Positions 1 through 64,000 of a DNA stretch of 64,000 nt are shown here, one piece after another; within the stretch, counting starts at the first letter, position 1, and every line of letters begins with the position of its first letter. Origin of the DNA: a virus. The notes under the pieces are model-generated. The model had not been told where the DNA came from. It worked only from the letters and a program-made list of their open reading frames with translations, and made no database searches. Where the stretch lies: IMG/VR virus record IMGVR_UViG_3300042315_000201; one strand, written 5' to 3'. The position numbers and the translations under genes were made by a program.

Positions 1-138
1 GACGATGTTACAATGAGTGAATACATAGATACATTCTACGCATTATTAATTGGGGTTACATTCCATGAAAATACAATTATTGAAGGGTTTAGAGATTTTT
101 TAGAAGAAAAAGATTTTTATAAAAAAGAAGAAATATGA
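1..138 (+). CDS. hypothetical protein, 5'-truncated by window edge
   Basis: Open frame from base 1 (DDVTMSEYIDTFYALLIG...) ending at TGA 136-138, overlapping the next ATG (ATGA). Confidence 0.5.
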   Translation, partial: DDVTMSEYIDTFYALLIGVTFHENTIIEGFRDFLEEKDFYKKEEI

Positions 139-812
139 AAATATGGCACATCTCCGATACTCACACGTATCACGACTTATTAAAAGTACCTAAAGGCATT
201 GATATGGTAATACATTCTGGCGATTGTAGTAATCCTAGAGATCCATACAATAACGAGCCTGAGGTTAGAGAATTCATTGACTGGTATAAAGAGTTATCAC
301 CTAAGTATAAAATATATGTAGCTGGTAACCATGATTCTAGCATTGAAAAGAAACTAGTAACTAAAAAAGATTTTGAAGACAACGGTATTATATACCTAGA
401 AAATGATTATGTTACCATTGAAGGTATTAAAATATTTGGTTCGCCTTATACACCTAACTTTGGTAATTGGTCCTTTATGAGAGATCGAAATAAACTTGAT
501 CGATTCTGGTGCAGTGCTATACACAATGATACCGATATTGTTGTTACTCACGGCCCTCCTAAGGGTATTTTAGACAAGTCTGAAACCCGTGAAGGCTTAA
601 TGGAATGCTGCGGTGATAAATCTTTACTTAATAAGTTATTAGAAGTACAACCTGCATATCATTTATTTGGCCATATTCATAACTGTAGAGGTGTTGTTAA
701 TGCTGGAATGCAAAAGTTAAGTGTATGTGATACATTCTTTAGCAATGGATCGGTGGTGACTGATGGAAAATTTGGAAAATTAAGTAGTAACGGTAATACA
801 TTAGTAATATGA
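135..812 (+). CDS. calcineurin-like metallophosphoesterase
   Basis: Motifs HISDTH, IHSGD, VAGNHD, VTHGPP and HLFGHIH in the canonical order. Confidence 0.9.
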   Translation: MKIWHISDTHTYHDLLKVPKGIDMVIHSGDCSNPRDPYNNEPEVREFIDWYKELSPKYKIYVAGNHDSSIEKKLVTKKDFEDNGIIYLENDYVTIEGIKIFGSPYTPNFGNWSFMRDRNKLDRFWCSAIHNDTDIVVTHGPPKGILDKSETREGLMECCGDKSLLNKLLEVQPAYHLFGHIHNCRGVVNAGMQKLSVCDTFFSNGSVVTDGKFGKLSSNGNTLVI

Positions 813-1054
813 AAGCAATATTAGAATTTAATTTGCCCGATGACCAAATGGAGTTTAATAGAGTGAACCAGTCAATGGATATGGCTTGTGCTTTGTTCGA
901 TATATTAAACCTACGTAAACGTTTATCAGGGCATTACGACACATTCACTGACGAAAATATACCTGACGCTTATGATGCGCTATATAGAATGGCAGATGAA
1001 ATAGCAGAGATACTTAACGACCATAATATAGTCATTGATAAATTGATAGATTAA
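809..1054 (+). CDS. hypothetical phage protein
   Basis: 81-aa ORF translationally coupled to both neighbours (ATGA and TAATG overlaps). Confidence 0.7.
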   Translation: MKAILEFNLPDDQMEFNRVNQSMDMACALFDILNLRKRLSGHYDTFTDENIPDAYDALYRMADEIAEILNDHNIVIDKLID

Positions 1055-1263
1055 TGAAACCAATTCACAAGTTTAACAACGGACGTGGCGCAACATTATG
1101 TCACTGTTGCAGTAAAATTATAACCACAGGTTTTACACAAGATTTATTTTGTGATGAAATCTGTGATAAAAAGTACTATGTTAAAGCAAACTGGGATATA
1201 AAAGAATTTTATGAACAGATGGATAAAGAAGTCCATCAAAATAGAGGTAACCTAAACAAATAG
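1054..1263 (+). CDS. small Cys-containing hypothetical protein
   Basis: 69 aa with LCHCC and FCDEIC pairs; coupled to the upstream ORF. Confidence 0.6.
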   Translation: MKPIHKFNNGRGATLCHCCSKIITTGFTQDLFCDEICDKKYYVKANWDIKEFYEQMDKEVHQNRGNLNK

Positions 1264-1265
1264 TC

Positions 1266-1298
1266 TTACAAAACAAATACGAATAACAACTGATAATA
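1266..1298 (+). promoter_or_regulatory. copy of repeated early promoter-like motif (YTACA..ACGA-N8-TGATAATA)
   Basis: TTACAAAACAAATACGA at 1266 and TGATAATA exactly 25 nt downstream of its start; lies upstream of the ATG at 1329. Confidence 0.75.
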
Positions 1299-1328
1299 TT
1301 AATATAAACAAACAAACAACTAAAAACA

Positions 1329-1730
1329 ATGGAAAAAATTAATGATCTTTTTGATGTACAAATAGCGAAAACTATAGATGCTTATCCAAGTATCTTTTCT
1401 AAAGACGACGTAATAACGTTGTTATCCAGTTTAAGAACTGAATCTCTGCATGCTATACACGAAATGTTACCGCAACCAAGCGCTTATCTTATTGATGAGG
1501 AAAAGTTCCAAGAGTTCAATGCAGCTGTTAGAAGCAAGTTAGAATACTTCTTAGATCGTACTAATACAGAAGTTATTGATTATGACTCTGCTGAGTTTAA
1601 TGTTAACTATGATAATAGAATTGAGTTAGAAAACATCTGTCTTAATAACGATGCTATTACAGAAGAATTAGACGATATATTATTAACTCAGTGGCAACTT
1701 GTTTACGGTGATCTTAAAACAGATGAATAG
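1329..1730 (+). CDS. acidic hypothetical protein
   Basis: 133-aa ORF directly downstream of the promoter motif, A-rich start context. Confidence 0.75.
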   Translation: MEKINDLFDVQIAKTIDAYPSIFSKDDVITLLSSLRTESLHAIHEMLPQPSAYLIDEEKFQEFNAAVRSKLEYFLDRTNTEVIDYDSAEFNVNYDNRIELENICLNNDAITEELDDILLTQWQLVYGDLKTDE

Positions 1731-1731
1731 T

Positions 1732-1968
1732 ATGTCAGATGAAGATATTGAGAAAATTGCATCGAGCGTGTTTCAAAAACTACTGGCGAAGCAAGAAGAA
1801 TGGGACAAGCACTATCATTATTCGTCTGATCGCCAGGCACTTATAGATCAAGTTACTGCGCTGAACATAATTAAAGCGCAGTATATTGCGGATGAGAAAT
1901 ACGAACTAGTAATAGAAATAACAGGTAAAATAAAAGCTATAAGCGATGAACTTGCAAAAAATAATTAG
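1732..1968 (+). CDS. hypothetical protein with UVR-like C-terminal coiled coil
   Basis: ATG at 1732 right after the previous stop; C-terminal YIADEKYELVIEITGKIK resembles the UvrB/C UVR motif. Confidence 0.6.
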   Translation: MSDEDIEKIASSVFQKLLAKQEEWDKHYHYSSDRQALIDQVTALNIIKAQYIADEKYELVIEITGKIKAISDELAKNN

Positions 1969-1969
1969 G

Positions 1970-2083
1970 ATGAGTAAAATAAAAGAATATATAATGGATA
2001 TGAATGAAGAAAGATCCGAAGGAAAAATAATATATGAAACGTTATATGGAACTTATGAATATGAAAAGAGTGACGTAAGCTAA
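1970..2083 (+). CDS. 37-aa hypothetical protein (not in ORF track)
   Basis: MSKIKEYIMDMNEERSEGKIIYETLYGTYEYEKSDVS*; fills the gap between neighbouring ORFs. Confidence 0.4.
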   Translation: MSKIKEYIMDMNEERSEGKIIYETLYGTYEYEKSDVS

Positions 2084-2113
2084 TTAATATAATAAGTAAC
2101 AGGCTAATGTCAC
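2070..2113. repeat. 44-bp inverted-repeat element, copy 1
   Basis: GTGACGTAAGC-N22-GCTAATGTCAC; the right arm contains the ATG (2107) of the HTH gene. Confidence 0.8.
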
Positions 2114-2730
2114 AGTATCAAAGAAACTTAGAATACTTAAATAAAACAAGAGTGATATATAAACAATCTCCTATAAATGATAAACCAACTGAGAAGTTTG
2201 AATGGGGTGATTACTACGAAAATGGAACTGATGAATGTTATGATCTATTTAGAAGTAAAGCTAAGATTCCCACATATAAGTCTTTGAAATGGCATCTATA
2301 TGTTTTATGGTATCTTAATACTTCTATGGATCAAGATCAGTTTGTTAATTTAGCTAAGTTCATTGCAAATAAGAATAACGGATTTGTTACCTTTAATGTT
2401 AATGAAACTTTACTACAAAGCATGATATACGATGTATCTCTTCAGGATCTAGAAACTCCACCGTTTAATAAGACTAGAAAGATTATATTCAATGACAAAT
2501 GTAAATTGAGTTTAAGTGAAAAACTTTCTATTGTTGGACAGATGATTGGTAAAACTAAGAAAGTCTCTGAGAATGATATATATGATATGATGTTATATCT
2601 TAACGATGCTGGTGTAAAAATCACGGTTGTTAAGTTAGCTAATGAATTAGGATGTACAACTAGAACAATACATCGTAATATGAGTAATGAATTAAAAAAA
2701 GAAAAAGAACTATTAAACAAGAACCTATGA
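2107..2730 (+). CDS. DNA-binding protein with C-terminal helix-turn-helix (regulator or Rep-like)
   Basis: C-terminal TVVKLANELGCTTRTIHRNM is a typical HTH. Confidence 0.75.
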   Translation: MSQYQRNLEYLNKTRVIYKQSPINDKPTEKFEWGDYYENGTDECYDLFRSKAKIPTYKSLKWHLYVLWYLNTSMDQDQFVNLAKFIANKNNGFVTFNVNETLLQSMIYDVSLQDLETPPFNKTRKIIFNDKCKLSLSEKLSIVGQMIGKTKKVSENDIYDMMLYLNDAGVKITVVKLANELGCTTRTIHRNMSNELKKEKELLNKNL

Positions 2731-2984
2731 CACTTGAAGAACAAGTTAGACCACACGCTTTATTATGGGATTGCTATAATGATGAGCCAGAAAAATATAA
2801 CCATACTAATAAATTAATAAAAATAGCAGATGAATTTGCTATTGGGTTTGCAGAGTGGATGAACAAAACAGAAAATAGATTAGGTTATCATGAAACTAAA
2901 AATGAATGGTATCATTTTGATTCAGGAAAATGGATAACAACAAAAGAACTATTAGAAACCTATAAAAAAGAAAACAAATTATGA
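2727..2984 (+). CDS. hypothetical protein
   Basis: 85 aa with ATGA overlaps on both sides. Confidence 0.65.
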   Translation: MTLEEQVRPHALLWDCYNDEPEKYNHTNKLIKIADEFAIGFAEWMNKTENRLGYHETKNEWYHFDSGKWITTKELLETYKKENKL

Positions 2985-3391
2985 GAACAAACGTTTTAGA
3001 AACAGTAAAAGTAAATAGCACGGCTATTAATGAAGTAAAGTATGATGTTGAAAACGAAGCTTTACAAGTAGAGTTCGTTAACAAAAGTAAGTATATCTAT
3101 AAAGAAGTGCCTAAGCATGTATTCAATGGTATTGCAGATTCAGATTCAAAAGGTAAGTTTATCAATCAATACATCATTGGCAAATTCAAATACGAAGCTG
3201 TTCCAGCAGCGCCATTAATCCAACATGGGAACGGTGCTATACACGTTACTCGCCTTGAAGTTATTAATCACGCTTCAAATAGCCATGCAATTGGTAGATT
3301 ATTAACATTGTATAAATCTATGGGCGACTTTAATGAAATTGAATTGGATTACCAAGATGGTGGTAAAACTCTTAAAATATTTCTATCTTAG
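2981..3391 (+). CDS. KTSC-domain protein with extra C-terminal domain
   Basis: N-terminal VNSTAINEVKYD..LQVEF..KYIYKEVP..F..I..SDSKGKFINQYI matches the KTSC pattern. Confidence 0.8.
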   Translation: MRTNVLETVKVNSTAINEVKYDVENEALQVEFVNKSKYIYKEVPKHVFNGIADSDSKGKFINQYIIGKFKYEAVPAAPLIQHGNGAIHVTRLEVINHASNSHAIGRLLTLYKSMGDFNEIELDYQDGGKTLKIFLS

Positions 3392-4156
3392 ATGAAGAGT
3401 TATAATATACAAAACTATATCCGCTATAAGGAAGATATTAAACAAGCAATGAGTCGTATTGATGGTAAATTCTGGGACGAATATACTAGAGATGAATTGA
3501 TCATTAAGTTTCTTCCTTTAGTGGAAAATATAGCTAAAAAGTTTTCTACCACAACCCAGGCGTCTGGTGTATTAGATATTACAGATCTTATTCAAGCAGG
3601 TTCAAAAGGCTTAATAATGGCTATTGACAAAATTGAGTGGACAACAATAACTGATTCAGATGATCCAGAAAAAACTATTAAGTCATTTCTATCAAAAAGA
3701 ATTAAGGGCTCAATTAGAAGAGATATGGATATATATCGTGGCAGCATAAAACTTCCAGAACATAAGTTAATTGAAATGAGAAAAGACAATGGCCAAAATC
3801 AAGATATGGTTGCAATGTTTTTCAATTCAATATTCTTAAGTCTAGATGAGCAAATGGAAGATGATAATGACGATAATATGTTATACCAAATTCCAGACAA
3901 ATCTGAAGGCTATAATATAGATCTTATGAATATCTATTTAACTGGATTGCTTAAGAAACATTTAGACCATCGTGAGTTTGAAGTTTTAAGATTAAGTTAT
4001 GGATTAGACTGTGATAAACATTCTGCAATTACTATTGCTGAACTGTTAAATATTGAAGGTAACAGCGCTTATGTTAGAGTTTCAGAATTAAAAAAGCAAG
4101 CAATTAAGAAATTAGTTGACAACGTTGATCCCTCTCAAGTCCTTGATTACCTATAG
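3392..4156 (+). CDS. phage-encoded sigma70-family sigma factor
   Basis: Region 2 (LIIKFLPLVENIAKKF...DLIQAGSKGLIMAIDK...RIKGSIRR), SLD motif, and region 4 (LDHREFEVLRLSYGL..IAELLNI..VRVSELKKQAIKKL). Confidence 0.88.
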   Translation: MKSYNIQNYIRYKEDIKQAMSRIDGKFWDEYTRDELIIKFLPLVENIAKKFSTTTQASGVLDITDLIQAGSKGLIMAIDKIEWTTITDSDDPEKTIKSFLSKRIKGSIRRDMDIYRGSIKLPEHKLIEMRKDNGQNQDMVAMFFNSIFLSLDEQMEDDNDDNMLYQIPDKSEGYNIDLMNIYLTGLLKKHLDHREFEVLRLSYGLDCDKHSAITIAELLNIEGNSAYVRVSELKKQAIKKLVDNVDPSQVLDYL

Positions 4157-4225
4157 TTTAAATGTAAATAGATTATAGAATACGTAACTATATAAATATA
4201 AATATTAAACAATTAAATCAAATAT

Positions 4226-4777
4226 ATGGCAGAAAAAAAAATGACGCTAAATGAAAAGTTAGCAATTATTCAAACAGAATTCAAATCTAAAAAGAGTAGA
4301 TTCAATTCGTTTGGCAAGTACAATTTTAGGTCGGCAGAAGACATATTAGAAGCAACTAAACCGTTTTTATTACGTCTTGGTGTATCAGTAACCGTTACTG
4401 AAGAACTGATTGGATCAACACAGATGTTTCCTATATTGAAATCAACAGCCACAATATCTTGTGACTTAGACAGTATAAGTTCAACGGCAATTGTCGGCGT
4501 TGACTTAGATCAAAAAGGTATGCAAATGCCTCAGAAGTTTGGTTCAGCATCTAGCTATGGTAAAAAGTATGCTCTTGGTAATCTATTCTTAATTGACGAT
4601 ACACAAGATGCAGATCATGGTAAAGCAGATCCAAAACCTAAAGTTAAAATTGAATTAGGCACTGATACTTATAAGAAAGCAGAAGCTTATGTAAAAGATC
4701 AAGCTACATTAGATGTAATACTAGCTAAGTACGATGTTGATCCAAATGCTATACTCGCTCTTAAAAAACTAATATAA
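4226..4777 (+). CDS. ERF-family single-strand annealing recombinase
   Basis: N-terminal KLAIIQTE..K...NSFGKYNFRSAEDIL and GSASSYGKKYALGNLFLIDD..DAD motifs. Confidence 0.85.
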   Translation: MAEKKMTLNEKLAIIQTEFKSKKSRFNSFGKYNFRSAEDILEATKPFLLRLGVSVTVTEELIGSTQMFPILKSTATISCDLDSISSTAIVGVDLDQKGMQMPQKFGSASSYGKKYALGNLFLIDDTQDADHGKADPKPKVKIELGTDTYKKAEAYVKDQATLDVILAKYDVDPNAILALKKLI

Positions 4778-4781
4778 GTAT

Positions 4782-5513
4782 ATGACTAGAGATGAAATTT
4801 TAGAAAAATTAAAAGATGATACACATTATTACGGAGAGTTTGGTTCCCAGTTTATTAGTAATTCAAATATATCGACTCTGCTGACTAATCCTTTACTATT
4901 AAAAGTAAAGAGTGAAGCAAATGTTAACTTTGCTATTGGAGGTTACTTCCATACAATGATATTAGAACCTGATAAGTTAGACAAATACAAAGTAATAGAT
5001 GCAACAACCCGTAATACTAATAAGTATAAAGAATTATCTGGCGGTGAAATATGTTTGTTACAACACGAGGTTGACAAAATAGAATTGATGCGGGACAAGA
5101 TGATGTCCAATAAAATATGTGCTGGACTAATAAAAGGTTTTAATGTAGAGTATGAAGTTCCTGGCATTGCAGAGATTAACAATGTAATGTGGAAAGGTAA
5201 AGCGGATATATTAAACCATGATGAAGGATTGATTATAGATTTGAAAACGACCTCAGATATATCATCATTCCCATATTCAGCAAAGAAATACAACTACGAT
5301 AGCCAAGCGTATATATATAGAAAGTTATTTGGATATGACTTAATATTCATGGCTATAGACAAACAAACCAATCAGATCGGTATATTTGATTGTTCTGAAA
5401 CATTCTTAAAGAGTGGTGAAGATAAAGTTATGAGAGCAATAGACGCTTATACATTATTCTACAAAACAGAGGACTTTGATCCTCAACAACATTTATTAAC
5501 AAAAACACTTTAA
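4782..5513 (+). CDS. PD-(D/E)xK exonuclease (RecE/exonuclease VIII-like)
   Basis: ISNSNI, GGYFHTMILEP, KGKADIL...IIDLKTT and YNYDSQAYIY motifs; adjacent to the annealing protein. Confidence 0.82.
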   Translation: MTRDEILEKLKDDTHYYGEFGSQFISNSNISTLLTNPLLLKVKSEANVNFAIGGYFHTMILEPDKLDKYKVIDATTRNTNKYKELSGGEICLLQHEVDKIELMRDKMMSNKICAGLIKGFNVEYEVPGIAEINNVMWKGKADILNHDEGLIIDLKTTSDISSFPYSAKKYNYDSQAYIYRKLFGYDLIFMAIDKQTNQIGIFDCSETFLKSGEDKVMRAIDAYTLFYKTEDFDPQQHLLTKTL

Positions 5514-5523
5514 TTAAATCAAA

Positions 5524-5703
5524 ATGAAAAGAAGAACAATTGCAGCAGTAAAAACAAGAGTATGTGACGTAACAGGTTTAGAAAGACCAGAGTCTGATTT
5601 CTACAAAAATCAATCGCATTTAAAATCAGTAGACAATTTAAGAAGATCTACAGGAGCAACTAAAAACCAGATGGCTAGGTTTTATCAGCAGCTTACAGCA
5701 TAA
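5524..5703 (+). CDS. 59-aa basic hypothetical protein (not in ORF track)
   Basis: MKRRTIAAVKTRVCDVTGLERPESDFYKNQ...QQLTA*; A-rich start context. Confidence 0.55.
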   Translation: MKRRTIAAVKTRVCDVTGLERPESDFYKNQSHLKSVDNLRRSTGATKNQMARFYQQLTA

Positions 5704-5725
5704 ACACGAATGGCTATTGATAATA
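5693..5725 (+). promoter_or_regulatory. copy of early promoter-like motif upstream of ssb
   Basis: TTACAGCATAAACACGA followed by TGATAATA at the same 25-nt offset as the other copies. Confidence 0.65.
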
Positions 5726-5767
5726 ATAGTATAACAAATAACCTTATAAACAAATAAAACGAGAATT

Positions 5768-6088
5768 ATGGCATCAATTATTAAATGTTCAATCAATTTA
5801 AACGAAATCCCTAAGCACAAAATTATTGACGGTAAGAAAGGAAAGTATTTACCAATCACAATTACAATCAACGATGAGGTTGATCAGTTTGGTAATCAAG
5901 GACCAGTAATGGTTGAACAATCAAAAGAAGAACGTGAAGCGAAAGCCGCTAAAGTTTATCTTGGAAATGTTAAAGTAGTATGGACTAATGGAACTAACGT
6001 TCCTGCGGCGCCAAGACAAGATGGTAGTGGACAACAACCACAACAAGTTAAACAACCAGCAATGGTTGAGGACGATTTACCGTTCTAG
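5768..6088 (+). CDS. ssb: single-stranded DNA-binding protein (phage type)
   Basis: Predicted beta-rich core (GKKGKYLPITI..DQFGN..YLGNVKV), Gln/Gly-rich linker and acidic tail EDDLPF. Confidence 0.75.
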   Translation: MASIIKCSINLNEIPKHKIIDGKKGKYLPITITINDEVDQFGNQGPVMVEQSKEEREAKAAKVYLGNVKVVWTNGTNVPAAPRQDGSGQQPQQVKQPAMVEDDLPF

Positions 6089-6090
6089 AA

Positions 6091-6612
6091 TATACCAATG
6101 CTAACTGTTAGGCTCGACATCTTAGAAAAAAGGTTCACAGTAAGGTCGGCAAACCAGGAACCTTGATCTTATTAATGAAAAGCAATGCAGATTTAAAACT
6201 CTAATGAGCCTTACAATCTAATTAATAAGAAAGACACAGGTTGGTATAATGTACCTATAGCGCTTCCCGTAAGATCAGCCTTTAGGTCTTTTTTAGGTAT
6301 AGGCGCACTAACTTCCTTTTTCAATAGAACGCAATCATTATCTTGTACAAGCTCCGTAACTGATAACTCGGTAAGCTACAGGATATACAAGTGGCGTTAG
6401 GCGGGACCAACTCCGGAGAGGTTAAGTAACATCGCCTTTTATATGGTGTAGCGGTTTTTGAACCATTACCTCATAACACACTTAACAAAGGTTATTTGTA
6501 TTGACACGCACGGCAGCCGAAATTATACTAGTCCTAACTAGGCAATGCGAATAATGAAGACCAGATACCTCACGGTGCGTAGGTAAATTTCAAAGCTGGT
6601 TAATAACCTTTT
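6091..6612 (+). ncRNA. large structured non-coding RNA candidate, family unassigned
   Basis: No ORF of 60 aa or more; perfect helices 6091-6098/6241-6248, 6130-6136/6158-6164, 6167-6176/6221-6230, 6342-6347/6386-6391 and 6487-6496/6602-6611, plus possible pseudoknot 6110-6115/6206-6211; followed by a terminator. Confidence 0.7.
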
Positions 6613-6622
6613 TTAGTTAGTT

Positions 6623-6645
6623 AAACCCCATTTATTGGGGTTTTT
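6623..6645 (+). terminator. rho-independent terminator
   Basis: AAACCCCA-tttat-TGGGGTTT followed by a T run. Confidence 0.75.
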
Positions 6646-6680
6646 CTATCTATAATTAGTAACAACAAATAAAACAATAA

Positions 6681-8390
6681 ATGCAAACAATAGAGATAAA
6701 TGGTTTCTTGATTGACCAATTCAATCAATACAAACTTGAAGAGGGTAAGAGTCAAGGAACATGCCCTCTATGTTCTACCGATAGAAAAGCCAAGAATGAA
6801 AAAGCCAAATGCGCTATGTATGATTGGGATAGAGGTATTGGAACTTGTATGAATTGTAGTAAGACTTTTCAATTGCACACCTACAAACGTAAAGGTGCGT
6901 CTGAAAAAGTTTATGTTAGACCTGCAGAACAAGTTAATGTAACTCCTCCAAGTACTAAGATTGTAGAATGGTTTAAAGACAGAGCAATATCAGAACAAAC
7001 ATTAAACGATTTAGGCGTTACTGAAGGTCTTGAGTTTATGCCTCAAACTGGTAAAAGCGAAAATGCTATACACTTTAATTATTTCATCGGCGATCAACTT
7101 ATAAATATAAAATACAGAGATGGTAGAAAGAACTTTAAGTTGTATAAAGGCGCTGAGAAAGTTTTTTACAATATTAATAGCATTGTGGGTTTTGAGTATT
7201 GTATCATCGTGGAGGGCGAAATGGATGTCCTTGCCTTGCATGAGTCCGGGATCACTAATGCAATATCTGTACCAAATGGGGCAACGCTTAATACAAACAA
7301 TTTAGAATACCTGGATAATTGCATCGACTATTTTGAAGACAAACAAAAAATAATAATAGCAGTTGATTCAGATGCTGCCGGGCAAGCCCTGCAGTCTGAG
7401 TTAGTTAGGAGATTAGGATCAGAAACTTGTTATATTGCAACTTTCGATGATTGTAAGGATGCAAATGAATATTTAATTAAATACGGTAAGGAAGCTTTAT
7501 CTAATAGAATTAGCAGAGCTAAACCTGTGCCATTAGAAAATGTAACAACCTTTAGAGACATAGAAGATGAAGTCACGGATTTTGTACGCAATGGGTTTAA
7601 ACCTGGATTCCAGGTTGGCCTTGAGAATTTCGATAGTATTTTCTCTACTTATACGGGTCAGTTCATCACTGTTACTGGTATACCTAGTTCTGGAAAGTCT
7701 GACTTTGTTGACCAAATGGTTATAGGTTACAATGCTAACTATGGTTGGAAAACTGCTTATGCTTCTCCTGAGAATCACCCTACTTATTTGCATGCTCATA
7801 AGTTAATGAGAAAAACTTGGCAAGGTATGCCCGGCGTTGAAGATATTAAATCAGAGAAGTGGAATCAAGTAGCGGACCATGTTAATGATAATTATTTCTT
7901 TATTGACATGGAACGTTATACTTTAGAATCGGTACTGCGTAAAGGTGCTGAGCTAGTTAAACGTAAAGGAATTAAATGCTTAGTTATTGATCCATTCAAT
8001 AAGGTAAGATCCGCGGATGCTTCTGGCGATGTAAATGTATACACGTTAGAATACTTAAGTCAGATTGAAATCTTTGCTAAAAAGTATGATGTATTAGTTA
8101 TGGTTGTAGCGCATCCAACTAAAATGTATAAAGACAGTAGTGGCAAGATTGAAGAGCCTACTATGTACAACATTAAAGGTGGTGGTGAATGGTACGATGC
8201 ATCATATCATGGATTATTAGTTCATAGAAACTACGAAGACAAAACTGTTAAAGTAAAAGTTCTTAAATGTAAATTTCAAAACCTAGGTGAGAATGGTGCT
8301 GAATGTCATTTCAAGTGGGAACCAGCTTCAGGTTGTTTCTTACCACACGTTCCAGCAGTAAGTTCAGACGATAAGATGCCTTGGGACTAA
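6681..8390 (+). CDS. T7 gp4/Twinkle-like primase-helicase
   Basis: Zinc-binding CPLC...CMNC, TOPRIM IIVEGEMD and AVDSDAAG, Walker A GIPSSGKS, Walker B VIDPFN. Confidence 0.93.
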   Translation: MQTIEINGFLIDQFNQYKLEEGKSQGTCPLCSTDRKAKNEKAKCAMYDWDRGIGTCMNCSKTFQLHTYKRKGASEKVYVRPAEQVNVTPPSTKIVEWFKDRAISEQTLNDLGVTEGLEFMPQTGKSENAIHFNYFIGDQLINIKYRDGRKNFKLYKGAEKVFYNINSIVGFEYCIIVEGEMDVLALHESGITNAISVPNGATLNTNNLEYLDNCIDYFEDKQKIIIAVDSDAAGQALQSELVRRLGSETCYIATFDDCKDANEYLIKYGKEALSNRISRAKPVPLENVTTFRDIEDEVTDFVRNGFKPGFQVGLENFDSIFSTYTGQFITVTGIPSSGKSDFVDQMVIGYNANYGWKTAYASPENHPTYLHAHKLMRKTWQGMPGVEDIKSEKWNQVADHVNDNYFFIDMERYTLESVLRKGAELVKRKGIKCLVIDPFNKVRSADASGDVNVYTLEYLSQIEIFAKKYDVLVMVVAHPTKMYKDSSGKIEEPTMYNIKGGGEWYDASYHGLLVHRNYEDKTVKVKVLKCKFQNLGENGAECHFKWEPASGCFLPHVPAVSSDDKMPWD

Positions 8391-8729
8391 ATGGGTAGTG
8401 GAACTAAAAAGAAAGGGGCCATAGACATGGGCAGTTATTCTTGCAAACTTAGTGAATGCGATGCTAGAGATTGGGGTATAAGAAATGGCATATACATTGC
8501 ACCATTTGCTAAAAGCCCTACTGAATGGTATATAACTATAAATGTTAATGGTAAGATAAGCACAAGTCCTGAAACTTATGGTAAAGTAGAGATATGGAAA
8601 CAAATATATAAATACTATCTTTATTATTATAGTAAGTATACTAAGCAAGAAATAAAAGAAGAGCCTAAAGCAGTAGAAAAACAAATTAAAAAAGAAAAAG
8701 TAATTAACGATAACTTAAAACTATTCTAG
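8391..8729 (+). CDS. hypothetical protein
   Basis: 112-aa ORF packed between primase-helicase and thyA. Confidence 0.65.
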   Translation: MGSGTKKKGAIDMGSYSCKLSECDARDWGIRNGIYIAPFAKSPTEWYITINVNGKISTSPETYGKVEIWKQIYKYYLYYYSKYTKQEIKEEPKAVEKQIKKEKVINDNLKLF

Positions 8730-8730
8730 T

Positions 8731-9498
8731 ATGAAGAATTATGAAGAACAATATAAAGAATTATTATGGGAATGTTTAACAAAAGGAACTCATAGATTAG
8801 ATCGTACTAAAGTAGGCTGTAGTTCTATTTTCAATGCATCTTTAAGTATAGATGTTTCAAAGTATTTCCCCATTATAACTGGTAGAAGAATGTCGCAAAA
8901 GATATTTGACACGGAGTTTGAATGGTTTATGTCTGGTCAAACAAATATTAAAATGTTTAAAGATGCTGGAATAAAGATATGGGATGCTTGGGCAGATGAG
9001 AATGGAGATCTTGGACCTGTGTATGGGCATCAAATGCGCAATTTTAACAACCAAAATATAGATCAAATGCAAAACGTAATAAAATCATTAAGGACTGATC
9101 CAGATAGCCGCAGACACATCATATCATTATGGAATCCAGCTCAGCAAGATCAGATGGCATTGCCTCCTTGTTATTTGTATTTCCAATTTTTTGTAGATAA
9201 AGGTAAACTTAATATGTTTGTTGTACAAAGATCAGGTGATCTATTTTTAGGTATACCTTATGACGTTGCTTTGTTTACTAGAATACTATTATATGTAGCT
9301 GACTATACAGGTTTAGATGCTAATGTTTTAGATATACAGATAGTAGATGCGCATATATACAATAATCAATTAGAAGCTGTTCATGAATATCTTAAACAAG
9401 ATAACTTTGAATTGCCTAAATATAAGTTAGATGGTAATCTACTAGAATTAATCGCATACAAACATGGACCAGTAATCACAGCGACAGTAGCTGTATAA
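8731..9498 (+). CDS. thyA: thymidylate synthase
   Basis: DRTKVG, IWDAWAD, LGPVYGHQMR, DSRRHI, MALPPC, QRSGDLFLGIPY and DAHIY motifs. Confidence 0.96.
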   Translation: MKNYEEQYKELLWECLTKGTHRLDRTKVGCSSIFNASLSIDVSKYFPIITGRRMSQKIFDTEFEWFMSGQTNIKMFKDAGIKIWDAWADENGDLGPVYGHQMRNFNNQNIDQMQNVIKSLRTDPDSRRHIISLWNPAQQDQMALPPCYLYFQFFVDKGKLNMFVVQRSGDLFLGIPYDVALFTRILLYVADYTGLDANVLDIQIVDAHIYNNQLEAVHEYLKQDNFELPKYKLDGNLLELIAYKHGPVITATVAV

Positions 9499-9507
9499 GT
9501 AAACAAA

Positions 9508-10347
9508 ATGACAAAAACAATTTATTTTTTGTATCACATTCCTGGTAAAAAAATAGGAGTGACACGTAATCTTAAAGATAGATTAACGATACAACAAGGG
9601 TATCAGACTGGAGAATACGAAGTTCTAGATTCAAGTGACGATATAGATTATATATCAGCGCGAGAGTTAGAACTTCAACTTATCTACGGTTATAAGATAG
9701 ACAGACAATCATATAAGAATTTAATCAATAAACAAAAAAATAAAATGGTATTAAATGTAACAGAACAAACAACAACGTTTCCTTGTCCAGTTAATAAACT
9801 AAAAGGTAACTTGTTTGACAACTTAGGAATACAATTTAAAACAGGCTTTGGTAGTTATACGTTAACTCCTGTTATTGCAGAATGGATTGTAAAGAATGCT
9901 AATGTATCTATGTTCAATCCAGGTAGAACTTATGTATACAATAAAGCATTAGAAGAATTTGCTAAAACGTTATTAGAACCAAAAGCAAAATCTAAAACAG
10001 AAGTTCCTAATGTATATGATTTGATCAGGCAATGGGCGGATGAAAGAGGCATCTATAGAAACGGCGATAATAAAACTCAGTTTATAAAGTTAATGGAAGA
10101 AGCTGGAGAATTAGGAAAAGCTATTCTTAAAAATGACAAAGAAGAATTCATCGATGCTATTGGAGATTGTATGGTTGTATTAACTAATCTTGCAGCATTA
10201 GAAGGATTAAAAGTTGAAGACTGTGTTGTATCAGCTTACAATGTAATTAAGGATCGTAAAGGCAAAATGGAGAACGGCACATTTGTTAAAGAGGGCCCTT
10301 GGTTAGTCCCAAGGTGCACTACTCAATTAAACGCAACAACATTATAA
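9508..10347 (+). CDS. GIY-YIG-like N-terminal domain fused to MazG-like NTP pyrophosphohydrolase
   Basis: N-terminal IYFLYH..KKIGVTRNLKDRL...RELE; C-terminal QWADERGI..KLMEEAGEL..DAIGDCMVVLTNLA. Confidence 0.75.
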   Translation: MTKTIYFLYHIPGKKIGVTRNLKDRLTIQQGYQTGEYEVLDSSDDIDYISARELELQLIYGYKIDRQSYKNLINKQKNKMVLNVTEQTTTFPCPVNKLKGNLFDNLGIQFKTGFGSYTLTPVIAEWIVKNANVSMFNPGRTYVYNKALEEFAKTLLEPKAKSKTEVPNVYDLIRQWADERGIYRNGDNKTQFIKLMEEAGELGKAILKNDKEEFIDAIGDCMVVLTNLAALEGLKVEDCVVSAYNVIKDRKGKMENGTFVKEGPWLVPRCTTQLNATTL

Positions 10348-10640
10348 TGAGAAAGAAAGAAATTGAATTTAGAGATCCAGTCGTTGAATCAGTTGTAGAT
10401 AAATTTATAAGTAGATCAGATGTTGGCTTTGCAAAGTACGGTAAAACATTACGAGATGATAAGTCAGATTTGTTTGCTTGGGCTAATCATTTACAAGAAG
10501 AGCTAATGGATGCTGTGCTATACATACAACGTTTAAAAGAAGAGTTAACTGATCTTGAACAAGAAGCAATGATTAAACGCGCTGAAGTTAATTATACAAC
10601 AGTCGACGCTAAAAAAGAAAAATACAGCGCTTACAATTAA
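10347..10640 (+). CDS. second all-alpha NTP-pyrophosphatase-like protein
   Basis: GFAKYGKTL..W..HLQEELMDAVLY; ATG 10347 overlaps the previous stop (TAATG). Confidence 0.6.
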   Translation: MRKKEIEFRDPVVESVVDKFISRSDVGFAKYGKTLRDDKSDLFAWANHLQEELMDAVLYIQRLKEELTDLEQEAMIKRAEVNYTTVDAKKEKYSAYN

Positions 10641-11086
10641 TGAAAAAGATTAGTAGAAAGAAAGGTCCTGTGGTAGCAAAAAAGGTAATGTATGACGGCA
10701 TTACCTTTGCTTCAGGTCTTGAAAAGTATATGTACAAAGTATTAAAAGAACACGATATAAAAGCGCAATATGAATCACACACTTTTGAACTTGTCCCTAG
10801 TTTTCAATTTCCGAACAAAAGCTTTGAGAGACAGTCCAATGGTAAAGGAGGCTTTGAGGACCGTGGCGACAAAAAAATACTTAACTTAAAATATACACCA
10901 GATTTCATTGGTAAAGATTTTATAATTGAAACAAAAGGCAGAGCCAACGAATCTTTCCCATTACGATGGAAGTTATTCAAGAAATGGATGCACGATAACG
11001 ATGACACAAGAACATTATATAAACCACAAAATCAACCAGAATGCGACAAGACAGTTCAGTTAATCCTGCAGAATCGAGAAGGCTAG
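10640..11086 (+). CDS. T7 endonuclease I-like Holliday junction resolvase
   Basis: FASGLE...YE...YTPDF...IIETKG..RWKLF pattern. Confidence 0.85.
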   Translation: MKKISRKKGPVVAKKVMYDGITFASGLEKYMYKVLKEHDIKAQYESHTFELVPSFQFPNKSFERQSNGKGGFEDRGDKKILNLKYTPDFIGKDFIIETKGRANESFPLRWKLFKKWMHDNDDTRTLYKPQNQPECDKTVQLILQNREG

Positions 11087-11226
11087 CATGGAAAAATTAC
11101 GCTGAAAGGCAATTTGATAAATGGGTTAAATGGTCTTTCAATGTTAATGGTAAAGTTAAATACAAGGATATATTAAAAATGCGAGAAAAATATAAAATAG
11201 ATGGCAAAAAACGAGGTTGGATCTAA
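11041..11226 (+). CDS. hypothetical protein
   Basis: 61 aa; overlaps both neighbours, start uncertain. Confidence 0.4.
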   Translation: MRQDSSVNPAESRRLAWKNYAERQFDKWVKWSFNVNGKVKYKDILKMREKYKIDGKKRGWI

Positions 11227-11332
11227 AAAGATCAGGAATATAAGCAGACCAGGGATTCATGCAAAAACAAAAAATAGTAATAATAAAACAAGTAAAAATT
11301 ATGTTAAAAGATATGCAGGACAAGGAAGATAA
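11201..11332 (+). CDS. 43-aa basic peptide ending YAGQGR (not in ORF track)
   Basis: MAKNEVGSKKIRNISRPGIHAKTKNSNNKTSKNYVKRYAGQGR*; resembles small phage proteins ending Y-x-GQG-R/K. Confidence 0.6.
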   Translation: MAKNEVGSKKIRNISRPGIHAKTKNSNNKTSKNYVKRYAGQGR

Positions 11333-11462
11333 ATATTGGAGTTTAACAGTTGGGTTTTACCCAGGAATTCTATTTGGAATAAGAACTTATGAAGAAGAAA
11401 CGTATTCAACGCATGTTTTATACTTGCCATTCATAGATATTGCTTTTGAAATAGAAAAATAA
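11313..11462 (+). CDS. small hypothetical protein
   Basis: MQDKEDKYWSLTVGFYPGILFGIRTYEE...; start could be 11259 or 11313. Confidence 0.5.
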   Translation: MQDKEDKYWSLTVGFYPGILFGIRTYEEETYSTHVLYLPFIDIAFEIEK

Positions 11463-11467
11463 AATAT

Positions 11468-12436
11468 ATGGGATTATTTGATAAGAGATTAGAATACAAA
11501 CCATTTGAATATCCCGACTACTACACGGAAGGTTGGCTCAAACAAGCACAAGCTTTTTGGTTGCATACTGAAATAAGTATGTCAGGAGATTTAAAAGATT
11601 GGAATGAACAATTAAATGAAAAAGAAAAGAACCTGGTAGGAAATATTCTACTGGGTTTTGCTCAAACAGAATGCGCAGTTTCAGATTATTGGACACAGAA
11701 AGTTGTTAGTTGGTTTCCTAAACACGAGATACAACAAATGGCTATGATGTTTGGATCACAAGAAACTATTCACGCTGTTGCTTATAGCTACTTAAATGAA
11801 ACACTTGGACTTGAAGATTACAAAGCTTTTTTACACGAACCCGCAACGGCTGAAAGGTTTAACAACTTGGTTGGATATGAAGGTAACTCTCACACTGGGA
11901 TTGCTAAGTCTCTTGCTGTGTTTAGCGCTTTTGCTGAAGGGGTTAGTCTTTATTCTGCATTTGCTGTATTGTATTCTTTTCAGATGAGGAATCTATTGAA
12001 AGGTATTGGGCAACAAATGAAGTGGAGTGTGCGTGACGAATCATTACACAGTAAGATGGGTTGTAAGCTATTCCGCGATATGTGCAGAGAAAACACGCAA
12101 TTATTACACTTATGTAAAAAAGATATAATAGATGCTGCTAATACAATGATAGAATTAGAAGTTGCTTATATTGATAAGATGTTTGAGATGGGTGATATTG
12201 AAGGTATTAAAGCGGTAGACTTAAAACACTTCATTAAGAAGCGTACAAACGAGAAGTTGATGGAGCTTGGTTATGTTGAACTAAAAGATCATTTTGCTTA
12301 CGACAAAGATGCTGCAGCAAATTTAGATTGGTTTTACCATTTAACTGGCGGGCATACGCACACAGATTTCTTTGCAATAAGATCTACGGATTATAGTAAA
12401 GCAGGCGAAGGGGAAGATTATGAAAATATATGGTAA
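11468..12436 (+). CDS. nrdB: ribonucleotide reductase class I beta subunit
   Basis: FWLHTEI, FAQTE, QETIHAVAYS, FAEGV.LYSAF, RDESLH and FF..R.TDY di-metal/tyrosyl motifs. Confidence 0.96.
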   Translation: MGLFDKRLEYKPFEYPDYYTEGWLKQAQAFWLHTEISMSGDLKDWNEQLNEKEKNLVGNILLGFAQTECAVSDYWTQKVVSWFPKHEIQQMAMMFGSQETIHAVAYSYLNETLGLEDYKAFLHEPATAERFNNLVGYEGNSHTGIAKSLAVFSAFAEGVSLYSAFAVLYSFQMRNLLKGIGQQMKWSVRDESLHSKMGCKLFRDMCRENTQLLHLCKKDIIDAANTMIELEVAYIDKMFEMGDIEGIKAVDLKHFIKKRTNEKLMELGYVELKDHFAYDKDAAANLDWFYHLTGGHTHTDFFAIRSTDYSKAGEGEDYENIW

Positions 12437-12451
12437 TTAAAAAATAATAAA

Positions 12452-12670
12452 ATGAAAGAACAATCATTAATAGAAATGAAAAACAAAGTTGAAGCTTTGT
12501 CAAGAGTAATGCAGCAAGTTATAAATGAATTAACAAACTTAAGAGACTTGTCAATTGGTACGTTAGAAGCTTTAAAAAACATGCCTGGATATAATGAAGC
12601 TATAGAAAAACTAAAAGCAGATGTGATTACTAAATCAGACGAAAAAAAGCTAGAACTTGATGTGGAATAA
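12452..12670 (+). CDS. coiled-coil hypothetical protein
   Basis: 72-aa ORF between nrdB and nrdA. Confidence 0.65.
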   Translation: MKEQSLIEMKNKVEALSRVMQQVINELTNLRDLSIGTLEALKNMPGYNEAIEKLKADVITKSDEKKLELDVE

Positions 12671-14378
12671 TGAATGGGTTAAAGGTATAGATTATCCAGC
12701 ATGGGGTGATACAGATGTATACAAGAAAACAATAACAGGAGGTTACTTAATATTTGATGAATCGCCCGCAGATGCTTATTTGCGGGTTGCTAAAACAGTA
12801 GCGAGGCGTTTATACAAGCCAGAACTAGCTGAAAAGTTTTTTGAATACATTTGGAATGGCTGGCTATGTTTAGCTTCTCCAGTGTTGTCTAATACAGGCA
12901 CAGATCGAGGATTGCCTATTAGTTGTTTTGGAATTGATGTTGCAGATAGTATTCAAGATATTGGTACTAAGAATTTAGAGATGATGCTACTCGCTAAGCA
13001 CGGCGGTGGAGTTGGTGTCGGTATTAATCAAATCAGACCCGCTGGCGCTAAAATAACAGGTAATGGAACATCAGACGGAGTCGTGCCATTTTGTAAAATC
13101 TATGATTCAACAATCCTTGCGACAAATCAAGGTTCTGTTAGAAGAGGAGCAGCATCAGTTAACATCAACATTGAACACCCTGATTTTGAAGAGTGGCTTG
13201 AAATCCGCGAACCCAAAGGAGATGTCAATAGACAATCGCTTAATTTACATCAATGCGCAGTTGTTGGTGATAAGTTTATGCGAAAGCTTGAACAAGGAGA
13301 TGCTAAAGCTAGAGATAGATGGAGTAAACTTCTTAGAAAACGAAAAGCGACTGGAGAGCCGTATATCATGTTTAAAGGAAATGTTAACAAGGCAAATCCG
13401 CAAGCATATAAAACCAACGGTTTAAAAGTTCACATGACTAATATATGTAGTGAAATAACATTACATACAGACGAGACGCACAGTTTTGTGTGTTGTTTAT
13501 CATCATTAAATTTAGCAAAATATGAAGAGTGGAAAGATACAAACCTCATTTATGACTCAATATGGTTTCTTGACGGAGTCATGGAGGAGTTTATACAAAG
13601 AGCAAAAGGATTACGTGGATTTGAAAATTCAGTACGTTCAGCAACTAAAGGAAGAGCACTTGGCCTCGGAGTGCTTGGCTGGCATACATACCTGCAAGAA
13701 AAAGGATTGCCGTTCGAAGGCCTGCTCGCGCAATACGAAACTAGAAAAATATTTAGTCAAATCAAAATTGAAAGCGAACGTGCCAGTCGCGTTCTTGCTG
13801 AGGTTTATGGTGAACCTTTATGGTGTGTTGGTACTGGTATGCGCAACACTCACTTGCGTGCCCTTGCTCCTACTGTTAGTAATAGCAAACTTTCTGGAAA
13901 TGTGTCAGCAGGGATTGAACCGTGGGCTGCAAACGTTTTCACTGAGCAAAGTGCTAAAGGAACTTTCATTAGGAAAAATCCAACGTTAGTTAAGTTATTA
14001 AAGAAACATAAATTAAATACAGATGAAATTTGGAATAAGATTTTGGCGGACGGAGGATCGGTACAGGGCATTGATGAACTTGAGAATATATTCTGTGCTC
14101 ACGAAGTTCCGGCTAAAGATGTTTTTAGAACGTTTAAAGAAATCAATCAACTAGAATTAGTTAATCAAGCAGGCTTGAGACAGCAGTATATTGACCAAGC
14201 AGTTAGTTTGAATTTAGCTTTTCCAAGTGAAGCAACCCCTAAGTGGCTTAATAAAGTGCACATGGATGCGTGGAAAAAAGGAGTTAAGACTTTATATTAT
14301 ATGAGGACTGAGTCTGTTTTACGTGGAGATATAGCGGCTAAAGCTATGGACGAAAGTTGTTTATCGTGCGATGGTTAA
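12660..14378 (+). CDS. nrdA: ribonucleotide reductase class I alpha subunit (short, no ATP cone)
   Basis: ASPVLSN, PISCF, GGGVG, RRGAA, TNICSEI, APTVSNS, KTLYY and C-terminal CLSCDG; uninterrupted. Confidence 0.96.
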   Translation: MWNNEWVKGIDYPAWGDTDVYKKTITGGYLIFDESPADAYLRVAKTVARRLYKPELAEKFFEYIWNGWLCLASPVLSNTGTDRGLPISCFGIDVADSIQDIGTKNLEMMLLAKHGGGVGVGINQIRPAGAKITGNGTSDGVVPFCKIYDSTILATNQGSVRRGAASVNINIEHPDFEEWLEIREPKGDVNRQSLNLHQCAVVGDKFMRKLEQGDAKARDRWSKLLRKRKATGEPYIMFKGNVNKANPQAYKTNGLKVHMTNICSEITLHTDETHSFVCCLSSLNLAKYEEWKDTNLIYDSIWFLDGVMEEFIQRAKGLRGFENSVRSATKGRALGLGVLGWHTYLQEKGLPFEGLLAQYETRKIFSQIKIESERASRVLAEVYGEPLWCVGTGMRNTHLRALAPTVSNSKLSGNVSAGIEPWAANVFTEQSAKGTFIRKNPTLVKLLKKHKLNTDEIWNKILADGGSVQGIDELENIFCAHEVPAKDVFRTFKEINQLELVNQAGLRQQYIDQAVSLNLAFPSEATPKWLNKVHMDAWKKGVKTLYYMRTESVLRGDIAAKAMDESCLSCDG

Positions 14379-14446
14379 TATTCGTTGGTAATGAACATTA
14401 CTGTTCATTGTCAATGAACGTTAAAATATAATGAACATAAATAAAA

Positions 14447-14476
14447 AAAGGGGATTCTCATTACGAGGTCCCCTTT
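14447..14476. terminator. bidirectional terminator at convergence of the two genome arms
   Basis: AAAGGGGA...TCCCCTTT stem flanked by A and T runs, between nrdA (+) and the giant gene (-). Confidence 0.8.
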
Positions 14477-14503
14477 CTTATTTTGGAACGTTAGGTATGG
14501 TGC

Positions 14504-17500
14504 CTATTTATAGATGTTCCTTTTCTTTTCTTTTTCTTCTTTTGCTAGTATCCTATTAATACGTTTAATTTCTGTTTCTTTTCTTAAAGCTTCTAAGTAA
14601 TTTTCAAATTCAGATTCAGATAAATTATTTATACTATCTCTTTTTATTTCCTTAAGTACTTCTTTTTGTTTACTAGTAAATAGTTTTGAAGCTTCTTTTT
14701 CTGCTAGATACTTATCTAATTGAGCTTTTGGTAATTTATTTATACTATCTTTTACAGCTAATCTTTCCGTTTTTTTCTTTAGAACATAAGCTTTAAAATC
14801 TTCAGGAGATAATTTGTTTAAGCTATCTCTGGTCATAGTCCTAGTTTCTTTCATCTTCTGTATGCCAACAGTCTTTCTTCCTAGTTTCGCATTAGCTTTT
14901 ATAATGTCGCTTTCTTCATTTTTAGCGCCAACAGCATACGGCTTATATCCTAAACCCATAGCAATACGTTGCCAAGATTTATTTCTAGAGTCTAGGGCTT
15001 CAGATACGTTATTAACTTTTGTTACAAGTCTATTTACAGGTAAGTTTGTACCGGCCTCAACAACTTGTCCTAACACTGAGTAGGAAGGGCTTAAATTTAA
15101 TTTACCATTTGCAGTAACACTCCACCCTCTTTCTTTTATTACATCTTTTTCAAATTCAGCGGTCCTCATTGCGCCAAAAGCTTTTTGAAATTTAGATCCA
15201 AGCGGAGGTGCGATGTTAGCTGCTTCTATTAATACTTTGCCGTAATCAGCTTTAAAACCTTTTTCTTTTTCTTCAAAATATTTTTTAGCAACATTCTTTA
15301 AAGTTGCAACAATAGCTCCGCCTAATCCAGATCCTCTTAATAAAGTATCAACCGTACCGTTGCCAATTTCAATCCACTTATCTTTTGCTGTCTTTTTCTT
15401 TTTGTCTTCTTCGTCATCATCATCATCAAACAGCACGGTAAACAAAGCACTTTGTAAACCGCCAAATATAATATTTTGAACGGCCGTGTAGTACACAATT
15501 TTAGATATGTGGGTTTTTGCATCGCCTCTCCCGTTGATAAGATCTAATGCTGACTTCTTAATTAAACGAGCCTGTTGCATAGGTGTATTCTGGAATGCTA
15601 AAACTAACCTACCTGCAGTGCTTGCTTGTTGTTGCGATATATCCCGCGGATCACCGGATTGCTGTGTCTCGTCGGTTACTTTAGAAAAATCTTTCCAAGC
15701 TTGAGCCCCTGCTTCATCTAACTCCATTCCTTGTTTAAGGTATGCGTTAACTTTATTCCTATAAAAACTAGCCCCACCTATTCCTATTGCAAAACTATCC
15801 GCTATTTGAGTAGGCATAAATCCTTTTTTCAATAAGTAAGATATTACTGCCGATGCTTTATTTTTACTACCCTCCGCGGCATTAGCTATTTCAGCTGAAG
15901 TAACATCCTCTTTCAACCCAGATCTTCTTTCTTTAATCTTATCTGAATTAAATATCATGGCGAAATCTTTCCAATATTGCGGTTGATTAGCAAAAGCTAA
16001 AGCAGCATTCAATGGGTTATTTTCTCTCCAGTTTAAGTAGTTAATTGATCCAACAGTTTGTAATAAAGCTGATTTTGTATTAAAGAACATTATCGCTGCG
16101 GTTGAATTATTAATCCAATTTAACCATGCTGCATTTAATCTGTTAGTACCTGACTCCCTATTTGTTCCATTAGTCATTCTATAAATAGAATCTTCTAAAG
16201 CTTCTCTAAAGTTAGATCCATATATTACTTCAATTCTATTTAGATTCTCAGGTGTAAATATTTCTTTTGAGTTATCTATAAATTCAGCTAAGTATTTTTT
16301 TCTACCTAATTTTTCTGTTATGTTATGCAAATCAGAAATTATAGTTTCAGCATCCCAGTATTCTGTAGGTTCTATCCATCCGGTGCCTTGACGGCCGGTA
16401 GCTATTAGCCCAGCTTTGTAGGCGGATAAAGACGCATCGTTATTTACAAAGTTAACCATTGCTGTAATATCAGATTTATCTAATCCTGGAATCTCAACAC
16501 CCATAGAGTTCCACATAGAAACCCTTATAGCTTGGTCGTAAGTAAAATTACCGTCAGGTGTTAGTTTGCCTAAATTTTTATTAACGTCTGGGAAGGCTTT
16601 CTTTAAAGCGGTATAATCATTCTTAATTGACTGTTTAGCCGCGTCTATTAAAGCGATACCATTTGAATATGGTTCTAACAATGCTTTAGTGAAAAACTTA
16701 TATTGTCTTTCACCAATCTTGCCTCTGCCCAAAAAGTCATACAAAAGCAATTCAAAGTCAGCTGCGGATGGCGGAACAAAGAATCTATATTTACCAATAG
16801 CAGTGCCTTTTCTTTTAGCTAATATATCAGAGAAATTTTCATTAGGATCTAACCCTACGTTCTCTTGCAATATATCATTAAACCTAGAGTTTAAACTCTT
16901 ACTAAATTTAAGTCTAGCTTGTTGTATTTTTGATTTAACATCTAATACATCTAGAGCGTCTTTAACTGCTTTAACGTTTTGTATTGCATCATCGGAGAAA
17001 TAGAAATCATTATATCCTTCTGTAGCTTTACCGGTCATCCAGTTAGCTTTTGCTTGAGCTGTACTATTGCCTAATCCTGTTATATTTTCTAATGGTATAT
17101 CAATACCAATTGATGATAGGAATTCGTGTATTGGTCCTGCCGCGTTTGCTGGTCTAGCCGTAAGAATAAAGAAGTTGTCAGGTCCAAATTTACCAATCAT
17201 CTTTTTCATCTTCTCAACCATAGGTCCTGGTTTACCGCCTACTACTTTGCTAAATTCTGAAAAATCAAATTCTGCTCCATTTTCTAATAATATAGAGCCG
17301 TCTTTAGCAAATTCTTCAGCGTTTAATTTTCCTTTAGAACCATCAGGCATTGTGTATAGCACACTACCTTTAGTTAATCCAACAGTATCATCAAAATCAA
17401 AAACAGATATTCCTTTTGCTGTTTTAGATAATTTTGAAGAAGTTGATACGGCATTAATATTTATATTATTCTGGGTAGCTTTTTCCCAATATTCAGAAGT

Positions 17501-20500
17501 AATTAAAGACTCTGCTTTACTAAATTTAGTAGTGTCTTTAACAAATTTTGACGGGTCATTAACTATATCGTAATCAGATTTTTGATCCCAATCATTGCCT
17601 AATTGAAAAAATAGCCTTTCGATTACACGCCTATTATCACCATTCTTACCCGCAGATATAGAGGTTATACGACTATATACATACATATTGCCTTCAATTT
17701 CAGGAACATTTAATAATTGTCCAACATTTCTACCTTTATACGTAAATGATCCACTGCCTTGTATATGAATAACGTCTTTGCCTGCATTTATTTGTCCAAG
17801 CGCTTTGCTTGTTATTGGCTTACTAGGCCCATTTTTTTCTTTTTTAACATTATCCCATACTTCCTTAGTAACAATTAAAGAATTAGGATTTTTACTTATA
17901 TTATTTTTTATCAAATAATCTAGTGTAGCTTTTCTTATTTCGCTATTAAGCATTGCTTCTTTAAAATCAGCATCTCCATCAAACCCTTTTGTTAACGATA
18001 TATTTTTACCTAATATGTTCACATTAGAGGTGCTTCCGTGGGGAGCGTATTTATCGCTTTTTAACTCTGCTATTATAGCTCTGCCGTCTTTGCCTATTTT
18101 ATATACTAAATCTGGATTTTTACTATTAAATTTATCTGGTATTCTTTCGTTTAAAATAAACTCAGGGTTGTTTTTAGAAAAATTTCTTAATTTTGTATAT
18201 GTTTCTGCTTCAAATTTAACGCCCTCATTTGATTCCCATACCCTTTTATATTCTTCTGGTAAGTTGGCAACTTTTCTTCTCCATTCCTTTTTAAAATCAG
18301 CATAATTAATTTTATCTTTATCCCCAAGCGATTTGTAAAAGGCAATCAATTCTGGAGAATTAAAATCCCATTGATTTTCTTTTAGTAAAAATAACATTGA
18401 GTTTGTTGTGCCTGCTTTTGAAAATTTAACATTTCCTCTTTCCACTTGGTTGGTAAACGTTGTAGTTAAAACATCATTAATTTGCACGCCTAATCTTTCT
18501 TGGTTTGCTGCAAAAGCTTGAAAAATAGGGCCTTGCAATTTAAAGTCGTTTAAGATAACGTCAAACGCTATTTCTTCAGCCATAGCTTTAGATCCGGATT
18601 CTTTTCTGCCTCTAATAGGATTACCGTCTGGCCCAATAAATTGCCCTAAGAAATCTACATCAGAAACATTATTAAATACATTAGGTATTCTTCTTACTAA
18701 TTCAGCGCCGGATGTTCTTCCAGCAAGGTCGGTAGACATTGTTTCTCTATCTATCTTTTGACCAACCCAAGTAGGAAAACTAACCCATTGTCCATTTACC
18801 TTCTTTTGTATTGCTTGCGGGATTCCGCCTTGACCATCTTTACCCATTAACCAAGTTGTAGTCATATTCTCAAGAATATAACGCTTAGTTCTTAAAAGTT
18901 CTTTTCTAAATACACCGTCTTTTTTACCGCCTAACATTGTTTTTATATCAATGTCAAGTTGTTTACCTATCTCGTCTCTAATCTCCGCAATTAATGGAGT
19001 TACCGTTCGGTTCAACGTAACAGGAGCGTCTATCCTTGATTTTAATGTTCTAACGATTGGTAATATCTTCTTATTAGCTGTTTCTAACACGTCTGGGGCT
19101 AAAACTTTTGATTCTAATGCGTTTTTATATGTTGGTTTTTCAGCAACTCTTTCGGTCATATTTTGATCCGCTGTTTCTGTTGCTGCAACATTCACTTCTT
19201 CTGAAACGTCACTAGTAAATTCTTTATCCAATATACGTCTAGAAGCCGTGATAGCTCTTACCGGTAAATACTTATTAATATAAGCAGCTAATGGGACACC
19301 CTCTTCAGGGTCATACTTCATTATTAAATCTAGTATACCGCCTTTTCCGTTTTCTATTTCATAAGTTAAGTCTGGCTCTGAAAACCCTGGTGCATCTCTA
19401 CGTTTATCTACGATGCGTGCTGTAATTGGTTTAAATAGTTTCATTATTTCTAATGATCCTTCCGCTCCTTTTTTATCATATATTTCTTGTACCTTGTCAG
19501 AAGATATTTTACCCTTATTTTCTTTTATTATTTCTTTAACAGACGACTCTTCTGATACTTCTTTTTTAGGTTTTTCAACTACGGTAGTAGGTTCAGCTTT
19601 AGCGGCTAACTTGGTTTCAGCTTTTATTTTTGTTTCAAGATTGCTTTTAGTATTTTTATAATCACCCTCTTCCATGTCGCCATAGCCCTCGTCATATTCT
19701 TCTTCTAAAGCCGCTAATTGCTCTTTTAATTCCTCAATTTTTGTTTTTGAAGACTTAGGACCGGTTACCGCAGGTTTTGCGCCTTCTTCATCCTCATCTG
19801 AAAATTTACCGCTTAATTGGTCAATATTATATTTATTTTTACCTCCAAAATGAGCTGTTTTATTAAAGTTTCTTACAAACTGATAAACATCAGCTCCTTC
19901 GGATTCTTTAAACTGTAAATCCTCTTTTAAGTATTTATTAACAAAGCTTCTTAATTGATTTAATGTATCAGGCTTTAATTTTCTACCATCAGCAGCTAAA
20001 TCAGATACGGCATTTAAAACTTCAATGTTATACGAAGAATCCTTTATTAACTCTCCGTTTTCATCATAAACTCTTTCCCCTTTTTTATTCTTTTTTGCAT
20101 AGCTACTATCAAGACGTTCTTTAACTAAAGCATATAAATCCGCGTCTTTATTTTGTATATATGATAATAGTTTTTCACCTTGTTGAGCGGTTGCTTTATC
20201 TGATTTAAGTCCTTTGTCTACAATTACGTGCAAGAGTTCATGAGAACCAATTCCTGTTCTAAGCCCCTCAGCAGACTTATTTAAGTCTATTACGATTTTA
20301 GATCTGCCATCAATAGTAAGTTTTTGAGCATCAACATCTCCGCTTTTAATATCTGCTAATGTTTCTTTTCTTTCAGTAGGAGTATTAGATTGATACTCAT
20401 CACTTGCTAAATAAGAAGCCTCTAGCCTTTTTATATTTTCACTAGGAGTACCCTCAAGAACGTCAAAATCAACTTCGATACCTTCATTAACAGCATGTAG

Positions 20501-23482
20501 TTTAGAGTTTTCAATTCCTTTATTAATCTTGCCTTTGTATACATTAGTAACCCAGTCAAGCCTAGTTTTTTCTAATAATTCTTTTTCAGAAACATTCTCT
20601 TTGCCTTCCTTAGTAAATTCCTCTTTAGCTTTTAATTGCAAAGCTAGTTTTTCTTTAAAGCCTAATGCGCTAAAGTCATTCACAACTCCTTGAAGGCTTT
20701 CGGAAGCCATCCTACTGCTGTATGTTTTATAACCTAATGTGCTATCAAATTTTACATTACGAGCCGTTGCAATTTTACCATTAGTTTCTTTAATAATAGG
20801 ATCATTTAATATAACTTCTTTCTTTTCTATAAGTTCATTAAATTCTTTTCTATATTCGTCTTGTATTTCTTTCAGCTGAGCAGGAGCAACATCAGGGTTT
20901 GATGCAACAGCCCTAAAATCTTTATTAATATCTCTAATTTGTCTATTAATATCGCCTACTGTTTTTAATTGATCTAGCGTTAATCCTTTGCTTAACCTAT
21001 CATCAATTCCTTCGTATATATTCTCTTTTCTAGCGGTAAGCTTATCTACTAGCCCCTGTACTTCATTGGTTAACCTACCTAATGGTAATTTTTGGTTTAA
21101 CGCATAACCCGGTACTCCTGTTATTTTTGCAATTTTATTTACAATATCACTCATTTCACGTTGCTCCTTTTTAGAAGCTACTTCGCTTCTGTAAGCTTGC
21201 TTAACAACGGAACCACTTGGCAAAGAAGCTAATCCCCCACCAACTAAACCTCCTTGAGCATAAGTTTCTGTAAAACCATCAAACCAGTTTTTATTTTCAT
21301 TTAGTAATAATATATCCGTAAGATTATTCATTGCGGTAGTTGCTACCTCTGATAAGCCTTCTTTATTAAAACTTTTTACCATATTTTTAGCAGCCCACTC
21401 TGCACCTTCTTTTAAAGACTTTTTAGGCAATTGCTTCATACCTTGGGATACACCCTTGATAAGAGGCATTGTACCTAGCTTCTCAAAAATAACTTCAGCC
21501 GCTCCAGCTAAAACTCCAGACGTTAATTTTTTCCATTCTGGTATACCCAGTATCTCTTTATCTTTATTGATTTGCTTCTGCAATTGAGATTGCTCAGTTG
21601 GATCCGTTGAGGCATCAATAGCATCCATATTCTCTTTCAACCTAGCTAAGGCCTCTTCTTCGTTAGCCATGAATTGGTCGGCTTTACCTCCATATCCACT
21701 AAGGAAAAACAACGGCAAAGCGGCAGGACCGGTTAAAGCCATGCTTAATGATGGAACGGCATTAACCGCAGAGCTAACTAGCCAACGACCTGCGTCAGTA
21801 ACTGAATTAATGTCTTCTACACCTATTGCTTTTTGATATGTTTCTTTTTCTTTTCTTAATTCCTTAGCTAATTCATATACGCCAAATACGTCTCTTTTTC
21901 TAAACGCGTCCATCTCTGTATAATCTTGGCCTAATTCATCAACCCCTGCAACCTCATCAACACCTGTAATTATATTACCAGCTGTTTCAGAAATTGATAA
22001 AGCTACGCTTGTTCCTAGCTGTTTAAAGTTGGTTACTAATTCTTCTAGACTATTGTAATTTGCGCTAAAATTAGTTATAGCAGGCGCTAAAAAGTTTTTA
22101 TTTTCTTTATCGTATTTTTCTATGCCAAGTATTTCATCTTGTAAATAGTTTTGCTTATTAAGAAGATCTATCTGATTTCTTTTCAAAAGCGCTAATCCTT
22201 CTTCTGTAGGATTTTTTTTGTAATCCTGTTTATTTTTTTCAAACAGTTTGCTAGCCTCGTTAAAGGTATTTACATCGGATTTAAGGTTGTATTTCTTTAC
22301 TACACCCTCTCGTTGATATTCGTTGGTTAATATTTCAAAAGCTTTTCTTTCGTCTTTGCTTAATGAAGATGCATACTTAGCCGCTGCTTTTTCTGTGTAA
22401 TCTTTTTTACGAGAAGCGTCATACATCATAAGCTCTCCTCTAGACGGCTCAGGCACTACACCTGTTTTTCTCCACTCCTTATATCTTTTAAATTCTAATG
22501 GTGTTTTAAAATCATATTCTTCGGGCTCAGCGCCTAAGCCTGTAGCGGCTACTTCACCTTTATATTTATTTTTTTCAGCTATAGCATTCCTAAAAGAACT
22601 ATCTAAATTTTTCTTCCATTCAGTTGTTAATGCTTCGTTGTTAAACTCAGTGGGGGTTATGGACTTTCTAAATTTTGAATATTCTGGTCCTAGTTGTTGT
22701 TTAACGCTTTGTGCATAATCGTCTACTTTATATTGTGATATATAATCTTGTAGTCTTTGATACGCGTCTTCGTCATCAATATTGAAGTTCATAGGTACAT
22801 CAAGATTTGACTTATCAGCGTTTGGTTTATATCCTATTGGCCGTACTTCAAGTCCGCCGCCAACTACAAATTCTTTAAACTCTAATCCAAGTCTTCCGTA
22901 CTTCTTATTTAAGTTAGCAACAACTTGAGAGTCATTACCCTTAAGCTCTTTCTTTTGTAGAACGTCAGGGTTTTTAATACTGTTTTCTATATCTAAATTC
23001 TCTTCACTTCTAGCCCATCTTTGCTCAGTAACTCTTTGCTCTTTTTTCTTTAACGCAATAGCTTCCTCGTTCTTTTTAACAGACTCAGTTTTATATTCTT
23101 CACTTTGCCCCGCTTTTGAAAAATCAAAGGGTTCACCTTCGCTTTCTAAATTTGCACCAAAATCAGTTACTCCGGATATTTTTTCTATATTTATATATGG
23201 AGTATTTTGTTTAGCCGATGCTTTTTTAACGGGTGCTTCCTGTTCTTCATCATAAAACGCACTTGTTGTGCCACTTTTTTGAGTGCCCCATGCCTTATCA
23301 ACTTCTTTTTGAGTTGGTTTAGTTTTTGAAGCAGTAGGTTCAGTTTTCTTTTTTTGCTTAGGCCTTAACTTTAAACCTTGCTTTTTAACGTATTCATCGG
23401 TAGTTAATCCTTTTTGTAAAGCCAGTGTTCTTACTTCGTCTTCTGGCAACGCGGTCCCGTTTGGGAGTAGGTATTCAAACAT
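14504..23482 (-). CDS. giant polyvalent internal virion/ejection protein (2992 aa)
   Basis: Last gene of the late operon; Gly/Ala-rich hydrophobic stretches; embedded HELLH, sigma2-like, PD-ExK and HAD (FDFDDT..LTAR..K..SDD) motifs. Confidence 0.8.
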   Translation of the reverse strand: MFEYLLPNGTALPEDEVRTLALQKGLTTDEYVKKQGLKLRPKQKKKTEPTASKTKPTQKEVDKAWGTQKSGTTSAFYDEEQEAPVKKASAKQNTPYINIEKISGVTDFGANLESEGEPFDFSKAGQSEEYKTESVKKNEEAIALKKKEQRVTEQRWARSEENLDIENSIKNPDVLQKKELKGNDSQVVANLNKKYGRLGLEFKEFVVGGGLEVRPIGYKPNADKSNLDVPMNFNIDDEDAYQRLQDYISQYKVDDYAQSVKQQLGPEYSKFRKSITPTEFNNEALTTEWKKNLDSSFRNAIAEKNKYKGEVAATGLGAEPEEYDFKTPLEFKRYKEWRKTGVVPEPSRGELMMYDASRKKDYTEKAAAKYASSLSKDERKAFEILTNEYQREGVVKKYNLKSDVNTFNEASKLFEKNKQDYKKNPTEEGLALLKRNQIDLLNKQNYLQDEILGIEKYDKENKNFLAPAITNFSANYNSLEELVTNFKQLGTSVALSISETAGNIITGVDEVAGVDELGQDYTEMDAFRKRDVFGVYELAKELRKEKETYQKAIGVEDINSVTDAGRWLVSSAVNAVPSLSMALTGPAALPLFFLSGYGGKADQFMANEEEALARLKENMDAIDASTDPTEQSQLQKQINKDKEILGIPEWKKLTSGVLAGAAEVIFEKLGTMPLIKGVSQGMKQLPKKSLKEGAEWAAKNMVKSFNKEGLSEVATTAMNNLTDILLLNENKNWFDGFTETYAQGGLVGGGLASLPSGSVVKQAYRSEVASKKEQREMSDIVNKIAKITGVPGYALNQKLPLGRLTNEVQGLVDKLTARKENIYEGIDDRLSKGLTLDQLKTVGDINRQIRDINKDFRAVASNPDVAPAQLKEIQDEYRKEFNELIEKKEVILNDPIIKETNGKIATARNVKFDSTLGYKTYSSRMASESLQGVVNDFSALGFKEKLALQLKAKEEFTKEGKENVSEKELLEKTRLDWVTNVYKGKINKGIENSKLHAVNEGIEVDFDVLEGTPSENIKRLEASYLASDEYQSNTPTERKETLADIKSGDVDAQKLTIDGRSKIVIDLNKSAEGLRTGIGSHELLHVIVDKGLKSDKATAQQGEKLLSYIQNKDADLYALVKERLDSSYAKKNKKGERVYDENGELIKDSSYNIEVLNAVSDLAADGRKLKPDTLNQLRSFVNKYLKEDLQFKESEGADVYQFVRNFNKTAHFGGKNKYNIDQLSGKFSDEDEEGAKPAVTGPKSSKTKIEELKEQLAALEEEYDEGYGDMEEGDYKNTKSNLETKIKAETKLAAKAEPTTVVEKPKKEVSEESSVKEIIKENKGKISSDKVQEIYDKKGAEGSLEIMKLFKPITARIVDKRRDAPGFSEPDLTYEIENGKGGILDLIMKYDPEEGVPLAAYINKYLPVRAITASRRILDKEFTSDVSEEVNVAATETADQNMTERVAEKPTYKNALESKVLAPDVLETANKKILPIVRTLKSRIDAPVTLNRTVTPLIAEIRDEIGKQLDIDIKTMLGGKKDGVFRKELLRTKRYILENMTTTWLMGKDGQGGIPQAIQKKVNGQWVSFPTWVGQKIDRETMSTDLAGRTSGAELVRRIPNVFNNVSDVDFLGQFIGPDGNPIRGRKESGSKAMAEEIAFDVILNDFKLQGPIFQAFAANQERLGVQINDVLTTTFTNQVERGNVKFSKAGTTNSMLFLLKENQWDFNSPELIAFYKSLGDKDKINYADFKKEWRRKVANLPEEYKRVWESNEGVKFEAETYTKLRNFSKNNPEFILNERIPDKFNSKNPDLVYKIGKDGRAIIAELKSDKYAPHGSTSNVNILGKNISLTKGFDGDADFKEAMLNSEIRKATLDYLIKNNISKNPNSLIVTKEVWDNVKKEKNGPSKPITSKALGQINAGKDVIHIQGSGSFTYKGRNVGQLLNVPEIEGNMYVYSRITSISAGKNGDNRRVIERLFFQLGNDWDQKSDYDIVNDPSKFVKDTTKFSKAESLITSEYWEKATQNNININAVSTSSKLSKTAKGISVFDFDDTVGLTKGSVLYTMPDGSKGKLNAEEFAKDGSILLENGAEFDFSEFSKVVGGKPGPMVEKMKKMIGKFGPDNFFILTARPANAAGPIHEFLSSIGIDIPLENITGLGNSTAQAKANWMTGKATEGYNDFYFSDDAIQNVKAVKDALDVLDVKSKIQQARLKFSKSLNSRFNDILQENVGLDPNENFSDILAKRKGTAIGKYRFFVPPSAADFELLLYDFLGRGKIGERQYKFFTKALLEPYSNGIALIDAAKQSIKNDYTALKKAFPDVNKNLGKLTPDGNFTYDQAIRVSMWNSMGVEIPGLDKSDITAMVNFVNNDASLSAYKAGLIATGRQGTGWIEPTEYWDAETIISDLHNITEKLGRKKYLAEFIDNSKEIFTPENLNRIEVIYGSNFREALEDSIYRMTNGTNRESGTNRLNAAWLNWINNSTAAIMFFNTKSALLQTVGSINYLNWRENNPLNAALAFANQPQYWKDFAMIFNSDKIKERRSGLKEDVTSAEIANAAEGSKNKASAVISYLLKKGFMPTQIADSFAIGIGGASFYRNKVNAYLKQGMELDEAGAQAWKDFSKVTDETQQSGDPRDISQQQASTAGRLVLAFQNTPMQQARLIKKSALDLINGRGDAKTHISKIVYYTAVQNIIFGGLQSALFTVLFDDDDDEEDKKKKTAKDKWIEIGNGTVDTLLRGSGLGGAIVATLKNVAKKYFEEKEKGFKADYGKVLIEAANIAPPLGSKFQKAFGAMRTAEFEKDVIKERGWSVTANGKLNLSPSYSVLGQVVEAGTNLPVNRLVTKVNNVSEALDSRNKSWQRIAMGLGYKPYAVGAKNEESDIIKANAKLGRKTVGIQKMKETRTMTRDSLNKLSPEDFKAYVLKKKTERLAVKDSINKLPKAQLDKYLAEKEASKLFTSKQKEVLKEIKRDSINNLSESEFENYLEALRKETEIKRINRILAKEEKEKKRNIYK

Positions 23483-23520
23483 TGTATATTGTTTAAATTG
23501 TTTATAATTATTATTTATAG

Positions 23521-24783
23521 TTAGCTATTTGCAGCTATATGAGCCACTAAGGCCTTGCCGCTAAGCCCCTTCGCTTTGCCTTCTGCTTCCGCTCTTCGTT
23601 GCTTCGGGGTTAATGTTGTTGTTGGCGTATCGGTAGTATTGCCTTTTTTATCCTTTTTCTTTTTAGGATCTTCATAACGTTTAACATTAGTAGCTACTTC
23701 ATCAATTTCAAGTTGTTCTTTTTGAGATTTTTCATATAAAAAATCAAATATAGTCTTGTTTAATTTTGCTTTCTCAACCGGGTCTGCTAACGTGTTAGCG
23801 TTTATTGTTACATTGTTCATTATGTCTGCTCCAAAGGTTAGTCTTTCTTCGTCAGACCATGTAGCCATATCCTCTTCTATAGAAAATTTAAGCTTTGCTT
23901 TGCCCTCTTCGTTTAACGCAAATTTTTTATAATATGTTTTAGTAGACTCATCCCATACTAGGGAAGCTTTTGGATTTAAAAATTTCATATCTATAGATCC
24001 CGCTTTGCCTTTTGCTTCGCCTGATTTTAAATCAGATTCCTGTACATAAAGCCCGCTAGATAACTTAACGTTGTCTAAATGCTTTGCTGTATCAACTACC
24101 TCAAAAAAACCACCAAACCCTTTATCGCTCATTGCATATTCTAAATTGCCGCCTTTTAATATTGCCCCTTCATTTGGGGTGCCGTCTAGATCAATGCCAA
24201 TATCAACAGATGAAAAGTCAGGGGATATAGTAAATGAAGGTTGTATTGATTTACGGTCTTTAGTAGGCATTGAATCTAAGAAATGTTTATTCACAGCAGA
24301 CCCAAGATTAAGCTTGCTGTAAGCGCCAGCTGTACCGCCGGCTATTTTTTTTGAATCAGCAATATCTGTTAGCAATGCCAACCTATTAGCGACCGCTTGT
24401 TTTACAATACCAGCAACTCCCCGTGCGCTTGCATAAGCTGTTTTTTCAGCATCAGTAAGAAGCACGCCGTCATCAAGTTTCCTTTTTAATTTAGACACTG
24501 TATCTATACTAGCTCCAAACGTTTTATTAAGGTCTGCGGGTGACATGTTAGGAAAAGTAGTTTGCATGTCAGTTTGATACTCAACAGTATAGGCTTGTTG
24601 CTTAGCGTCAGCTAAAACTCTTTTCTTTTCTTCCTCTTCTATTTTTTTCTTTCTTTCCTTGATGGACTCAATATTTGCATCTTGAAGACCTTTAAATGTG
24701 TCCTGCATGCTCTTCTGCATATCCCTCCAATGCTGACCGCTTTGAGTATCAACCCAAGTTTGTGAATTTCCGTATTCGCTCAT
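23521..24783 (-). CDS. probable internal virion/ejection protein
   Basis: 420 aa, helical and charged; sits between the pilot-like protein and the giant protein, as in podovirus ejectosome clusters. Confidence 0.55.
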   Translation of the reverse strand: MSEYGNSQTWVDTQSGQHWRDMQKSMQDTFKGLQDANIESIKERKKKIEEEEKKRVLADAKQQAYTVEYQTDMQTTFPNMSPADLNKTFGASIDTVSKLKRKLDDGVLLTDAEKTAYASARGVAGIVKQAVANRLALLTDIADSKKIAGGTAGAYSKLNLGSAVNKHFLDSMPTKDRKSIQPSFTISPDFSSVDIGIDLDGTPNEGAILKGGNLEYAMSDKGFGGFFEVVDTAKHLDNVKLSSGLYVQESDLKSGEAKGKAGSIDMKFLNPKASLVWDESTKTYYKKFALNEEGKAKLKFSIEEDMATWSDEERLTFGADIMNNVTINANTLADPVEKAKLNKTIFDFLYEKSQKEQLEIDEVATNVKRYEDPKKKKDKKGNTTDTPTTTLTPKQRRAEAEGKAKGLSGKALVAHIAANS

Positions 24784-24901
24784 ATTATTTTAATTTTTTT
24801 GTAGCTTATTTATTTTCTGTATGCTGCCGCTTCGTCTTCTGACATACCTCCTATTACTATTGGATTAGTTGCTGTTGGATTTGGCGTCACGCTCGACGCC
24901 C

Positions 24902-25816
24902 CTACTTTTTTGCTGCAACTGCTGCTGCTCCAAATCCGCCTACAGCACTAACAACGCCTGACATCATTCCCGCGGTCGCTCCCGCCCTATCTGCATTAGC
25001 CTGAGCTTCTCTATTAGATGCACTAGACGCAACTCCAGCTACTCTATCAATTTCTCTTTGTTGTCTATCTTCTCTAGCATTAAATTGGAATTTAGCCCCT
25101 TCGCTTTCAGCTGCTTGGACTCTTTGTCCTTCTGATATACCAATGCCTTGAACCCTCTGAGCTTCTGATATACCCACATTTTGAATTCTGCCGGCTTCAC
25201 CAAATTTGGCCTCTTGGGTTCTTCCTTCTTCCGCTATTTTTAAATTTTGCAAACTCTCTTCCCCTTGCGCTCTTAACTTTTCATTAGCTGCCTCTTGTTG
25301 TTCAATACTTGCCGAAATGCCTTGTTTAGACTGTAAAGCCGCTTGCGCTAAAGCAGTTGCTCCACCGGCTCCGGCCCCAGTTTCTCTTAAAGCGTCCAAT
25401 GTGTTAGCTAAAGCCATGTCTGTTTGCTCCGCTTGAAATTTAGCCGCTTGAGTTGATACTCCTAGATTTGCATATTTATTGCTAGCCATTCCAGATCTAT
25501 CTTTTATATTTCCAGATAAGTCTTTTGCCATTCCAGATAAGTCTTTTGCCATTCCTGACAAGTCTTTAACATTCGCGTATGGATTTATAATAGCCTGTCT
25601 GGTAGCCTGTAAAAAAGCAATCTTCTTCTCTGCAGCTGCTTTTTCTGCAGCAGCTCTTCTAGCGGCTTTTTTAGCAGCATTACCACCAAATATACCGCCA
25701 ATTACACTACTCAAAACCCCTGCTCCAGCTATAACGCCGGCTCCAATTAAAGAGGCATGTTGCATAGGCTGTGGAGTATATGCTATATGCGTTAATGTAT
25801 TTAATAAAGTTAACAT
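24902..25816 (-). CDS. probable DNA-ejection/pilot protein
   Basis: Gly/Ala-rich hydrophobic N- and C-termini around a Gln/Ala coiled coil; start may be a downstream Met. Confidence 0.6.
   Translation of the reverse strand: MLTLLNTLTHIAYTPQPMQHASLIGAGVIAGAGVLSSVIGGIFGGNAAKKAARRAAAEKAAAEKKIAFLQATRQAIINPYANVKDLSGMAKDLSGMAKDLSGNIKDRSGMASNKYANLGVSTQAAKFQAEQTDMALANTLDALRETGAGAGGATALAQAALQSKQGISASIEQQEAANEKLRAQGEESLQNLKIAEEGRTQEAKFGEAGRIQNVGISEAQRVQGIGISEGQRVQAAESEGAKFQFNAREDRQQREIDRVAGVASSASNREAQANADRAGATAGMMSGVVSAVGGFGAAAVAAKK
25489..25572. repeat. 21-bp coding tandem repeat, about 4 units
   Basis: TTCCAGATAAGTCTTTTGCCA twice exactly (25510-25551) plus two degenerate units; encodes KDLSGMA repeats. 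Confidence 0.85.
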
Positions 25817-25819
25817 GTA

Positions 25820-26269
25820 TTATTTATTTAAAAGTTTATATTTCTCATAATTACTATAATAAAAACAAGATAAATTGTCTTCCAGTTCTTCTATATTAGT
25901 TGAATTTGTTGGGTTTGGGAACACGTTAACAAATATTGAATCTGTTATTGCACACAATACTCTTTTTGTTCCTGCAGGTGCTTTTACATAACAAGGACCT
26001 TCGTAAAACTCCACCCCTCTATCGGTTGCAATTTGCAGTTCTCCGGACAGTAAGAACCATACATGTTCATTTTTATGCACCCGGCCAATTACTAATCCGC
26101 CCTCTTGCATAAACATTTCTCTTATGTAGATTCCTTCTGCAAATGTATGTTTTAGAGGGAACATATCTGAATTTCCTTTTGCTATTAATTCTGAGTCAGA
26201 ATTTAACATAGCTTCTTGCAAGTCCTCAACTTTGTTTATAAACTCTTTTGTTATTAAAGCTTGATTCAT
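25820..26269 (-). CDS. cupin (RmlC-like) domain protein
   Basis: HTFAEGIYIREM...G..IG.VHKNEHVWFLLSGEL...G.KR pattern. Confidence 0.75.
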   Translation of the reverse strand: MNQALITKEFINKVEDLQEAMLNSDSELIAKGNSDMFPLKHTFAEGIYIREMFMQEGGLVIGRVHKNEHVWFLLSGELQIATDRGVEFYEGPCYVKAPAGTKRVLCAITDSIFVNVFPNPTNSTNIEELEDNLSCFYYSNYEKYKLLNK

Positions 26270-26288
26270 TTAATTTATTTGATTTTAT

Positions 26289-27884
26289 TTAATATGATGA
26301 TTCTACATATTCAGAGGATACTGCAAACAGTTCAGCTTTAGTGCTGGTTATTGCAGAGTTATCGCATGAAAAAACAGCGGTAGCATAGAAGCCTTTAATT
26401 CCGGAAATAGAGTCACCATAAACAACCTCTCCACCTTGTTTTAATACAGTTGTATTTAATATATTGCCAAAATACTTATTCTCTTTGCTTTTAAAATTAT
26501 TTGAGAAAAGTTGATTTTGTAATTCAAGACTATTTTTTGGAACAGAATAACTTGCTATTGGAACACTTGTGTCTGTTTCTGTATAATACGATTCTAAATT
26601 CCAATTAGGGGTTCCCTCATAGTTTACTGTTAAAAAGGACTTAGATTGAGAAGGATTAGGATTAAAAATTAATGTAACGTTTGACTTATATTTATTTTCA
26701 TAAAACTGGGCCCTTGAAACATTATTTGAATAATGTTTGTACATCTTGCCTTGACTAAATGTATAATAATTATTTCTTAAACTTACACCTTGATTTGGTA
26801 TATAACTAAAGAAACTAGTCCAACCGCTGGTATCTTCGTCAAAAGCTAACGTAACGCCAGTCTGTTGACTTGGTTGTATAGATAGTACATATTGTTTAGA
26901 ATGAGCATCCCATACGCCAAATAGATAGCCATCAGTCAAATTAGTGTTAGATAATTGATCTCTAAAATAATCAAACATCCCTAAACTAGATATTTCAGTT
27001 ATACCATCTTGCGATAGTCTTAACACTACGTTTTGATAATCGTCGGTAAAGTATTTTCTATGGCCATAAACAGCAAAACTTTCAGGGTGTTTGCCTATAC
27101 CGTAGTTGCCATCATAAGATTGTATTTGGCCTATAACTGAGGCCCCTGATGTTGTCATTGACTTCCCATCTGCGGTATAAATAGCATCTTTATCTATCAA
27201 AGCCCTGCTTACTTTTAACTCTTGAAAAATAGTCAAATTGGTATCTTCAGCATGCAACTTTTGAATTGAACCTTGTGCTGGGTCTATTGCTTTAGTTATG
27301 TTGTCGGCTACAGAGAATTGATTAGTATTATTCACGCCTGTTTTAGAGTTGAATATGCCAGAGAAAATCATGGTGCTGATAAGATACTCTCTTTGCGGAA
27401 AATCCTCTACTATATAAGCTTTTACGCCAAAGTCCACAGATGTATTGTTATACCCTCCTCTAATTCTCGCTTCCTCTATATGCCAGTCTTTATCATTATT
27501 ATTAGCATAAGCACTTGGCAACCAAGCATTATTTACTATTTTTCCAAAAGTTAAATCTGTACCAATAGTAATAGCATCTGCTCCTATATTAGGGGACAAG
27601 GTTAATGTTGCGTTAGGACTCATCCCAACTGGAGGCGCTACATACGTTATAGTACGAGTATGAGAAGTGCCGTTTGTAGAATAACTAAGTACTTGACCAA
27701 TTCCAACGGAACCTGCGCTGGTATTTAATATTTGCACAGTATTAGTGTTGGCGGCACCAAACCCAGCAGCGTCAGCTGTATTAGGGCCTGTTTCCAACGG
27801 GTTTAAGTTATCCACAGCGGTTATAGACGCTAGCTTTTTTAACCAAAATGAATTATAATATTTTATTTCTATAGTTGCTGCCAT
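26289..27884 (-). CDS. tail/nozzle structural protein
   Basis: 531 aa, beta-rich (YFTD...VLRLS.DGITEIS...G.WD); adjacent to the 1503-aa tail protein. Confidence 0.6.
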   Translation of the reverse strand: MAATIEIKYYNSFWLKKLASITAVDNLNPLETGPNTADAAGFGAANTNTVQILNTSAGSVGIGQVLSYSTNGTSHTRTITYVAPPVGMSPNATLTLSPNIGADAITIGTDLTFGKIVNNAWLPSAYANNNDKDWHIEEARIRGGYNNTSVDFGVKAYIVEDFPQREYLISTMIFSGIFNSKTGVNNTNQFSVADNITKAIDPAQGSIQKLHAEDTNLTIFQELKVSRALIDKDAIYTADGKSMTTSGASVIGQIQSYDGNYGIGKHPESFAVYGHRKYFTDDYQNVVLRLSQDGITEISSLGMFDYFRDQLSNTNLTDGYLFGVWDAHSKQYVLSIQPSQQTGVTLAFDEDTSGWTSFFSYIPNQGVSLRNNYYTFSQGKMYKHYSNNVSRAQFYENKYKSNVTLIFNPNPSQSKSFLTVNYEGTPNWNLESYYTETDTSVPIASYSVPKNSLELQNQLFSNNFKSKENKYFGNILNTTVLKQGGEVVYGDSISGIKGFYATAVFSCDNSAITSTKAELFAVSSEYVESSY

Positions 27885-27916
27885 GTTAATATATTATTAC
27901 TTGTTTTTTTATGTTA

Positions 27917-30900
27917 TTACACGCATGAACTGAATAGAGCAAAGCCTCCGACTCCGTAAACTAATGAATTTGGCGAAATACATTTTTGGTTACCATTATA
28001 CGTGCTAATACTTTTAATAGATTCGCCGGGAGCAAGTGCCCCACCGATCGTTTGAGCTATTGGATAGTTAGAATTTCCAGCTATTGCAGGCACAAGGGCT
28101 CTCCAATTTATTACGCTTTGTCCATTATTGATCAAACTCCAACTTTGAAGACCAGGAGCTCGGTACACATTTGCACAATTTCGTTTTTCAACATAGGAGT
28201 CCGCTATAAAAGTATCATACACACTCTCGCCTCGAAACTGTATAACCCTCGATGTATTTGCTCCGATTTTTGTTACCAAATCTCCTCCAAAATATAGGAC
28301 TAGAGCGGCGTATGAATACTCTACAAACGATGGGTACCCCGGGGTCGGTAGTTCCCTAAAAATATTAAAAGAGGCAATAAAGTTTTGGTCATAAGTAAAG
28401 CTCCCTCCATTAGCAGGAGGAAGATTGTATACCGATAGATCTTGGCCGAAATATCTTTCTTCCCAATACCTAGGCCCAACTGTAAAGTAATCTGGGCCGC
28501 GGGGAGTATTATTAAACGTAGTAGGTGCAACTAATGTTAAACTAGTATTGCTATTAACTGTTTGAACAGTGCCTAGGCTTAACCATTCAAAATAATCAAT
28601 ACCTCCCCCCTCATAGATAACTGTAATAACATCTCCTGGGTTTAACTCTGACAAAAAGCTAGTTTGCACCCCTGTGACTAAGGTACTGTTACTTGAAAAC
28701 GAAATTCTTCCACTATATTTGTTATATATATATTTATATAATTTATTAGTATTAACATCTTGCCTCACTCTATTTACATCCGAATCTGGCGGGGCAACAG
28801 GAATACTGCTAACTTCAATTGGAGATTGCGCAACGCCATAAGACGTAATTCTAGCGGTGGACTCAATAGCGGAAATTGTTTCCCCTGGCAAAAGCATTTT
28901 CCATAAATCAAGTTTAGCGGGCGCTGTAGCTCCAGAGCCTAGACCACCTACGTTAAGATAGTATCTTTGTGCATAAACTTCGCCTCCATCCAAAACCGGA
29001 TCGTACTCTGAGTAACTTTCCCACGTCCCACACGTATTTGCGCCGGTAGGGGATTTAAAAGTAATAGAAGTATCGGCATATAGTGATCCAGTACCAGGAG
29101 TATTTAACGTATAGTCATAAGCGTCTGTTAAACGTATATTTAATGTAAATTCTGTTGCCGTAACTAAATCAGCAGTTTTAAGACTTATGACCCCTGAGGA
29201 AGGATTGATTTCATAGAAATTTTCCCAAGAAGTAGTTGAAGTAGGTAATATAGACCATTGCAATTCTTGCTTGTTAAAAGTTAAATCTGGCGTTTGTAGC
29301 GCACCGTTTGTCCCTGTACAAGAATATATTGGGCCACCTATAGGATTTGTAATTGGTACAATGGTACCAGGAGTAGGCGCACTTATAACTGGCACAGAAT
29401 TTTTTAAAGAACCAGTTTTAACTATTGTGGTATTGCCATTTTGGGGGTCTATTACAGTGAAAGTAAAAGTGTAACTTTCTTTTGTTCCAGCATTTTTTAA
29501 GAAAGTAAATTGTCTTCTTATTTTTATAACCCATTGACCTGTCCCAATACCAACGGTTTCTTTAAATAATTCAAAATCTTCATCTCTTGTTCCCCCGTCT
29601 CCATCAGTAACAGCCATTAATATATTAGTAACAGTGCCCACCACTACCCCGATATTATTTATTGGTTCAAAGTAACTACATATATATGGCGATTGCTGAG
29701 TTCCAAAAGTTCTACTGCCTCCGGCGGCATTTTGAAATTCATTAAAATTAAAAGTAAGACTAGAAAAATCTACGGTAATGTTACTACCTTGTAGCACGGC
29801 CTCGTTTAAGTCTGATAGCAAGCCAGCAGTGGTGCTTTCCCAAAATAAATCAAGCGCAGAAACAACAGGAGCTGTTTCATATACGCTTAGATAAGGGTTC
29901 ATAGTCTTGGAAGCTAACGGGGGTGCCGCCGATGCGGCAGTAGTTGCTATCACCCCAATCCTCTCCACGGTAGAAATCCTAGCTATAGCGGGAGCTGTAT
30001 TTAATTGGTAAAAGTTATTAGATGCAGTGCTATTTGCATTATCAGTATCCGTTATTAAAAAGTTCAAGTCGTTAGATGTTGCTATAGTAGAAGCCACATC
30101 CGCTTTTCTTGAAGGATAATACTGTTTGTTATTTGTGGAGTAAGGGAGTGCTGTGTCTAATGTATTTTCTACTCTGCCGAATAATTCAACACTACTTCTG
30201 TATTGCTTTTGGTCCGGGCCAACTTCAACTAAATCTCTAGGTACCTTATTTATATTATCATTTAGCAATACTACATGAGCGGTTTTATTTACTTCTGTAG
30301 TTGGGAATATAGTCAGTCCTCCTAACGTTTTTTGGTACATTGGGTATCCATTTAATACGCCAGGCAAATAAACATTGTAATATTCTTGTTGTTGCTGCCT
30401 AACTACTATTTTATATGAATACCAACCTAACGGATTTATATCATAAGAAAACTTAATATCCGGATCTACTCCGGTATAATTATACGCGTCATTAATTGGG
30501 CCATCCGTAGTGACTACGTAGTTATTGGTATACGCTGAAGTTACATTAGTTACTTTAACATAATCTGTATATTTACCTCTTAAATAATTGCCAATTTTAG
30601 GTATATTTTTTTGATGGGCTGGATCTGGGCTTAAAGTGAAACTATATGTATTAGGAATAGAAGGAATAACGAGGGATATAATTTGAAATCCATCTGTACT
30701 TCCAGATATTGATCCAGATACTGTTGCATATAGTCCAGGTTCTCCGGTACCTTCGCTTTTAGTTGATACTATTTGAGAATTAATAAGCATTGCTAGCGTA
30801 TTTCCTCTCCAGCTTTTAACCCAGGCATTATTACCTAAAGCGCTTTCAACTGCGTATGGTGAATAAATTGTTGATCCACCAAATTTAATGCCGTTACTTT

Positions 30901-32428
30901 CTGTTATTAAATCGTTAGAAGATAATATAACAGACGATTGTCTGCCAAACTTATCGGAAAGTATTATACCAGCTTGGTAGTTCCTATTTTGCTTTAACGT
31001 ATGGTTTGGATATTCCGCCCAACTAGTAAAAGCGTTTGTTTTTTCTATTACTGCTAAGTTATAGTTTATACTAATAGGAGGCGTGTTCTGATTTACAAAA
31101 TTTCCATATATTACCCTATTCCCAACTATTTCTTGAGTGCGAGCTCTAACTGGAGTCTTATCGTATACTCTAACAGTTTGCGATTCTGGAAGTGTTTTAT
31201 ATGGTTTTTGAGATTTATAGTCATAATGATATAGATTAGTATTGTCAGCGATTTGTCTTATTTGATTTACACCTATAGTTTCTAATACTTTTACAGCAAC
31301 CGCATCTGATTCTTTATAAAGTATATCTATACTTGCTATTTTATAAGAACTAGCTATATTAATACCAGTATCTGGCAGTTCTATATTTAGTACTACGTTA
31401 TTTACATAATTTTCCATCCAGGAAACAACGGTACTTCTATAAGCTGAATTTTCATCTCCACTCAAAAAATAACCATTTTGATTAGGTATATATAGTATCT
31501 GCGTAAAAGGAGCCATTAAAGAATATTCTCCGTCTTCGTATTTATACCTATAACTAAATCTAACATACTTATCTTTTAAATAGTTGGGGTCACCTGGCCA
31601 ATTGGGATTATCGGACTCGCTGGACATTGTGGAACCATAAAAATAAATCTGACTTGAAGTTGGTATATTAGTACTAAATGATACAGTAACCACATTTCCT
31701 GATATATTTGTTATAACAGCGTAACTGTCGAGACTCGCATAAGTTCCAACTAATTGCATTCCTATACTTAAATTAGCAATGTCTGTTGATGAAACTGAGA
31801 AAGAGGTAGATATAGGTGTTGGATTTGAACTAACGGAGGTTGTGTAAACTTTTACTTTTCTATATAAGCTTATTGGCGATACAGGAGCGTACTTAGCTAC
31901 TGATATTTGAACTTCTGTTGTATAATATGAAGGGTTGTCTTTGGCTTTAAGAATATTTATTTTTCTAGGTTGGTTTCTATTGTCTGTCCAAAAAAGTAAA
32001 TTTTCTAATATATTTGCTCCGTTTATTCTAAACTGACTATTGCTAGCAAAGTTTAAAAATAGTCCTGATACTAAAGTTATTAGTAAATTAGAGGGGGAGT
32101 TGGCGTTATACATGGTTATCCGCATGTCCCCGGATGTTGCTTGGGTGGGTTCTTCTGCTTTAGGGTCCTTATATGTTGTCCAAAATTGAAATATTCTATT
32201 ATTCTGATTGTCAGCAACCTGGCCAATACAAACTAATTCATTATTATTTGGGTTATTTGCAGCTATAAACTCATTGCCGAGGACTGCTTCTAAGGCGCCG
32301 ACATCTTTGTCTTCTGACTTACCAACTGATATATTTAAAGCGTCTCTATATTCTCCATTAGGAACAAGCCTATTGTCTAGATCCTTATTCATTTTAGATT
32401 GTAGAAAACTATTTTTTACTTCTGCCAT
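27917..32428 (-). CDS. large tail (muzzle/stabilisation-like) protein with C-terminal Ig/cadherin-like domains
   Basis: N-terminal MNKDLD.RLVPNGEYRDALNI and LFWTDNRNQPRKINI as in crAss-like tail proteins; YEINPSSGVISL..FTLNIRLTD is cadherin-like. Confidence 0.7.
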   Translation of the reverse strand: MAEVKNSFLQSKMNKDLDNRLVPNGEYRDALNISVGKSEDKDVGALEAVLGNEFIAANNPNNNELVCIGQVADNQNNRIFQFWTTYKDPKAEEPTQATSGDMRITMYNANSPSNLLITLVSGLFLNFASNSQFRINGANILENLLFWTDNRNQPRKINILKAKDNPSYYTTEVQISVAKYAPVSPISLYRKVKVYTTSVSSNPTPISTSFSVSSTDIANLSIGMQLVGTYASLDSYAVITNISGNVVTVSFSTNIPTSSQIYFYGSTMSSESDNPNWPGDPNYLKDKYVRFSYRYKYEDGEYSLMAPFTQILYIPNQNGYFLSGDENSAYRSTVVSWMENYVNNVVLNIELPDTGINIASSYKIASIDILYKESDAVAVKVLETIGVNQIRQIADNTNLYHYDYKSQKPYKTLPESQTVRVYDKTPVRARTQEIVGNRVIYGNFVNQNTPPISINYNLAVIEKTNAFTSWAEYPNHTLKQNRNYQAGIILSDKFGRQSSVILSSNDLITESNGIKFGGSTIYSPYAVESALGNNAWVKSWRGNTLAMLINSQIVSTKSEGTGEPGLYATVSGSISGSTDGFQIISLVIPSIPNTYSFTLSPDPAHQKNIPKIGNYLRGKYTDYVKVTNVTSAYTNNYVVTTDGPINDAYNYTGVDPDIKFSYDINPLGWYSYKIVVRQQQQEYYNVYLPGVLNGYPMYQKTLGGLTIFPTTEVNKTAHVVLLNDNINKVPRDLVEVGPDQKQYRSSVELFGRVENTLDTALPYSTNNKQYYPSRKADVASTIATSNDLNFLITDTDNANSTASNNFYQLNTAPAIARISTVERIGVIATTAASAAPPLASKTMNPYLSVYETAPVVSALDLFWESTTAGLLSDLNEAVLQGSNITVDFSSLTFNFNEFQNAAGGSRTFGTQQSPYICSYFEPINNIGVVVGTVTNILMAVTDGDGGTRDEDFELFKETVGIGTGQWVIKIRRQFTFLKNAGTKESYTFTFTVIDPQNGNTTIVKTGSLKNSVPVISAPTPGTIVPITNPIGGPIYSCTGTNGALQTPDLTFNKQELQWSILPTSTTSWENFYEINPSSGVISLKTADLVTATEFTLNIRLTDAYDYTLNTPGTGSLYADTSITFKSPTGANTCGTWESYSEYDPVLDGGEVYAQRYYLNVGGLGSGATAPAKLDLWKMLLPGETISAIESTARITSYGVAQSPIEVSSIPVAPPDSDVNRVRQDVNTNKLYKYIYNKYSGRISFSSNSTLVTGVQTSFLSELNPGDVITVIYEGGGIDYFEWLSLGTVQTVNSNTSLTLVAPTTFNNTPRGPDYFTVGPRYWEERYFGQDLSVYNLPPANGGSFTYDQNFIASFNIFRELPTPGYPSFVEYSYAALVLYFGGDLVTKIGANTSRVIQFRGESVYDTFIADSYVEKRNCANVYRAPGLQSWSLINNGQSVINWRALVPAIAGNSNYPIAQTIGGALAPGESIKSISTYNGNQKCISPNSLVYGVGGFALFSSCV

Positions 32429-32432
32429 TTAT

Positions 32433-33644
32433 TTAATGTTTGATCTGTTTATATTGGCCTCTGAATACTTTTGTAAACTCCTCTAACTTAATATTGGATA
32501 GTCTTAATTTGGCATTCCTTATTTTAGCAAATTTTTCTTGTTTCAATCTTTGCACAATGTATTCAGGTTGATTCATGCGCCCTGATAGAACCGCGTGAGA
32601 AATATACGCGTACATCGCTTCTTCGGCTAACTTTGGTATTTTAGTATCTAAGTCATCACCCAAACCGTCAGATATGTATTCTAATAATATTAAAGACCCA
32701 ACTAGCTCACTGCTAAATGATATTTTACCTTCTCTTTCGTTTATTATAAAAGTTCCATTGAAATTAGCGTTAGCGGTGTCCATACCGTATCTTTGCCCTA
32801 ACAAATTATATGTATTAGAATCGCTGTTACTAAAGGCTAAATCATTTATACGGTTTATATTTTTGTTTTCAGAAGGATTCGATTCTTTCCATCTTTCCTC
32901 GATTATAGATGTGCCTGTTATATTATAATCAAATGTATCTTGTATGGGTATTCCTTCCGTATCTTGCACAGGGATTGTGTATGGAGAACCATTTAGCATT
33001 CCGGGGTATATAATATGTTTTATACCATTTGAATCAATACGTGAGATCTTAACATAGTTCACGTAGTCTTGCGGTATAATAATATTCAAACTAGGAGGTA
33101 TAGTTAGTTCTTGTGACTTAATACTTTTTAAAGTATCATAACTAAATTCCTGCAAACCTCTTTTAGCATGAAACATTATATCCGTTCTTTTCGCAGCAGT
33201 TATTAACTTGCCATCTCCAACATAAGCAACTATAAAGTTATTTATAAGTTCATCTAGTTTAATATATGCATAACCGCCATAGTTTTCTTCAACTACAGTT
33301 CCATAAGCATCATTATCACCATACTTACCACCTTCTAATCTTTTTAATTGTACTAAGTAAATATTGTTTACGGTCGCTCCGCCGCTTAATGTAATAACGT
33401 CGTTAACAACACTTGATATATTTGGGGTTGTTGTTGATAATACTTCTGTAAAATCTAACCCATTATTAGTGCTTTTGTAAAGTTTAAAATTATTTAACTC
33501 GTAATTATCATCATCAATATTTGATGTTTTCCAAATCAAAGGTGTATTAAATCCACTAAAAGTAAATTTTGTTTGTGCCGCAGTAGCAATAATACTTTTT
33601 GCTCCCTCGTAATATTGTCTATTAGTTTCTGTAATTAAACTCAT
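32433..33644 (-). CDS. tail ring/adaptor protein, paralog B1
   Basis: Shares INNF..Y.G.GKLI..AKRT..FHA.R.LQEF.Y.TLKS and IPKLAEEA.Y with 34667-35290. Confidence 0.7.
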   Translation of the reverse strand: MSLITETNRQYYEGAKSIIATAAQTKFTFSGFNTPLIWKTSNIDDDNYELNNFKLYKSTNNGLDFTEVLSTTTPNISSVVNDVITLSGGATVNNIYLVQLKRLEGGKYGDNDAYGTVVEENYGGYAYIKLDELINNFIVAYVGDGKLITAAKRTDIMFHAKRGLQEFSYDTLKSIKSQELTIPPSLNIIIPQDYVNYVKISRIDSNGIKHIIYPGMLNGSPYTIPVQDTEGIPIQDTFDYNITGTSIIEERWKESNPSENKNINRINDLAFSNSDSNTYNLLGQRYGMDTANANFNGTFIINEREGKISFSSELVGSLILLEYISDGLGDDLDTKIPKLAEEAMYAYISHAVLSGRMNQPEYIVQRLKQEKFAKIRNAKLRLSNIKLEEFTKVFRGQYKQIKH

Positions 33645-33650
33645 CTTTTA

Positions 33651-34652
33651 CTATGCTTTTGAATTAACTTGCTCAGCCTGCGTTTGCGCTGCGGCTATTT
33701 GAACTATTTCCATATTTTTTATTATAACACCGGAATACATTAATATTCTAATTATTATATTAGTCTGTTCTGAATCATGTAGTTCAAATTGCGTACTGCT
33801 ATTAGGTAAGTAATCGTATCTATAATTATTACCAGCGGTTGCTTCAAATGCCCAGACTGGGTTTGCTATTTGTCTTATAAAGTTCGCTGTTATATTAGTT
33901 ATAGTATTAGGGAAAATAGTCAATTGATTATCCTCATATAAATATACCGGAAAATTTTCTGAAGGTTTTGTTAAGTCAGATTTATTAATGTATGGAAGTT
34001 CATCTTTTTGTAATCTTTCAACTTCATTTGTATTATTTAACGCAAAAACACTCCCAAGTTCTCTTAACATTACCGGCAAAACAAATTTATTAATAGAACC
34101 ACTAGGAGGCAAATATGAGAATGTTAGTCCAGATGTTGTTCCCCCATTAATTGTTGTTGTTATTGGAGGCCCCCCTAAAGTTGTGGAAAGCGTAAATGTG
34201 TTGTACTTGTTAGTGCTTGTTATGTAATATGTAGCAGGACCAGGAGGCGTATAACCAGAAATAACTCCATCACCCGACCCTAATAAAGGCGTTCCGGAAA
34301 TAGTTATCTTGTTACCAACAACAAAAGGCGAGCTAGCGCTTTCAAACTCCCCGTTAGTTCCAACTATTTTAACATTTGATATAACAAATGGAGATACTGC
34401 TTTATTTAATTCTAAAGAAGTTTTAAATATAGATATTTTCTCATCTAATAAGGCAAGCCTATCAGAATAGTTCATTGTTGTCTGTTTTGGTAATTTTAAC
34501 AGTTGGTTCAAGTCGTCAAAATATTTATTAAATATTTCTATCTGTACTTGTGCCGCAACTTTATTAAATTCATCAGGTGTCATATAACCCCTTTGCTCCT
34601 TATTTAATATGAGCAAAACAGTTCTATAGACTGTATTTACGTCTACCGCCAT
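33651..34652 (-). CDS. tail ring/adaptor protein, paralog A1
   Basis: VY.TVL..LNKEQRGYMTP.EFNK...LLDEKIS.FKT shared with 35296-36039. Confidence 0.7.
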   Translation of the reverse strand: MAVDVNTVYRTVLLILNKEQRGYMTPDEFNKVAAQVQIEIFNKYFDDLNQLLKLPKQTTMNYSDRLALLDEKISIFKTSLELNKAVSPFVISNVKIVGTNGEFESASSPFVVGNKITISGTPLLGSGDGVISGYTPPGPATYYITSTNKYNTFTLSTTLGGPPITTTINGGTTSGLTFSYLPPSGSINKFVLPVMLRELGSVFALNNTNEVERLQKDELPYINKSDLTKPSENFPVYLYEDNQLTIFPNTITNITANFIRQIANPVWAFEATAGNNYRYDYLPNSSTQFELHDSEQTNIIIRILMYSGVIIKNMEIVQIAAAQTQAEQVNSKA

Positions 34653-34666
34653 TTTTTATTTTTGTA

Positions 34667-35290
34667 TTAAGAAAAATTTGTAAAGATTAGTCTAGATTTT
34701 GATTTTTCTAATCTGTCTATTTTTTCTATTAATAATCTTTGTAAAAGATTTCCATCTGTGCCCTCTCTATTGGCTAAAATTGCATATACCATACAAGAAT
34801 ATAAAGCTTCTTCCGCAAGTTTTGGAATAGATGCCGTTTCATCTGTAGTTAAAGCGTTAGATAAATAACTATAAGATATACCGTAAGTGTTTAAAGTGCT
34901 AATGAAATTAACAGTTTTATTTGCATAGTCTATATAGTAAGTTGTATTGTTAATGGGCGGATTTATAGTTCCCTGGGTCATTGCTTGAGTATATGTAGTA
35001 CCACCACCGCCGGATGATCGTCTTATATTTATCGTAGAGACAGAATCACTTGGAATGTTAAATCTGCAAGCGCTAACTCCTCCAACAACATTTGCGGTAG
35101 GTAATACATCTGTAGTATTCATTTGACTCTTTAGTGTTTCGTAAGCAAATTCTTGCAGACAACGTCTAGCATGGAATACAACTTCGGTCCTTTTAGCATC
35201 TGGAATTAATTTACCAGGTCCTGTGTAAGATATTAGGAAGTTATTTATAATATCATTTAAAGATATAAAAGCGTCGGATAAAGTTGCCAT
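34667..35290 (-). CDS. tail ring/adaptor protein, paralog B2
   Basis: Paralog of 32433-33644 (shared motifs). Confidence 0.7.
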   Translation of the reverse strand: MATLSDAFISLNDIINNFLISYTGPGKLIPDAKRTEVVFHARRCLQEFAYETLKSQMNTTDVLPTANVVGGVSACRFNIPSDSVSTINIRRSSGGGGTTYTQAMTQGTINPPINNTTYYIDYANKTVNFISTLNTYGISYSYLSNALTTDETASIPKLAEEALYSCMVYAILANREGTDGNLLQRLLIEKIDRLEKSKSRLIFTNFS

Positions 35291-35295
35291 TTATT

Positions 35296-36039
35296 TTATT
35301 GTTTTGAGTTAACGTTTATTGTTTGTTCTTTTTGGGAGCCTAAAGTCATAACGGCTTGATCCTTTGTCATTACTCCAGCGTATCCTAATATTTTAGATAT
35401 TAATAACGGAGTATCCGATTGATGTAGGTCAAAATCTATGGAGTCTAATGAATTGTAAATATAATTCCCTAAATTTTGATTTATAGTAAAACCCCATCTT
35501 ACATCCGCAGGAAACTTTAAATAATTTAAAACAACTTTACCAGAATTAGCAGAAGTTTCTTTTGGGTAAATTGTTATTAATTTATTTTCATAAGTATATA
35601 CGGGGTAATAAGTACTAGGAGCCGTTAAAGGAGATTGATTTGTTGTATATATTTCATATTGTTGTATCCTTTGAGCTTCTCTCGAAGGAGTAGTTACCCC
35701 CGTTCCAAAAATAACACTACCAAGTTCCTGCACATCAGAAGGCACGGCTACCGTTGATAATGCAGCTGCAGGTGTAATTGTATTATCGCCAAGTGTTAAA
35801 GTTTTTGCTGTTTTAAATAATGATATTTTTTCATCTAACAAAGCCATTCTATCGGCATAGGCTAGACTAGTTTGTGGTGTTCTTAATAGTTGATTTAACT
35901 CATCAAAATATTCAGTAAATATTTCTTGCTGACAAGTTGTAGCAATCTTATTAAATTCTGTAGGCGTTAAAATACCTCTTTTTTGTTGTTCTAATACAAC
36001 TAAAACCGATTTATAAACCGAGTCTATGTTTATAGCCAT
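35296..36039 (-). CDS. tail ring/adaptor protein, paralog A2
   Basis: Paralog of 33651-34652 (shared motifs). Confidence 0.7.
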   Translation of the reverse strand: MAINIDSVYKSVLVVLEQQKRGILTPTEFNKIATTCQQEIFTEYFDELNQLLRTPQTSLAYADRMALLDEKISLFKTAKTLTLGDNTITPAAALSTVAVPSDVQELGSVIFGTGVTTPSREAQRIQQYEIYTTNQSPLTAPSTYYPVYTYENKLITIYPKETSANSGKVVLNYLKFPADVRWGFTINQNLGNYIYNSLDSIDFDLHQSDTPLLISKILGYAGVMTKDQAVMTLGSQKEQTINVNSKQ

Positions 36040-36100
36040 TATGTTGTTTGTTAAGTTATTGTTTATTTATTTTGTTTATTATTATACTTATAATAAATAA

Positions 36101-36132
36101 GCGGATACTGCAGTTTTATTTACAATATCCGC
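36101..36132 (-). terminator. putative terminator hairpin
   Basis: GCGGATA...TATCCGC stem with an A-rich plus-strand flank (U-rich on the minus strand). Confidence 0.6.
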
Positions 36133-36152
36133 CTATATATTAGTATTACGTA

Positions 36153-36920
36153 TTATTTAAGTTTTTTCTCTATAGACTTGAAGACCTCTGTGCCTTCATC
36201 TGTCTTAAAGAATGCTGCCATTGCTGAATACGGATTTTCATCAAATGGGACCGTCATTAATTTTTTATCATTAGTTCCCCAGGTGAATGTGCGTTGGTCT
36301 TGAGATAACTTAATTATATTAGCTTCAGATGCTTTGATAGCTAAATTCCTAAGTTGTACATTGTCATCATTAGCTAATTCTAAGAACAAACTAGGGTTGC
36401 TTTTAGCGAATAATAGCAAGTCTCTTTTTAATTCTTTAGAAGTCATCGCATTAACTCTGGAGCCTAATTCTACTCTTAGTATTGCTTCTGCTTGATCAAT
36501 TTCAATATTCATTGCCATATTGAGGGCATTGATTTCTAATTCTAAATCTTCTAATTCATCGATTGCTTCTGCAACATTATCAACTTCGTAGTATGAGTTA
36601 ACCCTAGCCGGATGATATAGTGATAATAGTTTTTGTAAGTTTTGTTTTTCTTTTGGCACAAACAAAGCCCCATTTTCAAAAACGATGTGCCCCAGTGTAG
36701 ACTCTCCTTTTTGGTCTTCTTTGAATGGCGAGTTTTGATTTGTTGCGTATCTTAATTCTTTTTGTTCGCCTGTTGTTGCGTCAAACCATAAGAATGGATA
36801 CCTAGCCGAATGTTTTGATTGAATTGTATGCGTTAACGGATTATACCCAGTGCTTAATATATACGTTCTATCTTTTATTTCCCAAGTTTCTTTTACTTGT
36901 GTTTTTTGTGTTGTTGACAT
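36153..36920 (-). CDS. conserved capsid-associated protein
   Basis: 255 aa immediately downstream of the major capsid gene. Confidence 0.6.
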   Translation of the reverse strand: MSTTQKTQVKETWEIKDRTYILSTGYNPLTHTIQSKHSARYPFLWFDATTGEQKELRYATNQNSPFKEDQKGESTLGHIVFENGALFVPKEKQNLQKLLSLYHPARVNSYYEVDNVAEAIDELEDLELEINALNMAMNIEIDQAEAILRVELGSRVNAMTSKELKRDLLLFAKSNPSLFLELANDDNVQLRNLAIKASEANIIKLSQDQRTFTWGTNDKKLMTVPFDENPYSAMAAFFKTDEGTEVFKSIEKKLK

Positions 36921-36963
36921 AATATGATATAATTTTTATTTTATTATTTTATTTTAGTAAATA

Positions 36964-36990
36964 TTACCCCTGCTATTACAACAGGGGTAA
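36964..36990 (-). terminator. terminator downstream of major capsid gene
   Basis: TTACCCCTG-N9-CAGGGGTAA perfect 9-bp stem. Confidence 0.7.
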
Positions 36991-37007
36991 ATTTACATTA
37001 TTAATTA

Positions 37008-38492
37008 CTATACTGAAGTAAACAATACAAAATTGTTTGCTCCTTGTACACATAAACATCTTTCAGATAAAAAGTGTACTTCCATTGCATCTGTGTCAGA
37101 AGTATAAGCACCCCCAGCAGAACCTAAAACCCAAGTTTTCATTCTACGGTCATCTCCTTGAGAAGCTCTGTAACGAACGTGTAAGAATGGACGACGAATA
37201 TTAGTACCCAATTGCTCATCATATACTGTAGAAGTTCCAGCAGGTATTAAAACCCCATCAATAGTAGCCCCAGTACCGGCAAGCCCACCTCTTGTAGAAG
37301 CGTCATTTAAGTATTTCCAGTCAGTTTTGTAGAAATCGTAAGATCCTCTACGGAAACCTGTAAATCCTAAGTTAAGAGACATTTGCTCAGAGTTTTCGAA
37401 TAAACCGTAAGCTACACCTCCTTGGTTTCCTGCAGAAAGGCCTGCTAACATATCGTCAATTTCCAAAGAAGTAGCTCTGTTTAAGAAAAGCATATTTTCT
37501 TCAATAGCCCCTTGCGTATCTAAGTTTTTCAAGATATTATCAAACGTAGTTAATCCATCTCCAGAACCAGCAACCCCGTTGCTAAATGCAGCAAGTGTAT
37601 TACCTCTTTTTCTAACAGAAGCAAAAAGACCTTCTGTTCCTTTTTTAGCTCCGGCCGTGATAGCCGCCGCAGTACCCAATTCTCCTTCAACTACTGCCAT
37701 TTCAAGATAATCTTCAAAACGTAATCTTGTTTCAGATTCAGCTTTAAGATACCAAAGATACCCACTAGCACCGGCTTCTGTGGCTACTTCAACCCATCCA
37801 ACTTGAGCCATATCAGATCCGTTAACAGTATATTTGTTACGGATGATAATAGGTGAATTGCTGAATTGAGTAAACGCTGGGTCGATACTAATATAAGAGT
37901 CTGCTGTTAAAGTAGAACCTTTAGAATACTCAGAACCGTAAACGAATACTTTACAACCAGTTGTTCCTGTTGCAATACCATTAGTACCATTTGATCCAGT
38001 CACAATAGAAGCTGACAAATAAGGAGCAACTGTAATAGTAACCTCATTTGCTACAACAGCCCCAACAGAAGTTATGATAGCTTTTACTTCACGCCCAGTA
38101 GCTGGATTAATGATAACTACTGTTTGATTTTTTGATAAAACATTTTCTACATTAGCTGTAACTCCGTTATCAGTAACAGAACCTACTGAAAATTTAAAAG
38201 TTGTAGCTGTAACAACTGTTACATTTTTGTAAGCAATGTGTAATCTGTTTTGTTCAGACCAAATAACTTGATCAGATTGCATAGGCATTTCAGCTCCTAC
38301 CATACGTAAGAAACCTGATAATGTTCTATTACCATATCTTTCTACTTCTTGTTCGTAGATTTCTGGTAAATATTGTTTTGCGAATGTTCCGCCACCGTTT
38401 GAAGAGTCAAATGTCAAATAATTTGCTCCGCTTGGTGTTTGAATTTGGCTTGGTACAAGAGTACCAAATGCCGGCGATGTAACTAATGCCAT
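37008..38492 (-). CDS. major capsid protein
   Basis: 494 aa after the scaffold and followed by a terminator; YLPEIYEQEVERYGNRT..FL motif as in crAss-like capsids. Confidence 0.85.
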   Translation of the reverse strand: MALVTSPAFGTLVPSQIQTPSGANYLTFDSSNGGGTFAKQYLPEIYEQEVERYGNRTLSGFLRMVGAEMPMQSDQVIWSEQNRLHIAYKNVTVVTATTFKFSVGSVTDNGVTANVENVLSKNQTVVIINPATGREVKAIITSVGAVVANEVTITVAPYLSASIVTGSNGTNGIATGTTGCKVFVYGSEYSKGSTLTADSYISIDPAFTQFSNSPIIIRNKYTVNGSDMAQVGWVEVATEAGASGYLWYLKAESETRLRFEDYLEMAVVEGELGTAAAITAGAKKGTEGLFASVRKRGNTLAAFSNGVAGSGDGLTTFDNILKNLDTQGAIEENMLFLNRATSLEIDDMLAGLSAGNQGGVAYGLFENSEQMSLNLGFTGFRRGSYDFYKTDWKYLNDASTRGGLAGTGATIDGVLIPAGTSTVYDEQLGTNIRRPFLHVRYRASQGDDRRMKTWVLGSAGGAYTSDTDAMEVHFLSERCLCVQGANNFVLFTSV

Positions 38493-38509
38493 AATTTTTT
38501 AATTTAATG

Positions 38510-39727
38510 TTAAAATTTTCTTTGTTGTATTTTTAGTTTTGAAGAATCAACACCATTAATTGCTTTTACCCTTAGCCCGTTAACAAATATTTCGCCAGAG
38601 CTAGTTTGCCTAGGTTCTGTTGAAATGTTATTAGACTTTGCAACAACTTCTCTTATAGCGTCGGCTTTGCCTTGCTCGTAAAAGTGTTTTGCAATGGTAT
38701 CAGCATTCTCGGCTGCATAGATAGCCTTGTGATAACCTTTTAAATCTACAACATCACCATTATCATTTAAGAACTTCTTAATTAAATTGGTTATGTCGGA
38801 TTGTTTTTCTGCTACAACATCTTTATTTCCAACTCCATATCTAAAATTTTTTTCTCCAACGTTGAAATCAAAACCTTTGAATTCTTGGTTAAATAAACTT
38901 TTAGTATCTTGTTTGAACTTTGAATGTTGCAACTCTACCATCTGTTGCTCCTCATTGTAGCGGTTAAAAAAGTCATCTGCTTTTTGTTGGTCTTGCGTAA
39001 CACCAGGTCTCAACTTGATTTCCTCGTAATATTTACTTTTAAGCCCGTCTAAAAAAATTCTTGCTTTTGCAACCTCTTCTTTAAAAGCGAGTTTCTTTTT
39101 ACGGATGTCTCGCTCTTCGTCCAACTCTTCGTCATATTCAAAAGTGTCTTCCATAAGGAATTCAATCTCTTCATTATCTAAATGTGGACGTGTTTTTTTA
39201 TAATATTCTTTTAATAGTGTTTCATTGTTTACATTTGAATAGTCAGCATTAAGTCTAACATAATCATTAATGTCCCCTCCGGTTTCCTCCATAAAAGAAA
39301 CAAGTTTTTCTATATTCTCTGGTAATTGTTTCCCAGTATATTCAGCTTCACGTACAGCTTCTTTAGCTTCTTGCGTTAATGTAGCCGTTTCGCGAAGAAT
39401 TTCTTCTTCAGTAATTTCATTTAATATCGTTACTTCTTCTTCTTGGCTGGCAATGATTTTATGCTCTTGGTTTCCTTGACCCACTTCTTGCAGTCCCATT
39501 TCGGATCCTTGGCTACCCAACATGCTTTCATTTGTTGTTTGCTCTTGAACGGCATTTGCTTCTGTTGTTTCGTTATTTATAAATACTTTTGTTACGATTT
39601 GATCCACTGGTTTTGAAGACTCTGTATCAGCTATTGTAACTTTAGTTATTTCCTCAACTTTGTTTAATTTTCTTGGGGTGGTTTTTTTAATTTTAAAAGT
39701 TCCTTCCACTTTGGTTTCTTCTGACAT
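38510..39727 (-). CDS. capsid scaffolding protein
   Basis: Highly acidic coiled coil between portal and capsid genes. Confidence 0.7.
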   Translation of the reverse strand: MSEETKVEGTFKIKKTTPRKLNKVEEITKVTIADTESSKPVDQIVTKVFINNETTEANAVQEQTTNESMLGSQGSEMGLQEVGQGNQEHKIIASQEEEVTILNEITEEEILRETATLTQEAKEAVREAEYTGKQLPENIEKLVSFMEETGGDINDYVRLNADYSNVNNETLLKEYYKKTRPHLDNEEIEFLMEDTFEYDEELDEERDIRKKKLAFKEEVAKARIFLDGLKSKYYEEIKLRPGVTQDQQKADDFFNRYNEEQQMVELQHSKFKQDTKSLFNQEFKGFDFNVGEKNFRYGVGNKDVVAEKQSDITNLIKKFLNDNGDVVDLKGYHKAIYAAENADTIAKHFYEQGKADAIREVVAKSNNISTEPRQTSSGEIFVNGLRVKAINGVDSSKLKIQQRKF

Positions 39728-39758
39728 GATATAATATTATAAGATTAATTAATAAAAT

Positions 39759-42176
39759 TTATTTTGGGTCGAACTGGTCCATATCAAACCCATTCAGGTT
39801 ATCAAATCCGGATGATTCAAAATCCTTAGGCATGGTCTTGTTCTGTCTTTGGTCTATTAGCTCTGACTGTTGTGTAGCAGTAGTTTTTAACCGATTATCT
39901 TTACGATCTTCTATTGCGTTAATTTTATTACTCATTGCATCAGCATTAATTTGTGCTAATTTCATTTGGTAACCAAACTCTTCTGCCATTAATAATTTCT
40001 TAATAGAAGCCTCTTGTTCTAACTTCTGAATATCAAATTGCATCTTCGCTTGCAATATTTGTATTTCAGTTTGCGCTAAAGCTTGTTGCTTTTGCACTTC
40101 TGACATAGCCACTTTTTCTGCGGTTTCAGCTTGCGCTTGCGCTTGAGCCTGTATAGTCGCTTGTTGGTTTGCCTGGTCTCTTTCTGCTTTTTTCTTTCTT
40201 TTGTATTTTAAAGATTGGTTAGCTAACTTTAGATTGTGAATCTCTCTTAACTCAATTGCGTCTTCAAGATCAATACTACCAGTCTGTAAAGACATTTGTA
40301 TATTTTGCTCTAACTGCGCTTGCTCTTCTTCATCTGGTTCTAACTCTAAAAATATACCAAAATCGTGTATATCTAATTGCTGAAGTTCTTCCAGTGTTCT
40401 AACATTAGAAACAGAAATACTTTGTATTAAAGCATTAGCGGTAAGCGGGAATTTTAATGAGTCTCCAATTCTTTTAGATATATTCTCACATATCCTAAGT
40501 GTTATATATAGACTTGCGTCTAATATGTGTCTAGTAGCGACATTTGAGTTAGCTGCAGCCATCTTTTGTAACCCTACCAATGAATTAGAATCTGGCATAG
40601 ATCCGTCTCTTGCTTCATTAAGACCGGTTACATCACGTATCATTTGTAAATAATATTGATATGTATTTATTAACGATGAAATTTTAGCGTTACCCGACGA
40701 TGTTTGTAATTCTTGAATAGGTACTTTACCGTGGTTCATACCTCCATCTTGCGCCATGGATCTACCAACAATACTACCAGTTTGAAAATACATATTTAAT
40801 GCCTCCGCTGGATTGTAGTTTGTTCCATTTCCTAAGTCAACTTCGGCTAGCCCGTCCACGTCTACAAAAACTCCATCCGGAACCATTTTAGATAATACTT
40901 GTTGTATCTTTAAATGCGTTAATTGTATCATATCAGCAAAACCAGTTGCTCTACTAACTAATGATTCAATTCTTCCTTTATACATACGCGGAGCGCATAT
41001 TGCATAATTCATTTCTACTCTTGTAGTATCAGCAGCGGGACGAGTCATATTCTCGGCTAGTTCCCATTTAAGCATTTTTTTATGCCCTAATATTTTTGCC
41101 CCTGAATAAAGAACTTCTATACTTCTAGATACTACATCAAAGTTGTCACTAGGGGGCGGACTGAACCCGTCTGTCTTCACTAGAGCCTTTTCTAATCCTT
41201 GTTCTGTTTGTTTTATTTTAAATACTTGGTTTGAATATGTCTTATATTCAAAATACATAACTTGTATTGTATTTGTGTCGTAGTCTTGGTTTGAATACGT
41301 TCTAGAATAATCATTGGTGCCAGGGTACTTTTCGATTTCTTTTACGTCATCGTCACTTAGATTAGGGAATTGTTTTTTTAATTCCTCTAAACTAATAGCT
41401 TTAACTTCACCAACATAATAAATGTCTGAAAAATTAGGATCTTCGGTATAGGAATATACTAAATTAGCAGGGTCAACATAGTCTACTGTTACGCCATTAG
41501 ATTTATTAAAGTTTGTTTTTGCTGCAGCAATACCTAGTACAGTTAGATCGTAGTTAAGTCGTTTAGCTAAATTTGGGAACCTGTTTTTACTAAGAACGTA
41601 ATTTATCACCTCTTCTTCAGCTATCTCAATTGCTTGCTTATAGTTTAATTGTAAGTGTATTTGTAAATGTTCATCATCCTCTGGAAGATTTGAACCATCG
41701 CCTGTAGCGAAAAGATTAGCTCCTAATTCTGCTTGAATTGACTCCAGTAATTCCCTAGCGTCCATATCTCTCATTAAAGCCGCTGTATATTGCGTTTTCT
41801 GAGCCATTGACTGAGGATCTTGTGCAAATGTTTTTATTTTAAATAGTCTGTTAGACATACCGTTAACAACAATATCTACAAACTTTGGTATAACTGGTAT
41901 AGGCTTCCAATCTAAATTCAAATAAGACAGGTCTCCATTAATAGATAACTCATCTTTGTATTTTTGGATATTTTGTTCACCTCTGGCATATAGTCTTAAG
42001 TTGTGAAAGTTTTGCCAGTTAGTACTCCATCTGCCATTACCAACGCTATTCCTATTGCCTTTAAACCATTCTCCTTCTATAGCCATGCCGACAGCATAAC
42101 CATATTCTTCTGATTGTTTTTCTTCATCCGGTACTACCTGACTAGGGAAAGAGCTATTCGTGTTAGTATAAATCAT
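39759..42176 (-). CDS. portal protein
   Basis: 805 aa downstream of TerL, Gln/Ala-rich C-terminal coiled coil; size typical of crAss-like portals. Confidence 0.85.
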   Translation of the reverse strand: MIYTNTNSSFPSQVVPDEEKQSEEYGYAVGMAIEGEWFKGNRNSVGNGRWSTNWQNFHNLRLYARGEQNIQKYKDELSINGDLSYLNLDWKPIPVIPKFVDIVVNGMSNRLFKIKTFAQDPQSMAQKTQYTAALMRDMDARELLESIQAELGANLFATGDGSNLPEDDEHLQIHLQLNYKQAIEIAEEEVINYVLSKNRFPNLAKRLNYDLTVLGIAAAKTNFNKSNGVTVDYVDPANLVYSYTEDPNFSDIYYVGEVKAISLEELKKQFPNLSDDDVKEIEKYPGTNDYSRTYSNQDYDTNTIQVMYFEYKTYSNQVFKIKQTEQGLEKALVKTDGFSPPPSDNFDVVSRSIEVLYSGAKILGHKKMLKWELAENMTRPAADTTRVEMNYAICAPRMYKGRIESLVSRATGFADMIQLTHLKIQQVLSKMVPDGVFVDVDGLAEVDLGNGTNYNPAEALNMYFQTGSIVGRSMAQDGGMNHGKVPIQELQTSSGNAKISSLINTYQYYLQMIRDVTGLNEARDGSMPDSNSLVGLQKMAAANSNVATRHILDASLYITLRICENISKRIGDSLKFPLTANALIQSISVSNVRTLEELQQLDIHDFGIFLELEPDEEEQAQLEQNIQMSLQTGSIDLEDAIELREIHNLKLANQSLKYKRKKKAERDQANQQATIQAQAQAQAETAEKVAMSEVQKQQALAQTEIQILQAKMQFDIQKLEQEASIKKLLMAEEFGYQMKLAQINADAMSNKINAIEDRKDNRLKTTATQQSELIDQRQNKTMPKDFESSGFDNLNGFDMDQFDPK

Positions 42177-42179
42177 CTA

Positions 42180-44399
42180 TTATATTATTTGTGAACTATA
42201 ACCTCGGTTATTATATTTTTTGAAACTTAATTCTACTTTTTCTTTCTTGTAAGGAGTAGAAGGGGAATACAGATGCTTATTGCATGCCATTATCGCAAAC
42301 CCAGAGCTTATAGTTGCATCATGTTTTGTTCTATTGCTTATATTAAATCTAGACCAGTCATTTAATGTTTTTTGGAAATACATATTACCATACCCGCTTT
42401 CTTTATATCCAACATAATCTTCTATATAAGTTTCAATAGCAGACGCGTGCGCTTGTATAATATCTTGGCCCGCTGAAGGTATACCCCCAATTTCTTTTTC
42501 TGTTGGTGATAAATTATTCCAAACTTTGTCGGGGCGGTTCATTGAAAATGGTCTATAACCTCTTCGTTTTAAATAATATAATAATCTAGCCTTATTATTC
42601 TCTGCCAATATTGGCATACCGTAAAACACTAAAGCCATAAGAACTTCTTCAAAAAATATTTCTGAAGTTTGCGGTCTAGCAATATATTCTAAAAAGAAAT
42701 GACTGGGTGGGACATCTTCCATTGAAAACTTAGTTAGCCCATGAAGCGAACCGTTTGATCCTCTTACATCGACTGTTCCTGATATATCATAACTATCGCA
42801 CCCAAATGCGCCTAAGTGTTCATTACCGGGATACTTGAGCCCATCCTTTATTATTACACGGTTTTGAAGATGTTTCGGTGGAACCCATGATATTAGGAAC
42901 CTGCCGTTTTTGTTTGGATAAAATACAACCTTTGAATCCTGAATGCCATTCTCCCATTGGAAACTACCTTGTGTTATAACTTGTGAATTTCTTAGATCAT
43001 CATTATAATCTATTTGCTCATATATTTTTGTAAGATTAAACAAAGATTGTTTTGTCTCGTCTCTGAATGCATGTTGTTCTGTTCTTGGGAACTGACGATA
43101 ATATTCGTTTAATCCATCTTGATCTTGTTTTAAACCGTCAACCTCATTTTGCCAGTGTTCAATAACACCATATTCTATGTAGTTTCCATCTATACCTTTA
43201 ACTGGTTTGTCTGGAGTATCGAATACAGGTATCCCATAAGCATCAATGAATCCTTCGTACGACCATTCCATAGGTATGAACAAACTATATAATCCTGAAC
43301 TAGTTTGTCCATTGCGGTTTCTTTTTGTAACGTCTGAATCATTATATAATCTTTTGAAGTTTTCACCTCCTTTATCTAAAGCATTTGATGTTGAACCCAT
43401 CATACACTTTCCAATAACTCTACTACCTAATCTAAGTGTTGTTTTAGTAACACGCCAGTTATTTAATATGTTATCGGGTCTTTCCCATTTACCGCTTTCA
43501 TCGTGTACTAATAGTTTTAATTTTTCACCATCATAACTATTGTCACCAGTATTCTTCCAGTCAATTGTTGTATCTAATCCTTCAAGGTCTTCTAACTTAT
43601 CATTAGAATCTAATTTTCTTCTTGTTAATTTAGAAGCAGGTATTCTATACGCTAATTCAGTTTTTGGTCTATCCATACCGTCCTGGATAGGTTTGAAAAA
43701 GAATGGATAATTAACCGATATAGGCACCACCTTATCTGTAAACATTTTTTTAGCATCTGCCCCGGACTTTGATAGTATACCAAACCTTGAGTCGCTGGAT
43801 ATTGTCGCTTGATTAACGAGTTCTGCAGAAGACATAAATGAGAATCCAGAACGTCTGTTCTTTAAATAACACATTCCGTAACATCTTGGATCTGCTTTAC
43901 AAGCCTCCCAAAATATAAAGAATAATCTATTTGATTCTCTAAAATCCGCCGCTCCAACATCTATCTTGCTCCATTGCAAGTACATATAATGTGTACCTGT
44001 TATATATGTAGGTTTACCATTGCTATAATAAGTAAAACCTTCATCTCTTCTTTTAAATTCTTGATCTATATAATCATACCAATACTCCTTAAAACTATCA
44101 GGATGTTTGCTCCAATCGGCAACATTTTTAATCTTATCCAATTCTTTAGGATACTTAGCTTGTTCCCAATATTGTTCTTCTTTTGTTTCAGATCGTTTAT
44201 GTACGTCTTCGGCAAAAGGCAATGCAATTCTAAGATTTTGTATTTCATATATTTCACCAATCTTACCTGTCTTACTGACAACAATTACGTCATAGTCTTT
44301 GTCATATCCGTATTTCCATTTATTTAACCTATTGTTTTTTTTAATAACCGTAGGTTTTATATAATCTGGCAATACCTTATATAAAGTTTGTTCGTACAT
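42180..44399 (-). CDS. terL: terminase large subunit
   Basis: Walker A variant LKNRRSGFS, Walker B LLVHDESGK, MGST coupling motif, nuclease GCDSYD and HDATISSG. Confidence 0.92.
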   Translation of the reverse strand: MYEQTLYKVLPDYIKPTVIKKNNRLNKWKYGYDKDYDVIVVSKTGKIGEIYEIQNLRIALPFAEDVHKRSETKEEQYWEQAKYPKELDKIKNVADWSKHPDSFKEYWYDYIDQEFKRRDEGFTYYSNGKPTYITGTHYMYLQWSKIDVGAADFRESNRLFFIFWEACKADPRCYGMCYLKNRRSGFSFMSSAELVNQATISSDSRFGILSKSGADAKKMFTDKVVPISVNYPFFFKPIQDGMDRPKTELAYRIPASKLTRRKLDSNDKLEDLEGLDTTIDWKNTGDNSYDGEKLKLLVHDESGKWERPDNILNNWRVTKTTLRLGSRVIGKCMMGSTSNALDKGGENFKRLYNDSDVTKRNRNGQTSSGLYSLFIPMEWSYEGFIDAYGIPVFDTPDKPVKGIDGNYIEYGVIEHWQNEVDGLKQDQDGLNEYYRQFPRTEQHAFRDETKQSLFNLTKIYEQIDYNDDLRNSQVITQGSFQWENGIQDSKVVFYPNKNGRFLISWVPPKHLQNRVIIKDGLKYPGNEHLGAFGCDSYDISGTVDVRGSNGSLHGLTKFSMEDVPPSHFFLEYIARPQTSEIFFEEVLMALVFYGMPILAENNKARLLYYLKRRGYRPFSMNRPDKVWNNLSPTEKEIGGIPSAGQDIIQAHASAIETYIEDYVGYKESGYGNMYFQKTLNDWSRFNISNRTKHDATISSGFAIMACNKHLYSPSTPYKKEKVELSFKKYNNRGYSSQII

Positions 44400-44674
44400 T
44401 ATCTGGATCTCCCTTCTGCAAAACCTTTAAATGGTTTAGCAACAGTTTCCTTAGAAGCTTCCTCAATCATTTTTGTTTCGTCTTCTATTCTAGCAAGAAT
44501 TTCAAACGCATCGAATATTGCTAATTTTTTTGTTGCTGCTGCATTCTTTAATTTGTCTGCTGATAAATCATCATCGCCATTATTTAATATAGCTTCTTCC
44601 GCAACTTTAATTAGCTCCAATACCGCTTTGTGCCCAGCTTGGATTATATTCAACTTCGTCTCCTTTGTATCCAT
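44399..44674 (-). CDS. putative terminase small subunit
   Basis: 91-aa helical protein directly upstream of and coupled to terL. Confidence 0.55.
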   Translation of the reverse strand: MDTKETKLNIIQAGHKAVLELIKVAEEAILNNGDDDLSADKLKNAAATKKLAIFDAFEILARIEDETKMIEEASKETVAKPFKGFAEGRSR

Positions 44675-45224
44675 ATTTAATTACAATATCATTAGATTTC
44701 ATACAATATAATCGCTGGCCTTCTACAATAAACTCATACTCACCATTAGGGGTATAACCTACTAGGTCGCCAGGATTGATTTTAAGCTTATTTAAGAAGT
44801 CGTTTCCGTATTTTAATATACCAATAAGTTCTCTTTCTTTATCTAGCTTAAAATTATCATTATTTTTTATTGGCTTTACAAAACATCTGTCATTAAATGC
44901 AATCCATTTCTTATCATTTTTGTATAAGTAAATTTGATCTGCATTGCAAAAGTATTGATCATCTCTGAAATATGATGAGCTATTCTTGCTTTTGCCTTTC
45001 ATGTCATAAAACCTTCTAAACACATTATGGTGAATTACTACTAAATCTCCCTCTTTAATTTCTGTTTTGAATGCTAAAGGAGTTGAAATTACAACCGCTA
45101 CATTATTAACAGATTTAAAACTTTCTATTTTCGTATTCAGTAATAATTCTTTATTATCTACCGTAATGCTGTTTTCATATCTTTCGCCTAATGGCTTAAC
45201 TATAAAGTTAAATATGCTTCTCAT
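44607..45224 (-). CDS. tandem two-domain GroES-like co-chaperonin
   Basis: Two GroES-like units: FIVKP...AVVIS...IKEGDLVV and DRCFVKP...INPGDLVGY...GQRLYCMKSNDIV. Confidence 0.7.
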   Translation of the reverse strand: MRSIFNFIVKPLGERYENSITVDNKELLLNTKIESFKSVNNVAVVISTPLAFKTEIKEGDLVVIHHNVFRRFYDMKGKSKNSSSYFRDDQYFCNADQIYLYKNDKKWIAFNDRCFVKPIKNNDNFKLDKERELIGILKYGNDFLNKLKINPGDLVGYTPNGEYEFIVEGQRLYCMKSNDIVIKYGYKGDEVEYNPSWAQSGIGAN

Positions 45225-45450
45225 TATACTCTAAATCGTATTCAACAGAAATTGCCATGTTTGAATTAAATTTCTTCCATGGCATTATCTCATCATCCTT
45301 CTTTATATGAATATTATAAGAATTTTCTAATTCATTAAACAATATATGGGAAATCTCATGACCCCCATATACTGTTTGTCCTATAGAATAGTGCATTGCA
45401 TCATTCTTATAATCTGAACCTATACTTATTTTTCTTATAACAGAACTCAC
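45208..45450 (-). CDS. conserved hypothetical protein
   Basis: 80 aa, IRKISIGSDYK.AMHY motif; overlap-coupled. Confidence 0.65.
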   Translation of the reverse strand: MSSVIRKISIGSDYKNDAMHYSIGQTVYGGHEISHILFNELENSYNIHIKKDDEIMPWKKFNSNMAISVEYDLEYNEKHI

Positions 45451-45452
45451 AA

Positions 45453-45722
45453 TTAGTCCTCGCTTAAATTGGTAGATCCACTTTCTTTTACAATTTCTGT
45501 ATAAGAACCGTCTTGTAGGTTAATATTAATTGGCCCATATTCTGCCTCAATCTCAGCTTTAAAATCCTCAATGGATTTGTTTAAATCCGCTAATTGATGC
45601 AAGTAACCATGTTTTTGCGATTCCACAATACCGATATTAACCAATATAGCCTGTAAATCTTTTTGGCCTGCATTAATTTTTTCTAATTGTTCTGCTGTAA
45701 TTTTTTTAATTTCTGTTTCCAT
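45453..45722 (-). CDS. coiled-coil hypothetical protein
   Basis: 89 aa, predicted long helix then EYGPININLQDG. Confidence 0.65.
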   Translation of the reverse strand: METEIKKITAEQLEKINAGQKDLQAILVNIGIVESQKHGYLHQLADLNKSIEDFKAEIEAEYGPININLQDGSYTEIVKESGSTNLSED

Positions 45723-45771
45723 TTTATTTGATTTGATTGTTTATATATGTAATTACGTATTATAATTTATT

Positions 45772-46302
45772 TTAGTTTACTTTTTTAGCCAGTCCAAATT
45801 GCATAAGGTCTTTTTTATCGGCCTCGTTAAGATCTTGTTTTGCGCCTGTTCTAATATTAACATAATTAGCTGATCTATTACGGCTACTCATATTAGCGGT
45901 GCTGTCCGCTTTATATCCAGCATATAAATCCTCTTTAGTCTGAGATTTATTATTTCGATAATTATAATATGCCGGATTTGTTTTATTCTCCATTCCCGCA
46001 ACAACTGATTTACGTATCACTTTCCCTCCACTTACAACTTGGTCCGGAGTATCCCCTTTACCTTTAACATACCTAGGCTCATAAGCATCTGCTTCTTGCG
46101 AGCCAGTTGTTTCATTTAGTGTTGTAGCGCCAAACTTTCCTTTATTATTACTAATTCCCTCTTTTATTGATTTTTGGCTTTTAGTATAGTTGCTTGTTTT
46201 TTCAATTTCTGTATTAGCAGCAGAACCACTATTTAAACTTGTAGGTAAACCCGCTCCTGTTTTAGGACCGTTACCTCTTCCTGGTGTTGGAGTATATGCC
46301 AT
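45772..46302 (-). CDS. basic hypothetical (possibly internal capsid) protein
   Basis: 176 aa rich in K, N, G and S. Confidence 0.6.
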   Translation of the reverse strand: MAYTPTPGRGNGPKTGAGLPTSLNSGSAANTEIEKTSNYTKSQKSIKEGISNNKGKFGATTLNETTGSQEADAYEPRYVKGKGDTPDQVVSGGKVIRKSVVAGMENKTNPAYYNYRNNKSQTKEDLYAGYKADSTANMSSRNRSANYVNIRTGAKQDLNEADKKDLMQFGLAKKVN

Positions 46303-46303
46303 A

Positions 46304-46435
46304 TTATTTTTTCTTTTTAGCTTTTGCTTTTTCTTTCATTTGGATTTTTTTGCCTTCACCTTTTTCGTGTTTGGCCATTGCCGCTTTAGAACCGTATTTT
46401 TCACCAGTAGCTTTTTCTGTAACCATTTTTTTCAT
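46304..46435 (-). CDS. 43-aa Lys-rich peptide (not in ORF track)
   Basis: MKKMVTEKATGEKYGSKAAMAKHEKGEGKKIQMKEKAKAKKKK*; fills the gap exactly. Confidence 0.6.
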   Translation of the reverse strand: MKKMVTEKATGEKYGSKAAMAKHEKGEGKKIQMKEKAKAKKKK

Positions 46436-46440
46436 AATAA

Positions 46441-46617
46441 TTATTCTTCAGTTTTGTTAATATTTTTTTTATCCGTATATAACGCCATCCATCTGTTAAT
46501 TGTGTAGCCAATTGAAACAACTAACAACATTATTTTTAATATTGGCTCTATTGCGGTCATACTTACAACCATTGCGGTGCTGTTAAATAAATATATTTTT
46601 AAATCAGTATGCCCCAT
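46441..46617 (-). CDS. 58-aa membrane protein (holin-like; not in ORF track)
   Basis: MGHTDLKIYLFNSTAMVVSMTAIEPILKIMLLVVSIGYTINRW...; hydrophobic core and basic tail. Confidence 0.55.
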   Translation of the reverse strand: MGHTDLKIYLFNSTAMVVSMTAIEPILKIMLLVVSIGYTINRWMALYTDKKNINKTEE

Positions 46618-46834
46618 TAGATTTGTTTTTTACTCTTTGAGTAATTGCGCAACCACACGCCATTGGTTTGTCGTTGTTTAAGATAATCCCGTCTTTCCCG
46701 GAACTTGATCCTTTACCTTTTGGCAAATGGTCAGTATTAAAAGGACCGTTCCATAAAGCATTAGCACCAACTCCTGAAGTTTTAGCTAGTTTGTCATGTG
46801 AGTCCATCGGGTGTGTTTTAATATTTAAGTTCAT
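46604..46834 (-). CDS. hypothetical protein
   Basis: 76-aa Gly/Lys-rich ORF in the late operon. Confidence 0.55.
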   Translation of the reverse strand: MNLNIKTHPMDSHDKLAKTSGVGANALWNGPFNTDHLPKGKGSSSGKDGIILNNDKPMACGCAITQRVKNKSNGAY

Positions 46835-46863
46835 AATTATTGTATTTGTATATTGTTATTTAA

Positions 46864-47478
46864 TTATACGCTTGTAGTCGCATTTGGATCTATAGGCAAA
46901 GCCGCTGGATCAATTGTAGTTGTTGCAGGCGGTGCAGGTTCTACCCCACTGACTGCTTGTATTGTCGCTTGGTTGCTCATAGCTGTAGGGCTTATAGGAG
47001 TCGGGGTTAATTGGTTAGATGTTTCCATAATTGGGAGTGGTGTTGATGGTGGCATTGGTGTTTGTATTTGGGTTGTTGATGGCGGCATTGAAGCTAGCCT
47101 AGGGGCACTCGGCGTCATCGGCGTTTGCGCCGGGTTAATTGAACGCTGTAGGCTATTTTGCATCGTAGCATTAAAGTGACTTTTAAGCGAGGCTGCAGTC
47201 CGTAAACTTTCATTTTTAAAAGCATTTGCCTGTTTAATTCTTTCAATAAATCCAATAGGTCTTGTTCTGGTAGCATTGCCAAATGGAGACATAACCCTAT
47301 TAAATGCCTGTGCTCTTGCGGCAACTTTTGCTGCTTGACGAGTTTGAAAAGCATTTTGCACAGCTCCGCGAATAGCCCCCACAGTTCCGCCTCTCCCAAA
47401 GAAGTTATTGTTTCCACGGCTAGAACGACCGTTAAAGTTGTTCAGACCTCCCATTATTCCGGCTGTTACAAATGCCAT
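46864..47478 (-). CDS. low-complexity hypothetical protein
   Basis: 204 aa with basic Arg/Gly N-half and Pro/Thr C-half. Confidence 0.55.
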   Translation of the reverse strand: MAFVTAGIMGGLNNFNGRSSRGNNNFFGRGGTVGAIRGAVQNAFQTRQAAKVAARAQAFNRVMSPFGNATRTRPIGFIERIKQANAFKNESLRTAASLKSHFNATMQNSLQRSINPAQTPMTPSAPRLASMPPSTTQIQTPMPPSTPLPIMETSNQLTPTPISPTAMSNQATIQAVSGVEPAPPATTTIDPAALPIDPNATTSV

Positions 47479-47490
47479 ATTACTTATTTT

Positions 47491-47931
47491 TTAATTATTC
47501 TTATTAACATTCTCTATTGCTTTTTTCAACACTATATCACTATAAGTTTTACCTTTCATTATAGGGTTTCTTTGTGTGCTAGTAGGTATTTCTTCGATAC
47601 CGAGCATTATACGGTACATTCTACTAATTAATTGTTTGCACTTAAAAGAAACTTTATATATATGGTATTTTTGCGTTGTGTGATTTCTAGGTCTCCAAAC
47701 AACTATCCATCCTTCTTTTAATAAGGAGTTCCATCGTCTATTATCCCAACTATATGAATATGTACCTATCTTAAAATCTTGTTTTGTAAATAAGTCTAAG
47801 CAGTCAAAGTATATAAGCAATTCTAAATCGGCATCACTTAACTGATTTGTTTTGCATGCCCATTTGCGTATTATTCTATAATTTTTTAATAAGTTAAGTT
47901 CTTTTATGTCCTTAGCTTCAAACCGTTTCAT
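47491..47931 (-). CDS. winged-helix-like putative regulator
   Basis: LSDADLELLIYF...RRWNSLLKEGWIVV...YKVSFK resembles a wHTH; coupled to groES. Confidence 0.55.
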   Translation of the reverse strand: MKRFEAKDIKELNLLKNYRIIRKWACKTNQLSDADLELLIYFDCLDLFTKQDFKIGTYSYSWDNRRWNSLLKEGWIVVWRPRNHTTQKYHIYKVSFKCKQLISRMYRIMLGIEEIPTSTQRNPIMKGKTYSDIVLKKAIENVNKNN

Positions 47932-48188
47932 AATACAACAACTATATCCTGCAATTTTATAACGGTATACTTATTCCCTTCAAATTCAATTCCGTGGCCA
48001 GCGTGTTTGTCATAGTATATTTCATCTCCTTCAACAACCGCTTTTATATCGTTACTAACTGATACAATAACCGCTTCTTTATATCTAATATCTTCTTTGT
48101 CTTTTTCAATCAATAGAAGACCTCCTTTTGTTTTATCTGTAACTACTTTTTTTGGTAGTATGATTATATTATTACCTATTGCTTTCAT
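47928..48188 (-). CDS. groS: co-chaperonin GroES
   Basis: MKAIGNNIII..KTKGGLLL..AVIVSVS..VEGDEIYY..G..IEFEGNKY..QDIVVVL. Confidence 0.9.
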   Translation of the reverse strand: MKAIGNNIIILPKKVVTDKTKGGLLLIEKDKEDIRYKEAVIVSVSNDIKAVVEGDEIYYDKHAGHGIEFEGNKYTVIKLQDIVVVL

Positions 48189-49728
48189 TTGCTCTCAAGT
48201 TATTGATTACACAATCGGTTGATAATATTGTAACAGCAACTGACGCCGCGTTCCTTAATGCTGATTTGGTAACTAATAGCGGATCAATAATACCAGCTTC
48301 AATCATATTAACCGTTTTATTAGTTATCACATTTAAGCCAAATCCTACACGTCTATTTGTTGGTATTACATCAATTCCAGCATTTCTTAAAATAGTATAA
48401 AAAGGAGAGGTAATTGCATTTAATAATACAGTTTCACCGGTTGAATCTGAATTAATAATTTCTGAAGCATCAAGCAAAGCAATACCGCCTCCAGGAATAA
48501 TGCCTTCTTTTATTGCTGCTTTAGTTGCGCAAATTGCATCTTCAACTCTGTCTGCTTTTTCTTTTAACTCGATGTCGGAATTAGCCCCCACCTTTACAAT
48601 AGCCACTTTGGCGCATAGTCTAGCAAGTCTCATCTCTAATCTAATAACTTCCCCTGGCGCATTATTGCCTAATAACTTTTCTTTTATTTCATTTATTAGT
48701 TTAATAACCTCTTCACTTGGGTTTCCAACTTGTAATATAGTATCTCCATCGCTGGTTATACTTTTTAAACAATTACCAAGATACTCTGGTTGGATTAAAT
48801 CCATATCATCTCCTAGATCCTCATTAATAACGGTTGCTCCGGTTAACAGGGCTAGATCTGATAGCATGTCTTTCTTATTTACGCCGTAAGTTGGGGCATT
48901 AATAACATTGACTTTAATATTTCCCTTAACCTTATTCATAGCTAAAGCCGCTATAACGTTAGGTTCCATATCAGCAATAATTAATAAAGACTTATTTGTT
49001 TTTATAATGTATTCTAATATTGATTGTATTTGTCTAATATTTTCAACCGGAGATTCAATTATTAATACTTGTGGATTATCAAGTTCTGCGGTTTTTTTAG
49101 TTTGATTTGTTACAAAATGTGAATTTACTAATCCTTTATCATATTGCACACCGTCTAATATTTCAATTTCTGTTTCAGCTAAAGCCGATGATTCCATCAT
49201 AACAATTCCAGTTTCATCTACCGCTCTAAAAGCATCACCAATAATTTTACCCAGTATAGGATCATTGTTAGTTGATATAGTTGCAATCTGATTTATCATT
49301 TCGCCGGTAACAGGTACAGTTATAGACTCAAGATACTTAATAACGTTTTCAACAGCAGTTTCAATACCGTTTTTAAGTTCTCTAGAACTAACAGCGTCTT
49401 TAACTTCATAAGCCTCGGATAAAATAGCGTGAGCTAATACTGTTGCTGTAGTTGTTCCATCGCCTGCTTCTTTAACTGTTTTTCTAGCCGCTTCTTTTAA
49501 AAGCCTTGCTCCCATGTTTTCAATTGGGTCCAACAACACAATACTATCCGCTACTGTAACCCCATCTTTAGTAATAATAGGATTACCCATCCCATCTTCC
49601 AGCATTACACATTTACCACTTGCCCCTAATGTTGAACTAACAGCTTTAGTTAATTTAGTAATACCTTCAAAAACCTTGTTCTTGGCATCGTCGCCAAAAC
49701 TAAGGTTCTTAACAATTGCATCTGACAT
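48172..49728 (-). CDS. groL: chaperonin GroEL (phage-encoded)
   Basis: ITKDGVTVA, AGDGTTTATVLA, DRVEDAICATKAAIKEGIIPGGG and AGIIDP..VTKSAL; no GGM tail. Confidence 0.95.
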   Translation of the reverse strand: MSDAIVKNLSFGDDAKNKVFEGITKLTKAVSSTLGASGKCVMLEDGMGNPIITKDGVTVADSIVLLDPIENMGARLLKEAARKTVKEAGDGTTTATVLAHAILSEAYEVKDAVSSRELKNGIETAVENVIKYLESITVPVTGEMINQIATISTNNDPILGKIIGDAFRAVDETGIVMMESSALAETEIEILDGVQYDKGLVNSHFVTNQTKKTAELDNPQVLIIESPVENIRQIQSILEYIIKTNKSLLIIADMEPNVIAALAMNKVKGNIKVNVINAPTYGVNKKDMLSDLALLTGATVINEDLGDDMDLIQPEYLGNCLKSITSDGDTILQVGNPSEEVIKLINEIKEKLLGNNAPGEVIRLEMRLARLCAKVAIVKVGANSDIELKEKADRVEDAICATKAAIKEGIIPGGGIALLDASEIINSDSTGETVLLNAITSPFYTILRNAGIDVIPTNRRVGFGLNVITNKTVNMIEAGIIDPLLVTKSALRNAASVAVTILSTDCVINNLRANESNR

Positions 49729-49787
49729 ATTTATTTGATTTAATTTAATTTGATTATATTCCTATTATTACGCAGTATTAATATTTT

Positions 49788-50303
49788 TTAACTAAATACT
49801 CTAAGTACGTTTATTTTATTATGGTATTTATAAACTATGAATCCCACTAGTATAACAAATAATAAAGCGGTTAAATGCATAATATAGTTTGCTTTTTTAA
49901 CTATTTCTTTTTTCTTTACTATAGTTTCTGTTTTAACTGCTGTTTTTTGTGTTTTAGACGTGTTTAAATCAGTCTTTTTACTTTTTGAATGTATGTTACT
50001 ATTAGTTTGTTTTTTAATCGTTATAGTGACGTTTTTATATACTTTGCCGTCAACAATGAATTCAGCACAAGAATCAATTGGTCTAATGATTATGTCTTCT
50101 AAAATTGCTTCTTTTTTTACGTAACTACTATCTACAACTTTTATTGACAATGTATCTTTTATAATTGAAATACTATCAGATTTGATAACTACTTTATCTG
50201 TAATAACTTTACGAGAAGCACAGGAGGACAACATAGTTATAAAAATAACTGCTAATACAGTAGCTAGCCAAAATGCAATTACACCTTTATTTTTTTTAAT
50301 CAT
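49788..50303 (-). CDS. lipoprotein, spanin-like
   Basis: Signal peptide with lipobox LSSC and a C-terminal hydrophobic helix; next to the lysis genes. Confidence 0.6.
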   Translation of the reverse strand: MIKKNKGVIAFWLATVLAVIFITMLSSCASRKVITDKVVIKSDSISIIKDTLSIKVVDSSYVKKEAILEDIIIRPIDSCAEFIVDGKVYKNVTITIKKQTNSNIHSKSKKTDLNTSKTQKTAVKTETIVKKKEIVKKANYIMHLTALLFVILVGFIVYKYHNKINVLRVFS

Positions 50304-50686
50304 TATGTTATCGTTAAAGTTATTTCTTTTGCTAACTGCATTTTCTTAAATAATCTATTAAAAGCAATTCTTGAATTACCTATGAAGTCTTTACCTTTAG
50401 TTGTTCCAGTTAATATGCATCCTTCGGTATCATGATTAGTATTGCCAGGGTGAATACGTATGCCTTCAAAGTTTGGCACATTCAATAATAATGGTAGTAA
50501 TTTTTTAAACCTATTTGATTTATTAATTATAACTTTATATTTACCTTTTGGTATTGCTGTTTCGCTTTTAATTTTTACTTCTCTTTCTTTGTCCTCTAAA
50601 GTAAAACACTCAAATACTCCGTCAATATATAGTTCACCTATCGTTGAATTTTCTGTTTTATACAATCTTTTAACTTCTATTTTCAT
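50303..50686 (-). CDS. DUF5675-like protein, candidate endolysin
   Basis: STIGELYIDG.F.CFTLED..IP.GKY..RF.K.LP.L..VP.F.GIRIH.GN..DT.GCIL pattern. Confidence 0.75.
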   Translation of the reverse strand: MKIEVKRLYKTENSTIGELYIDGVFECFTLEDKEREVKIKSETAIPKGKYKVIINKSNRFKKLLPLLLNVPNFEGIRIHPGNTNHDTEGCILTGTTKGKDFIGNSRIAFNRLFKKMQLAKEITLTIT

Positions 50687-50687
50687 T

Positions 50688-50864
50688 TTATTGTTTTAAT
50701 TTTAGTATTATATCTGTAAATCCTTGAATGCCTACATAAGCAGTAGCTACTACAACCCAATCAGTCGATGTTATATTACCAATGAACAATCCGAAACAAG
50801 CAACTACAAAAACCATTAGTTTACGTGATATGAATTTATTTAATATTTTATCTAAGTTATTCAT
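50688..50864 (-). CDS. 58-aa two-TM protein, candidate holin (not in ORF track)
   Basis: MNNLDKILNKFISRKLMVFVVACFGLFIGNITSTDWVVVATAYVGIQGFTDIILKLKQ*. Confidence 0.6.
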   Translation of the reverse strand: MNNLDKILNKFISRKLMVFVVACFGLFIGNITSTDWVVVATAYVGIQGFTDIILKLKQ

Positions 50865-50882
50865 TTTTTTTATTTTTTATGT

Positions 50883-53651
50883 TTACCATGTTGCCAATGC
50901 TGCTCTTACCCAGGTATTTGTAGCGGTACAAACATATATAAATCCTGCGGTAATCCTTATATCCCCCAATGTACCTGCTGCAGTAGCACTTGCAGGGGCT
51001 GTATTTAAAGCGGTTAATTTATATTGAGTACACTTTGTTGGACCGCCAACTATTAAACTATCCACGGCATTAGTTACTCCACCATCTACTAAAGTTGTTC
51101 CGCGTAATATTGTTTCTACTATAGATGAATTACCTAAAACAACTTGATTATTTTTAGTTGTAAATGAATTATAACCTATAGCAGTACTGTTTTGAGCAGA
51201 AATTAGTTGACCAGTAATACCCCCTGCAAATGCACCAATAAAAGTATTTTGAAAACCTGTTGTAAGAAGTAATCCTGAACTATATCCTAAGGCTGAATTA
51301 TTATTTGCCTCGGAAGAAAATAAAGATTGCCATCCAATAGCCGTATTATTATTTGCTGCGCCATTAGAATAAGCCTCGTAACCTAAAACTGTATTAAAAC
51401 TTGACGCGTAAGTATTTATAGGTGATAATGCTTTATGCCCAATTACTGTATTTTGATTTCCAGTTGATGTGGTTAACGTGTCAAATCCAATAGCTAAATT
51501 AAATGGAGAATTAGTTATACCTCTCCATATTTTAATTGTGTTTACTATAATGTTATCTGTAAAGTTTTTTAATCCTGAAAATTGTTGGTCATTTATAGTA
51601 ACAACTCCTCTAGATGTCGTTGAAGCATCTGGTAAATTAAATGTATGTGTACTTCCACTTGAATTTATAGCGAAGTCTGTTCCTGATGTTCCTACTGAAA
51701 AATTCTGAACCTGTGCTTGTAATCCATTTAAAGCAGTTAATCCAGTAGTAAAAGTTGTTATTACTTCGCAAAGATGCCCGTTTTGTGTGTGTAACGTAAT
51801 TGTTTTACTTGAAGTATTTACAAAAACTCTTATAGCTAATCTATCATTGACTGTTAATACTGTTTCAGGTACTGACAATGCGGTAAAATAAGCATCAATA
51901 GCCGTACCGTTTGTTATTCCTTCAGGAGTAGCAGAACTACTTGCAATTAAAGTAAATGTAGTTCCATTGTATTTATACAATTCAACATAAAATGAAGGTG
52001 AACCCCCAGGAGTAGTTGAAGAAAAGAAAAATTCTAAATTCCAATTTCCAGCAGGAATAAGCAATAAAGATGGGTCTGCAACATCAGTTATAAATGAAGC
52101 TATATATCCATTTGTATTTCTATTAAAATCCGCACCTGTTCCTATTACCGCAGTTTTACTAAACTCATAGTAAGTTGTACCTCCAAACGTACCTTGATTT
52201 GTACCGCCGTTTAGATAATAATTAACACTTAAACCTACACCGCCTCCACCTGTCATTGGAATCCAAGATCTAACGCCGGCGGTAGTAGATGATAATACAT
52301 ACCCATCAACTGGCACAGTTGGTAATGAATTTTCTTTTGTGCTTAACGCAGTTGTTACATACCCTTTGTCTACTAATGTTCTATTATCATAAGTAGATGA
52401 ATAATCGCCATTATATTTTATAAGAGCTGATGAACTACTAATTGCGTTTAAGTTAATAAATCTACCTCCTTGAATGGTATTAGGATAAAAATAGTTCCCA
52501 TAAAAATTTCCAGAAGCGTCTACATAAGATACTCCATTTCCAAAAATAGTATTTCCAGTATTATTATTTTGTATATTATTACCTGTCTTAGTCCAATAGT
52601 TAGAATTAGTTATACCCAAATTTACCGCGTCAACTGTAGGAAACTTAGTTCCTGTTCCGTCTAATGCTAATGAATTTTGTTTATTTGCTGAATTTTCTTT
52701 ATTTGCAATATCTGATATATGAGCAAATGGATCTATTCCAGCATTGGTGAACTCATCCAGGTCGTAGTCAGAAGGATTAAATGGAATTGCAGTTGATACG
52801 CTTCCATCTGCCATTAAATATTCGAATTCATTACCTCCTGGTATTTTGACAATCGAAAGTTCTCCTTCTTGGTTTACAACTAATTTATCAACTCCGTTTT
52901 TATTTACTACTATTGGATTACCAGTTGATGATGCACCGCTATTTATAACTAAACCTTTATTTGAATTACCTAGGTTTACATCGATAGATATTGTTCCATT
53001 TCCATATACTTCAATTCCCTTTCCAGAAGTTGAATAAGTATATATTGCAGTACCATTGTTTTCTGAGGAAGCGGTTACTCCAATTCCTGTGCTAGTTTGC
53101 GCCAAAAGACCAACTCCATCAGTACTGTTTGCTTCTACGCCATAATATGTTCCAACCCCTTTTACACCCGTTGAACCTTCGCCTCTTACACCTTCGCTTT
53201 CTGAAAATCCATAAACTCCAGCTAGCGAACGTGAAGTTCCATAAACTCCAAAGTTTTCACTTGATTCTCCTTTGATACCATATCCTTGAGCTGAAAATGA
53301 AGTAATACCATTTACGACGCCTTCCCCAACTGTAATAGTTATTGGATTAGTAGTAGTTGCTCCTAAATCTGTAACCTGTTGAAGGTTCTGGTAACCGTCA
53401 CTAGAATATTGAGGTATATTGAGTACGCCTGTAATCTGATCTAAAGTAGCCGCACCACTAGTATCGTTTGTAGTTAATATTATTGTTTTTTGAAGTCCTC
53501 CGTCAACTATAAAGAACTCCGCTAAATCTTGTAACAAGAAATTCCTAGTAACGGTTTTTAATTGACCATTAATAATTTTTTCAGTAGTACCTACTAACTC
53601 ATCTAACGGCTTTATATTGTCGTTTAATGGATATGAATATATTATAGCCAT
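50883..53651 (-). CDS. tail fibre protein
   Basis: 922 aa with Gly/Thr-rich beta repeats (GVYG.S, N.AIG..SL); N-terminal anchor shared with 56675-58252. Confidence 0.75.
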   Translation of the reverse strand: MAIIYSYPLNDNIKPLDELVGTTEKIINGQLKTVTRNFLLQDLAEFFIVDGGLQKTIILTTNDTSGAATLDQITGVLNIPQYSSDGYQNLQQVTDLGATTTNPITITVGEGVVNGITSFSAQGYGIKGESSENFGVYGTSRSLAGVYGFSESEGVRGEGSTGVKGVGTYYGVEANSTDGVGLLAQTSTGIGVTASSENNGTAIYTYSTSGKGIEVYGNGTISIDVNLGNSNKGLVINSGASSTGNPIVVNKNGVDKLVVNQEGELSIVKIPGGNEFEYLMADGSVSTAIPFNPSDYDLDEFTNAGIDPFAHISDIANKENSANKQNSLALDGTGTKFPTVDAVNLGITNSNYWTKTGNNIQNNNTGNTIFGNGVSYVDASGNFYGNYFYPNTIQGGRFINLNAISSSSALIKYNGDYSSTYDNRTLVDKGYVTTALSTKENSLPTVPVDGYVLSSTTAGVRSWIPMTGGGGVGLSVNYYLNGGTNQGTFGGTTYYEFSKTAVIGTGADFNRNTNGYIASFITDVADPSLLLIPAGNWNLEFFFSSTTPGGSPSFYVELYKYNGTTFTLIASSSATPEGITNGTAIDAYFTALSVPETVLTVNDRLAIRVFVNTSSKTITLHTQNGHLCEVITTFTTGLTALNGLQAQVQNFSVGTSGTDFAINSSGSTHTFNLPDASTTSRGVVTINDQQFSGLKNFTDNIIVNTIKIWRGITNSPFNLAIGFDTLTTSTGNQNTVIGHKALSPINTYASSFNTVLGYEAYSNGAANNNTAIGWQSLFSSEANNNSALGYSSGLLLTTGFQNTFIGAFAGGITGQLISAQNSTAIGYNSFTTKNNQVVLGNSSIVETILRGTTLVDGGVTNAVDSLIVGGPTKCTQYKLTALNTAPASATAAGTLGDIRITAGFIYVCTATNTWVRAALATW

Positions 53652-53660
53652 ATTGGTTTA

Positions 53661-56600
53661 TTATGTTATTATTGTTGTTATTCCTCCGTCTTGTATTATC
53701 CAGTTATTTGGTGCTGATGTTAACACTGCTCTTTTTACACTTGATGCAGCTGTATATTTAGCTCCTCCAAAACTTATGTTTATTGCAAGTGGTGATGATA
53801 GATTTGGTTGAACACTTGGTAATGAACCCCATCCATTATATATTGCATCTAGGTTAGTTGTTGAGAAATTAGTAGGTACTCTAGTTTGCATAAAACCTTT
53901 GAAATTTGTTACATTAGATATATTCCAGTTTCCAATATTTTGGTTAAATGGATTAGAACTAAACATATATGCCATATTTGTCACCTTAGCTAATGTAGAA
54001 GTATCAGGAGATGATATTCTTTCCCAATTAGATAATGGTTGGTTGAAGGATGCAGCTTGTTCAAACATATAAGACATATCAGTTACATTACTAACATTCC
54101 AGTTTCCAATTGGTTCATTAAAAATGGCATTATATCTAAACATAGCAACCATGCTAGCCACCTTACTAACATTCCAGTTCCCAATAGGTTGGTTAAATGA
54201 ATCAGCGTTTTCAAACATAGAATACATACTAGTAACATTTGCTAATGTAGAATCTGTCCTTTCCCAGTTTGCTATTGGTTGATTAAATGCAAAAGCATTT
54301 AGAAACATACCAAACATATTAGTAACCTTGCTCACATTCCAAGAACTAATATCTTTATTGAAAATTACAGCACCATTAAACATATTACCCATATTTACTA
54401 ATGCTGCAGGTGTAGTATTTATATCCCAACCATTTATACCAATTCTTGGGTTTCTTGGGTTTGTATTTTGGTTTAATCCGTTGGTAAAAGCAGGAGCACT
54501 ATGGAACATACTTGAAAATGAGGTTACCTTAGATACATTCCAAGAACTAATGTCTTGATTAAATATAGTAGCAGACTTAAACATGTTTGACATATCAATA
54601 TCTGCTGCAGTATTTATGTCCCAAGTACCTATACTAGAACTTCCTCCATTATTAAATGCATGAGCCTCTTGAAACATTGTACTAAAATTGGTACAAGCAT
54701 TTACATTCCAACTTCCTATATTACAATTAAATCTTGAATTAGTACCAAACATACCATCCATCCTAGTCACTTTAGCTGTATTCCATGCTAGTGTACCAGC
54801 AACTCCTAATGAAAGTCCATTGTTAAATGGAGATTGTCCAAACATCAAAGCCATAGTAGTAACTTCAGAAGTGTTCCAATTATCTAATGGTTGATTAAAA
54901 CCAGTAGTAACAAACATACCATTCATAAGTACATTAGCACCAGGTGTAGTATTTATAACCCAATTGTTTATATCAGAACTTCCATTATTGTTAAATCCAG
55001 AACCTTGAAACATTTGTGCAAATTGTGTCACCTTAGTTACATTCCAGTTACCTATATTTTGATTGAATGCAGAAGCACCTTGGAACATAGCATATAGATT
55101 AGTCATATTACTTATTGTAGATACATTCCCAACTGTACTCCTTTCCCAATTAGCTAAAGGTTGATTAAATGCAGAAGCACCAAAGAACATAGTACTAGTA
55201 CTAGTCACCTTACTCACATTCCAATTACTAATGTTTCTATTAAATTTAGATGCACTACGGAACATAGAAGAAATACTAACTGAGGTTACACTTCCTCCTA
55301 CATTCCAATCATTTATTTTAGATTTTGTAATATCATTTTCATCTCCATTATTAAAATTAGATGCTCCATTAAACATACTTATAAATGTAGTAACCTTACT
55401 AACATTCCATGGTGTTGTTCCTGTTCCTAAGTTTGAGTTGAATGCTGTAGCACCAACAAACATACTTTCCATAGTAGTACATGCACTAGTATTCCATGGT
55501 AATTGATTTGCTACTCCTAATGCAAAACCGTTATTAAAATTAGATGCTCCTCGGAACATATATGACATAAATATTACTTTCGATAAAGAAGAGCCTGATC
55601 TTTCCCAGTTACTAAGATTTTGATTAAATGATGTTGCATAATCAAACATCTGATTCATATTAGTAACCTTACTTACATTCCATCCACTGATATCTTGATT
55701 AAAATTACTTGCGGAGTTAAATGATCCAAACATATTGGACATATTAATAACTTCTGAAGTATTCCAATTTCCAATATTGCTATTAAATAATGGACAACTA
55801 GAAAACGTACCAGACATGTCGGTAACTGAACTTGTATTCCATTCATTTATTCTACCTACAGTAGTTAGTAATGAACAAGTATTAAATGTATTTGATAAGC
55901 TAGTCACTCCAGTTAAATCAGGAATATCAGTTATTCCAGACATAGTTACATTAACACAACCATTAAAAGAATTTGTCCCTATTTTTAATTTACCCCAACT
56001 AGATACAGATTTTATTTTTCGTCTATCATTAAGATTGCTATTAGGTGGATTACCAAAGCCAAAACCAAAAGCATCTCCTAATACTCTTACTGTATATTCT
56101 CCTGGTATTGTATATGTATGTAGTCTATTTTGAATTATATTACCACTATTTGCAGTGTTATACTGACCATCACCCCAGTCTATCCATATTGATTTTCCAG
56201 AAGCAATATTTATTGGTAGTTGTATTTGATTAGAAGCTGATGCACTTTGTTTTATACTCAACCTTATATTTCCAGTAAAATTATTATCTGGAGCAATTGA
56301 TAATGCATTTGAATTTATTGTTGTTAATGTTATTATAACATTAGTTCCAGCAGTTAATGGAGCACTAGATACACCTCCAAAATTAATTACAACTGAACCT
56401 GTTCCTGTAATTGTATACTGCATTTGATAACGTTGTACTGTAATAGGTACTAAATTAAATAGTAATAAAGCTGTACTCCCTACAGTATGAGTATATCCTC
56501 CCGTCAATAGACTTGTTCCACCAGGTGCAAGTGCCCAATTAGTTAATGGTGCAGTTGCTGTTAAATTAGTAGTTAATTCATTTCCTAAAGGACTAGTAAT

Positions 56601-56672
56601 TGTTGTATCCCAAACAGATTGAAAGGGAGTTGCTTTTTTTGTTCCGTATATTTGGAATGCTAAGTTATTCAT
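53661..56672 (-). CDS. PKD + BspA/DUF285 repeat adhesin-like protein
   Basis: IDWGDG..HTY..PGEYTV (PKD-like) followed by about 23 W(N/D)(T/V)S.VT.M..MF..A..FNQ repeats. Confidence 0.85.
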   Translation of the reverse strand: MNNLAFQIYGTKKATPFQSVWDTTITSPLGNELTTNLTATAPLTNWALAPGGTSLLTGGYTHTVGSTALLLFNLVPITVQRYQMQYTITGTGSVVINFGGVSSAPLTAGTNVIITLTTINSNALSIAPDNNFTGNIRLSIKQSASASNQIQLPINIASGKSIWIDWGDGQYNTANSGNIIQNRLHTYTIPGEYTVRVLGDAFGFGFGNPPNSNLNDRRKIKSVSSWGKLKIGTNSFNGCVNVTMSGITDIPDLTGVTSLSNTFNTCSLLTTVGRINEWNTSSVTDMSGTFSSCPLFNSNIGNWNTSEVINMSNMFGSFNSASNFNQDISGWNVSKVTNMNQMFDYATSFNQNLSNWERSGSSLSKVIFMSYMFRGASNFNNGFALGVANQLPWNTSACTTMESMFVGATAFNSNLGTGTTPWNVSKVTTFISMFNGASNFNNGDENDITKSKINDWNVGGSVTSVSISSMFRSASKFNRNISNWNVSKVTSTSTMFFGASAFNQPLANWERSTVGNVSTISNMTNLYAMFQGASAFNQNIGNWNVTKVTQFAQMFQGSGFNNNGSSDINNWVINTTPGANVLMNGMFVTTGFNQPLDNWNTSEVTTMALMFGQSPFNNGLSLGVAGTLAWNTAKVTRMDGMFGTNSRFNCNIGSWNVNACTNFSTMFQEAHAFNNGGSSSIGTWDINTAADIDMSNMFKSATIFNQDISSWNVSKVTSFSSMFHSAPAFTNGLNQNTNPRNPRIGINGWDINTTPAALVNMGNMFNGAVIFNKDISSWNVSKVTNMFGMFLNAFAFNQPIANWERTDSTLANVTSMYSMFENADSFNQPIGNWNVSKVASMVAMFRYNAIFNEPIGNWNVSNVTDMSYMFEQAASFNQPLSNWERISSPDTSTLAKVTNMAYMFSSNPFNQNIGNWNISNVTNFKGFMQTRVPTNFSTTNLDAIYNGWGSLPSVQPNLSSPLAINISFGGAKYTAASSVKRAVLTSAPNNWIIQDGGITTIIT

Positions 56673-56674
56673 AA

Positions 56675-58252
56675 TTATAGGTTTCCTGTTGCTATGAATG
56701 TGTTTGCTGCCATCATTCTCTTTAATGTAAAACTTGATTGCGGAGGCAATAAAGTGCCAATAGCATTATTTAATATATTACCATTAGGAATAACAGTTAA
56801 TGTTACGCCGGCTAATGTTACAAATGTACATTCAAATCCAGCCGCTAGCGAGGTGGCTGGCATTGTTAATGTCTGATTAACTGTTGTCTTGAATATAATT
56901 ATTCCTCCGCTATCAGCATTTGTTAGTATATGTCCTGATGTTGTTTCAGTTACAAGTCTATTATTTGCTGCTGTTGCAACAAACTCTGTTGTAGCTAGCG
57001 TAGTGTTGTTTGTTCCAGCAACCTGTGTTACTCCAGTAGCTCCGATAGGGAGTGACGGTGTTCCGGTAAATGTTTGCGAGTTTACATTTGCCTTTCCGTT
57101 AAATGTAGCAAAGGTTTCTTTAGTTATGTAACCATCAGTAAGATTTGTTGCTACTGATATACCTATAACTCCAGTTGTTGTTATAGTTCCGCCCGTAAGT
57201 GGAGCACTTGCAGTTATAGGCGTAAGACTACCTGAAGATCCTTGAGCACCAGTAAGTCCTTGAATTCCTTGCGCTCCTTGAACACCTTGCGCTCCTTGCG
57301 AAGCTAGCAACGCCCAATTAGCATCTAAGTTTGGAGGAGTAGATCCTGAAGTAGCGAGTATACAGAAGTAAGATGCCCCGTTGTACCCAACTGCATCATC
57401 TGCAATATAAGATGTTCCTAAAGCCCATGGTCCACGCCATTCTAATCCAGCAGGCCCAACAGCTCCGTCTACCCCAGCAGGACCCTGAATTCCCTGCGGA
57501 CCTTGAGTTCCTTGATTCCCCTGCATTCCTTGATTCCCTTGATCGCCTTTAATACCTTGAATTCCTTGAATCCCTTGGTTTCCCTGAATTCCTTGAGCAC
57601 CTTGCGGCCCTTGAGTTCCTATTTGTCCTGCAGTTCCTTGTGCGCCGGTTGGACCTGCAGCTCCTGCTGCTCCATTTAATCCCGCTTGCCCTTGTGCTCC
57701 TTGCGAAGCTAGCAATGCCCAATTAGTTGTATCTAAGTCTGGAGTTATAGTTCCAGAAGTAGCTAGTTTACAAAACCAAGATGCTCCATTATAACCTACC
57801 GCATCATCTGCAATGTAGGAAGTTTCTGATGTCCATGCTCCTCGCCAATTTAAACCTGCTGGTCCAACGGGTCCTAATAATCCTTGAGCACCTTGAATGC
57901 CTTGAGTTCCTGTTGGTCCTGTTTCTCCCTGAATACCAGCAATACCAGCAATACCTTGAGGTCCTTCAACACCTTGTACTCCACGTAATCCTTGTTCTCC
58001 TTGTTCTCCTTCAATACCTTGAGGTCCTTCAATTCCTTGTTCTCCTTGTTCTCCTTGTGGTCCAGTAAGCCCTTGAAGTCCTTGTGGGCCACGTGGTCCG
58101 GCAACACCATTGCTAGCTAGTTCAACTATAGAACCCACAGTAAATGTTCTTGTTCTAGGTGTTCCTTCGCCACCTTCTTCAACCATTTCTGTGCCTACTA
58201 AAAGATCTTGTATTTCCGGTGTTGCAGTGGGGTAACTGTATGCTATTGCCAT
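56675..58252 (-). CDS. collagen-like tail fibre with duplicated small aromatic module
   Basis: Long Gly-X-Y tracts interrupted by two copies of W.G.W..TSYIADDAVGYNGAS.FC..W. Confidence 0.85.
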   Translation of the reverse strand: MAIAYSYPTATPEIQDLLVGTEMVEEGGEGTPRTRTFTVGSIVELASNGVAGPRGPQGLQGLTGPQGEQGEQGIEGPQGIEGEQGEQGLRGVQGVEGPQGIAGIAGIQGETGPTGTQGIQGAQGLLGPVGPAGLNWRGAWTSETSYIADDAVGYNGASWFCKLATSGTITPDLDTTNWALLASQGAQGQAGLNGAAGAAGPTGAQGTAGQIGTQGPQGAQGIQGNQGIQGIQGIKGDQGNQGMQGNQGTQGPQGIQGPAGVDGAVGPAGLEWRGPWALGTSYIADDAVGYNGASYFCILATSGSTPPNLDANWALLASQGAQGVQGAQGIQGLTGAQGSSGSLTPITASAPLTGGTITTTGVIGISVATNLTDGYITKETFATFNGKANVNSQTFTGTPSLPIGATGVTQVAGTNNTTLATTEFVATAANNRLVTETTSGHILTNADSGGIIIFKTTVNQTLTMPATSLAAGFECTFVTLAGVTLTVIPNGNILNNAIGTLLPPQSSFTLKRMMAANTFIATGNL

Positions 58253-58269
58253 TTTTTATTTTTTATATA

Positions 58270-58542
58270 TTAACAATTCCACTTGTCTAACGCAAGTTTT
58301 TTTCTTGTTGGTTCTCCGTTTGGTTTTTTCATTGGGCCTGGCATACCAGACATTCTAGCGCAAAAAGATTTACGTCTCTTCGCGTCTTTACTGCCTGCCT
58401 TTAATTCCGATGGTTTTTTAGTAACCGCGGTTTGTAATTTAGATCCTGGGTTCTCTCTTCTATATGAAGCAACTCCTTTAGCATTTAATCCGCCTTTTGG
58501 ATCTTTGCCTTCTTTGCGTGTCCACGCTGCTGTCTTTGCCAT
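58270..58542 (-). CDS. small basic protein, DUF6321-like
   Basis: MAKTAAWTRKEGKDPKGGLNAKG...RRKSFCARM...LALDKWNC; start refined to ATG at 58542. Confidence 0.7.
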   Translation of the reverse strand: MAKTAAWTRKEGKDPKGGLNAKGVASYRRENPGSKLQTAVTKKPSELKAGSKDAKRRKSFCARMSGMPGPMKKPNGEPTRKKLALDKWNC

Positions 58543-58543
58543 A

Positions 58544-59092
58544 CTATTTTTTATTTGATTTATTATACTCATTAGTTGCGGCAATACCTGCGGTTGGCGC
58601 GGCATGAGCTACTAGGTTTTTTGTCAATTTTGACACAAGTGGTTTAGAAATACTTTTTGCAAGTTTTAAACCTTGACTAGCCGCCTTTGCTTTGCCTACT
58701 AAGGGTATTGCCCCCGCTATATCAAAAGCGTCTCCTATTGCTCTACTTGTGTTCCATTCATATCCTTTTTGGGATTTAACACCAATAGCAGAACCTGTCA
58801 TTTTAGCTAAGTCTACAAAGCCTCTTTTAGCTTCCTTCCATTGACTAATGCCTGTTGGATCCAACAAAGATTGCACCCCAGCGTTAGGTTGATTTCTTTC
58901 GTAGTCCTGCCTCTTCTGTGTAGCCTTTTGAGAATCTTTGTTTTTAAGTATATTAGTTTCATCAGGTGACACTTCAGTATTGCCCCTGTAATAATGTGTT
59001 TCAGATTTACCTTCTTTGTTAAGGCTTTGCTTTGAAGTTACTTTTTTTGTAATATCTTGCTGAGGTGATTGACTCCTTAATTGAAAACCCAT
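58544..59092 (-). CDS. hypothetical virion protein
   Basis: 182 aa; LDPTG...DIAGAIPLVGKAK segment. Confidence 0.6.
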   Translation of the reverse strand: MGFQLRSQSPQQDITKKVTSKQSLNKEGKSETHYYRGNTEVSPDETNILKNKDSQKATQKRQDYERNQPNAGVQSLLDPTGISQWKEAKRGFVDLAKMTGSAIGVKSQKGYEWNTSRAIGDAFDIAGAIPLVGKAKAASQGLKLAKSISKPLVSKLTKNLVAHAAPTAGIAATNEYNKSNKK

Positions 59093-59093
59093 C

Positions 59094-59345
59094 TTATTTC
59101 TTCTTATCTATTTTATACTTCTTACCACTTTCCTTCTTAGTGCCTTCACCGTCATTCCCTCTATTCTGTTTTACAGATTCAAACCTACCATCCTTATGGT
59201 CATAGTCTTTCCCTTTATTCCCAGGACTCGCTCGATGCATTCTTTGAGAGTGCGCTTTCTTATTTTTTCTATCCTCAGTTTTAGCATAAGCCAAATCCCG
59301 CACAGCTTTTGCTTTAGCCGCAGCAGGCGATAATTTCTGTGCCAT
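59094..59345 (-). CDS. small basic protein, degenerate HNH-like
   Basis: GKDYDHKDG..ES..QNRG; first gene of the late operon. Confidence 0.55.
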   Translation of the reverse strand: MAQKLSPAAAKAKAVRDLAYAKTEDRKNKKAHSQRMHRASPGNKGKDYDHKDGRFESVKQNRGNDGEGTKKESGKKYKIDKKK

Positions 59346-59409
59346 ATCTTAATTTTAGTATAGTTATATACTCACGCAACAAACCTAAATCTTACGCATC
59401 GTAAAAACA

Positions 59410-59453
59410 GGGACGTTAGCCTACTACTATATAATATAACTAGCTAATGTCGC
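59410..59453. repeat. 44-bp inverted-repeat element, copy 2
   Basis: GGGACGTTAGC-N22-GCTAATGTCGC, 65 nt upstream of the first late gene. Confidence 0.8.
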
Positions 59454-59619
59454 TATTCTACTTAAAGTAAAATATAATTTACAAAAGGACAGGTATTCGT
59501 AAACTGTATCTTACCTTGTAAAAAAAAATATAATAAAAAATTTTTTAGTAGCGCCGGCGTAGTCAGTGGTGGTGTTGAATGTGTATTGTCAGATATATAT
59601 AATTAAGGGGCTACACGCG

Positions 59620-60275
59620 TATTTCATTTCCCGAATTCGTAAACGGAATTGAATCGGTTTCCGTGGGGGTGCCTTCCTTTTTTCGGGTTTCCCAAAACGG
59701 TTTGGGTTTTCCCTGGGAATCCTGGAAACGGTCTGGCTTTCCTGGCTGGTGTCGGCTGGTGCTGGTGTGGCATGCTGGTGCTTGGCGCCGTGTCGGTGTG
59801 TGTGCTGGTGTGTGTGTGTGTCGCTGCCGTACGTGTATGTGTGTGTGTCATGTGTATGTATGTGTACGTATGCCGTGTGATTGTTATGATCTGCTGCCGT
59901 GCGTATGTTATGATCTCGTGCGTATGTACGTTATTATGTACGATATGACACGATATGTACGTAATACGATACGTTTCCGTGTGGTGTGGTTATGTGCGTT
60001 ATGTGGCACTATTACGTACGAATATGTGTACGATATGGCATTAACTCGTACGAATATGCGTTATGTGGCATTATGTTGTACGTATACGTCCAGGATCTGG
60101 CGTAATGCGTGTTAGTGCGCGTTATATGGCATCATGTTCCGTGTATGATTCCTGCATGATTCCGTTCCCGTGGGCAGGACTCCTGTGTGTGTGTTCCCGT
60201 TCCCGATTCGTACGATACGTAATACGATTACGTGCGGAGCACGCGCGAAGCGTGTATAGCAACGCGTATAGCATT
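59620..60275. repeat. non-coding GT-rich, purine-pyrimidine-alternating repeat region (candidate terminus/origin)
   Basis: A-poor (GT)n tracts, GCTGGTG five times, duplicated TGCGTTATGTGGCA, CGTACGAATATG and TACGTAATACGAT; lies at the divergence point. Confidence 0.7.
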
Positions 60276-60277
60276 TC

Positions 60278-60310
60278 CTACAGTACGAATACGAAGTGTA
60301 TTTGATAATA
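60278..60310 (+). promoter_or_regulatory. early promoter-like motif
   Basis: CTACAGTACGAATACGA-N8-TGATAATA. Confidence 0.75.
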
Positions 60311-60345
60311 TATATGAATCTAAATAACAACTTAAATTAAATAAA

Positions 60346-60453
60346 ATGACAAATCTACAAAAATTACAAGAAATCAAAAAACTTACAAATGATCAAGTAT
60401 TGTTAGAATATATCAATGTTCTAATATCTATCGAATTAGAATATGAAAGTTAA
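60346..60453 (+). CDS. 35-aa early protein (not in ORF track)
   Basis: MTNLQKLQEIKKLTNDQVLLEYINVLISIELEYES*; follows a promoter motif. Confidence 0.5.
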   Translation: MTNLQKLQEIKKLTNDQVLLEYINVLISIELEYES

Positions 60454-60454
60454 T

Positions 60455-60487
60455 CTACAATAAGAATACGAAGTACAATCGATAATA
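60455..60487 (+). promoter_or_regulatory. early promoter-like motif
   Basis: CTACAATAAGAATACGA-N8-CGATAATA. Confidence 0.7.
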
Positions 60488-60511
60488 TATATGAATATAA
60501 AAACAAACAAA

Positions 60512-60625
60512 ATGTCAGATCAAGAATTAGAATTACTATGTCAAGAAGAAGAGATCTACGTACAAGCGTGGAGATCAAGCCTAACTCAAGAACAATTAAA
60601 CCAACTAAACGAATACATCGCATGA
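60512..60625 (+). CDS. 37-aa early protein (not in ORF track)
   Basis: MSDQELELLCQEEEIYVQAWRSSLTQEQLNQLNEYIA*; ATGA overlap with the next ORF. Confidence 0.5.
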   Translation: MSDQELELLCQEEEIYVQAWRSSLTQEQLNQLNEYIA

Positions 60626-60825
60626 AAAGATTAAATGATTTACATCCACAAACGAGACTCGACATGATCGAGGAAACAAGATGGCAATTCGGCCAAGAGC
60701 ACGTGCAACATTGCATAGACACTAATGCTGAGATCAACGGCATGTGTGCATGGTCCAGGACTCGGCAAGGAGCTTCATACTGGGCATGGGTTGACTCCGA
60801 GGAGTTCGATCCAGCACTGAACTAA
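60622..60825 (+). CDS. early protein, paralog of 62645-62860
   Basis: Start refined to 60622; INGMCAWSRTRQGASYW motif. Confidence 0.6.
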   Translation: MKRLNDLHPQTRLDMIEETRWQFGQEHVQHCIDTNAEINGMCAWSRTRQGASYWAWVDSEEFDPALN

Positions 60826-60927
60826 CATAACGGAATTCGGTCCTTTAATCGGGATCTTTTTACTCCACTCGATGGAATTGGCAGCCGGGACCGTGCGAGC
60901 TTGCGAGCTACGCAACGCGTATAGCAT

Positions 60928-60960
60928 TTACAGTCTAAACACGAGGTCAATTTGATAATA
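60928..60960 (+). promoter_or_regulatory. early promoter-like motif
   Basis: TTACAGTCTAAACACGA-N8-TGATAATA. Confidence 0.7.
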
Positions 60961-61010
60961 TATATGTAAGTAACAAAGTAACAAACTAATTTAAATAAAA
61001 ATAAAGTAAC

Positions 61011-61043
61011 TTACAAAACCAATACGAATTGAATTTGATAATA
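61011..61043 (+). promoter_or_regulatory. early promoter-like motif
   Basis: TTACAAAACCAATACGA-N8-TGATAATA. Confidence 0.75.
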
Positions 61044-61079
61044 ATAATGTAAATAAATAACAACTTAAATTAAATAACT

Positions 61080-61397
61080 ATGAACAATCAAGAATTATTA
61101 CAACAAGCGATCGCTAAATTATCAACTGAAGAATTGGCTTTGATCTATCCACCGATCGAACGAGCTAACTTTGTAGTCAGAAAGAATTGGTTAGGCCGAA
61201 ATCAAGTTATAACTTTCATCAACAATAAAAATCAGAAAGTAACTTACAATCACGATGAAGTTCTGAATGTTATGCTTCCAAAGCTATCAATAATGCCATG
61301 TTGGATTAAAAGACAATACTGGTCACAATCTACTGATATGCCAAGTAATGTCAGACATCTAGCTAAAATTGAAGTCTTAGAGTCTACTGAAAAGTAG
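61080..61397 (+). CDS. early hypothetical protein
   Basis: 105 aa downstream of tandem promoter motifs. Confidence 0.75.
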   Translation: MNNQELLQQAIAKLSTEELALIYPPIERANFVVRKNWLGRNQVITFINNKNQKVTYNHDEVLNVMLPKLSIMPCWIKRQYWSQSTDMPSNVRHLAKIEVLESTEK

Positions 61398-61427
61398 GCT
61401 TTAAGCTCAAACAAAAATGCTATACAT

Positions 61428-61460
61428 TTACAGAACGAATACGAAGTACAATTGATAATA
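61428..61460 (+). promoter_or_regulatory. early promoter-like motif
   Basis: TTACAGAACGAATACGA-N8-TGATAATA. Confidence 0.78.
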
Positions 61461-61484
61461 ATAATGAATCTAAAATAAACAACT

Positions 61485-61628
61485 ATGCAATTAACAAATC
61501 TAGCTTACAAATTAGCCACTAAGCACGGCTACAAGTACACACGTACAACTGAATTCATGATCCTGAGCTATTCAGATCAAATCAAACTAAGTAACTTAAT
61601 CAGATTTATACTAGAACAAGAAAGATAA
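61485..61628 (+). CDS. 47-aa early protein (not in ORF track)
   Basis: MQLTNLAYKLATKHGYKYTRTTEFMILSYSDQIKLSNLIRFILEQER*. Confidence 0.55.
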   Translation: MQLTNLAYKLATKHGYKYTRTTEFMILSYSDQIKLSNLIRFILEQER

Positions 61629-61631
61629 GAT

Positions 61632-61844
61632 ATGATAACAAAAATAATCTTTGTATGGTACCTGATGACAGGTGCTATACACTCGGAAGGGTTCAACTCG
61701 GATCTAAGTCGTGAGCAATACACAATACACAAACAAGATAGGGAGTATCCTGATGTAACAATGCATGTCGAAAACGCATACAAAGAAGAAATTCTACACT
61801 GGATCGAAACTGGTAAGTTTGTATATGATGAAGATATGAAATAA
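61632..61844 (+). CDS. early hypothetical protein
   Basis: 70 aa with a hydrophobic N-terminus. Confidence 0.6.
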   Translation: MITKIIFVWYLMTGAIHSEGFNSDLSREQYTIHKQDREYPDVTMHVENAYKEEILHWIETGKFVYDEDMK

Positions 61845-61857
61845 TATGTAGAAAAGT

Positions 61858-61901
61858 GCGACGTTAGCCTGCTATTAGTAGTTATAAGCAGCTAATGTCA
61901 C
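61858..61901. repeat. 44-bp inverted-repeat element, copy 3
   Basis: GCGACGTTAGC-N22-GCTAATGTCAC. Confidence 0.85.
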
Positions 61902-61992
61902 TCTTTTTGCTATACACTATATTAGCCTGGCTTTGAGATAGCGCCGGAAGAGTAGACTCCGTCCTACAACACAGTTAAATTCAACTAAAATA

Positions 61993-62036
61993 GCGACGTT
62001 AGCCTACTATTATCTAGTATAACACCCTAATGTCAC
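61993..62036. repeat. 44-bp inverted-repeat element, copy 4
   Basis: GCGACGTTAGC-N22-CCTAATGTCAC. Confidence 0.8.
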
Positions 62037-62077
62037 CTTTTTCAACGATCTTACACGGTAAACGTGTATAGCACCGC

Positions 62078-62110
62078 TTACAAAACGAACACGAGACCAA
62101 TTTGATAATA
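62078..62110 (+). promoter_or_regulatory. early promoter-like motif
   Basis: TTACAAAACGAACACGA-N8-TGATAATA. Confidence 0.78.
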
Positions 62111-62134
62111 ATGATGTAACTAAAAACAACTACT

Positions 62135-62404
62135 ATGAGCGAATATGAATTAATTGAGAGTAAAACGATCGTGTGGTGCAACCAAGATGACCGCTATGTC
62201 TACATCGAAAAAGTAGGAGACGATATTGTCGGACTAAATTTCATGCAAGGCGAAGAACTCGACGAGTTTAAAAGGTTCTTTTGCAAGAATTGCGTCGAAC
62301 TAACTAAGTTCTACAATGCTATACACCGCTACCTCGGAGGCAAATGCGAGCTCGACCGTATCAACCAAGCTATATGGGCTTACCATTCATACCGAAATGA
62401 CTAA
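62135..62404 (+). CDS. early hypothetical protein
   Basis: 89 aa downstream of a promoter motif. Confidence 0.7.
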   Translation: MSEYELIESKTIVWCNQDDRYVYIEKVGDDIVGLNFMQGEELDEFKRFFCKNCVELTKFYNAIHRYLGGKCELDRINQAIWAYHSYRND

Positions 62405-62467
62405 GGCTTAGTGAAGTCAGGGATTATAACATTATCTCTTTAAAATCGATTAAACATCTATCCACCT

Positions 62468-62500
62468 TTACAAAACGAATACGAGAGTGATTTGATAATA
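62468..62500 (+). promoter_or_regulatory. early promoter-like motif
   Basis: TTACAAAACGAATACGA-N8-TGATAATA. Confidence 0.78.
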
Positions 62501-62528
62501 TAAATGTAACTAACAAAAACTAATTACT

Positions 62529-62642
62529 ATGCAAGATTACTATGGCATTACGGAAGATGAGTATATATTTTACACCCAAGAAATGCAGTCTATGAATACT
62601 GCAATTACAGTGACAAATAAATTAACCTATAAAAACAAGTAA
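62529..62642 (+). CDS. 37-aa early protein (not in ORF track)
   Basis: MQDYYGITEDEYIFYTQEMQSMNTAITVTNKLTYKNK*. Confidence 0.45.
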   Translation: MQDYYGITEDEYIFYTQEMQSMNTAITVTNKLTYKNK

Positions 62643-62644
62643 AT

Positions 62645-62860
62645 ATGACTAGAATAGAATGGATGCGCGGTCTAGATGAGGCGCTTAGACGAAAGATTAT
62701 CGCTAGAATAGTCGATGGTAACGCCAATGTCGATTTTATCGATCAATGGCTGCAAAGTGATGTAGATATTAAAGAAGATGGTATTACTGGTGCATTTACA
62801 TTTTCTACTACAAGAGAGGGTTTAACCTATTGGGAAAGAATTAACGCTAATATTAAATAA
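62645..62860 (+). CDS. early protein, paralog of 60622-60825
   Basis: ITGAFTFSTTREGLTYW motif. Confidence 0.65.
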   Translation: MTRIEWMRGLDEALRRKIIARIVDGNANVDFIDQWLQSDVDIKEDGITGAFTFSTTREGLTYWERINANIK

Positions 62861-62868
62861 AGAAAACT

Positions 62869-62973
62869 ATGGAAAGTGATTGTTGTGGGTCTTACGAATG
62901 GATGGAAGATACAGGTATCTGCGCTGAGTGTGGCGAGCACGCTGATTGGAATAACTATGAAGATGAAGAATAG
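62869..62973 (+). CDS. 34-aa Cys-rich putative zinc-binding peptide (not in ORF track)
   Basis: MESDCCGSYEWMEDTGICAECGEHADWNNYEDEE*. Confidence 0.6.
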   Translation: MESDCCGSYEWMEDTGICAECGEHADWNNYEDEE

Positions 62974-62974
62974 T

Positions 62975-63199
62975 ATGGAAGATATAATTGAATATACAAG
63001 AACATTACGTGACGGTACTACACAAGCTATGTACCGATCAAAGTGGATGAATCAAGAATATCACTCTGATAGCAGAGCAAATATTGAAGAATGGTTAAAC
63101 GAGAAAGTAACTAATGTCGAGAAATACAAGGCTATTAGAGAAGCAGAAGATAAAGCAATCCACTCATTTTTTGAGGGTACATTAACAAGTAAAGATTAA
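62975..63199 (+). CDS. early hypothetical protein
   Basis: Start refined to ATG 62975 after the Cys-rich ORF. Confidence 0.6.
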   Translation: MEDIIEYTRTLRDGTTQAMYRSKWMNQEYHSDSRANIEEWLNEKVTNVEKYKAIREAEDKAIHSFFEGTLTSKD

Positions 63200-63202
63200 G
63201 TT

Positions 63203-63376
63203 ATGAAAGAAGGATATATAGTTAACAAAACTATCGGTACAGGGTTATATATTGAAGTGTACAACTACAAAGCACTCAATGAAATCAGTCATTATAGATA
63301 TTTAACTAACCCGAATATCGACGTAGTAAACAATAGAGTAGGCGTGTGGAAAGCGAAATTAATTAAACAACAATAA
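63203..63376 (+). CDS. 57-aa early protein (not in ORF track)
   Basis: MKEGYIVNKTIGTGLYIEVYNYK...LIKQQ*. Confidence 0.5.
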   Translation: MKEGYIVNKTIGTGLYIEVYNYKALNEISHYRYLTNPNIDVVNNRVGVWKAKLIKQQ

Positions 63377-63377
63377 T

Positions 63378-63539
63378 ATGGAATATAGAATTAGGATTAC
63401 AGAGACAGCGTCTAGAGTGCTATACATCGATGCGATCGACGAACAATCAGCGGTTGATATTGTTAGCGAACAATACGGCAAAGGAGAAATTATATTAGAC
63501 TATGATGACTACGACTGCACCGACATTGAAGCCTTATAA
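63378..63539 (+). CDS. DpnD/PcfM-like small protein (not in ORF track)
   Basis: MEYRIRITETASRVLYIDAIDEQSAVDIVSEQYGKGEIILDYDDY matches the Y.V.I.ET..R.V.V.A..E..A..V..Y..EI.LD pattern. Confidence 0.65.
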   Translation: MEYRIRITETASRVLYIDAIDEQSAVDIVSEQYGKGEIILDYDDYDCTDIEAL

Positions 63540-63544
63540 TACTC

Positions 63545-63577
63545 TTACAGAACGAATACGAATTAAGTTTGATAATA
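63545..63577 (+). promoter_or_regulatory. early promoter-like motif
   Basis: TTACAGAACGAATACGA-N8-TGATAATA. Confidence 0.78.
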
Positions 63578-63602
63578 ATAATGTAACCAATACTAAACAA
63601 CT

Positions 63603-63791
63603 ATGAACAAAGAAAAAAAATCAATCAAGTTTTTAAAGAACAATTTTATTAAACTAAACGGTGTGCTATACACGCCATATCTTGTCGGTGATCTACCGTC
63701 AAAGTTCGGATTTATAACTAATGACGACGATCAAGACGGATATTCTGAGTGGTTCAATTTAAACGGTTTAACCTATATAATCAAAGACTAA
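63603..63791 (+). CDS. early hypothetical protein
   Basis: 62 aa downstream of a promoter motif. Confidence 0.65.
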   Translation: MNKEKKSIKFLKNNFIKLNGVLYTPYLVGDLPSKFGFITNDDDQDGYSEWFNLNGLTYIIKD

Positions 63792-64000
63792 TGATAGTAA
63801 TAGCGAACAATATGAAAGAAGCGTGTCAATATCTTGAAGAAAAGAAAGCACGTAACCGAGCAAACAGGATCAATGCAGTAAATACTGATGGCATGTGCAA
63901 ACAGTTTAATAGCGATGATTATAAGCAAGTCAAGACTAAGATGAAGTCTTCTTACGGGGCAAAAGCAAGTGCATTCAGTAGAACAAAATTATGGAATCAT
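63791..64000 (+). CDS. hypothetical protein, 3'-truncated by window edge
   Basis: TAATG coupling; frame stays open to the window end (MIVIANNMKEACQY...). Confidence 0.55.
   Translation, partial: MIVIANNMKEACQYLEEKKARNRANRINAVNTDGMCKQFNSDDYKQVKTKMKSSYGAKASAFSRTKLWNH

Follow-up and report, generated by a model that had tools for sequence, protein, structure and literature searches.

Localized single-strand interruptions in packaged DNA occur in T5, in phiKMV-like phages and in the LUZ24-like phages tf and Rembedalsseter. The motif of the LUZ24-like phages is a strict 9-mer (5'-TACT/RTGMC-3' in tf, WACTRTGAC in Rembedalsseter), present in 9-14 copies on the early-sense strand, with 11 of 14 in the early half and a density that peaks near the left end; it occurs both in and outside CDS, favouring no particular position, and persists among relatives of little nucleotide similarity (PMC3517423; PMC11780129). 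The phiKMV-like and T5-like phages are more distant comparators. Phage T4, which has its own sigma factor, offers two further systems. Its late promoter (TATAAATA, gp55) is a short, near-invariant, stand-alone -10-type word with no -35 element, co-oriented with genes and often placed in upstream coding sequence. Its middle promoters carry a MotA box, (a/t)(a/t)TGCTT(t/c)A, at -30, and work with MotA and AsiA. The RfaH ops, lambda nut and HK022 put sites are strict sense-strand elements near divergent promoters, with one or two per operon, placed downstream of promoters, and Chi, KOPS, Tus-Ter and the DnaA-dnaA box are short asymmetric words whose direction correlates with the movement of a DNA-tracking machine; the complexes of DnaA with its box and of Tus with Ter block transcription depending on orientation.

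Here we describe a strict 10-base word, TGCTATACA(C/T), occurring in many copies across early/middle genes in a clade of Flavobacteria-type phages, uncultured and of freshwater and marine origin. We tentatively read it, with a probability of roughly 0.4, as a stand-alone extended -10-like (TG-n-TATAca) "middle" promoter, directional with transcription.

Results

The window, by which we mean the whole 64-kb stretch of DNA analysed, contains 11 exact copies of TGCTATACAC against 0.13 expected, a number reached by 0 of 100 shuffles. The first-pass annotation had placed all 11 correctly, as to both position and strand, and its five one-mismatch variants were likewise recovered; a sixth, at 4747, had escaped it.

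515-524, + strand: TGCTATACAC, sense, metallophosphoesterase ORF 135-812, encodes AIH
1451-1460, + strand: TGCTATACAC, sense, ORF 1329-1730, AIH
3235-3244, + strand: TGCTATACAC, sense, KTSC-domain ORF 2981-3391, AIH; sigma gene 157 nt downstream
4747-4756, + strand: variant TGCTATACTC, sense, 3' end of Erf ORF 4226-4777
7064-7073, + strand: TGCTATACAC, sense, primase-helicase ORF 6681-8390, AIH
10516-10525, + strand: variant TGCTATACAT, sense, ORF 10347-10640, VLYI
17352-17361, - strand: TGCTATACAC, sense, 2992-aa virion protein gene, VLYT; sole late-arm copy
60252-60273, - strand: reversed pair, TGCTATACAC and (at 60264) TGCTATACGC, 12 nt apart; GC-rich mini-hairpins before, first early-type promoter 5 nt on
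60917-60926, - strand: reversed variant TGCTATACGC, 1 nt upstream of TTTACAG of the promoter at 60927
61418-61427, + strand: forward variant TGCTATACAT, abutting TTTACAG of the promoter at 61427
61673-61682, + strand: TGCTATACAC, sense, early ORF 61632-61844, AIH
61908-61917, + strand: TGCTATACAC, overlapping the T-run of terminator 61858-61903; conserved small element 6 nt downstream
62064-62073, - strand: reversed TGCTATACAC, 24 nt past terminator 61993-62038; CTTACAA of promoter 62077 lies 4 nt on
62317-62326, + strand: TGCTATACAC, sense, early ORF 62135-62404, AIH
63418-63427, + strand: variant TGCTATACAT, sense, ORF 63378-63539
63664-63673, + strand: TGCTATACAC, sense, ORF 63603-63791, VLYT

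The window has 17 GCTATAC heptamers; a T stands before each of them (TGCTATAC), and an A follows 14, completing the 9-mer. As had been noted, the copies lie mostly in the early/replication arm: 16 of 17 fall in the + (early/middle) arm, and the late arm, 70% of the genome, is without the word save for the sense copy at 17352. Inside genes of both arms the word runs with the sense strand, a bias of about 88 to about 5 over the genomes compared. Forward copies crowd into the stretch of short early genes separated by terminators and thin out beyond it, their spacing widening with distance from the arm start (Spearman 0.73); they are weakly enriched in intergenic DNA (22% versus about 15%) and have no clear bias towards sites just upstream of gene starts. 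Among the genomes compared, no conserved flank of the word was found, be it a -35 element, a start site or another sequence.

The peptides earlier attributed to the word are indeed encoded by it, AIH in six ORFs and VLYT in two, and the enrichment withstands the codon-aware shuffle proposed at that stage: genes of the + arm contain 7 sense 10-mers, whereas 1000 codon-preserving shuffles averaged 0.62 and never exceeded 3. Homologues that keep AIH or VLYT by other synonymous codons are without the word, as in the G001 primase-helicase, where AIH is retained at the counterpart of the 7064 site and the word is gone. Nine related uncultured podophage genomes, with sigma factor identity down to 52%, share the word; they contain 88 exact sense 9-mers, while no one-mismatch variant occurs more than 3 times. 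Its positions turn over between relatives via synonymous codons, 63664 being the only intragenic site unchanged in G006, G001 and G008. Because homologues with other codons lack the word, and because it is kept across diverged relatives while its positions shift, the word is a selected DNA-level (or sense-strand) signal, as the first-pass annotation had proposed, and not a by-product of protein sequence. Two relatives, G002 and G010, have no copy, and none of the phage genes checked for co-occurrence with the word across relatives tracks its presence. The RNA runs hold contigs of diverged relatives only.

The arm start is organized by three recurrent elements.

60278-63585, + strand: early-type promoter of about 42 nt, TTACA(A/G)-N-A(T/C)ACGA-N-TTGATAATA(T/A)AAT, eight copies starting near 60278, 60455, 60927, 61010, 61427, 62077, 62466 and 63544
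61858-61903, no strand assigned: 44-bp inverted repeat GCGACGTTAGCC-N22-GCTAATGTCAC, T-runs on both strands, bidirectional terminator-like
61921-61972, + strand: conserved small element (GCCTGGC...GGAAGAGTAGACTCCGTCCTAC) between two terminators

A ninth promoter copy lies near 5690-5730, and further copies of the inverted repeat at 59410-59455, 61993-62038 and 2070-2113. Throughout the clade the early-type promoters carry TGATAATAA where the -10-like part of the word would correspond. The intergenic copies at 60252, 60264, 60917, 61418 and 62064 do abut conserved early-type promoters, as first described, and the forward layout at 61418 recurs in G001 and G006. In all relatives reversed copies adjoin the -35-like box, singly or in two- to threefold tandem arrays spaced 9 to 14 nt; 23 of 29 lie within 40 nt upstream of an early-type promoter, mostly at 1-7 nt, compared with about 9 of 90 forward copies. 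The final two or three bases of reversed copies belong to GC hairpins, those at 62064 forming the 3' arm of the hairpin ACACG-GTAAA-CGTGT. Other copies directly follow terminator hairpins (for example 61908 in the window, 10276 in G006, 43212 and 58173 in G012). The 52-nt small element, a candidate small RNA, is conserved in six genomes (cmsearch E 2e-16 to 3e-20). The 10-mer directly precedes it in the window, G006, G008 and G012 and is the sole conserved element upstream, whereas G001 has a complete early-type promoter in that place.

Two phage proteins are candidate readers of the word.

3392-4156, + strand: phage sigma-70-family factor, FliA-like region 2, region 4.2 present
2107-2730, + strand: 207-aa protein, C-terminal three-helix HTH, N-terminal domain without known fold

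The sigma factor is also encoded by the motif-less G010 and G002, without obvious changes in its DNA-reading regions; these two are sisters in the sigma tree (support 0.88) and not in the primase, terminase and portal trees. The HTH protein, a candidate DNA-binding regulator, is found in all motif-bearing genomes and is missing from G002, while G010 has it with an unchanged recognition helix. The gene begins within the 3' arm of the inverted repeat at 2070-2113; the 44-bp repeat always overlaps the start of this gene and is a likelier candidate operator for the HTH protein than the word.

In 61 Flavobacteriales genomes TGCTATACAC occurs at chance level, like a reversed-word control, and for this reason a host Chi-like signal, among the functions listed earlier, was rejected. 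Five Flavobacteriales/Bacteroidia MAGs contain the word at 1-4 times the control, and the same MAGs hold mis-binned phage contigs; the hits checked at contig ends turned out to be repeats in protein-coding sequence or the surroundings of tRNA genes, with no rRNA leaders among them.

Discussion

Transcription control fits best among the functions listed in the first-pass annotation, and several observations favour a promoter in particular. The word matches the extended -10 pattern TGnTATAAT, with its TG-n-TATA, at 6 of 8 specified positions and with canonical spacing. Sense-only polarity is expected of a promoter, since antisense promoters would be harmful. Placement just past terminators makes sense for a restart signal and not for one that needs its own transcription, and the exchange of the 10-mer for an early-type promoter before the small element points to functional substitution. 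A reversed copy beside an early promoter forms the back-to-back layout typical of regulatory switches. We also count for this reading that the phage has its own sigma factor, that the motif-less genomes are sisters in the sigma tree, and that the word is not a host genomic signal. Against it stand the weak intergenic enrichment and lack of gene-start preference of forward copies, the absence of a conserved -35 or flank although the phage sigma has region 4.2, the presence of that sigma in two genomes without the word, the unusual occurrence of tandem -10 elements 11-13 nt apart, and the GC-hairpin bases of reversed copies, a detail left unexplained by a simple -10 reading. The T4 late promoter is similar in its form and co-orientation; unlike it, the word is confined to the early/middle arm save for one copy rather than preceding late genes, has no clear gene-start positioning, forms reversed tandem arrays, and has a candidate sigma shared with motif-less relatives. 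Like T4 middle promoters, the word would constitute a second promoter class over the early region, co-oriented with early transcription, and as a MotA box often does it lies inside early genes; it also starts with TGCT. MotA boxes are degenerate, unlike the word, and need a -10 element 11-13 bp downstream, none of which the word conserves here, and family scans of part of the + arm gave no match named MotA or AsiA.

Three further features count against a promoter, as they equally mark nick motifs (PMC3517423; PMC11780129): degenerate copies are nearly absent, the density gradient is one-sided, and the copies ignore gene boundaries. The word could be the site of a putative site-specific nickase, encoded by the phage, whose cuts would leave localized single-strand interruptions in packaged DNA, a serious rival, if on balance an unlikely one. 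In its genomic pattern the word very closely resembles the tf and LUZ24-like motifs: a strict 9-10-mer without flanks or clear gene-start relation, in roughly 10-25 copies, on the early-sense strand of the early half and densest near one end, in and outside CDS, and conserved with positional turnover despite low DNA similarity (PMC3517423; PMC11780129). Those motifs, however, keep to one strand genome-wide, whereas orientation here follows transcription on both strands, as the copy at 17352 illustrates, and 29 reversed copies lie at the arm start. Tandem arrays 1-7 nt from -35 boxes, placement after terminators and replacement of a promoter have no known counterpart among such motifs, which are unrelated to the word in sequence and host phylum. 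No nickase candidate co-occurring with the word was found among relatives, and the PD-(D/E)xK segment of the giant protein has no homologue in them. Nicking, or the organization of incoming DNA, may nonetheless be among the roles of the word.

It is also doubtful that the word binds a sequence-specific phage protein, such as the HTH protein, which represses early promoters. The abutment of reversed copies on the -35-like box in all relatives would suit such a repressor, the strictly read asymmetric 9-10 bp of the word suggest a monomeric reader, and the HTH protein accompanies the word in every motif-bearing genome and is missing from G002. A plain operator predicts no strand bias within genes, contrary to what is seen. 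The bias could be accommodated if the asymmetric monomeric complex were a polar roadblock, so that transcription units would admit only the permissive orientation, and the blocking one, just upstream of promoters, would serve as an insulator. Orientation-dependent blocks by asymmetric protein-DNA complexes are established, and we know of no Tus-like reader for the word. This extension is ad hoc and leaves about 90 dispersed forward sites without a clear job; moreover, the same recognition helix persists in motif-less G010, the 44-bp repeat is the likelier operator, and the variable tandem spacing implies no helical phasing.

We consider quite improbable an ops-, nut- or put-like elongation signal that, in the non-template strand or the RNA, would load an antitermination or processivity factor, its repeats reloading the factor along the arm and the leftward late operon having the word in its leader. 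It would account for a strict, flankless word, sense-only in transcribed DNA, densest near promoters and laid out divergently around a control region as are nutL and nutR, and the leftward leader (59620-60250) would be C/A-rich, G-poor and prone to Rho termination. Yet copies right past terminators and ahead of any promoter would go untranscribed, reversed copies lie upstream rather than downstream of the promoters they touch, no leftward promoter is evident to their right, and no NusG-like or N-like gene was found in family scans of part of the + arm. Known ops and nut sites, moreover, do not recur every kilobase, unlike the 12-24 copies here. A polar signal read by the host to protect or process incoming DNA (a Chi-like hotspot, an rrn boxA-like or an uptake/KOPS-type sequence) can be set aside as very improbable. 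The polarity and over-representation of the word do resemble Chi or KOPS, and Erf and an exonuclease are among the phage's products; but the word shows no enrichment in host-order genomes and, 17352 excepted, is restricted to one phage arm.

If the word is a middle promoter, RNA polymerase with a phage-supplied specificity factor, the sigma factor at 3392-4156 or another early product, would read it. We infer that forward copies, sited wherever coding sequence permits, would restart or reinforce rightward transcription, while reversed copies against the -35-like box would fire leftward and occlude the adjoining early promoter. The outcome would be a second, "middle" mode of transcription across the early/middle arm, in which leftward firing and occlusion may help to shut the early genes off and send transcription to the late arm.

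Genome organization and relatives

The window represents essentially the entire 64-kb genome of an uncultured podophage from lake water, abundant at the sites of DNA runs X1-X6, and is laid out as follows.

~14.5-59.9 kb, leftward: structural arm, with portal, 739-aa large terminase, tail proteins and a 2992-aa virion protein
~60.25-64 kb, continuing 1-14.4 kb, rightward: short early/middle arm, with genes for a metallophosphoesterase, an HTH protein, a KTSC protein, a sigma-70-family factor, Erf, an exonuclease, a primase-helicase, ThyA, MazG and ribonucleotide reductase

The sequences at the end and the start of the window adjoin each other in the closest complete relative, so that the short arm forms one contiguous stretch. 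Loci of relatives were retrieved via the terminase and the sigma factor, and complete or near-complete genomes were compared in full. Among isolates, terminase relatives occur in Flavobacterium 'elemo', Cellulophaga, Tenacibaculum and Maribacter phages (at most 43% identity). Only the structural module is common to the window and these nearest isolates; no near-identical DNA was found in isolate phages, and a search of 50,697 isolate phage records with the sigma protein found nothing. Scanning the window against Rfam and for tRNAs gave no hits.

One relative, G006 (IMGVR_UViG_3300042938_000809; loci L103-L106), differs from the window by module exchange, with early/middle proteins 80-99% identical (HTH protein 99.5%, primase 96%) and a structural arm only 26-72% identical. 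In its early arm ARAGORN called a tmRNA-like gene and an odd tRNA-like gene (L103:5031-5345 (-) and 6091-6163 (-)), the first directly followed by a copy of the 10-mer; the window has no tRNA or tmRNA call. The giant virion protein (14504-23482, -) is a mosaic: only residues ~2160-2880 are conserved in all relatives, a sigma region-2-like segment (~1321-1440) is common to G006, G007, G001, G008, G012 and G010 only, and residues 1-1200 and 1681-1920 are essentially unique to the window phage. By sequence the protein matches nothing in Pfam, PHROG or PDB. Its identification as a virion RNA polymerase was rejected, as Pfam, PHROG, PDB and atlas comparisons gave no support. Upstream of the late gene 36153-36920 (window 36921-37007), a terminator hairpin is followed by a conserved AATTATAT(T/C)ATAT(C/T) adjoining the ATG, kept at the homologous place in every genome, including those lacking the word; this sequence may serve as a late promoter or a leaderless start, and the phage sigma factor may recognize it.

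A strict word maintained through synonymous change

The first-pass annotation had described a 10-mer recurring mainly in the early/middle arm, and its 11 exact copies and five variants were all found in place, together with a further variant at 4747. This word is strongly over-represented (11 copies against 0.13 expected; none of 100 shuffles came near 11). All 17 GCTATAC heptamers of the window occur as TGCTATAC, and 14 of them continue with A. The 7 sense 10-mers in early-arm genes also exceed what a codon-preserving shuffle yields (mean 0.62, maximum 3) when each protein and each gene's codon usage are held fixed. The reading frames proposed for intragenic copies, encoding AIH six times and VLYT twice, were confirmed.

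The same word is present in nine genomes (the window, G001, G006, G008, G009, G011, G012, G013 and G015), across which identity to the window's sigma factor drops to 52%. Copies per genome reach 24, against 0-3 for the reversed-word control, and in most of these genomes few if any 8-10-mers of the short arm are more strongly over-represented. The pooled short arms of the nine genomes hold 88 exact sense copies of TGCTATACA, with any single-mismatch variant occurring at most three times. Position 10 is C in 73% of copies and otherwise T, and positions -1 and -2 disfavour C; no other conserved flank position was found within 80 nt on either side. That every letter of the word is kept between genomes with protein identity of only ~50% points to conservation of its reader. 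The word is absent from the relatives G010 and G002 and from the more distant MW202828, and a literature string search returned only primers and unrelated matches.

Within genes, copies turn over. The window and G001 are collinear at ~73% nucleotide identity, and their intragenic copies lie mostly at different places. The AIH of the primase is encoded by GCT ATA CAC in the window and GCA ATA CAT in G001, the VLYT of the giant protein by GTG CTA TAC ACA and GTA TTA TAT ACA, respectively, and the VLY at 10516 by GTG CTA TAC in the window and G006 and GTG TTA TAT in G007. Homologous sites thus encode the same peptide with or without the word, which implies gain and loss via synonymous changes. 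The word therefore does not arise from protein sequence; it is the number of copies in the arm and their orientation that have been kept.

Two relatives showed further features of their early arms. MW202828.1 (L002), which lacks TGCTATAC, carries a perfect 16-bp palindrome, GTGTCGTTAACGACAC, at 14 places in its early arm (750-12160; e.g. 1546, 1813, 2146, 2598 and 2878), mostly 20-28 nt 5' of early-gene start codons and once within an ORF. The palindrome is an early signal of another kind, able to form a hairpin. In G012 (IMGVR_UViG_3300025832_000008; loci L111-L114) the early region lies at both contig ends, 1-~4890 repeating ~58676-63566 (~4.9 kb), and the two copies differ slightly (one indel, TGATATAC versus TGCTATAC). 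This suggests a long direct terminal repeat carrying early genes, as in T5 and SPO1, or a two-strain assembly.

Orientation, spacing and association with early-type promoters

The window holds 12 copies on the plus strand and five on the minus strand. Genes of its plus-strand arm contain 10 sense and no antisense copies, and late-arm copies in the window, G001 and G008 are sense to late genes. Forward copies, which run with transcription, number ~90 in the nine genomes and lie mostly within ORFs. Intergenic positions account for 22% of them, against ~15% of the sequence, and the next start is no more than 200 nt away for 56%, compared with 47% for random positions; across the nine genomes no clear preference for sites just 5' of gene starts was found. 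Their spacing widens from a few hundred bases among the early genes at the arm start to 2-3 kb at the far end (spacing against distance from arm start, pooled Spearman 0.73, p = 9e-15). Several copies are situated directly 3' of terminator hairpins.

Reversed copies (n = 29 across relatives) are nearly all confined to the first 1-3 kb of the arm, and 23 of the 29 precede the -35-like TTACAG box of a conserved tripartite promoter by at most 40 nt and mostly by 1-7 nt. This early-type promoter, TTACA(A/G)...ACGA...TTGATAATA(T/A)AAT, has eight copies in the early region of the window, with others along the arm. Many reversed copies stand in pairs or triplets spaced 9-14 nt apart. GC-rich mini-hairpins precede the reversed copies, and the two or three final bases of the word belong to the 3' arm of the hairpin, which accounts for the restriction of the TGCTATACG variant to reversed copies. 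A forward copy occupies the same promoter-abutting place at window 61418, at 29652 in G001, at 10913 in G006 and in most cases in G012.

Between the late and early arms, window 59620-60250 is a 650-nt non-coding stretch, G/T-rich on the plus strand, with (GT)n runs and direct repeats of ~30 nt and 62 nt; G006 has a similar stretch. Read leftward it would form a C/A-rich leader, possibly one that loads Rho; alternatively the stretch may be an origin or a terminal-repeat boundary.

A conserved small element and a 44-bp inverted repeat

Two further conserved features share the early region with the word.

Small element (52 nt): window 61921-61972 (+); L084:10486-10537; L107:12549-12600; L103:10166-10217(-); L111:236-288(-) and 1081-1133(-); L130:6366-6417(-)
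44-bp inverted repeat, GTGACrnTAGCC-N22-GGCTAATGTCAC, conserved across relatives: window 2070-2113, 59410-59455, 61858-61903 and 61993-62038

The small element (GGCCTGrC...GGAAGAGTAkACTCCGyCCTAC) is conserved in six genomes and lies between two terminators in the window and in G008. It has two small helices, a few compensatory changes and no Rfam match, and is a candidate phage small RNA. The 10-mer directly precedes it in the window, G006, G008 and G012; in G001 a complete early-type promoter stands there instead. The element was rejected as the reader of the word, being present in only six of the nine motif-bearing genomes, and base-pairing between the two was dropped, as complementarity by eye amounts to only 5 nt.

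One copy of the inverted repeat always overlaps the start codon of the HTH gene (ATG TCA, in the 3' arm) and is degenerate in G010. The other copies have T-runs on both strands and resemble bidirectional terminators. Like the 10-mer, the repeat is missing from G010, G002 and MW202828, save for the one degenerate G010 copy at the HTH start.

Candidate readers

None of the ORFs in either arm, nor any segment of the giant protein, tracks the word by occurring in every motif-bearing genome and missing from the two motif-less ones, G010 and G002. The sigma factor (3392-4156) occurs in all motif-bearing genomes and also in these two, and no diagnostic residue change was seen in the DNA-reading regions of their sigma proteins. 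In the sigma tree G010 and G002 are sisters (support 0.88), whereas primase, terminase and portal trees separate them, a weak hint that a sigma-containing module tracks the word. The HTH protein (2107-2730) is absent from G002 and occurs in G010 with an unchanged recognition helix. Its AF2 model is good (pLDDT 89) and reveals only a generic C-terminal three-helix HTH; the N-domain has no match, and the atlas clusters are unnamed viral proteins.

The 61 Flavobacteriales genomes surveyed, representing the host order only, hold 0-12 copies of the word each, about as many as of the reversed-word control. Chi, KOPS, boxA and an uptake word were all rejected on this lack of over-representation in the host order. 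At MAG contig ends, the apparent matches lie in coding repeats or near tRNAs and not in rRNA leaders. In RNA runs, only small shares were found, as contigs of diverged relatives without starts or ends. Freshwater metatranscriptome contigs (run X23) of such relatives have high depth over the conserved early gene 61080-61397 (window 61104-61351), which places relatives of that gene in RNA libraries.

Discussion

Overall, these findings bear out the proposal of the first-pass annotation that the word is a selected DNA-level signal; it is real, strongly selected, clade-wide and dependent on orientation. Among the functions it had listed, transcription control is the best-supported role; a host Chi-like signal is contradicted by the Flavobacteriales counts. 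From sequence comparison, the favoured reading, held with a confidence of only about 0.4, is that the word acts as a promoter-type signal of the early/middle arm. Its TG-C-TATACA fits the extended -10 TGnTATAAT at six of eight specified positions with correct spacing, and the clade's ordinary promoters have TGATAATAA at the equivalent place. The substitution in G001, where an early-type promoter precedes the small element in place of the 10-mer of four other genomes, favours the same reading. So do the copies after terminators, where restart would be useful and a signal that must itself be transcribed would not, and the sense-only placement inside genes is expected from selection against antisense promoters. 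Sigma-70-like middle promoters read by the host polymerase are known in Flavobacteriia from Cellulophaga phage phi14:2 (bioRxiv 10.1101/2020.03.07.982082).

Confidence in the promoter reading is held low by the lack of a -35 element or start-site signature, by weak positioning before genes, by the failure of sigma co-occurrence in two genomes, and by the unexplained tandem -10 elements and hairpin overlap. A scan for sigma-70-type promoters gave chance level, and outside the 10-12-mer no position is informative (TAnnnT in 33% downstream versus 44% upstream). A T4 MotA-box reading was rejected, there being no -10 downstream at the required 11-13 bp.

Were polymerase to bind the reversed copies lying against early promoters, leftward firing and occlusion would offer a plausible means of early shut-off, and forward copies abutting early promoters would allow later initiation to replace early. 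Though we regard it as unlikely, a single reader may use a one-way word in two ways, or else this may be the first nick-type motif of a Bacteroidota phage, with orientation tied to transcription. With two-way use, forward copies would set off or permit rightward traffic along the early/middle arm and reversed tandem copies would close early promoters by occlusion or convergent firing, forming a compact early-to-middle switch written into coding sequence through synonymous codons. Whether minimal phage promoter or nick-type motif, the word has an unusual architecture.

The closest precedent for a nick-associated motif is that of Pseudomonas phage tf and the LUZ24-like group, in which a strict 9-mer occurs 9-14 times, inside and outside CDS and with 11 of 14 copies in the early half, and is conserved in 61 phages, with function unknown (PMC3517423; PMC11780129). 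By analogy, the word may mark nicks, which we consider a little less likely still: like that 9-mer it is a strict, enriched 9-10-mer conserved among relatives and concentrated toward one genome half, and it keeps one polarity with respect to early genes, declines in density from one end and takes no account of gene boundaries. However, in the tf/LUZ24-like, phiKMV-like and T5 systems all copies are on one DNA strand, whereas the word lies on both and its orientation follows transcription. Its promoter-abutting reversed arrays have no counterpart in tf/LUZ24-like phages, and the G001 substitution also counts against nicking. About as probable as this is a DNA-binding regulator behaving as a polar roadblock. 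An operator of the HTH regulator would show no orientation preference, in contrast to the strong sense bias observed, and the HTH gene should co-occur with the word, yet it is found in motif-less G010. An ops- or nut-like elongation signal is improbable, given the copies directly after terminators.

The clade, made up of uncultured Flavobacteria-type podophages from lakes and the sea, is abundant, and to our knowledge nothing is known of how its gene expression is timed. The word offers a simple handle for finding its reader and for recognizing the clade's early/middle arm in metagenomes. If it is a promoter, it would represent a new minimal promoter class of Bacteroidota phages, with a switch architecture of reversed tandem copies set against early promoters. 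If it is a nick site, localized nicking would extend to a new phage and host lineage with its polarity tied to transcription. Phage DNA nicks, a puzzle for 50 years, would then be connected with gene expression, and this would bear on their unexplained function.

Follow-up and report, generated by a model that had tools for sequence, protein, structure and literature searches.

The gap and its flanking genes

The region considered here lies between two genes of the + strand, within a 64-kb stretch of viral DNA that was analysed as a whole (the window). It is a gap of 592 nt (6089-6680) without a real ORF, as had been noticed in the original prediction, which was made from the sequence alone and put its length at ca. 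590 nt. Only short ORFs touch it, at its edge or on the minus strand: a 38-aa ORF of the + strand (5988-6104) extends 16 nt from the upstream gene into the gap, and the minus strand holds two ORFs of 37 and 44 aa, both with a TTG start. No ORF of the + strand that lies inside the gap reaches 30 aa. An open frame is not kept among the relatives described below, whose gaps differ by indels of 1-2 nt and by paired substitutions.

The upstream gene (5768-6088, + strand, stop codon at 6086-6088) codes for a protein of 106 aa that matches phrog_24909, a family of unknown function, and has no match in Pfam. Its AlphaFold model is poor (pLDDT 59.6) and its Atlas neighbours were uninformative. The protein ends in DDLPF, which we take to be similar to the acidic tip of SSB proteins, and from this sequence an SSB identity is plausible; we will refer to the gene as SSB-like. 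Downstream is a primase-helicase gene (6681-8390, + strand, ATG at 6681) with Toprim and DnaB_C domains, the closest cultured relative of which is found in Cellulophaga phage phi10:1 (44% identity), followed by Flavobacterium phages. The wider neighbourhood is made up of recombination and replication genes (ERF, PD-(D/E)xK nuclease, SSB-like, primase). Neither ARAGORN (no tRNA or tmRNA genes) nor Rfam (no tRNA match) detected any tRNA in the 64-kb window, in line with the original prediction, which had seen none; the relatives of two of the elements described below do adjoin tRNA genes.

As a single sequence, the fold of the gap is not beyond what would be expected by chance (MFE z = -1.74 for the + strand and -1.63 for the minus strand), so that the reality of any structure has to be judged by comparison with relatives. 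Nearly all the helices that had been listed for this gap are indeed present in the sequence, and a repeat finder recovered the inverted repeats 6091/6241, 6167/6221 and 6487/6602. A cmscan search of the window against Rfam 15 at gathering thresholds gave no matches, and for the gap region at E <= 10 only noise was obtained (E about 4, unrelated sRNAs), so no family was matched. Weak matches of the minus strand of the gap to GibS/FopS (E about 4) were rejected as noise.

The modules of the gap

We found 287 relatives of the primase-helicase in IMG/VR and fetched 80 of the loci, with 75-96% amino-acid identity. In the 78 loci holding both genes, the SSB-like gene and the primase are separated by 4-775 nt; many of these junctions have only 4-20 nt, and others carry tiny CxxC ORFs. 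An all-against-all BLAST of the gaps showed that the window shares patches only, and that the loci sharing them differ from patch to patch. A single conserved RNA of ca. 520 nt, as had been proposed for the gap, is thereby ruled out. The shared patches, which we have named M1 to M6, can also stand by themselves, be ordered differently or have unrelated genes as neighbours, and no helix between modules is conserved among the relatives.

The first module, M1 (6092-6248, + strand; model R2, alignment A3), is a pseudoknotted small-RNA motif. It is closed by an invariant helix, ACCAA/UUGGU; the predicted 6091/6241 helix, which belongs to M1, is kept in relatives but does not vary. Within it there is a hairpin (6130-6136/6158-6164) that covaries in relatives, and a pseudoknot of 6109-6115 with the hairpin loop at 6144-6149. 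In different copies the segment following GUUAGG pairs with this loop as GCUGAU/AUCAGC, GGUACG/CGUACC or GCUAA/UUAGC. The fourth part of M1 is a site for an optional hairpin, and other copies carry there a different hairpin or none. In the window this site holds a hairpin of its own (6165-6232, 68 nt, + strand) with a 10-bp stem (6167-6176/6221-6230, inverted repeat I5), for which no similar sequence was found in the fetched loci. It contains a fragment of an operator-like module that the relatives have downstream of the terminator. Among the helices of the original prediction, those at 6130/6158, in M1, and at 6399/6433, in M4, turned out to covary, and the one at 6167/6221 is a hairpin specific to the window. 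The pseudoknot that had been suggested at 6110/6206 did not survive the comparison, as its 3' arm belongs to this window-specific hairpin and the relatives pair the 5' segment with the loop of the 6130/6158 hairpin.

The M1 of the window scores 127.6 bits with model R2 (E 3.5e-23). In the alignment of 11 distinct copies, 91.8% of the cells are paired, compared with 85.5% after shuffling and 22-50% when the partners are slid, and four pairs of the pseudoknot have changed on both sides. A pattern made from the 5' part of M1 was found in nine IMG/VR contigs, of which seven were new, their neighbouring genes being unrelated. M1 is found in the absence of M4 in seven other phage contigs and in the cultured Flavobacterium phage vB_FspM_immuto, where the copy found by blastn ends a few nt before the annotated tRNA-Cys; in four phage records of 54-160 kb it is single-copy. 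In five contexts (immuto, L131, L134, L132 and L129, the L numbers being our labels for loci) M1 is on the strand of the tRNA or tmRNA genes, abutting them in immuto, at a few hundred nt to ca. 1 kb in three and at ca. 2.6 kb in L132. A hypothetical ORF of 33 aa, annotated in the immuto record on the opposite strand, overlaps M1 and is a probable mis-annotation.

M2 (6251-6294, + strand; alignment A6 and an IMG/VR pattern) is a terminator-like hairpin followed by a U-run. Its stem of ca. 11 bp, with a one-base bulge, covaries, and its apical loop, GCUU(A/C)CCGUAAGA(U/A)CAGC, is invariant, the invariant apical sequence amounting to 18 nt. The pattern was present in 46 IMG/VR stretches, in contigs of 4-299 kb, always just 3' of a stop codon (3-25 nt), after genes such as those of the major head protein, the tail tube, the endolysin and endonuclease VII. 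The alignment of 27 copies has 91.2% of paired cells, against 82.4% in the shuffled and 18-47% in the slid controls. The hairpin is weaker in the window (U6, -8.7 kcal/mol) than in other phages (-16 to -19 kcal/mol). From these sequences M2 looks like a shared terminator cassette the loop of which is read by some factor. A TATAAT that precedes M2 was considered as a -10 box and rejected, since other copies have ACAACT, GTGATT or TAAACG.

Between M2 and M4 there are two smaller elements of the + strand. M2b (6296-6336) is a conserved spacer module with 92-100% identity in L001, L006, L099, L104 and L118. M3 (6342-6391) is a hairpin with the conserved loop (A)ACUGAUAA(C), which in most other phages is an optional hairpin inside M1 and precedes M4 in the window and in L118. 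It is 100% identical in L118 and 97-100% identical over 41 nt inside the M1 of L001 and L015, and in the sequences of L098 and L131 compensatory changes can be read by eye.

M4 (6388-6485, + strand; model R1, alignment A2) is a three-way-junction motif of ca. 95 nt, with helices P0 (6390-6393/6478-6481), P1 (6399-6404/6432-6437) and P2 (6442-6475); RNAalifold of 33 copies adds an inner hairpin of 3 bp, P1a, and gives P2 as a variable hairpin. The core pattern was found in 11 IMG/VR contigs, 33 JGI metagenome contigs and one contig of an uncultured Flavobacteriaceae MAG, with 38 distinct sequences in all. The copy of the window scores 81.7 bits with model R1 (E 7.5e-18). Compensatory changes were found in 15 of the 20 pairs of the alignment (33 distinct copies), in which 96.4% of the cells are paired. 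Shuffling lowers this figure to 80.1%, with none of 500 shuffles reaching the observed value, and sliding the 3' partners lowers it to 32-51%. At one position of P1, 17 copies have an A-U pair and 13 a G-U pair, a combination compatible with a structure of the + strand only.

The loop of P1a has 8 nt; 19 copies have A-CUCGAG-A and 17 have A-CUGCAG-A. In the window it is CUCCGGAG, also palindromic, and two other copies are non-palindromic. One of the two palindromes, CUCGAG or CUGCAG, is thus present in 36 of 39 copies, a proportion that is partly biased because the retrieval pattern fixed CU..AG; a loop-free scan of IMG/VR for M4 gave no other loop type. The same P1 subtypes include copies with either palindrome, indicating that the two central bases have switched together more than once, which we read as selection for self-complementarity. 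Two copies of M4 probably pair with each other by way of this loop, in what would be a kissing-loop homodimer.

Most copies of M4 are located right after the stop codon of the SSB-like gene (sometimes 7 nt away) and before a terminator. As this synteny is conserved in most loci, many of the copies are not independent contexts. There are also different arrangements. In L114, M4 lies exactly between a tRNA-Lys (11692-11762) and a second tRNA (from 11857), and in L088 it is flanked by terS and terL and has its own, different terminator. L020 has a third terminator sequence. In L128 the gene before M4 codes for a longer protein, likewise ending in DDLPF, and no terminator comes after M4. Terminators are also missing after the tRNA-flanked copies of L114 and L096. 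In most loci M4 is found without M1, M2 or M5.

M5 (6484-6611, + strand) is an insertion of 128 nt between M4 and the terminator, bounded by the inverted repeat 6487-6496/6602-6611. Besides the window we found it only in L005/L090, L097/L122 and L121, always at this junction and with 94-97% identity, directly after copies of M4 that are quite different from each other (three subtypes). A scan of IMG/VR with M5 returned only a contig already known. Most of the differences affect positions predicted to be in loops or unpaired, and compensatory changes are absent, so that no covariation is seen; the 6487/6602 helix is invariant in four near-identical copies and the predicted fold has an MFE z of -1.37. 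A pairing of loops, 6509-6514/6576-6581, is also predicted in M5. M5 contains, in addition, an ORF of 13 codons (6546-6587) that might be coding. Promoters of Bacteroidota differ from the sigma-70 type, and a TTGACA-17-TATACT within M5 was rejected as a sigma-70-like promoter, the -35 being ATGACA in the other copies.

The gap ends, as had been predicted, at an intrinsic terminator. M6 (6611-6655, + strand; terminator scan, inverted repeat I1) is a predicted terminator with extended A/U-rich arms, the stem of which (6623-6643) has 8 pairs, 4 of them G-C, followed by a U-run. It is kept in many relatives with 79-100% identity (mostly 86% or more), including a compensatory variant, AGACCCC/GGGGUCU. 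Across loci, three different terminator sequences follow M4. In the window, ca. 30 nt separate the U-run of M6 from the ATG of the primase and no promoter hexamers could be read there; with no room or hexamers for a promoter of its own, the primase needs read-through.

The comparisons show that M1, M2 and M4 keep their helices by compensatory changes, and the G-U pairs assign the three structures to the + strand. A consensus-like copy of M4 and copies of M1 produced only noise against Rfam at E <= 10. Every model test having failed, M1 and M4 fall outside GOLLD, ROOL and the other RNA families of Rfam. M1, M2 and M4, which are absent from Rfam 15, represent new families of motifs, of a kind already known. 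The expectation of a new large class of RNA, or of a divergent member of a known one, holds as to novelty but not as to one large RNA. In a blastn search of 50,697 phage records neither the gap nor M4 was matched, M1 alone being found, in phage immuto. A BLAST of the gap against the 64-kb window gave no second copy, and the gap contains no iterons or repeated copies. A MITE-like or dispersed repeat was rejected on account of the absence of further copies (window BLAST, and one match each for models R1 and R2).

Expression, host range and interpretation

Contigs over M1-M5 are present in four freshwater metatranscriptome assemblies. Their word depth was 9-125, against 2-4 on the flanking genes, a measure that cannot rank genes and may include DNA carry-over. 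Single contigs of 283-367 nt, which are unstranded and do not define ends, span M2b-M3-M4-M5 or M2-M4-M5. In these assemblies position 6166 is joined directly to 6341, and the joints match the insertions and deletions of modules among relatives. Lake-water DNA runs contained 93-96% of the stretch. The Flavobacteriaceae MAG contig that bears M4 also encodes a phage-like chaperonin, and under strict filters the M1 and M4 models gave no match in a sample of 150 other Flavobacteriaceae genomes. Together with the presence of M1 in a Flavobacterium phage, this suggests that the motifs are phage-borne. M1, M2 and M4 recur as conserved motifs in lake-water phages of the Flavobacterium type.

We think it likely that the gap consists of several small structured RNAs and terminator cassettes, separate and exchangeable independently of one another, that are arrayed on the sense strand after the SSB-like gene in the order M1, M2, M2b, M3, M4, M5 and intrinsic terminator. 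Transcription of the array would start at the operon promoter and pass through the SSB-like gene, and each module, closed by its own helix, would be cut out or persist as a stable small RNA. Where M1 or M4 is located between tRNA genes, cuts by RNase P and RNase Z would release it as a discrete RNA, and elsewhere its 3' end would be set by a terminator. The predicted terminators, M2 and M6, would lower the transcription that enters the primase gene. M1 and M4 would act in trans, and our best guess is a stable RNA of the tRNA-island type that would, during infection, bind a factor of the host or of the phage. It is conceivable, if rather unlikely, that M1, M4 and possibly M5 belong to a hitherto unrecognised set of RNA cassettes that Flavobacteriia phages exchange, which undergo tRNA-like processing and have moved between tRNA islands and gene ends, M4 forming a symmetric kissing-loop homodimer, a miniature assembly made of RNA only, and acting in trans on a host target. 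Such a cassette would be, for example, a decoy for tRNA-directed defence nucleases or a ribosome-binding RNA.

The order and strand of the modules are constant and there is one terminator at the end, which is also compatible with one transcript with optional domains, that is, with a large modular ncRNA (6089-6650) of which M4 is the conserved core and the other modules are optional peripheral domains, comparable to the variable 5' half of GOLLD. The metatranscriptome contigs that cross several modules fit this possibility, as does the restriction of M5 to the position directly after M4, in three subtypes of the latter, and GOLLD also has a variable part (bioRxiv 10.1101/2024.12.08.627333). However, M1 is found without M4 in seven other contigs and in immuto, M4 mostly without M1, M2 or M5, and M2 alone after unrelated genes; no inter-module helix is conserved, the z of the whole region (-1.74) is within the range of chance, and a hairpin with a U-run, M2, interrupts the region midway. 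We find one large RNA quite improbable. The hairpins might, alternatively, act in DNA or be functionless, the gap being a replication origin, a set of single-strand initiation hairpins or recombination debris. The position among recombination and replication genes is suggestive here, as are the behaviour of the junction as a hot-spot of insertion and deletion among relatives and the fact that the loop palindromes of M4 double as DNA palindromes of 6 bp. Nevertheless, the helices are maintained by compensatory changes, and the G-U pairs that are frequent on the + strand would turn into A-C mismatches if the structures belonged to the opposite strand. Iterons and repeats are missing, and the modules are present in RNA libraries. 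M1, M2 and M4 are found as well far from replication genes, in tRNA arrays in the orientation of the tRNAs and beside capsid, tail, lysis and terminase genes, which also leaves unsupported the link to replication that had been suggested from the position of the gap. A role at the DNA level is to us very improbable.

A further possibility is control in cis of the downstream gene, with M4 (together with M1 or M5) as a leader that modulates read-through of the terminator before the primase. The leader would be an attenuator that senses a ligand or a protein or else, in the manner of HK022 put and Bacillus EAR, an RNA for processive antitermination. Terminators of three different sequences are located a few nt after M4, ahead of genes that still have to be expressed (the primase or, in L088, terL), and the ca. 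30 nt from the U-run to the ATG of the primase, with no promoter hexamers read in them, call for read-through. This mechanism is nonetheless unlikely. L114, L096 (the tRNA-flanked copies) and L128 have no terminator after M4, and in four lineages the 128 nt of M5 part M4 from the terminator, breaking any direct coupling between aptamer and platform; the riboswitch or attenuator reading of M4 was rejected on these grounds. The conserved self-complementary loop would have no role in such a mechanism, and no riboswitch or antiterminator family of Rfam matches. We keep the array of small exchangeable RNAs and terminators as the preferred reading.

Relation to known RNAs and significance

The large phage RNAs GOLLD and ROOL form multimers built by intermolecular kissing loops, and the variable region of GOLLD can contain tRNAs (bioRxiv 10.1101/2024.12.08.627333). 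M1 and M4 are like them in being phage-encoded and highly structured, of unknown function and, in relatives of the window, associated with tRNA genes, and the self-complementary loop of M4 is reminiscent of their kissing loops. They differ in being five to eight times smaller (92-157 nt for M1 and ca. 95 nt for M4), in having no match to an Rfam model at E <= 10 and in that the window has no tRNA and contains a chain of independent units rather than one architecture of more than 500 nt. Another comparison is with the phage T4 species 1 and 2 (rnaC/rnaD), small stable non-tRNA RNAs of unknown function that are co-transcribed with tRNAs and released by tRNA-processing enzymes. The sequence and the host phylum are unrelated, though, and the modules of the window follow a protein gene, not tRNAs.

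Among cis-acting elements, HK022 put and Bacillus EAR are compact antitermination RNAs inside operons, upstream of terminators that are read through. They do not match by model, and M4 is also found without a following terminator and between tRNAs. The dimerisation initiation site of HIV-1 consists of a short stem and a loop with a 6-nt palindrome and purine flanks, with alternative palindromes in different lineages. The M4 loop, A-CUGCAG-A or A-CUCGAG-A, is similar to it, although the setting differs and the M4 dimer is putative. By its position, directly 3' of a stop codon and ending at the operon terminator, the array resembles the sRNAs derived from 3' UTRs such as CpxQ and SroC. These are short, Hfq-dependent, act by seed pairing and share the terminator of the mRNA, whereas M1 and M4 have compact pseudoknot or junction folds with conserved unpaired nucleotides. 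Finally, the PeSL cassettes of T4-type phages are promoter/stem-loop hairpins at gene boundaries, in plastic regions, that are common to diverged phages. M2 and M6 behave like them, as short hairpins common to diverged phages, but M2 has an invariant apical sequence and the position of a terminator after genes, and no promoter element was identified in it.

What structured phage RNAs such as GOLLD and ROOL do is a question recognised as open, and the small RNAs related to them have hardly been catalogued. This locus provides three motifs that are supported by covariation and absent from Rfam 15. M1 is amenable to bench study, as it is carried by the cultured pair Flavobacterium phage immuto / Flavobacterium sp. 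LMO8, and the self-complementary loop of M4 makes the proposed dimerisation testable with simple compensatory mutants. The invariant apical sequence of M2 and its distribution, after the most expressed genes of phages with contigs of such different sizes, point to a factor that reads its loop. A new giant RNA would be the more striking finding. What the locus shows is that modules of ncRNA are shuffled between phages much like protein-coding accessory genes.

Surroundings of the M1 motif in other phages

A tmRNA gene, for which ARAGORN gives the tag GGTEVKSDVIFGELVEAA, was found in a 110-kb IMG/VR phage contig (L129, 3102-3518, minus strand), ca. 940 nt downstream of a copy of the pseudoknotted RNA motif M1 (window 6092-6248) and on the same strand. 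Immediately 3' of M1, the phages of L129/L133 and L130 have in common a stretch (within the first 150-250 nt after M1) that carries, in this order, UAAACAUUGA, CUUUGUAA and UUACAUAAAGAUAC together with hairpins, and this shared sequence suggests that they contain additional, as yet unnamed RNA modules. At the locus of Flavobacterium phage immuto (L136), M1 lies beside a tRNA-Cys and is overlapped by an annotated hypothetical ORF of 33 aa on the minus strand (immuto26A_31; 2518-2619, MW353175.1 20131-20232), which is probably a mis-annotation.

Other occupants of the junction between SSB-like and primase genes, and neighbours of M4

In more distant relatives (L026, L032, L033, L035, L039-L042, L050, L053, L057-L060, L064-L066) the same junction holds, in place of the RNA modules, tiny ORFs bearing CxxC..CxxC (zinc-ribbon-like) motifs. 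A further closed module, AAAGCAG .. GGACAGCUUUA, occurs in short and long forms 5' of the three-way-junction motif M4 (window 6388-6485) in many relatives (L004, L005, L007, L015, L095, L098, L099, L101, L104, L105, L109, L117, L121); the window has no such module. On the 3' side of M4, L114 carries at 11857-11935 a tRNA to which ARAGORN assigns a 4-nt anticodon (aaag) and which scores 44.6 bits with the Rfam tRNA model; this phage tRNA is unusual or degenerate.

Many relatives (L004, L005, L008, L017, L023, L094 and others) also have, upstream of the primase gene and between it and the terminator, an operator-like inverted repeat, CTTACAATC-N8-GATTGTAAG, followed by TTGATAATATATATGTAAC. A fragment of this repeat is found in the window at 6196-6216, within the window-specific hairpin of M1.

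Possible coding features of the window

A 13-codon ORF (ATG..TAA, 6546-6587) lies inside the insertion M5 (6484-6611), and the four copies of M5 differ by a few substitutions that are compatible with translation or with none. Elsewhere, the 254-aa protein encoded at 3392-4156 had no match in Pfam; with an E-value of 1.6e-18 it matched the RNA polymerase sigma factor family PHROG 351.

The M2 hairpin in dissimilar phages

The terminator-like hairpin M2 (window 6251-6294), for which there is no family in Rfam, is common to highly dissimilar phages, on contigs of 4-299 kb (L143, L149, L153, L160, L171, L179, L182 and 39 more IMG/VR stretches), and its 18-nt apical sequence is invariant. In every case it is located directly 3' of a stop codon, after genes such as those for the major head protein, the tail tube or the endolysin. 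M2 resembles a terminator cassette whose loop is conserved.
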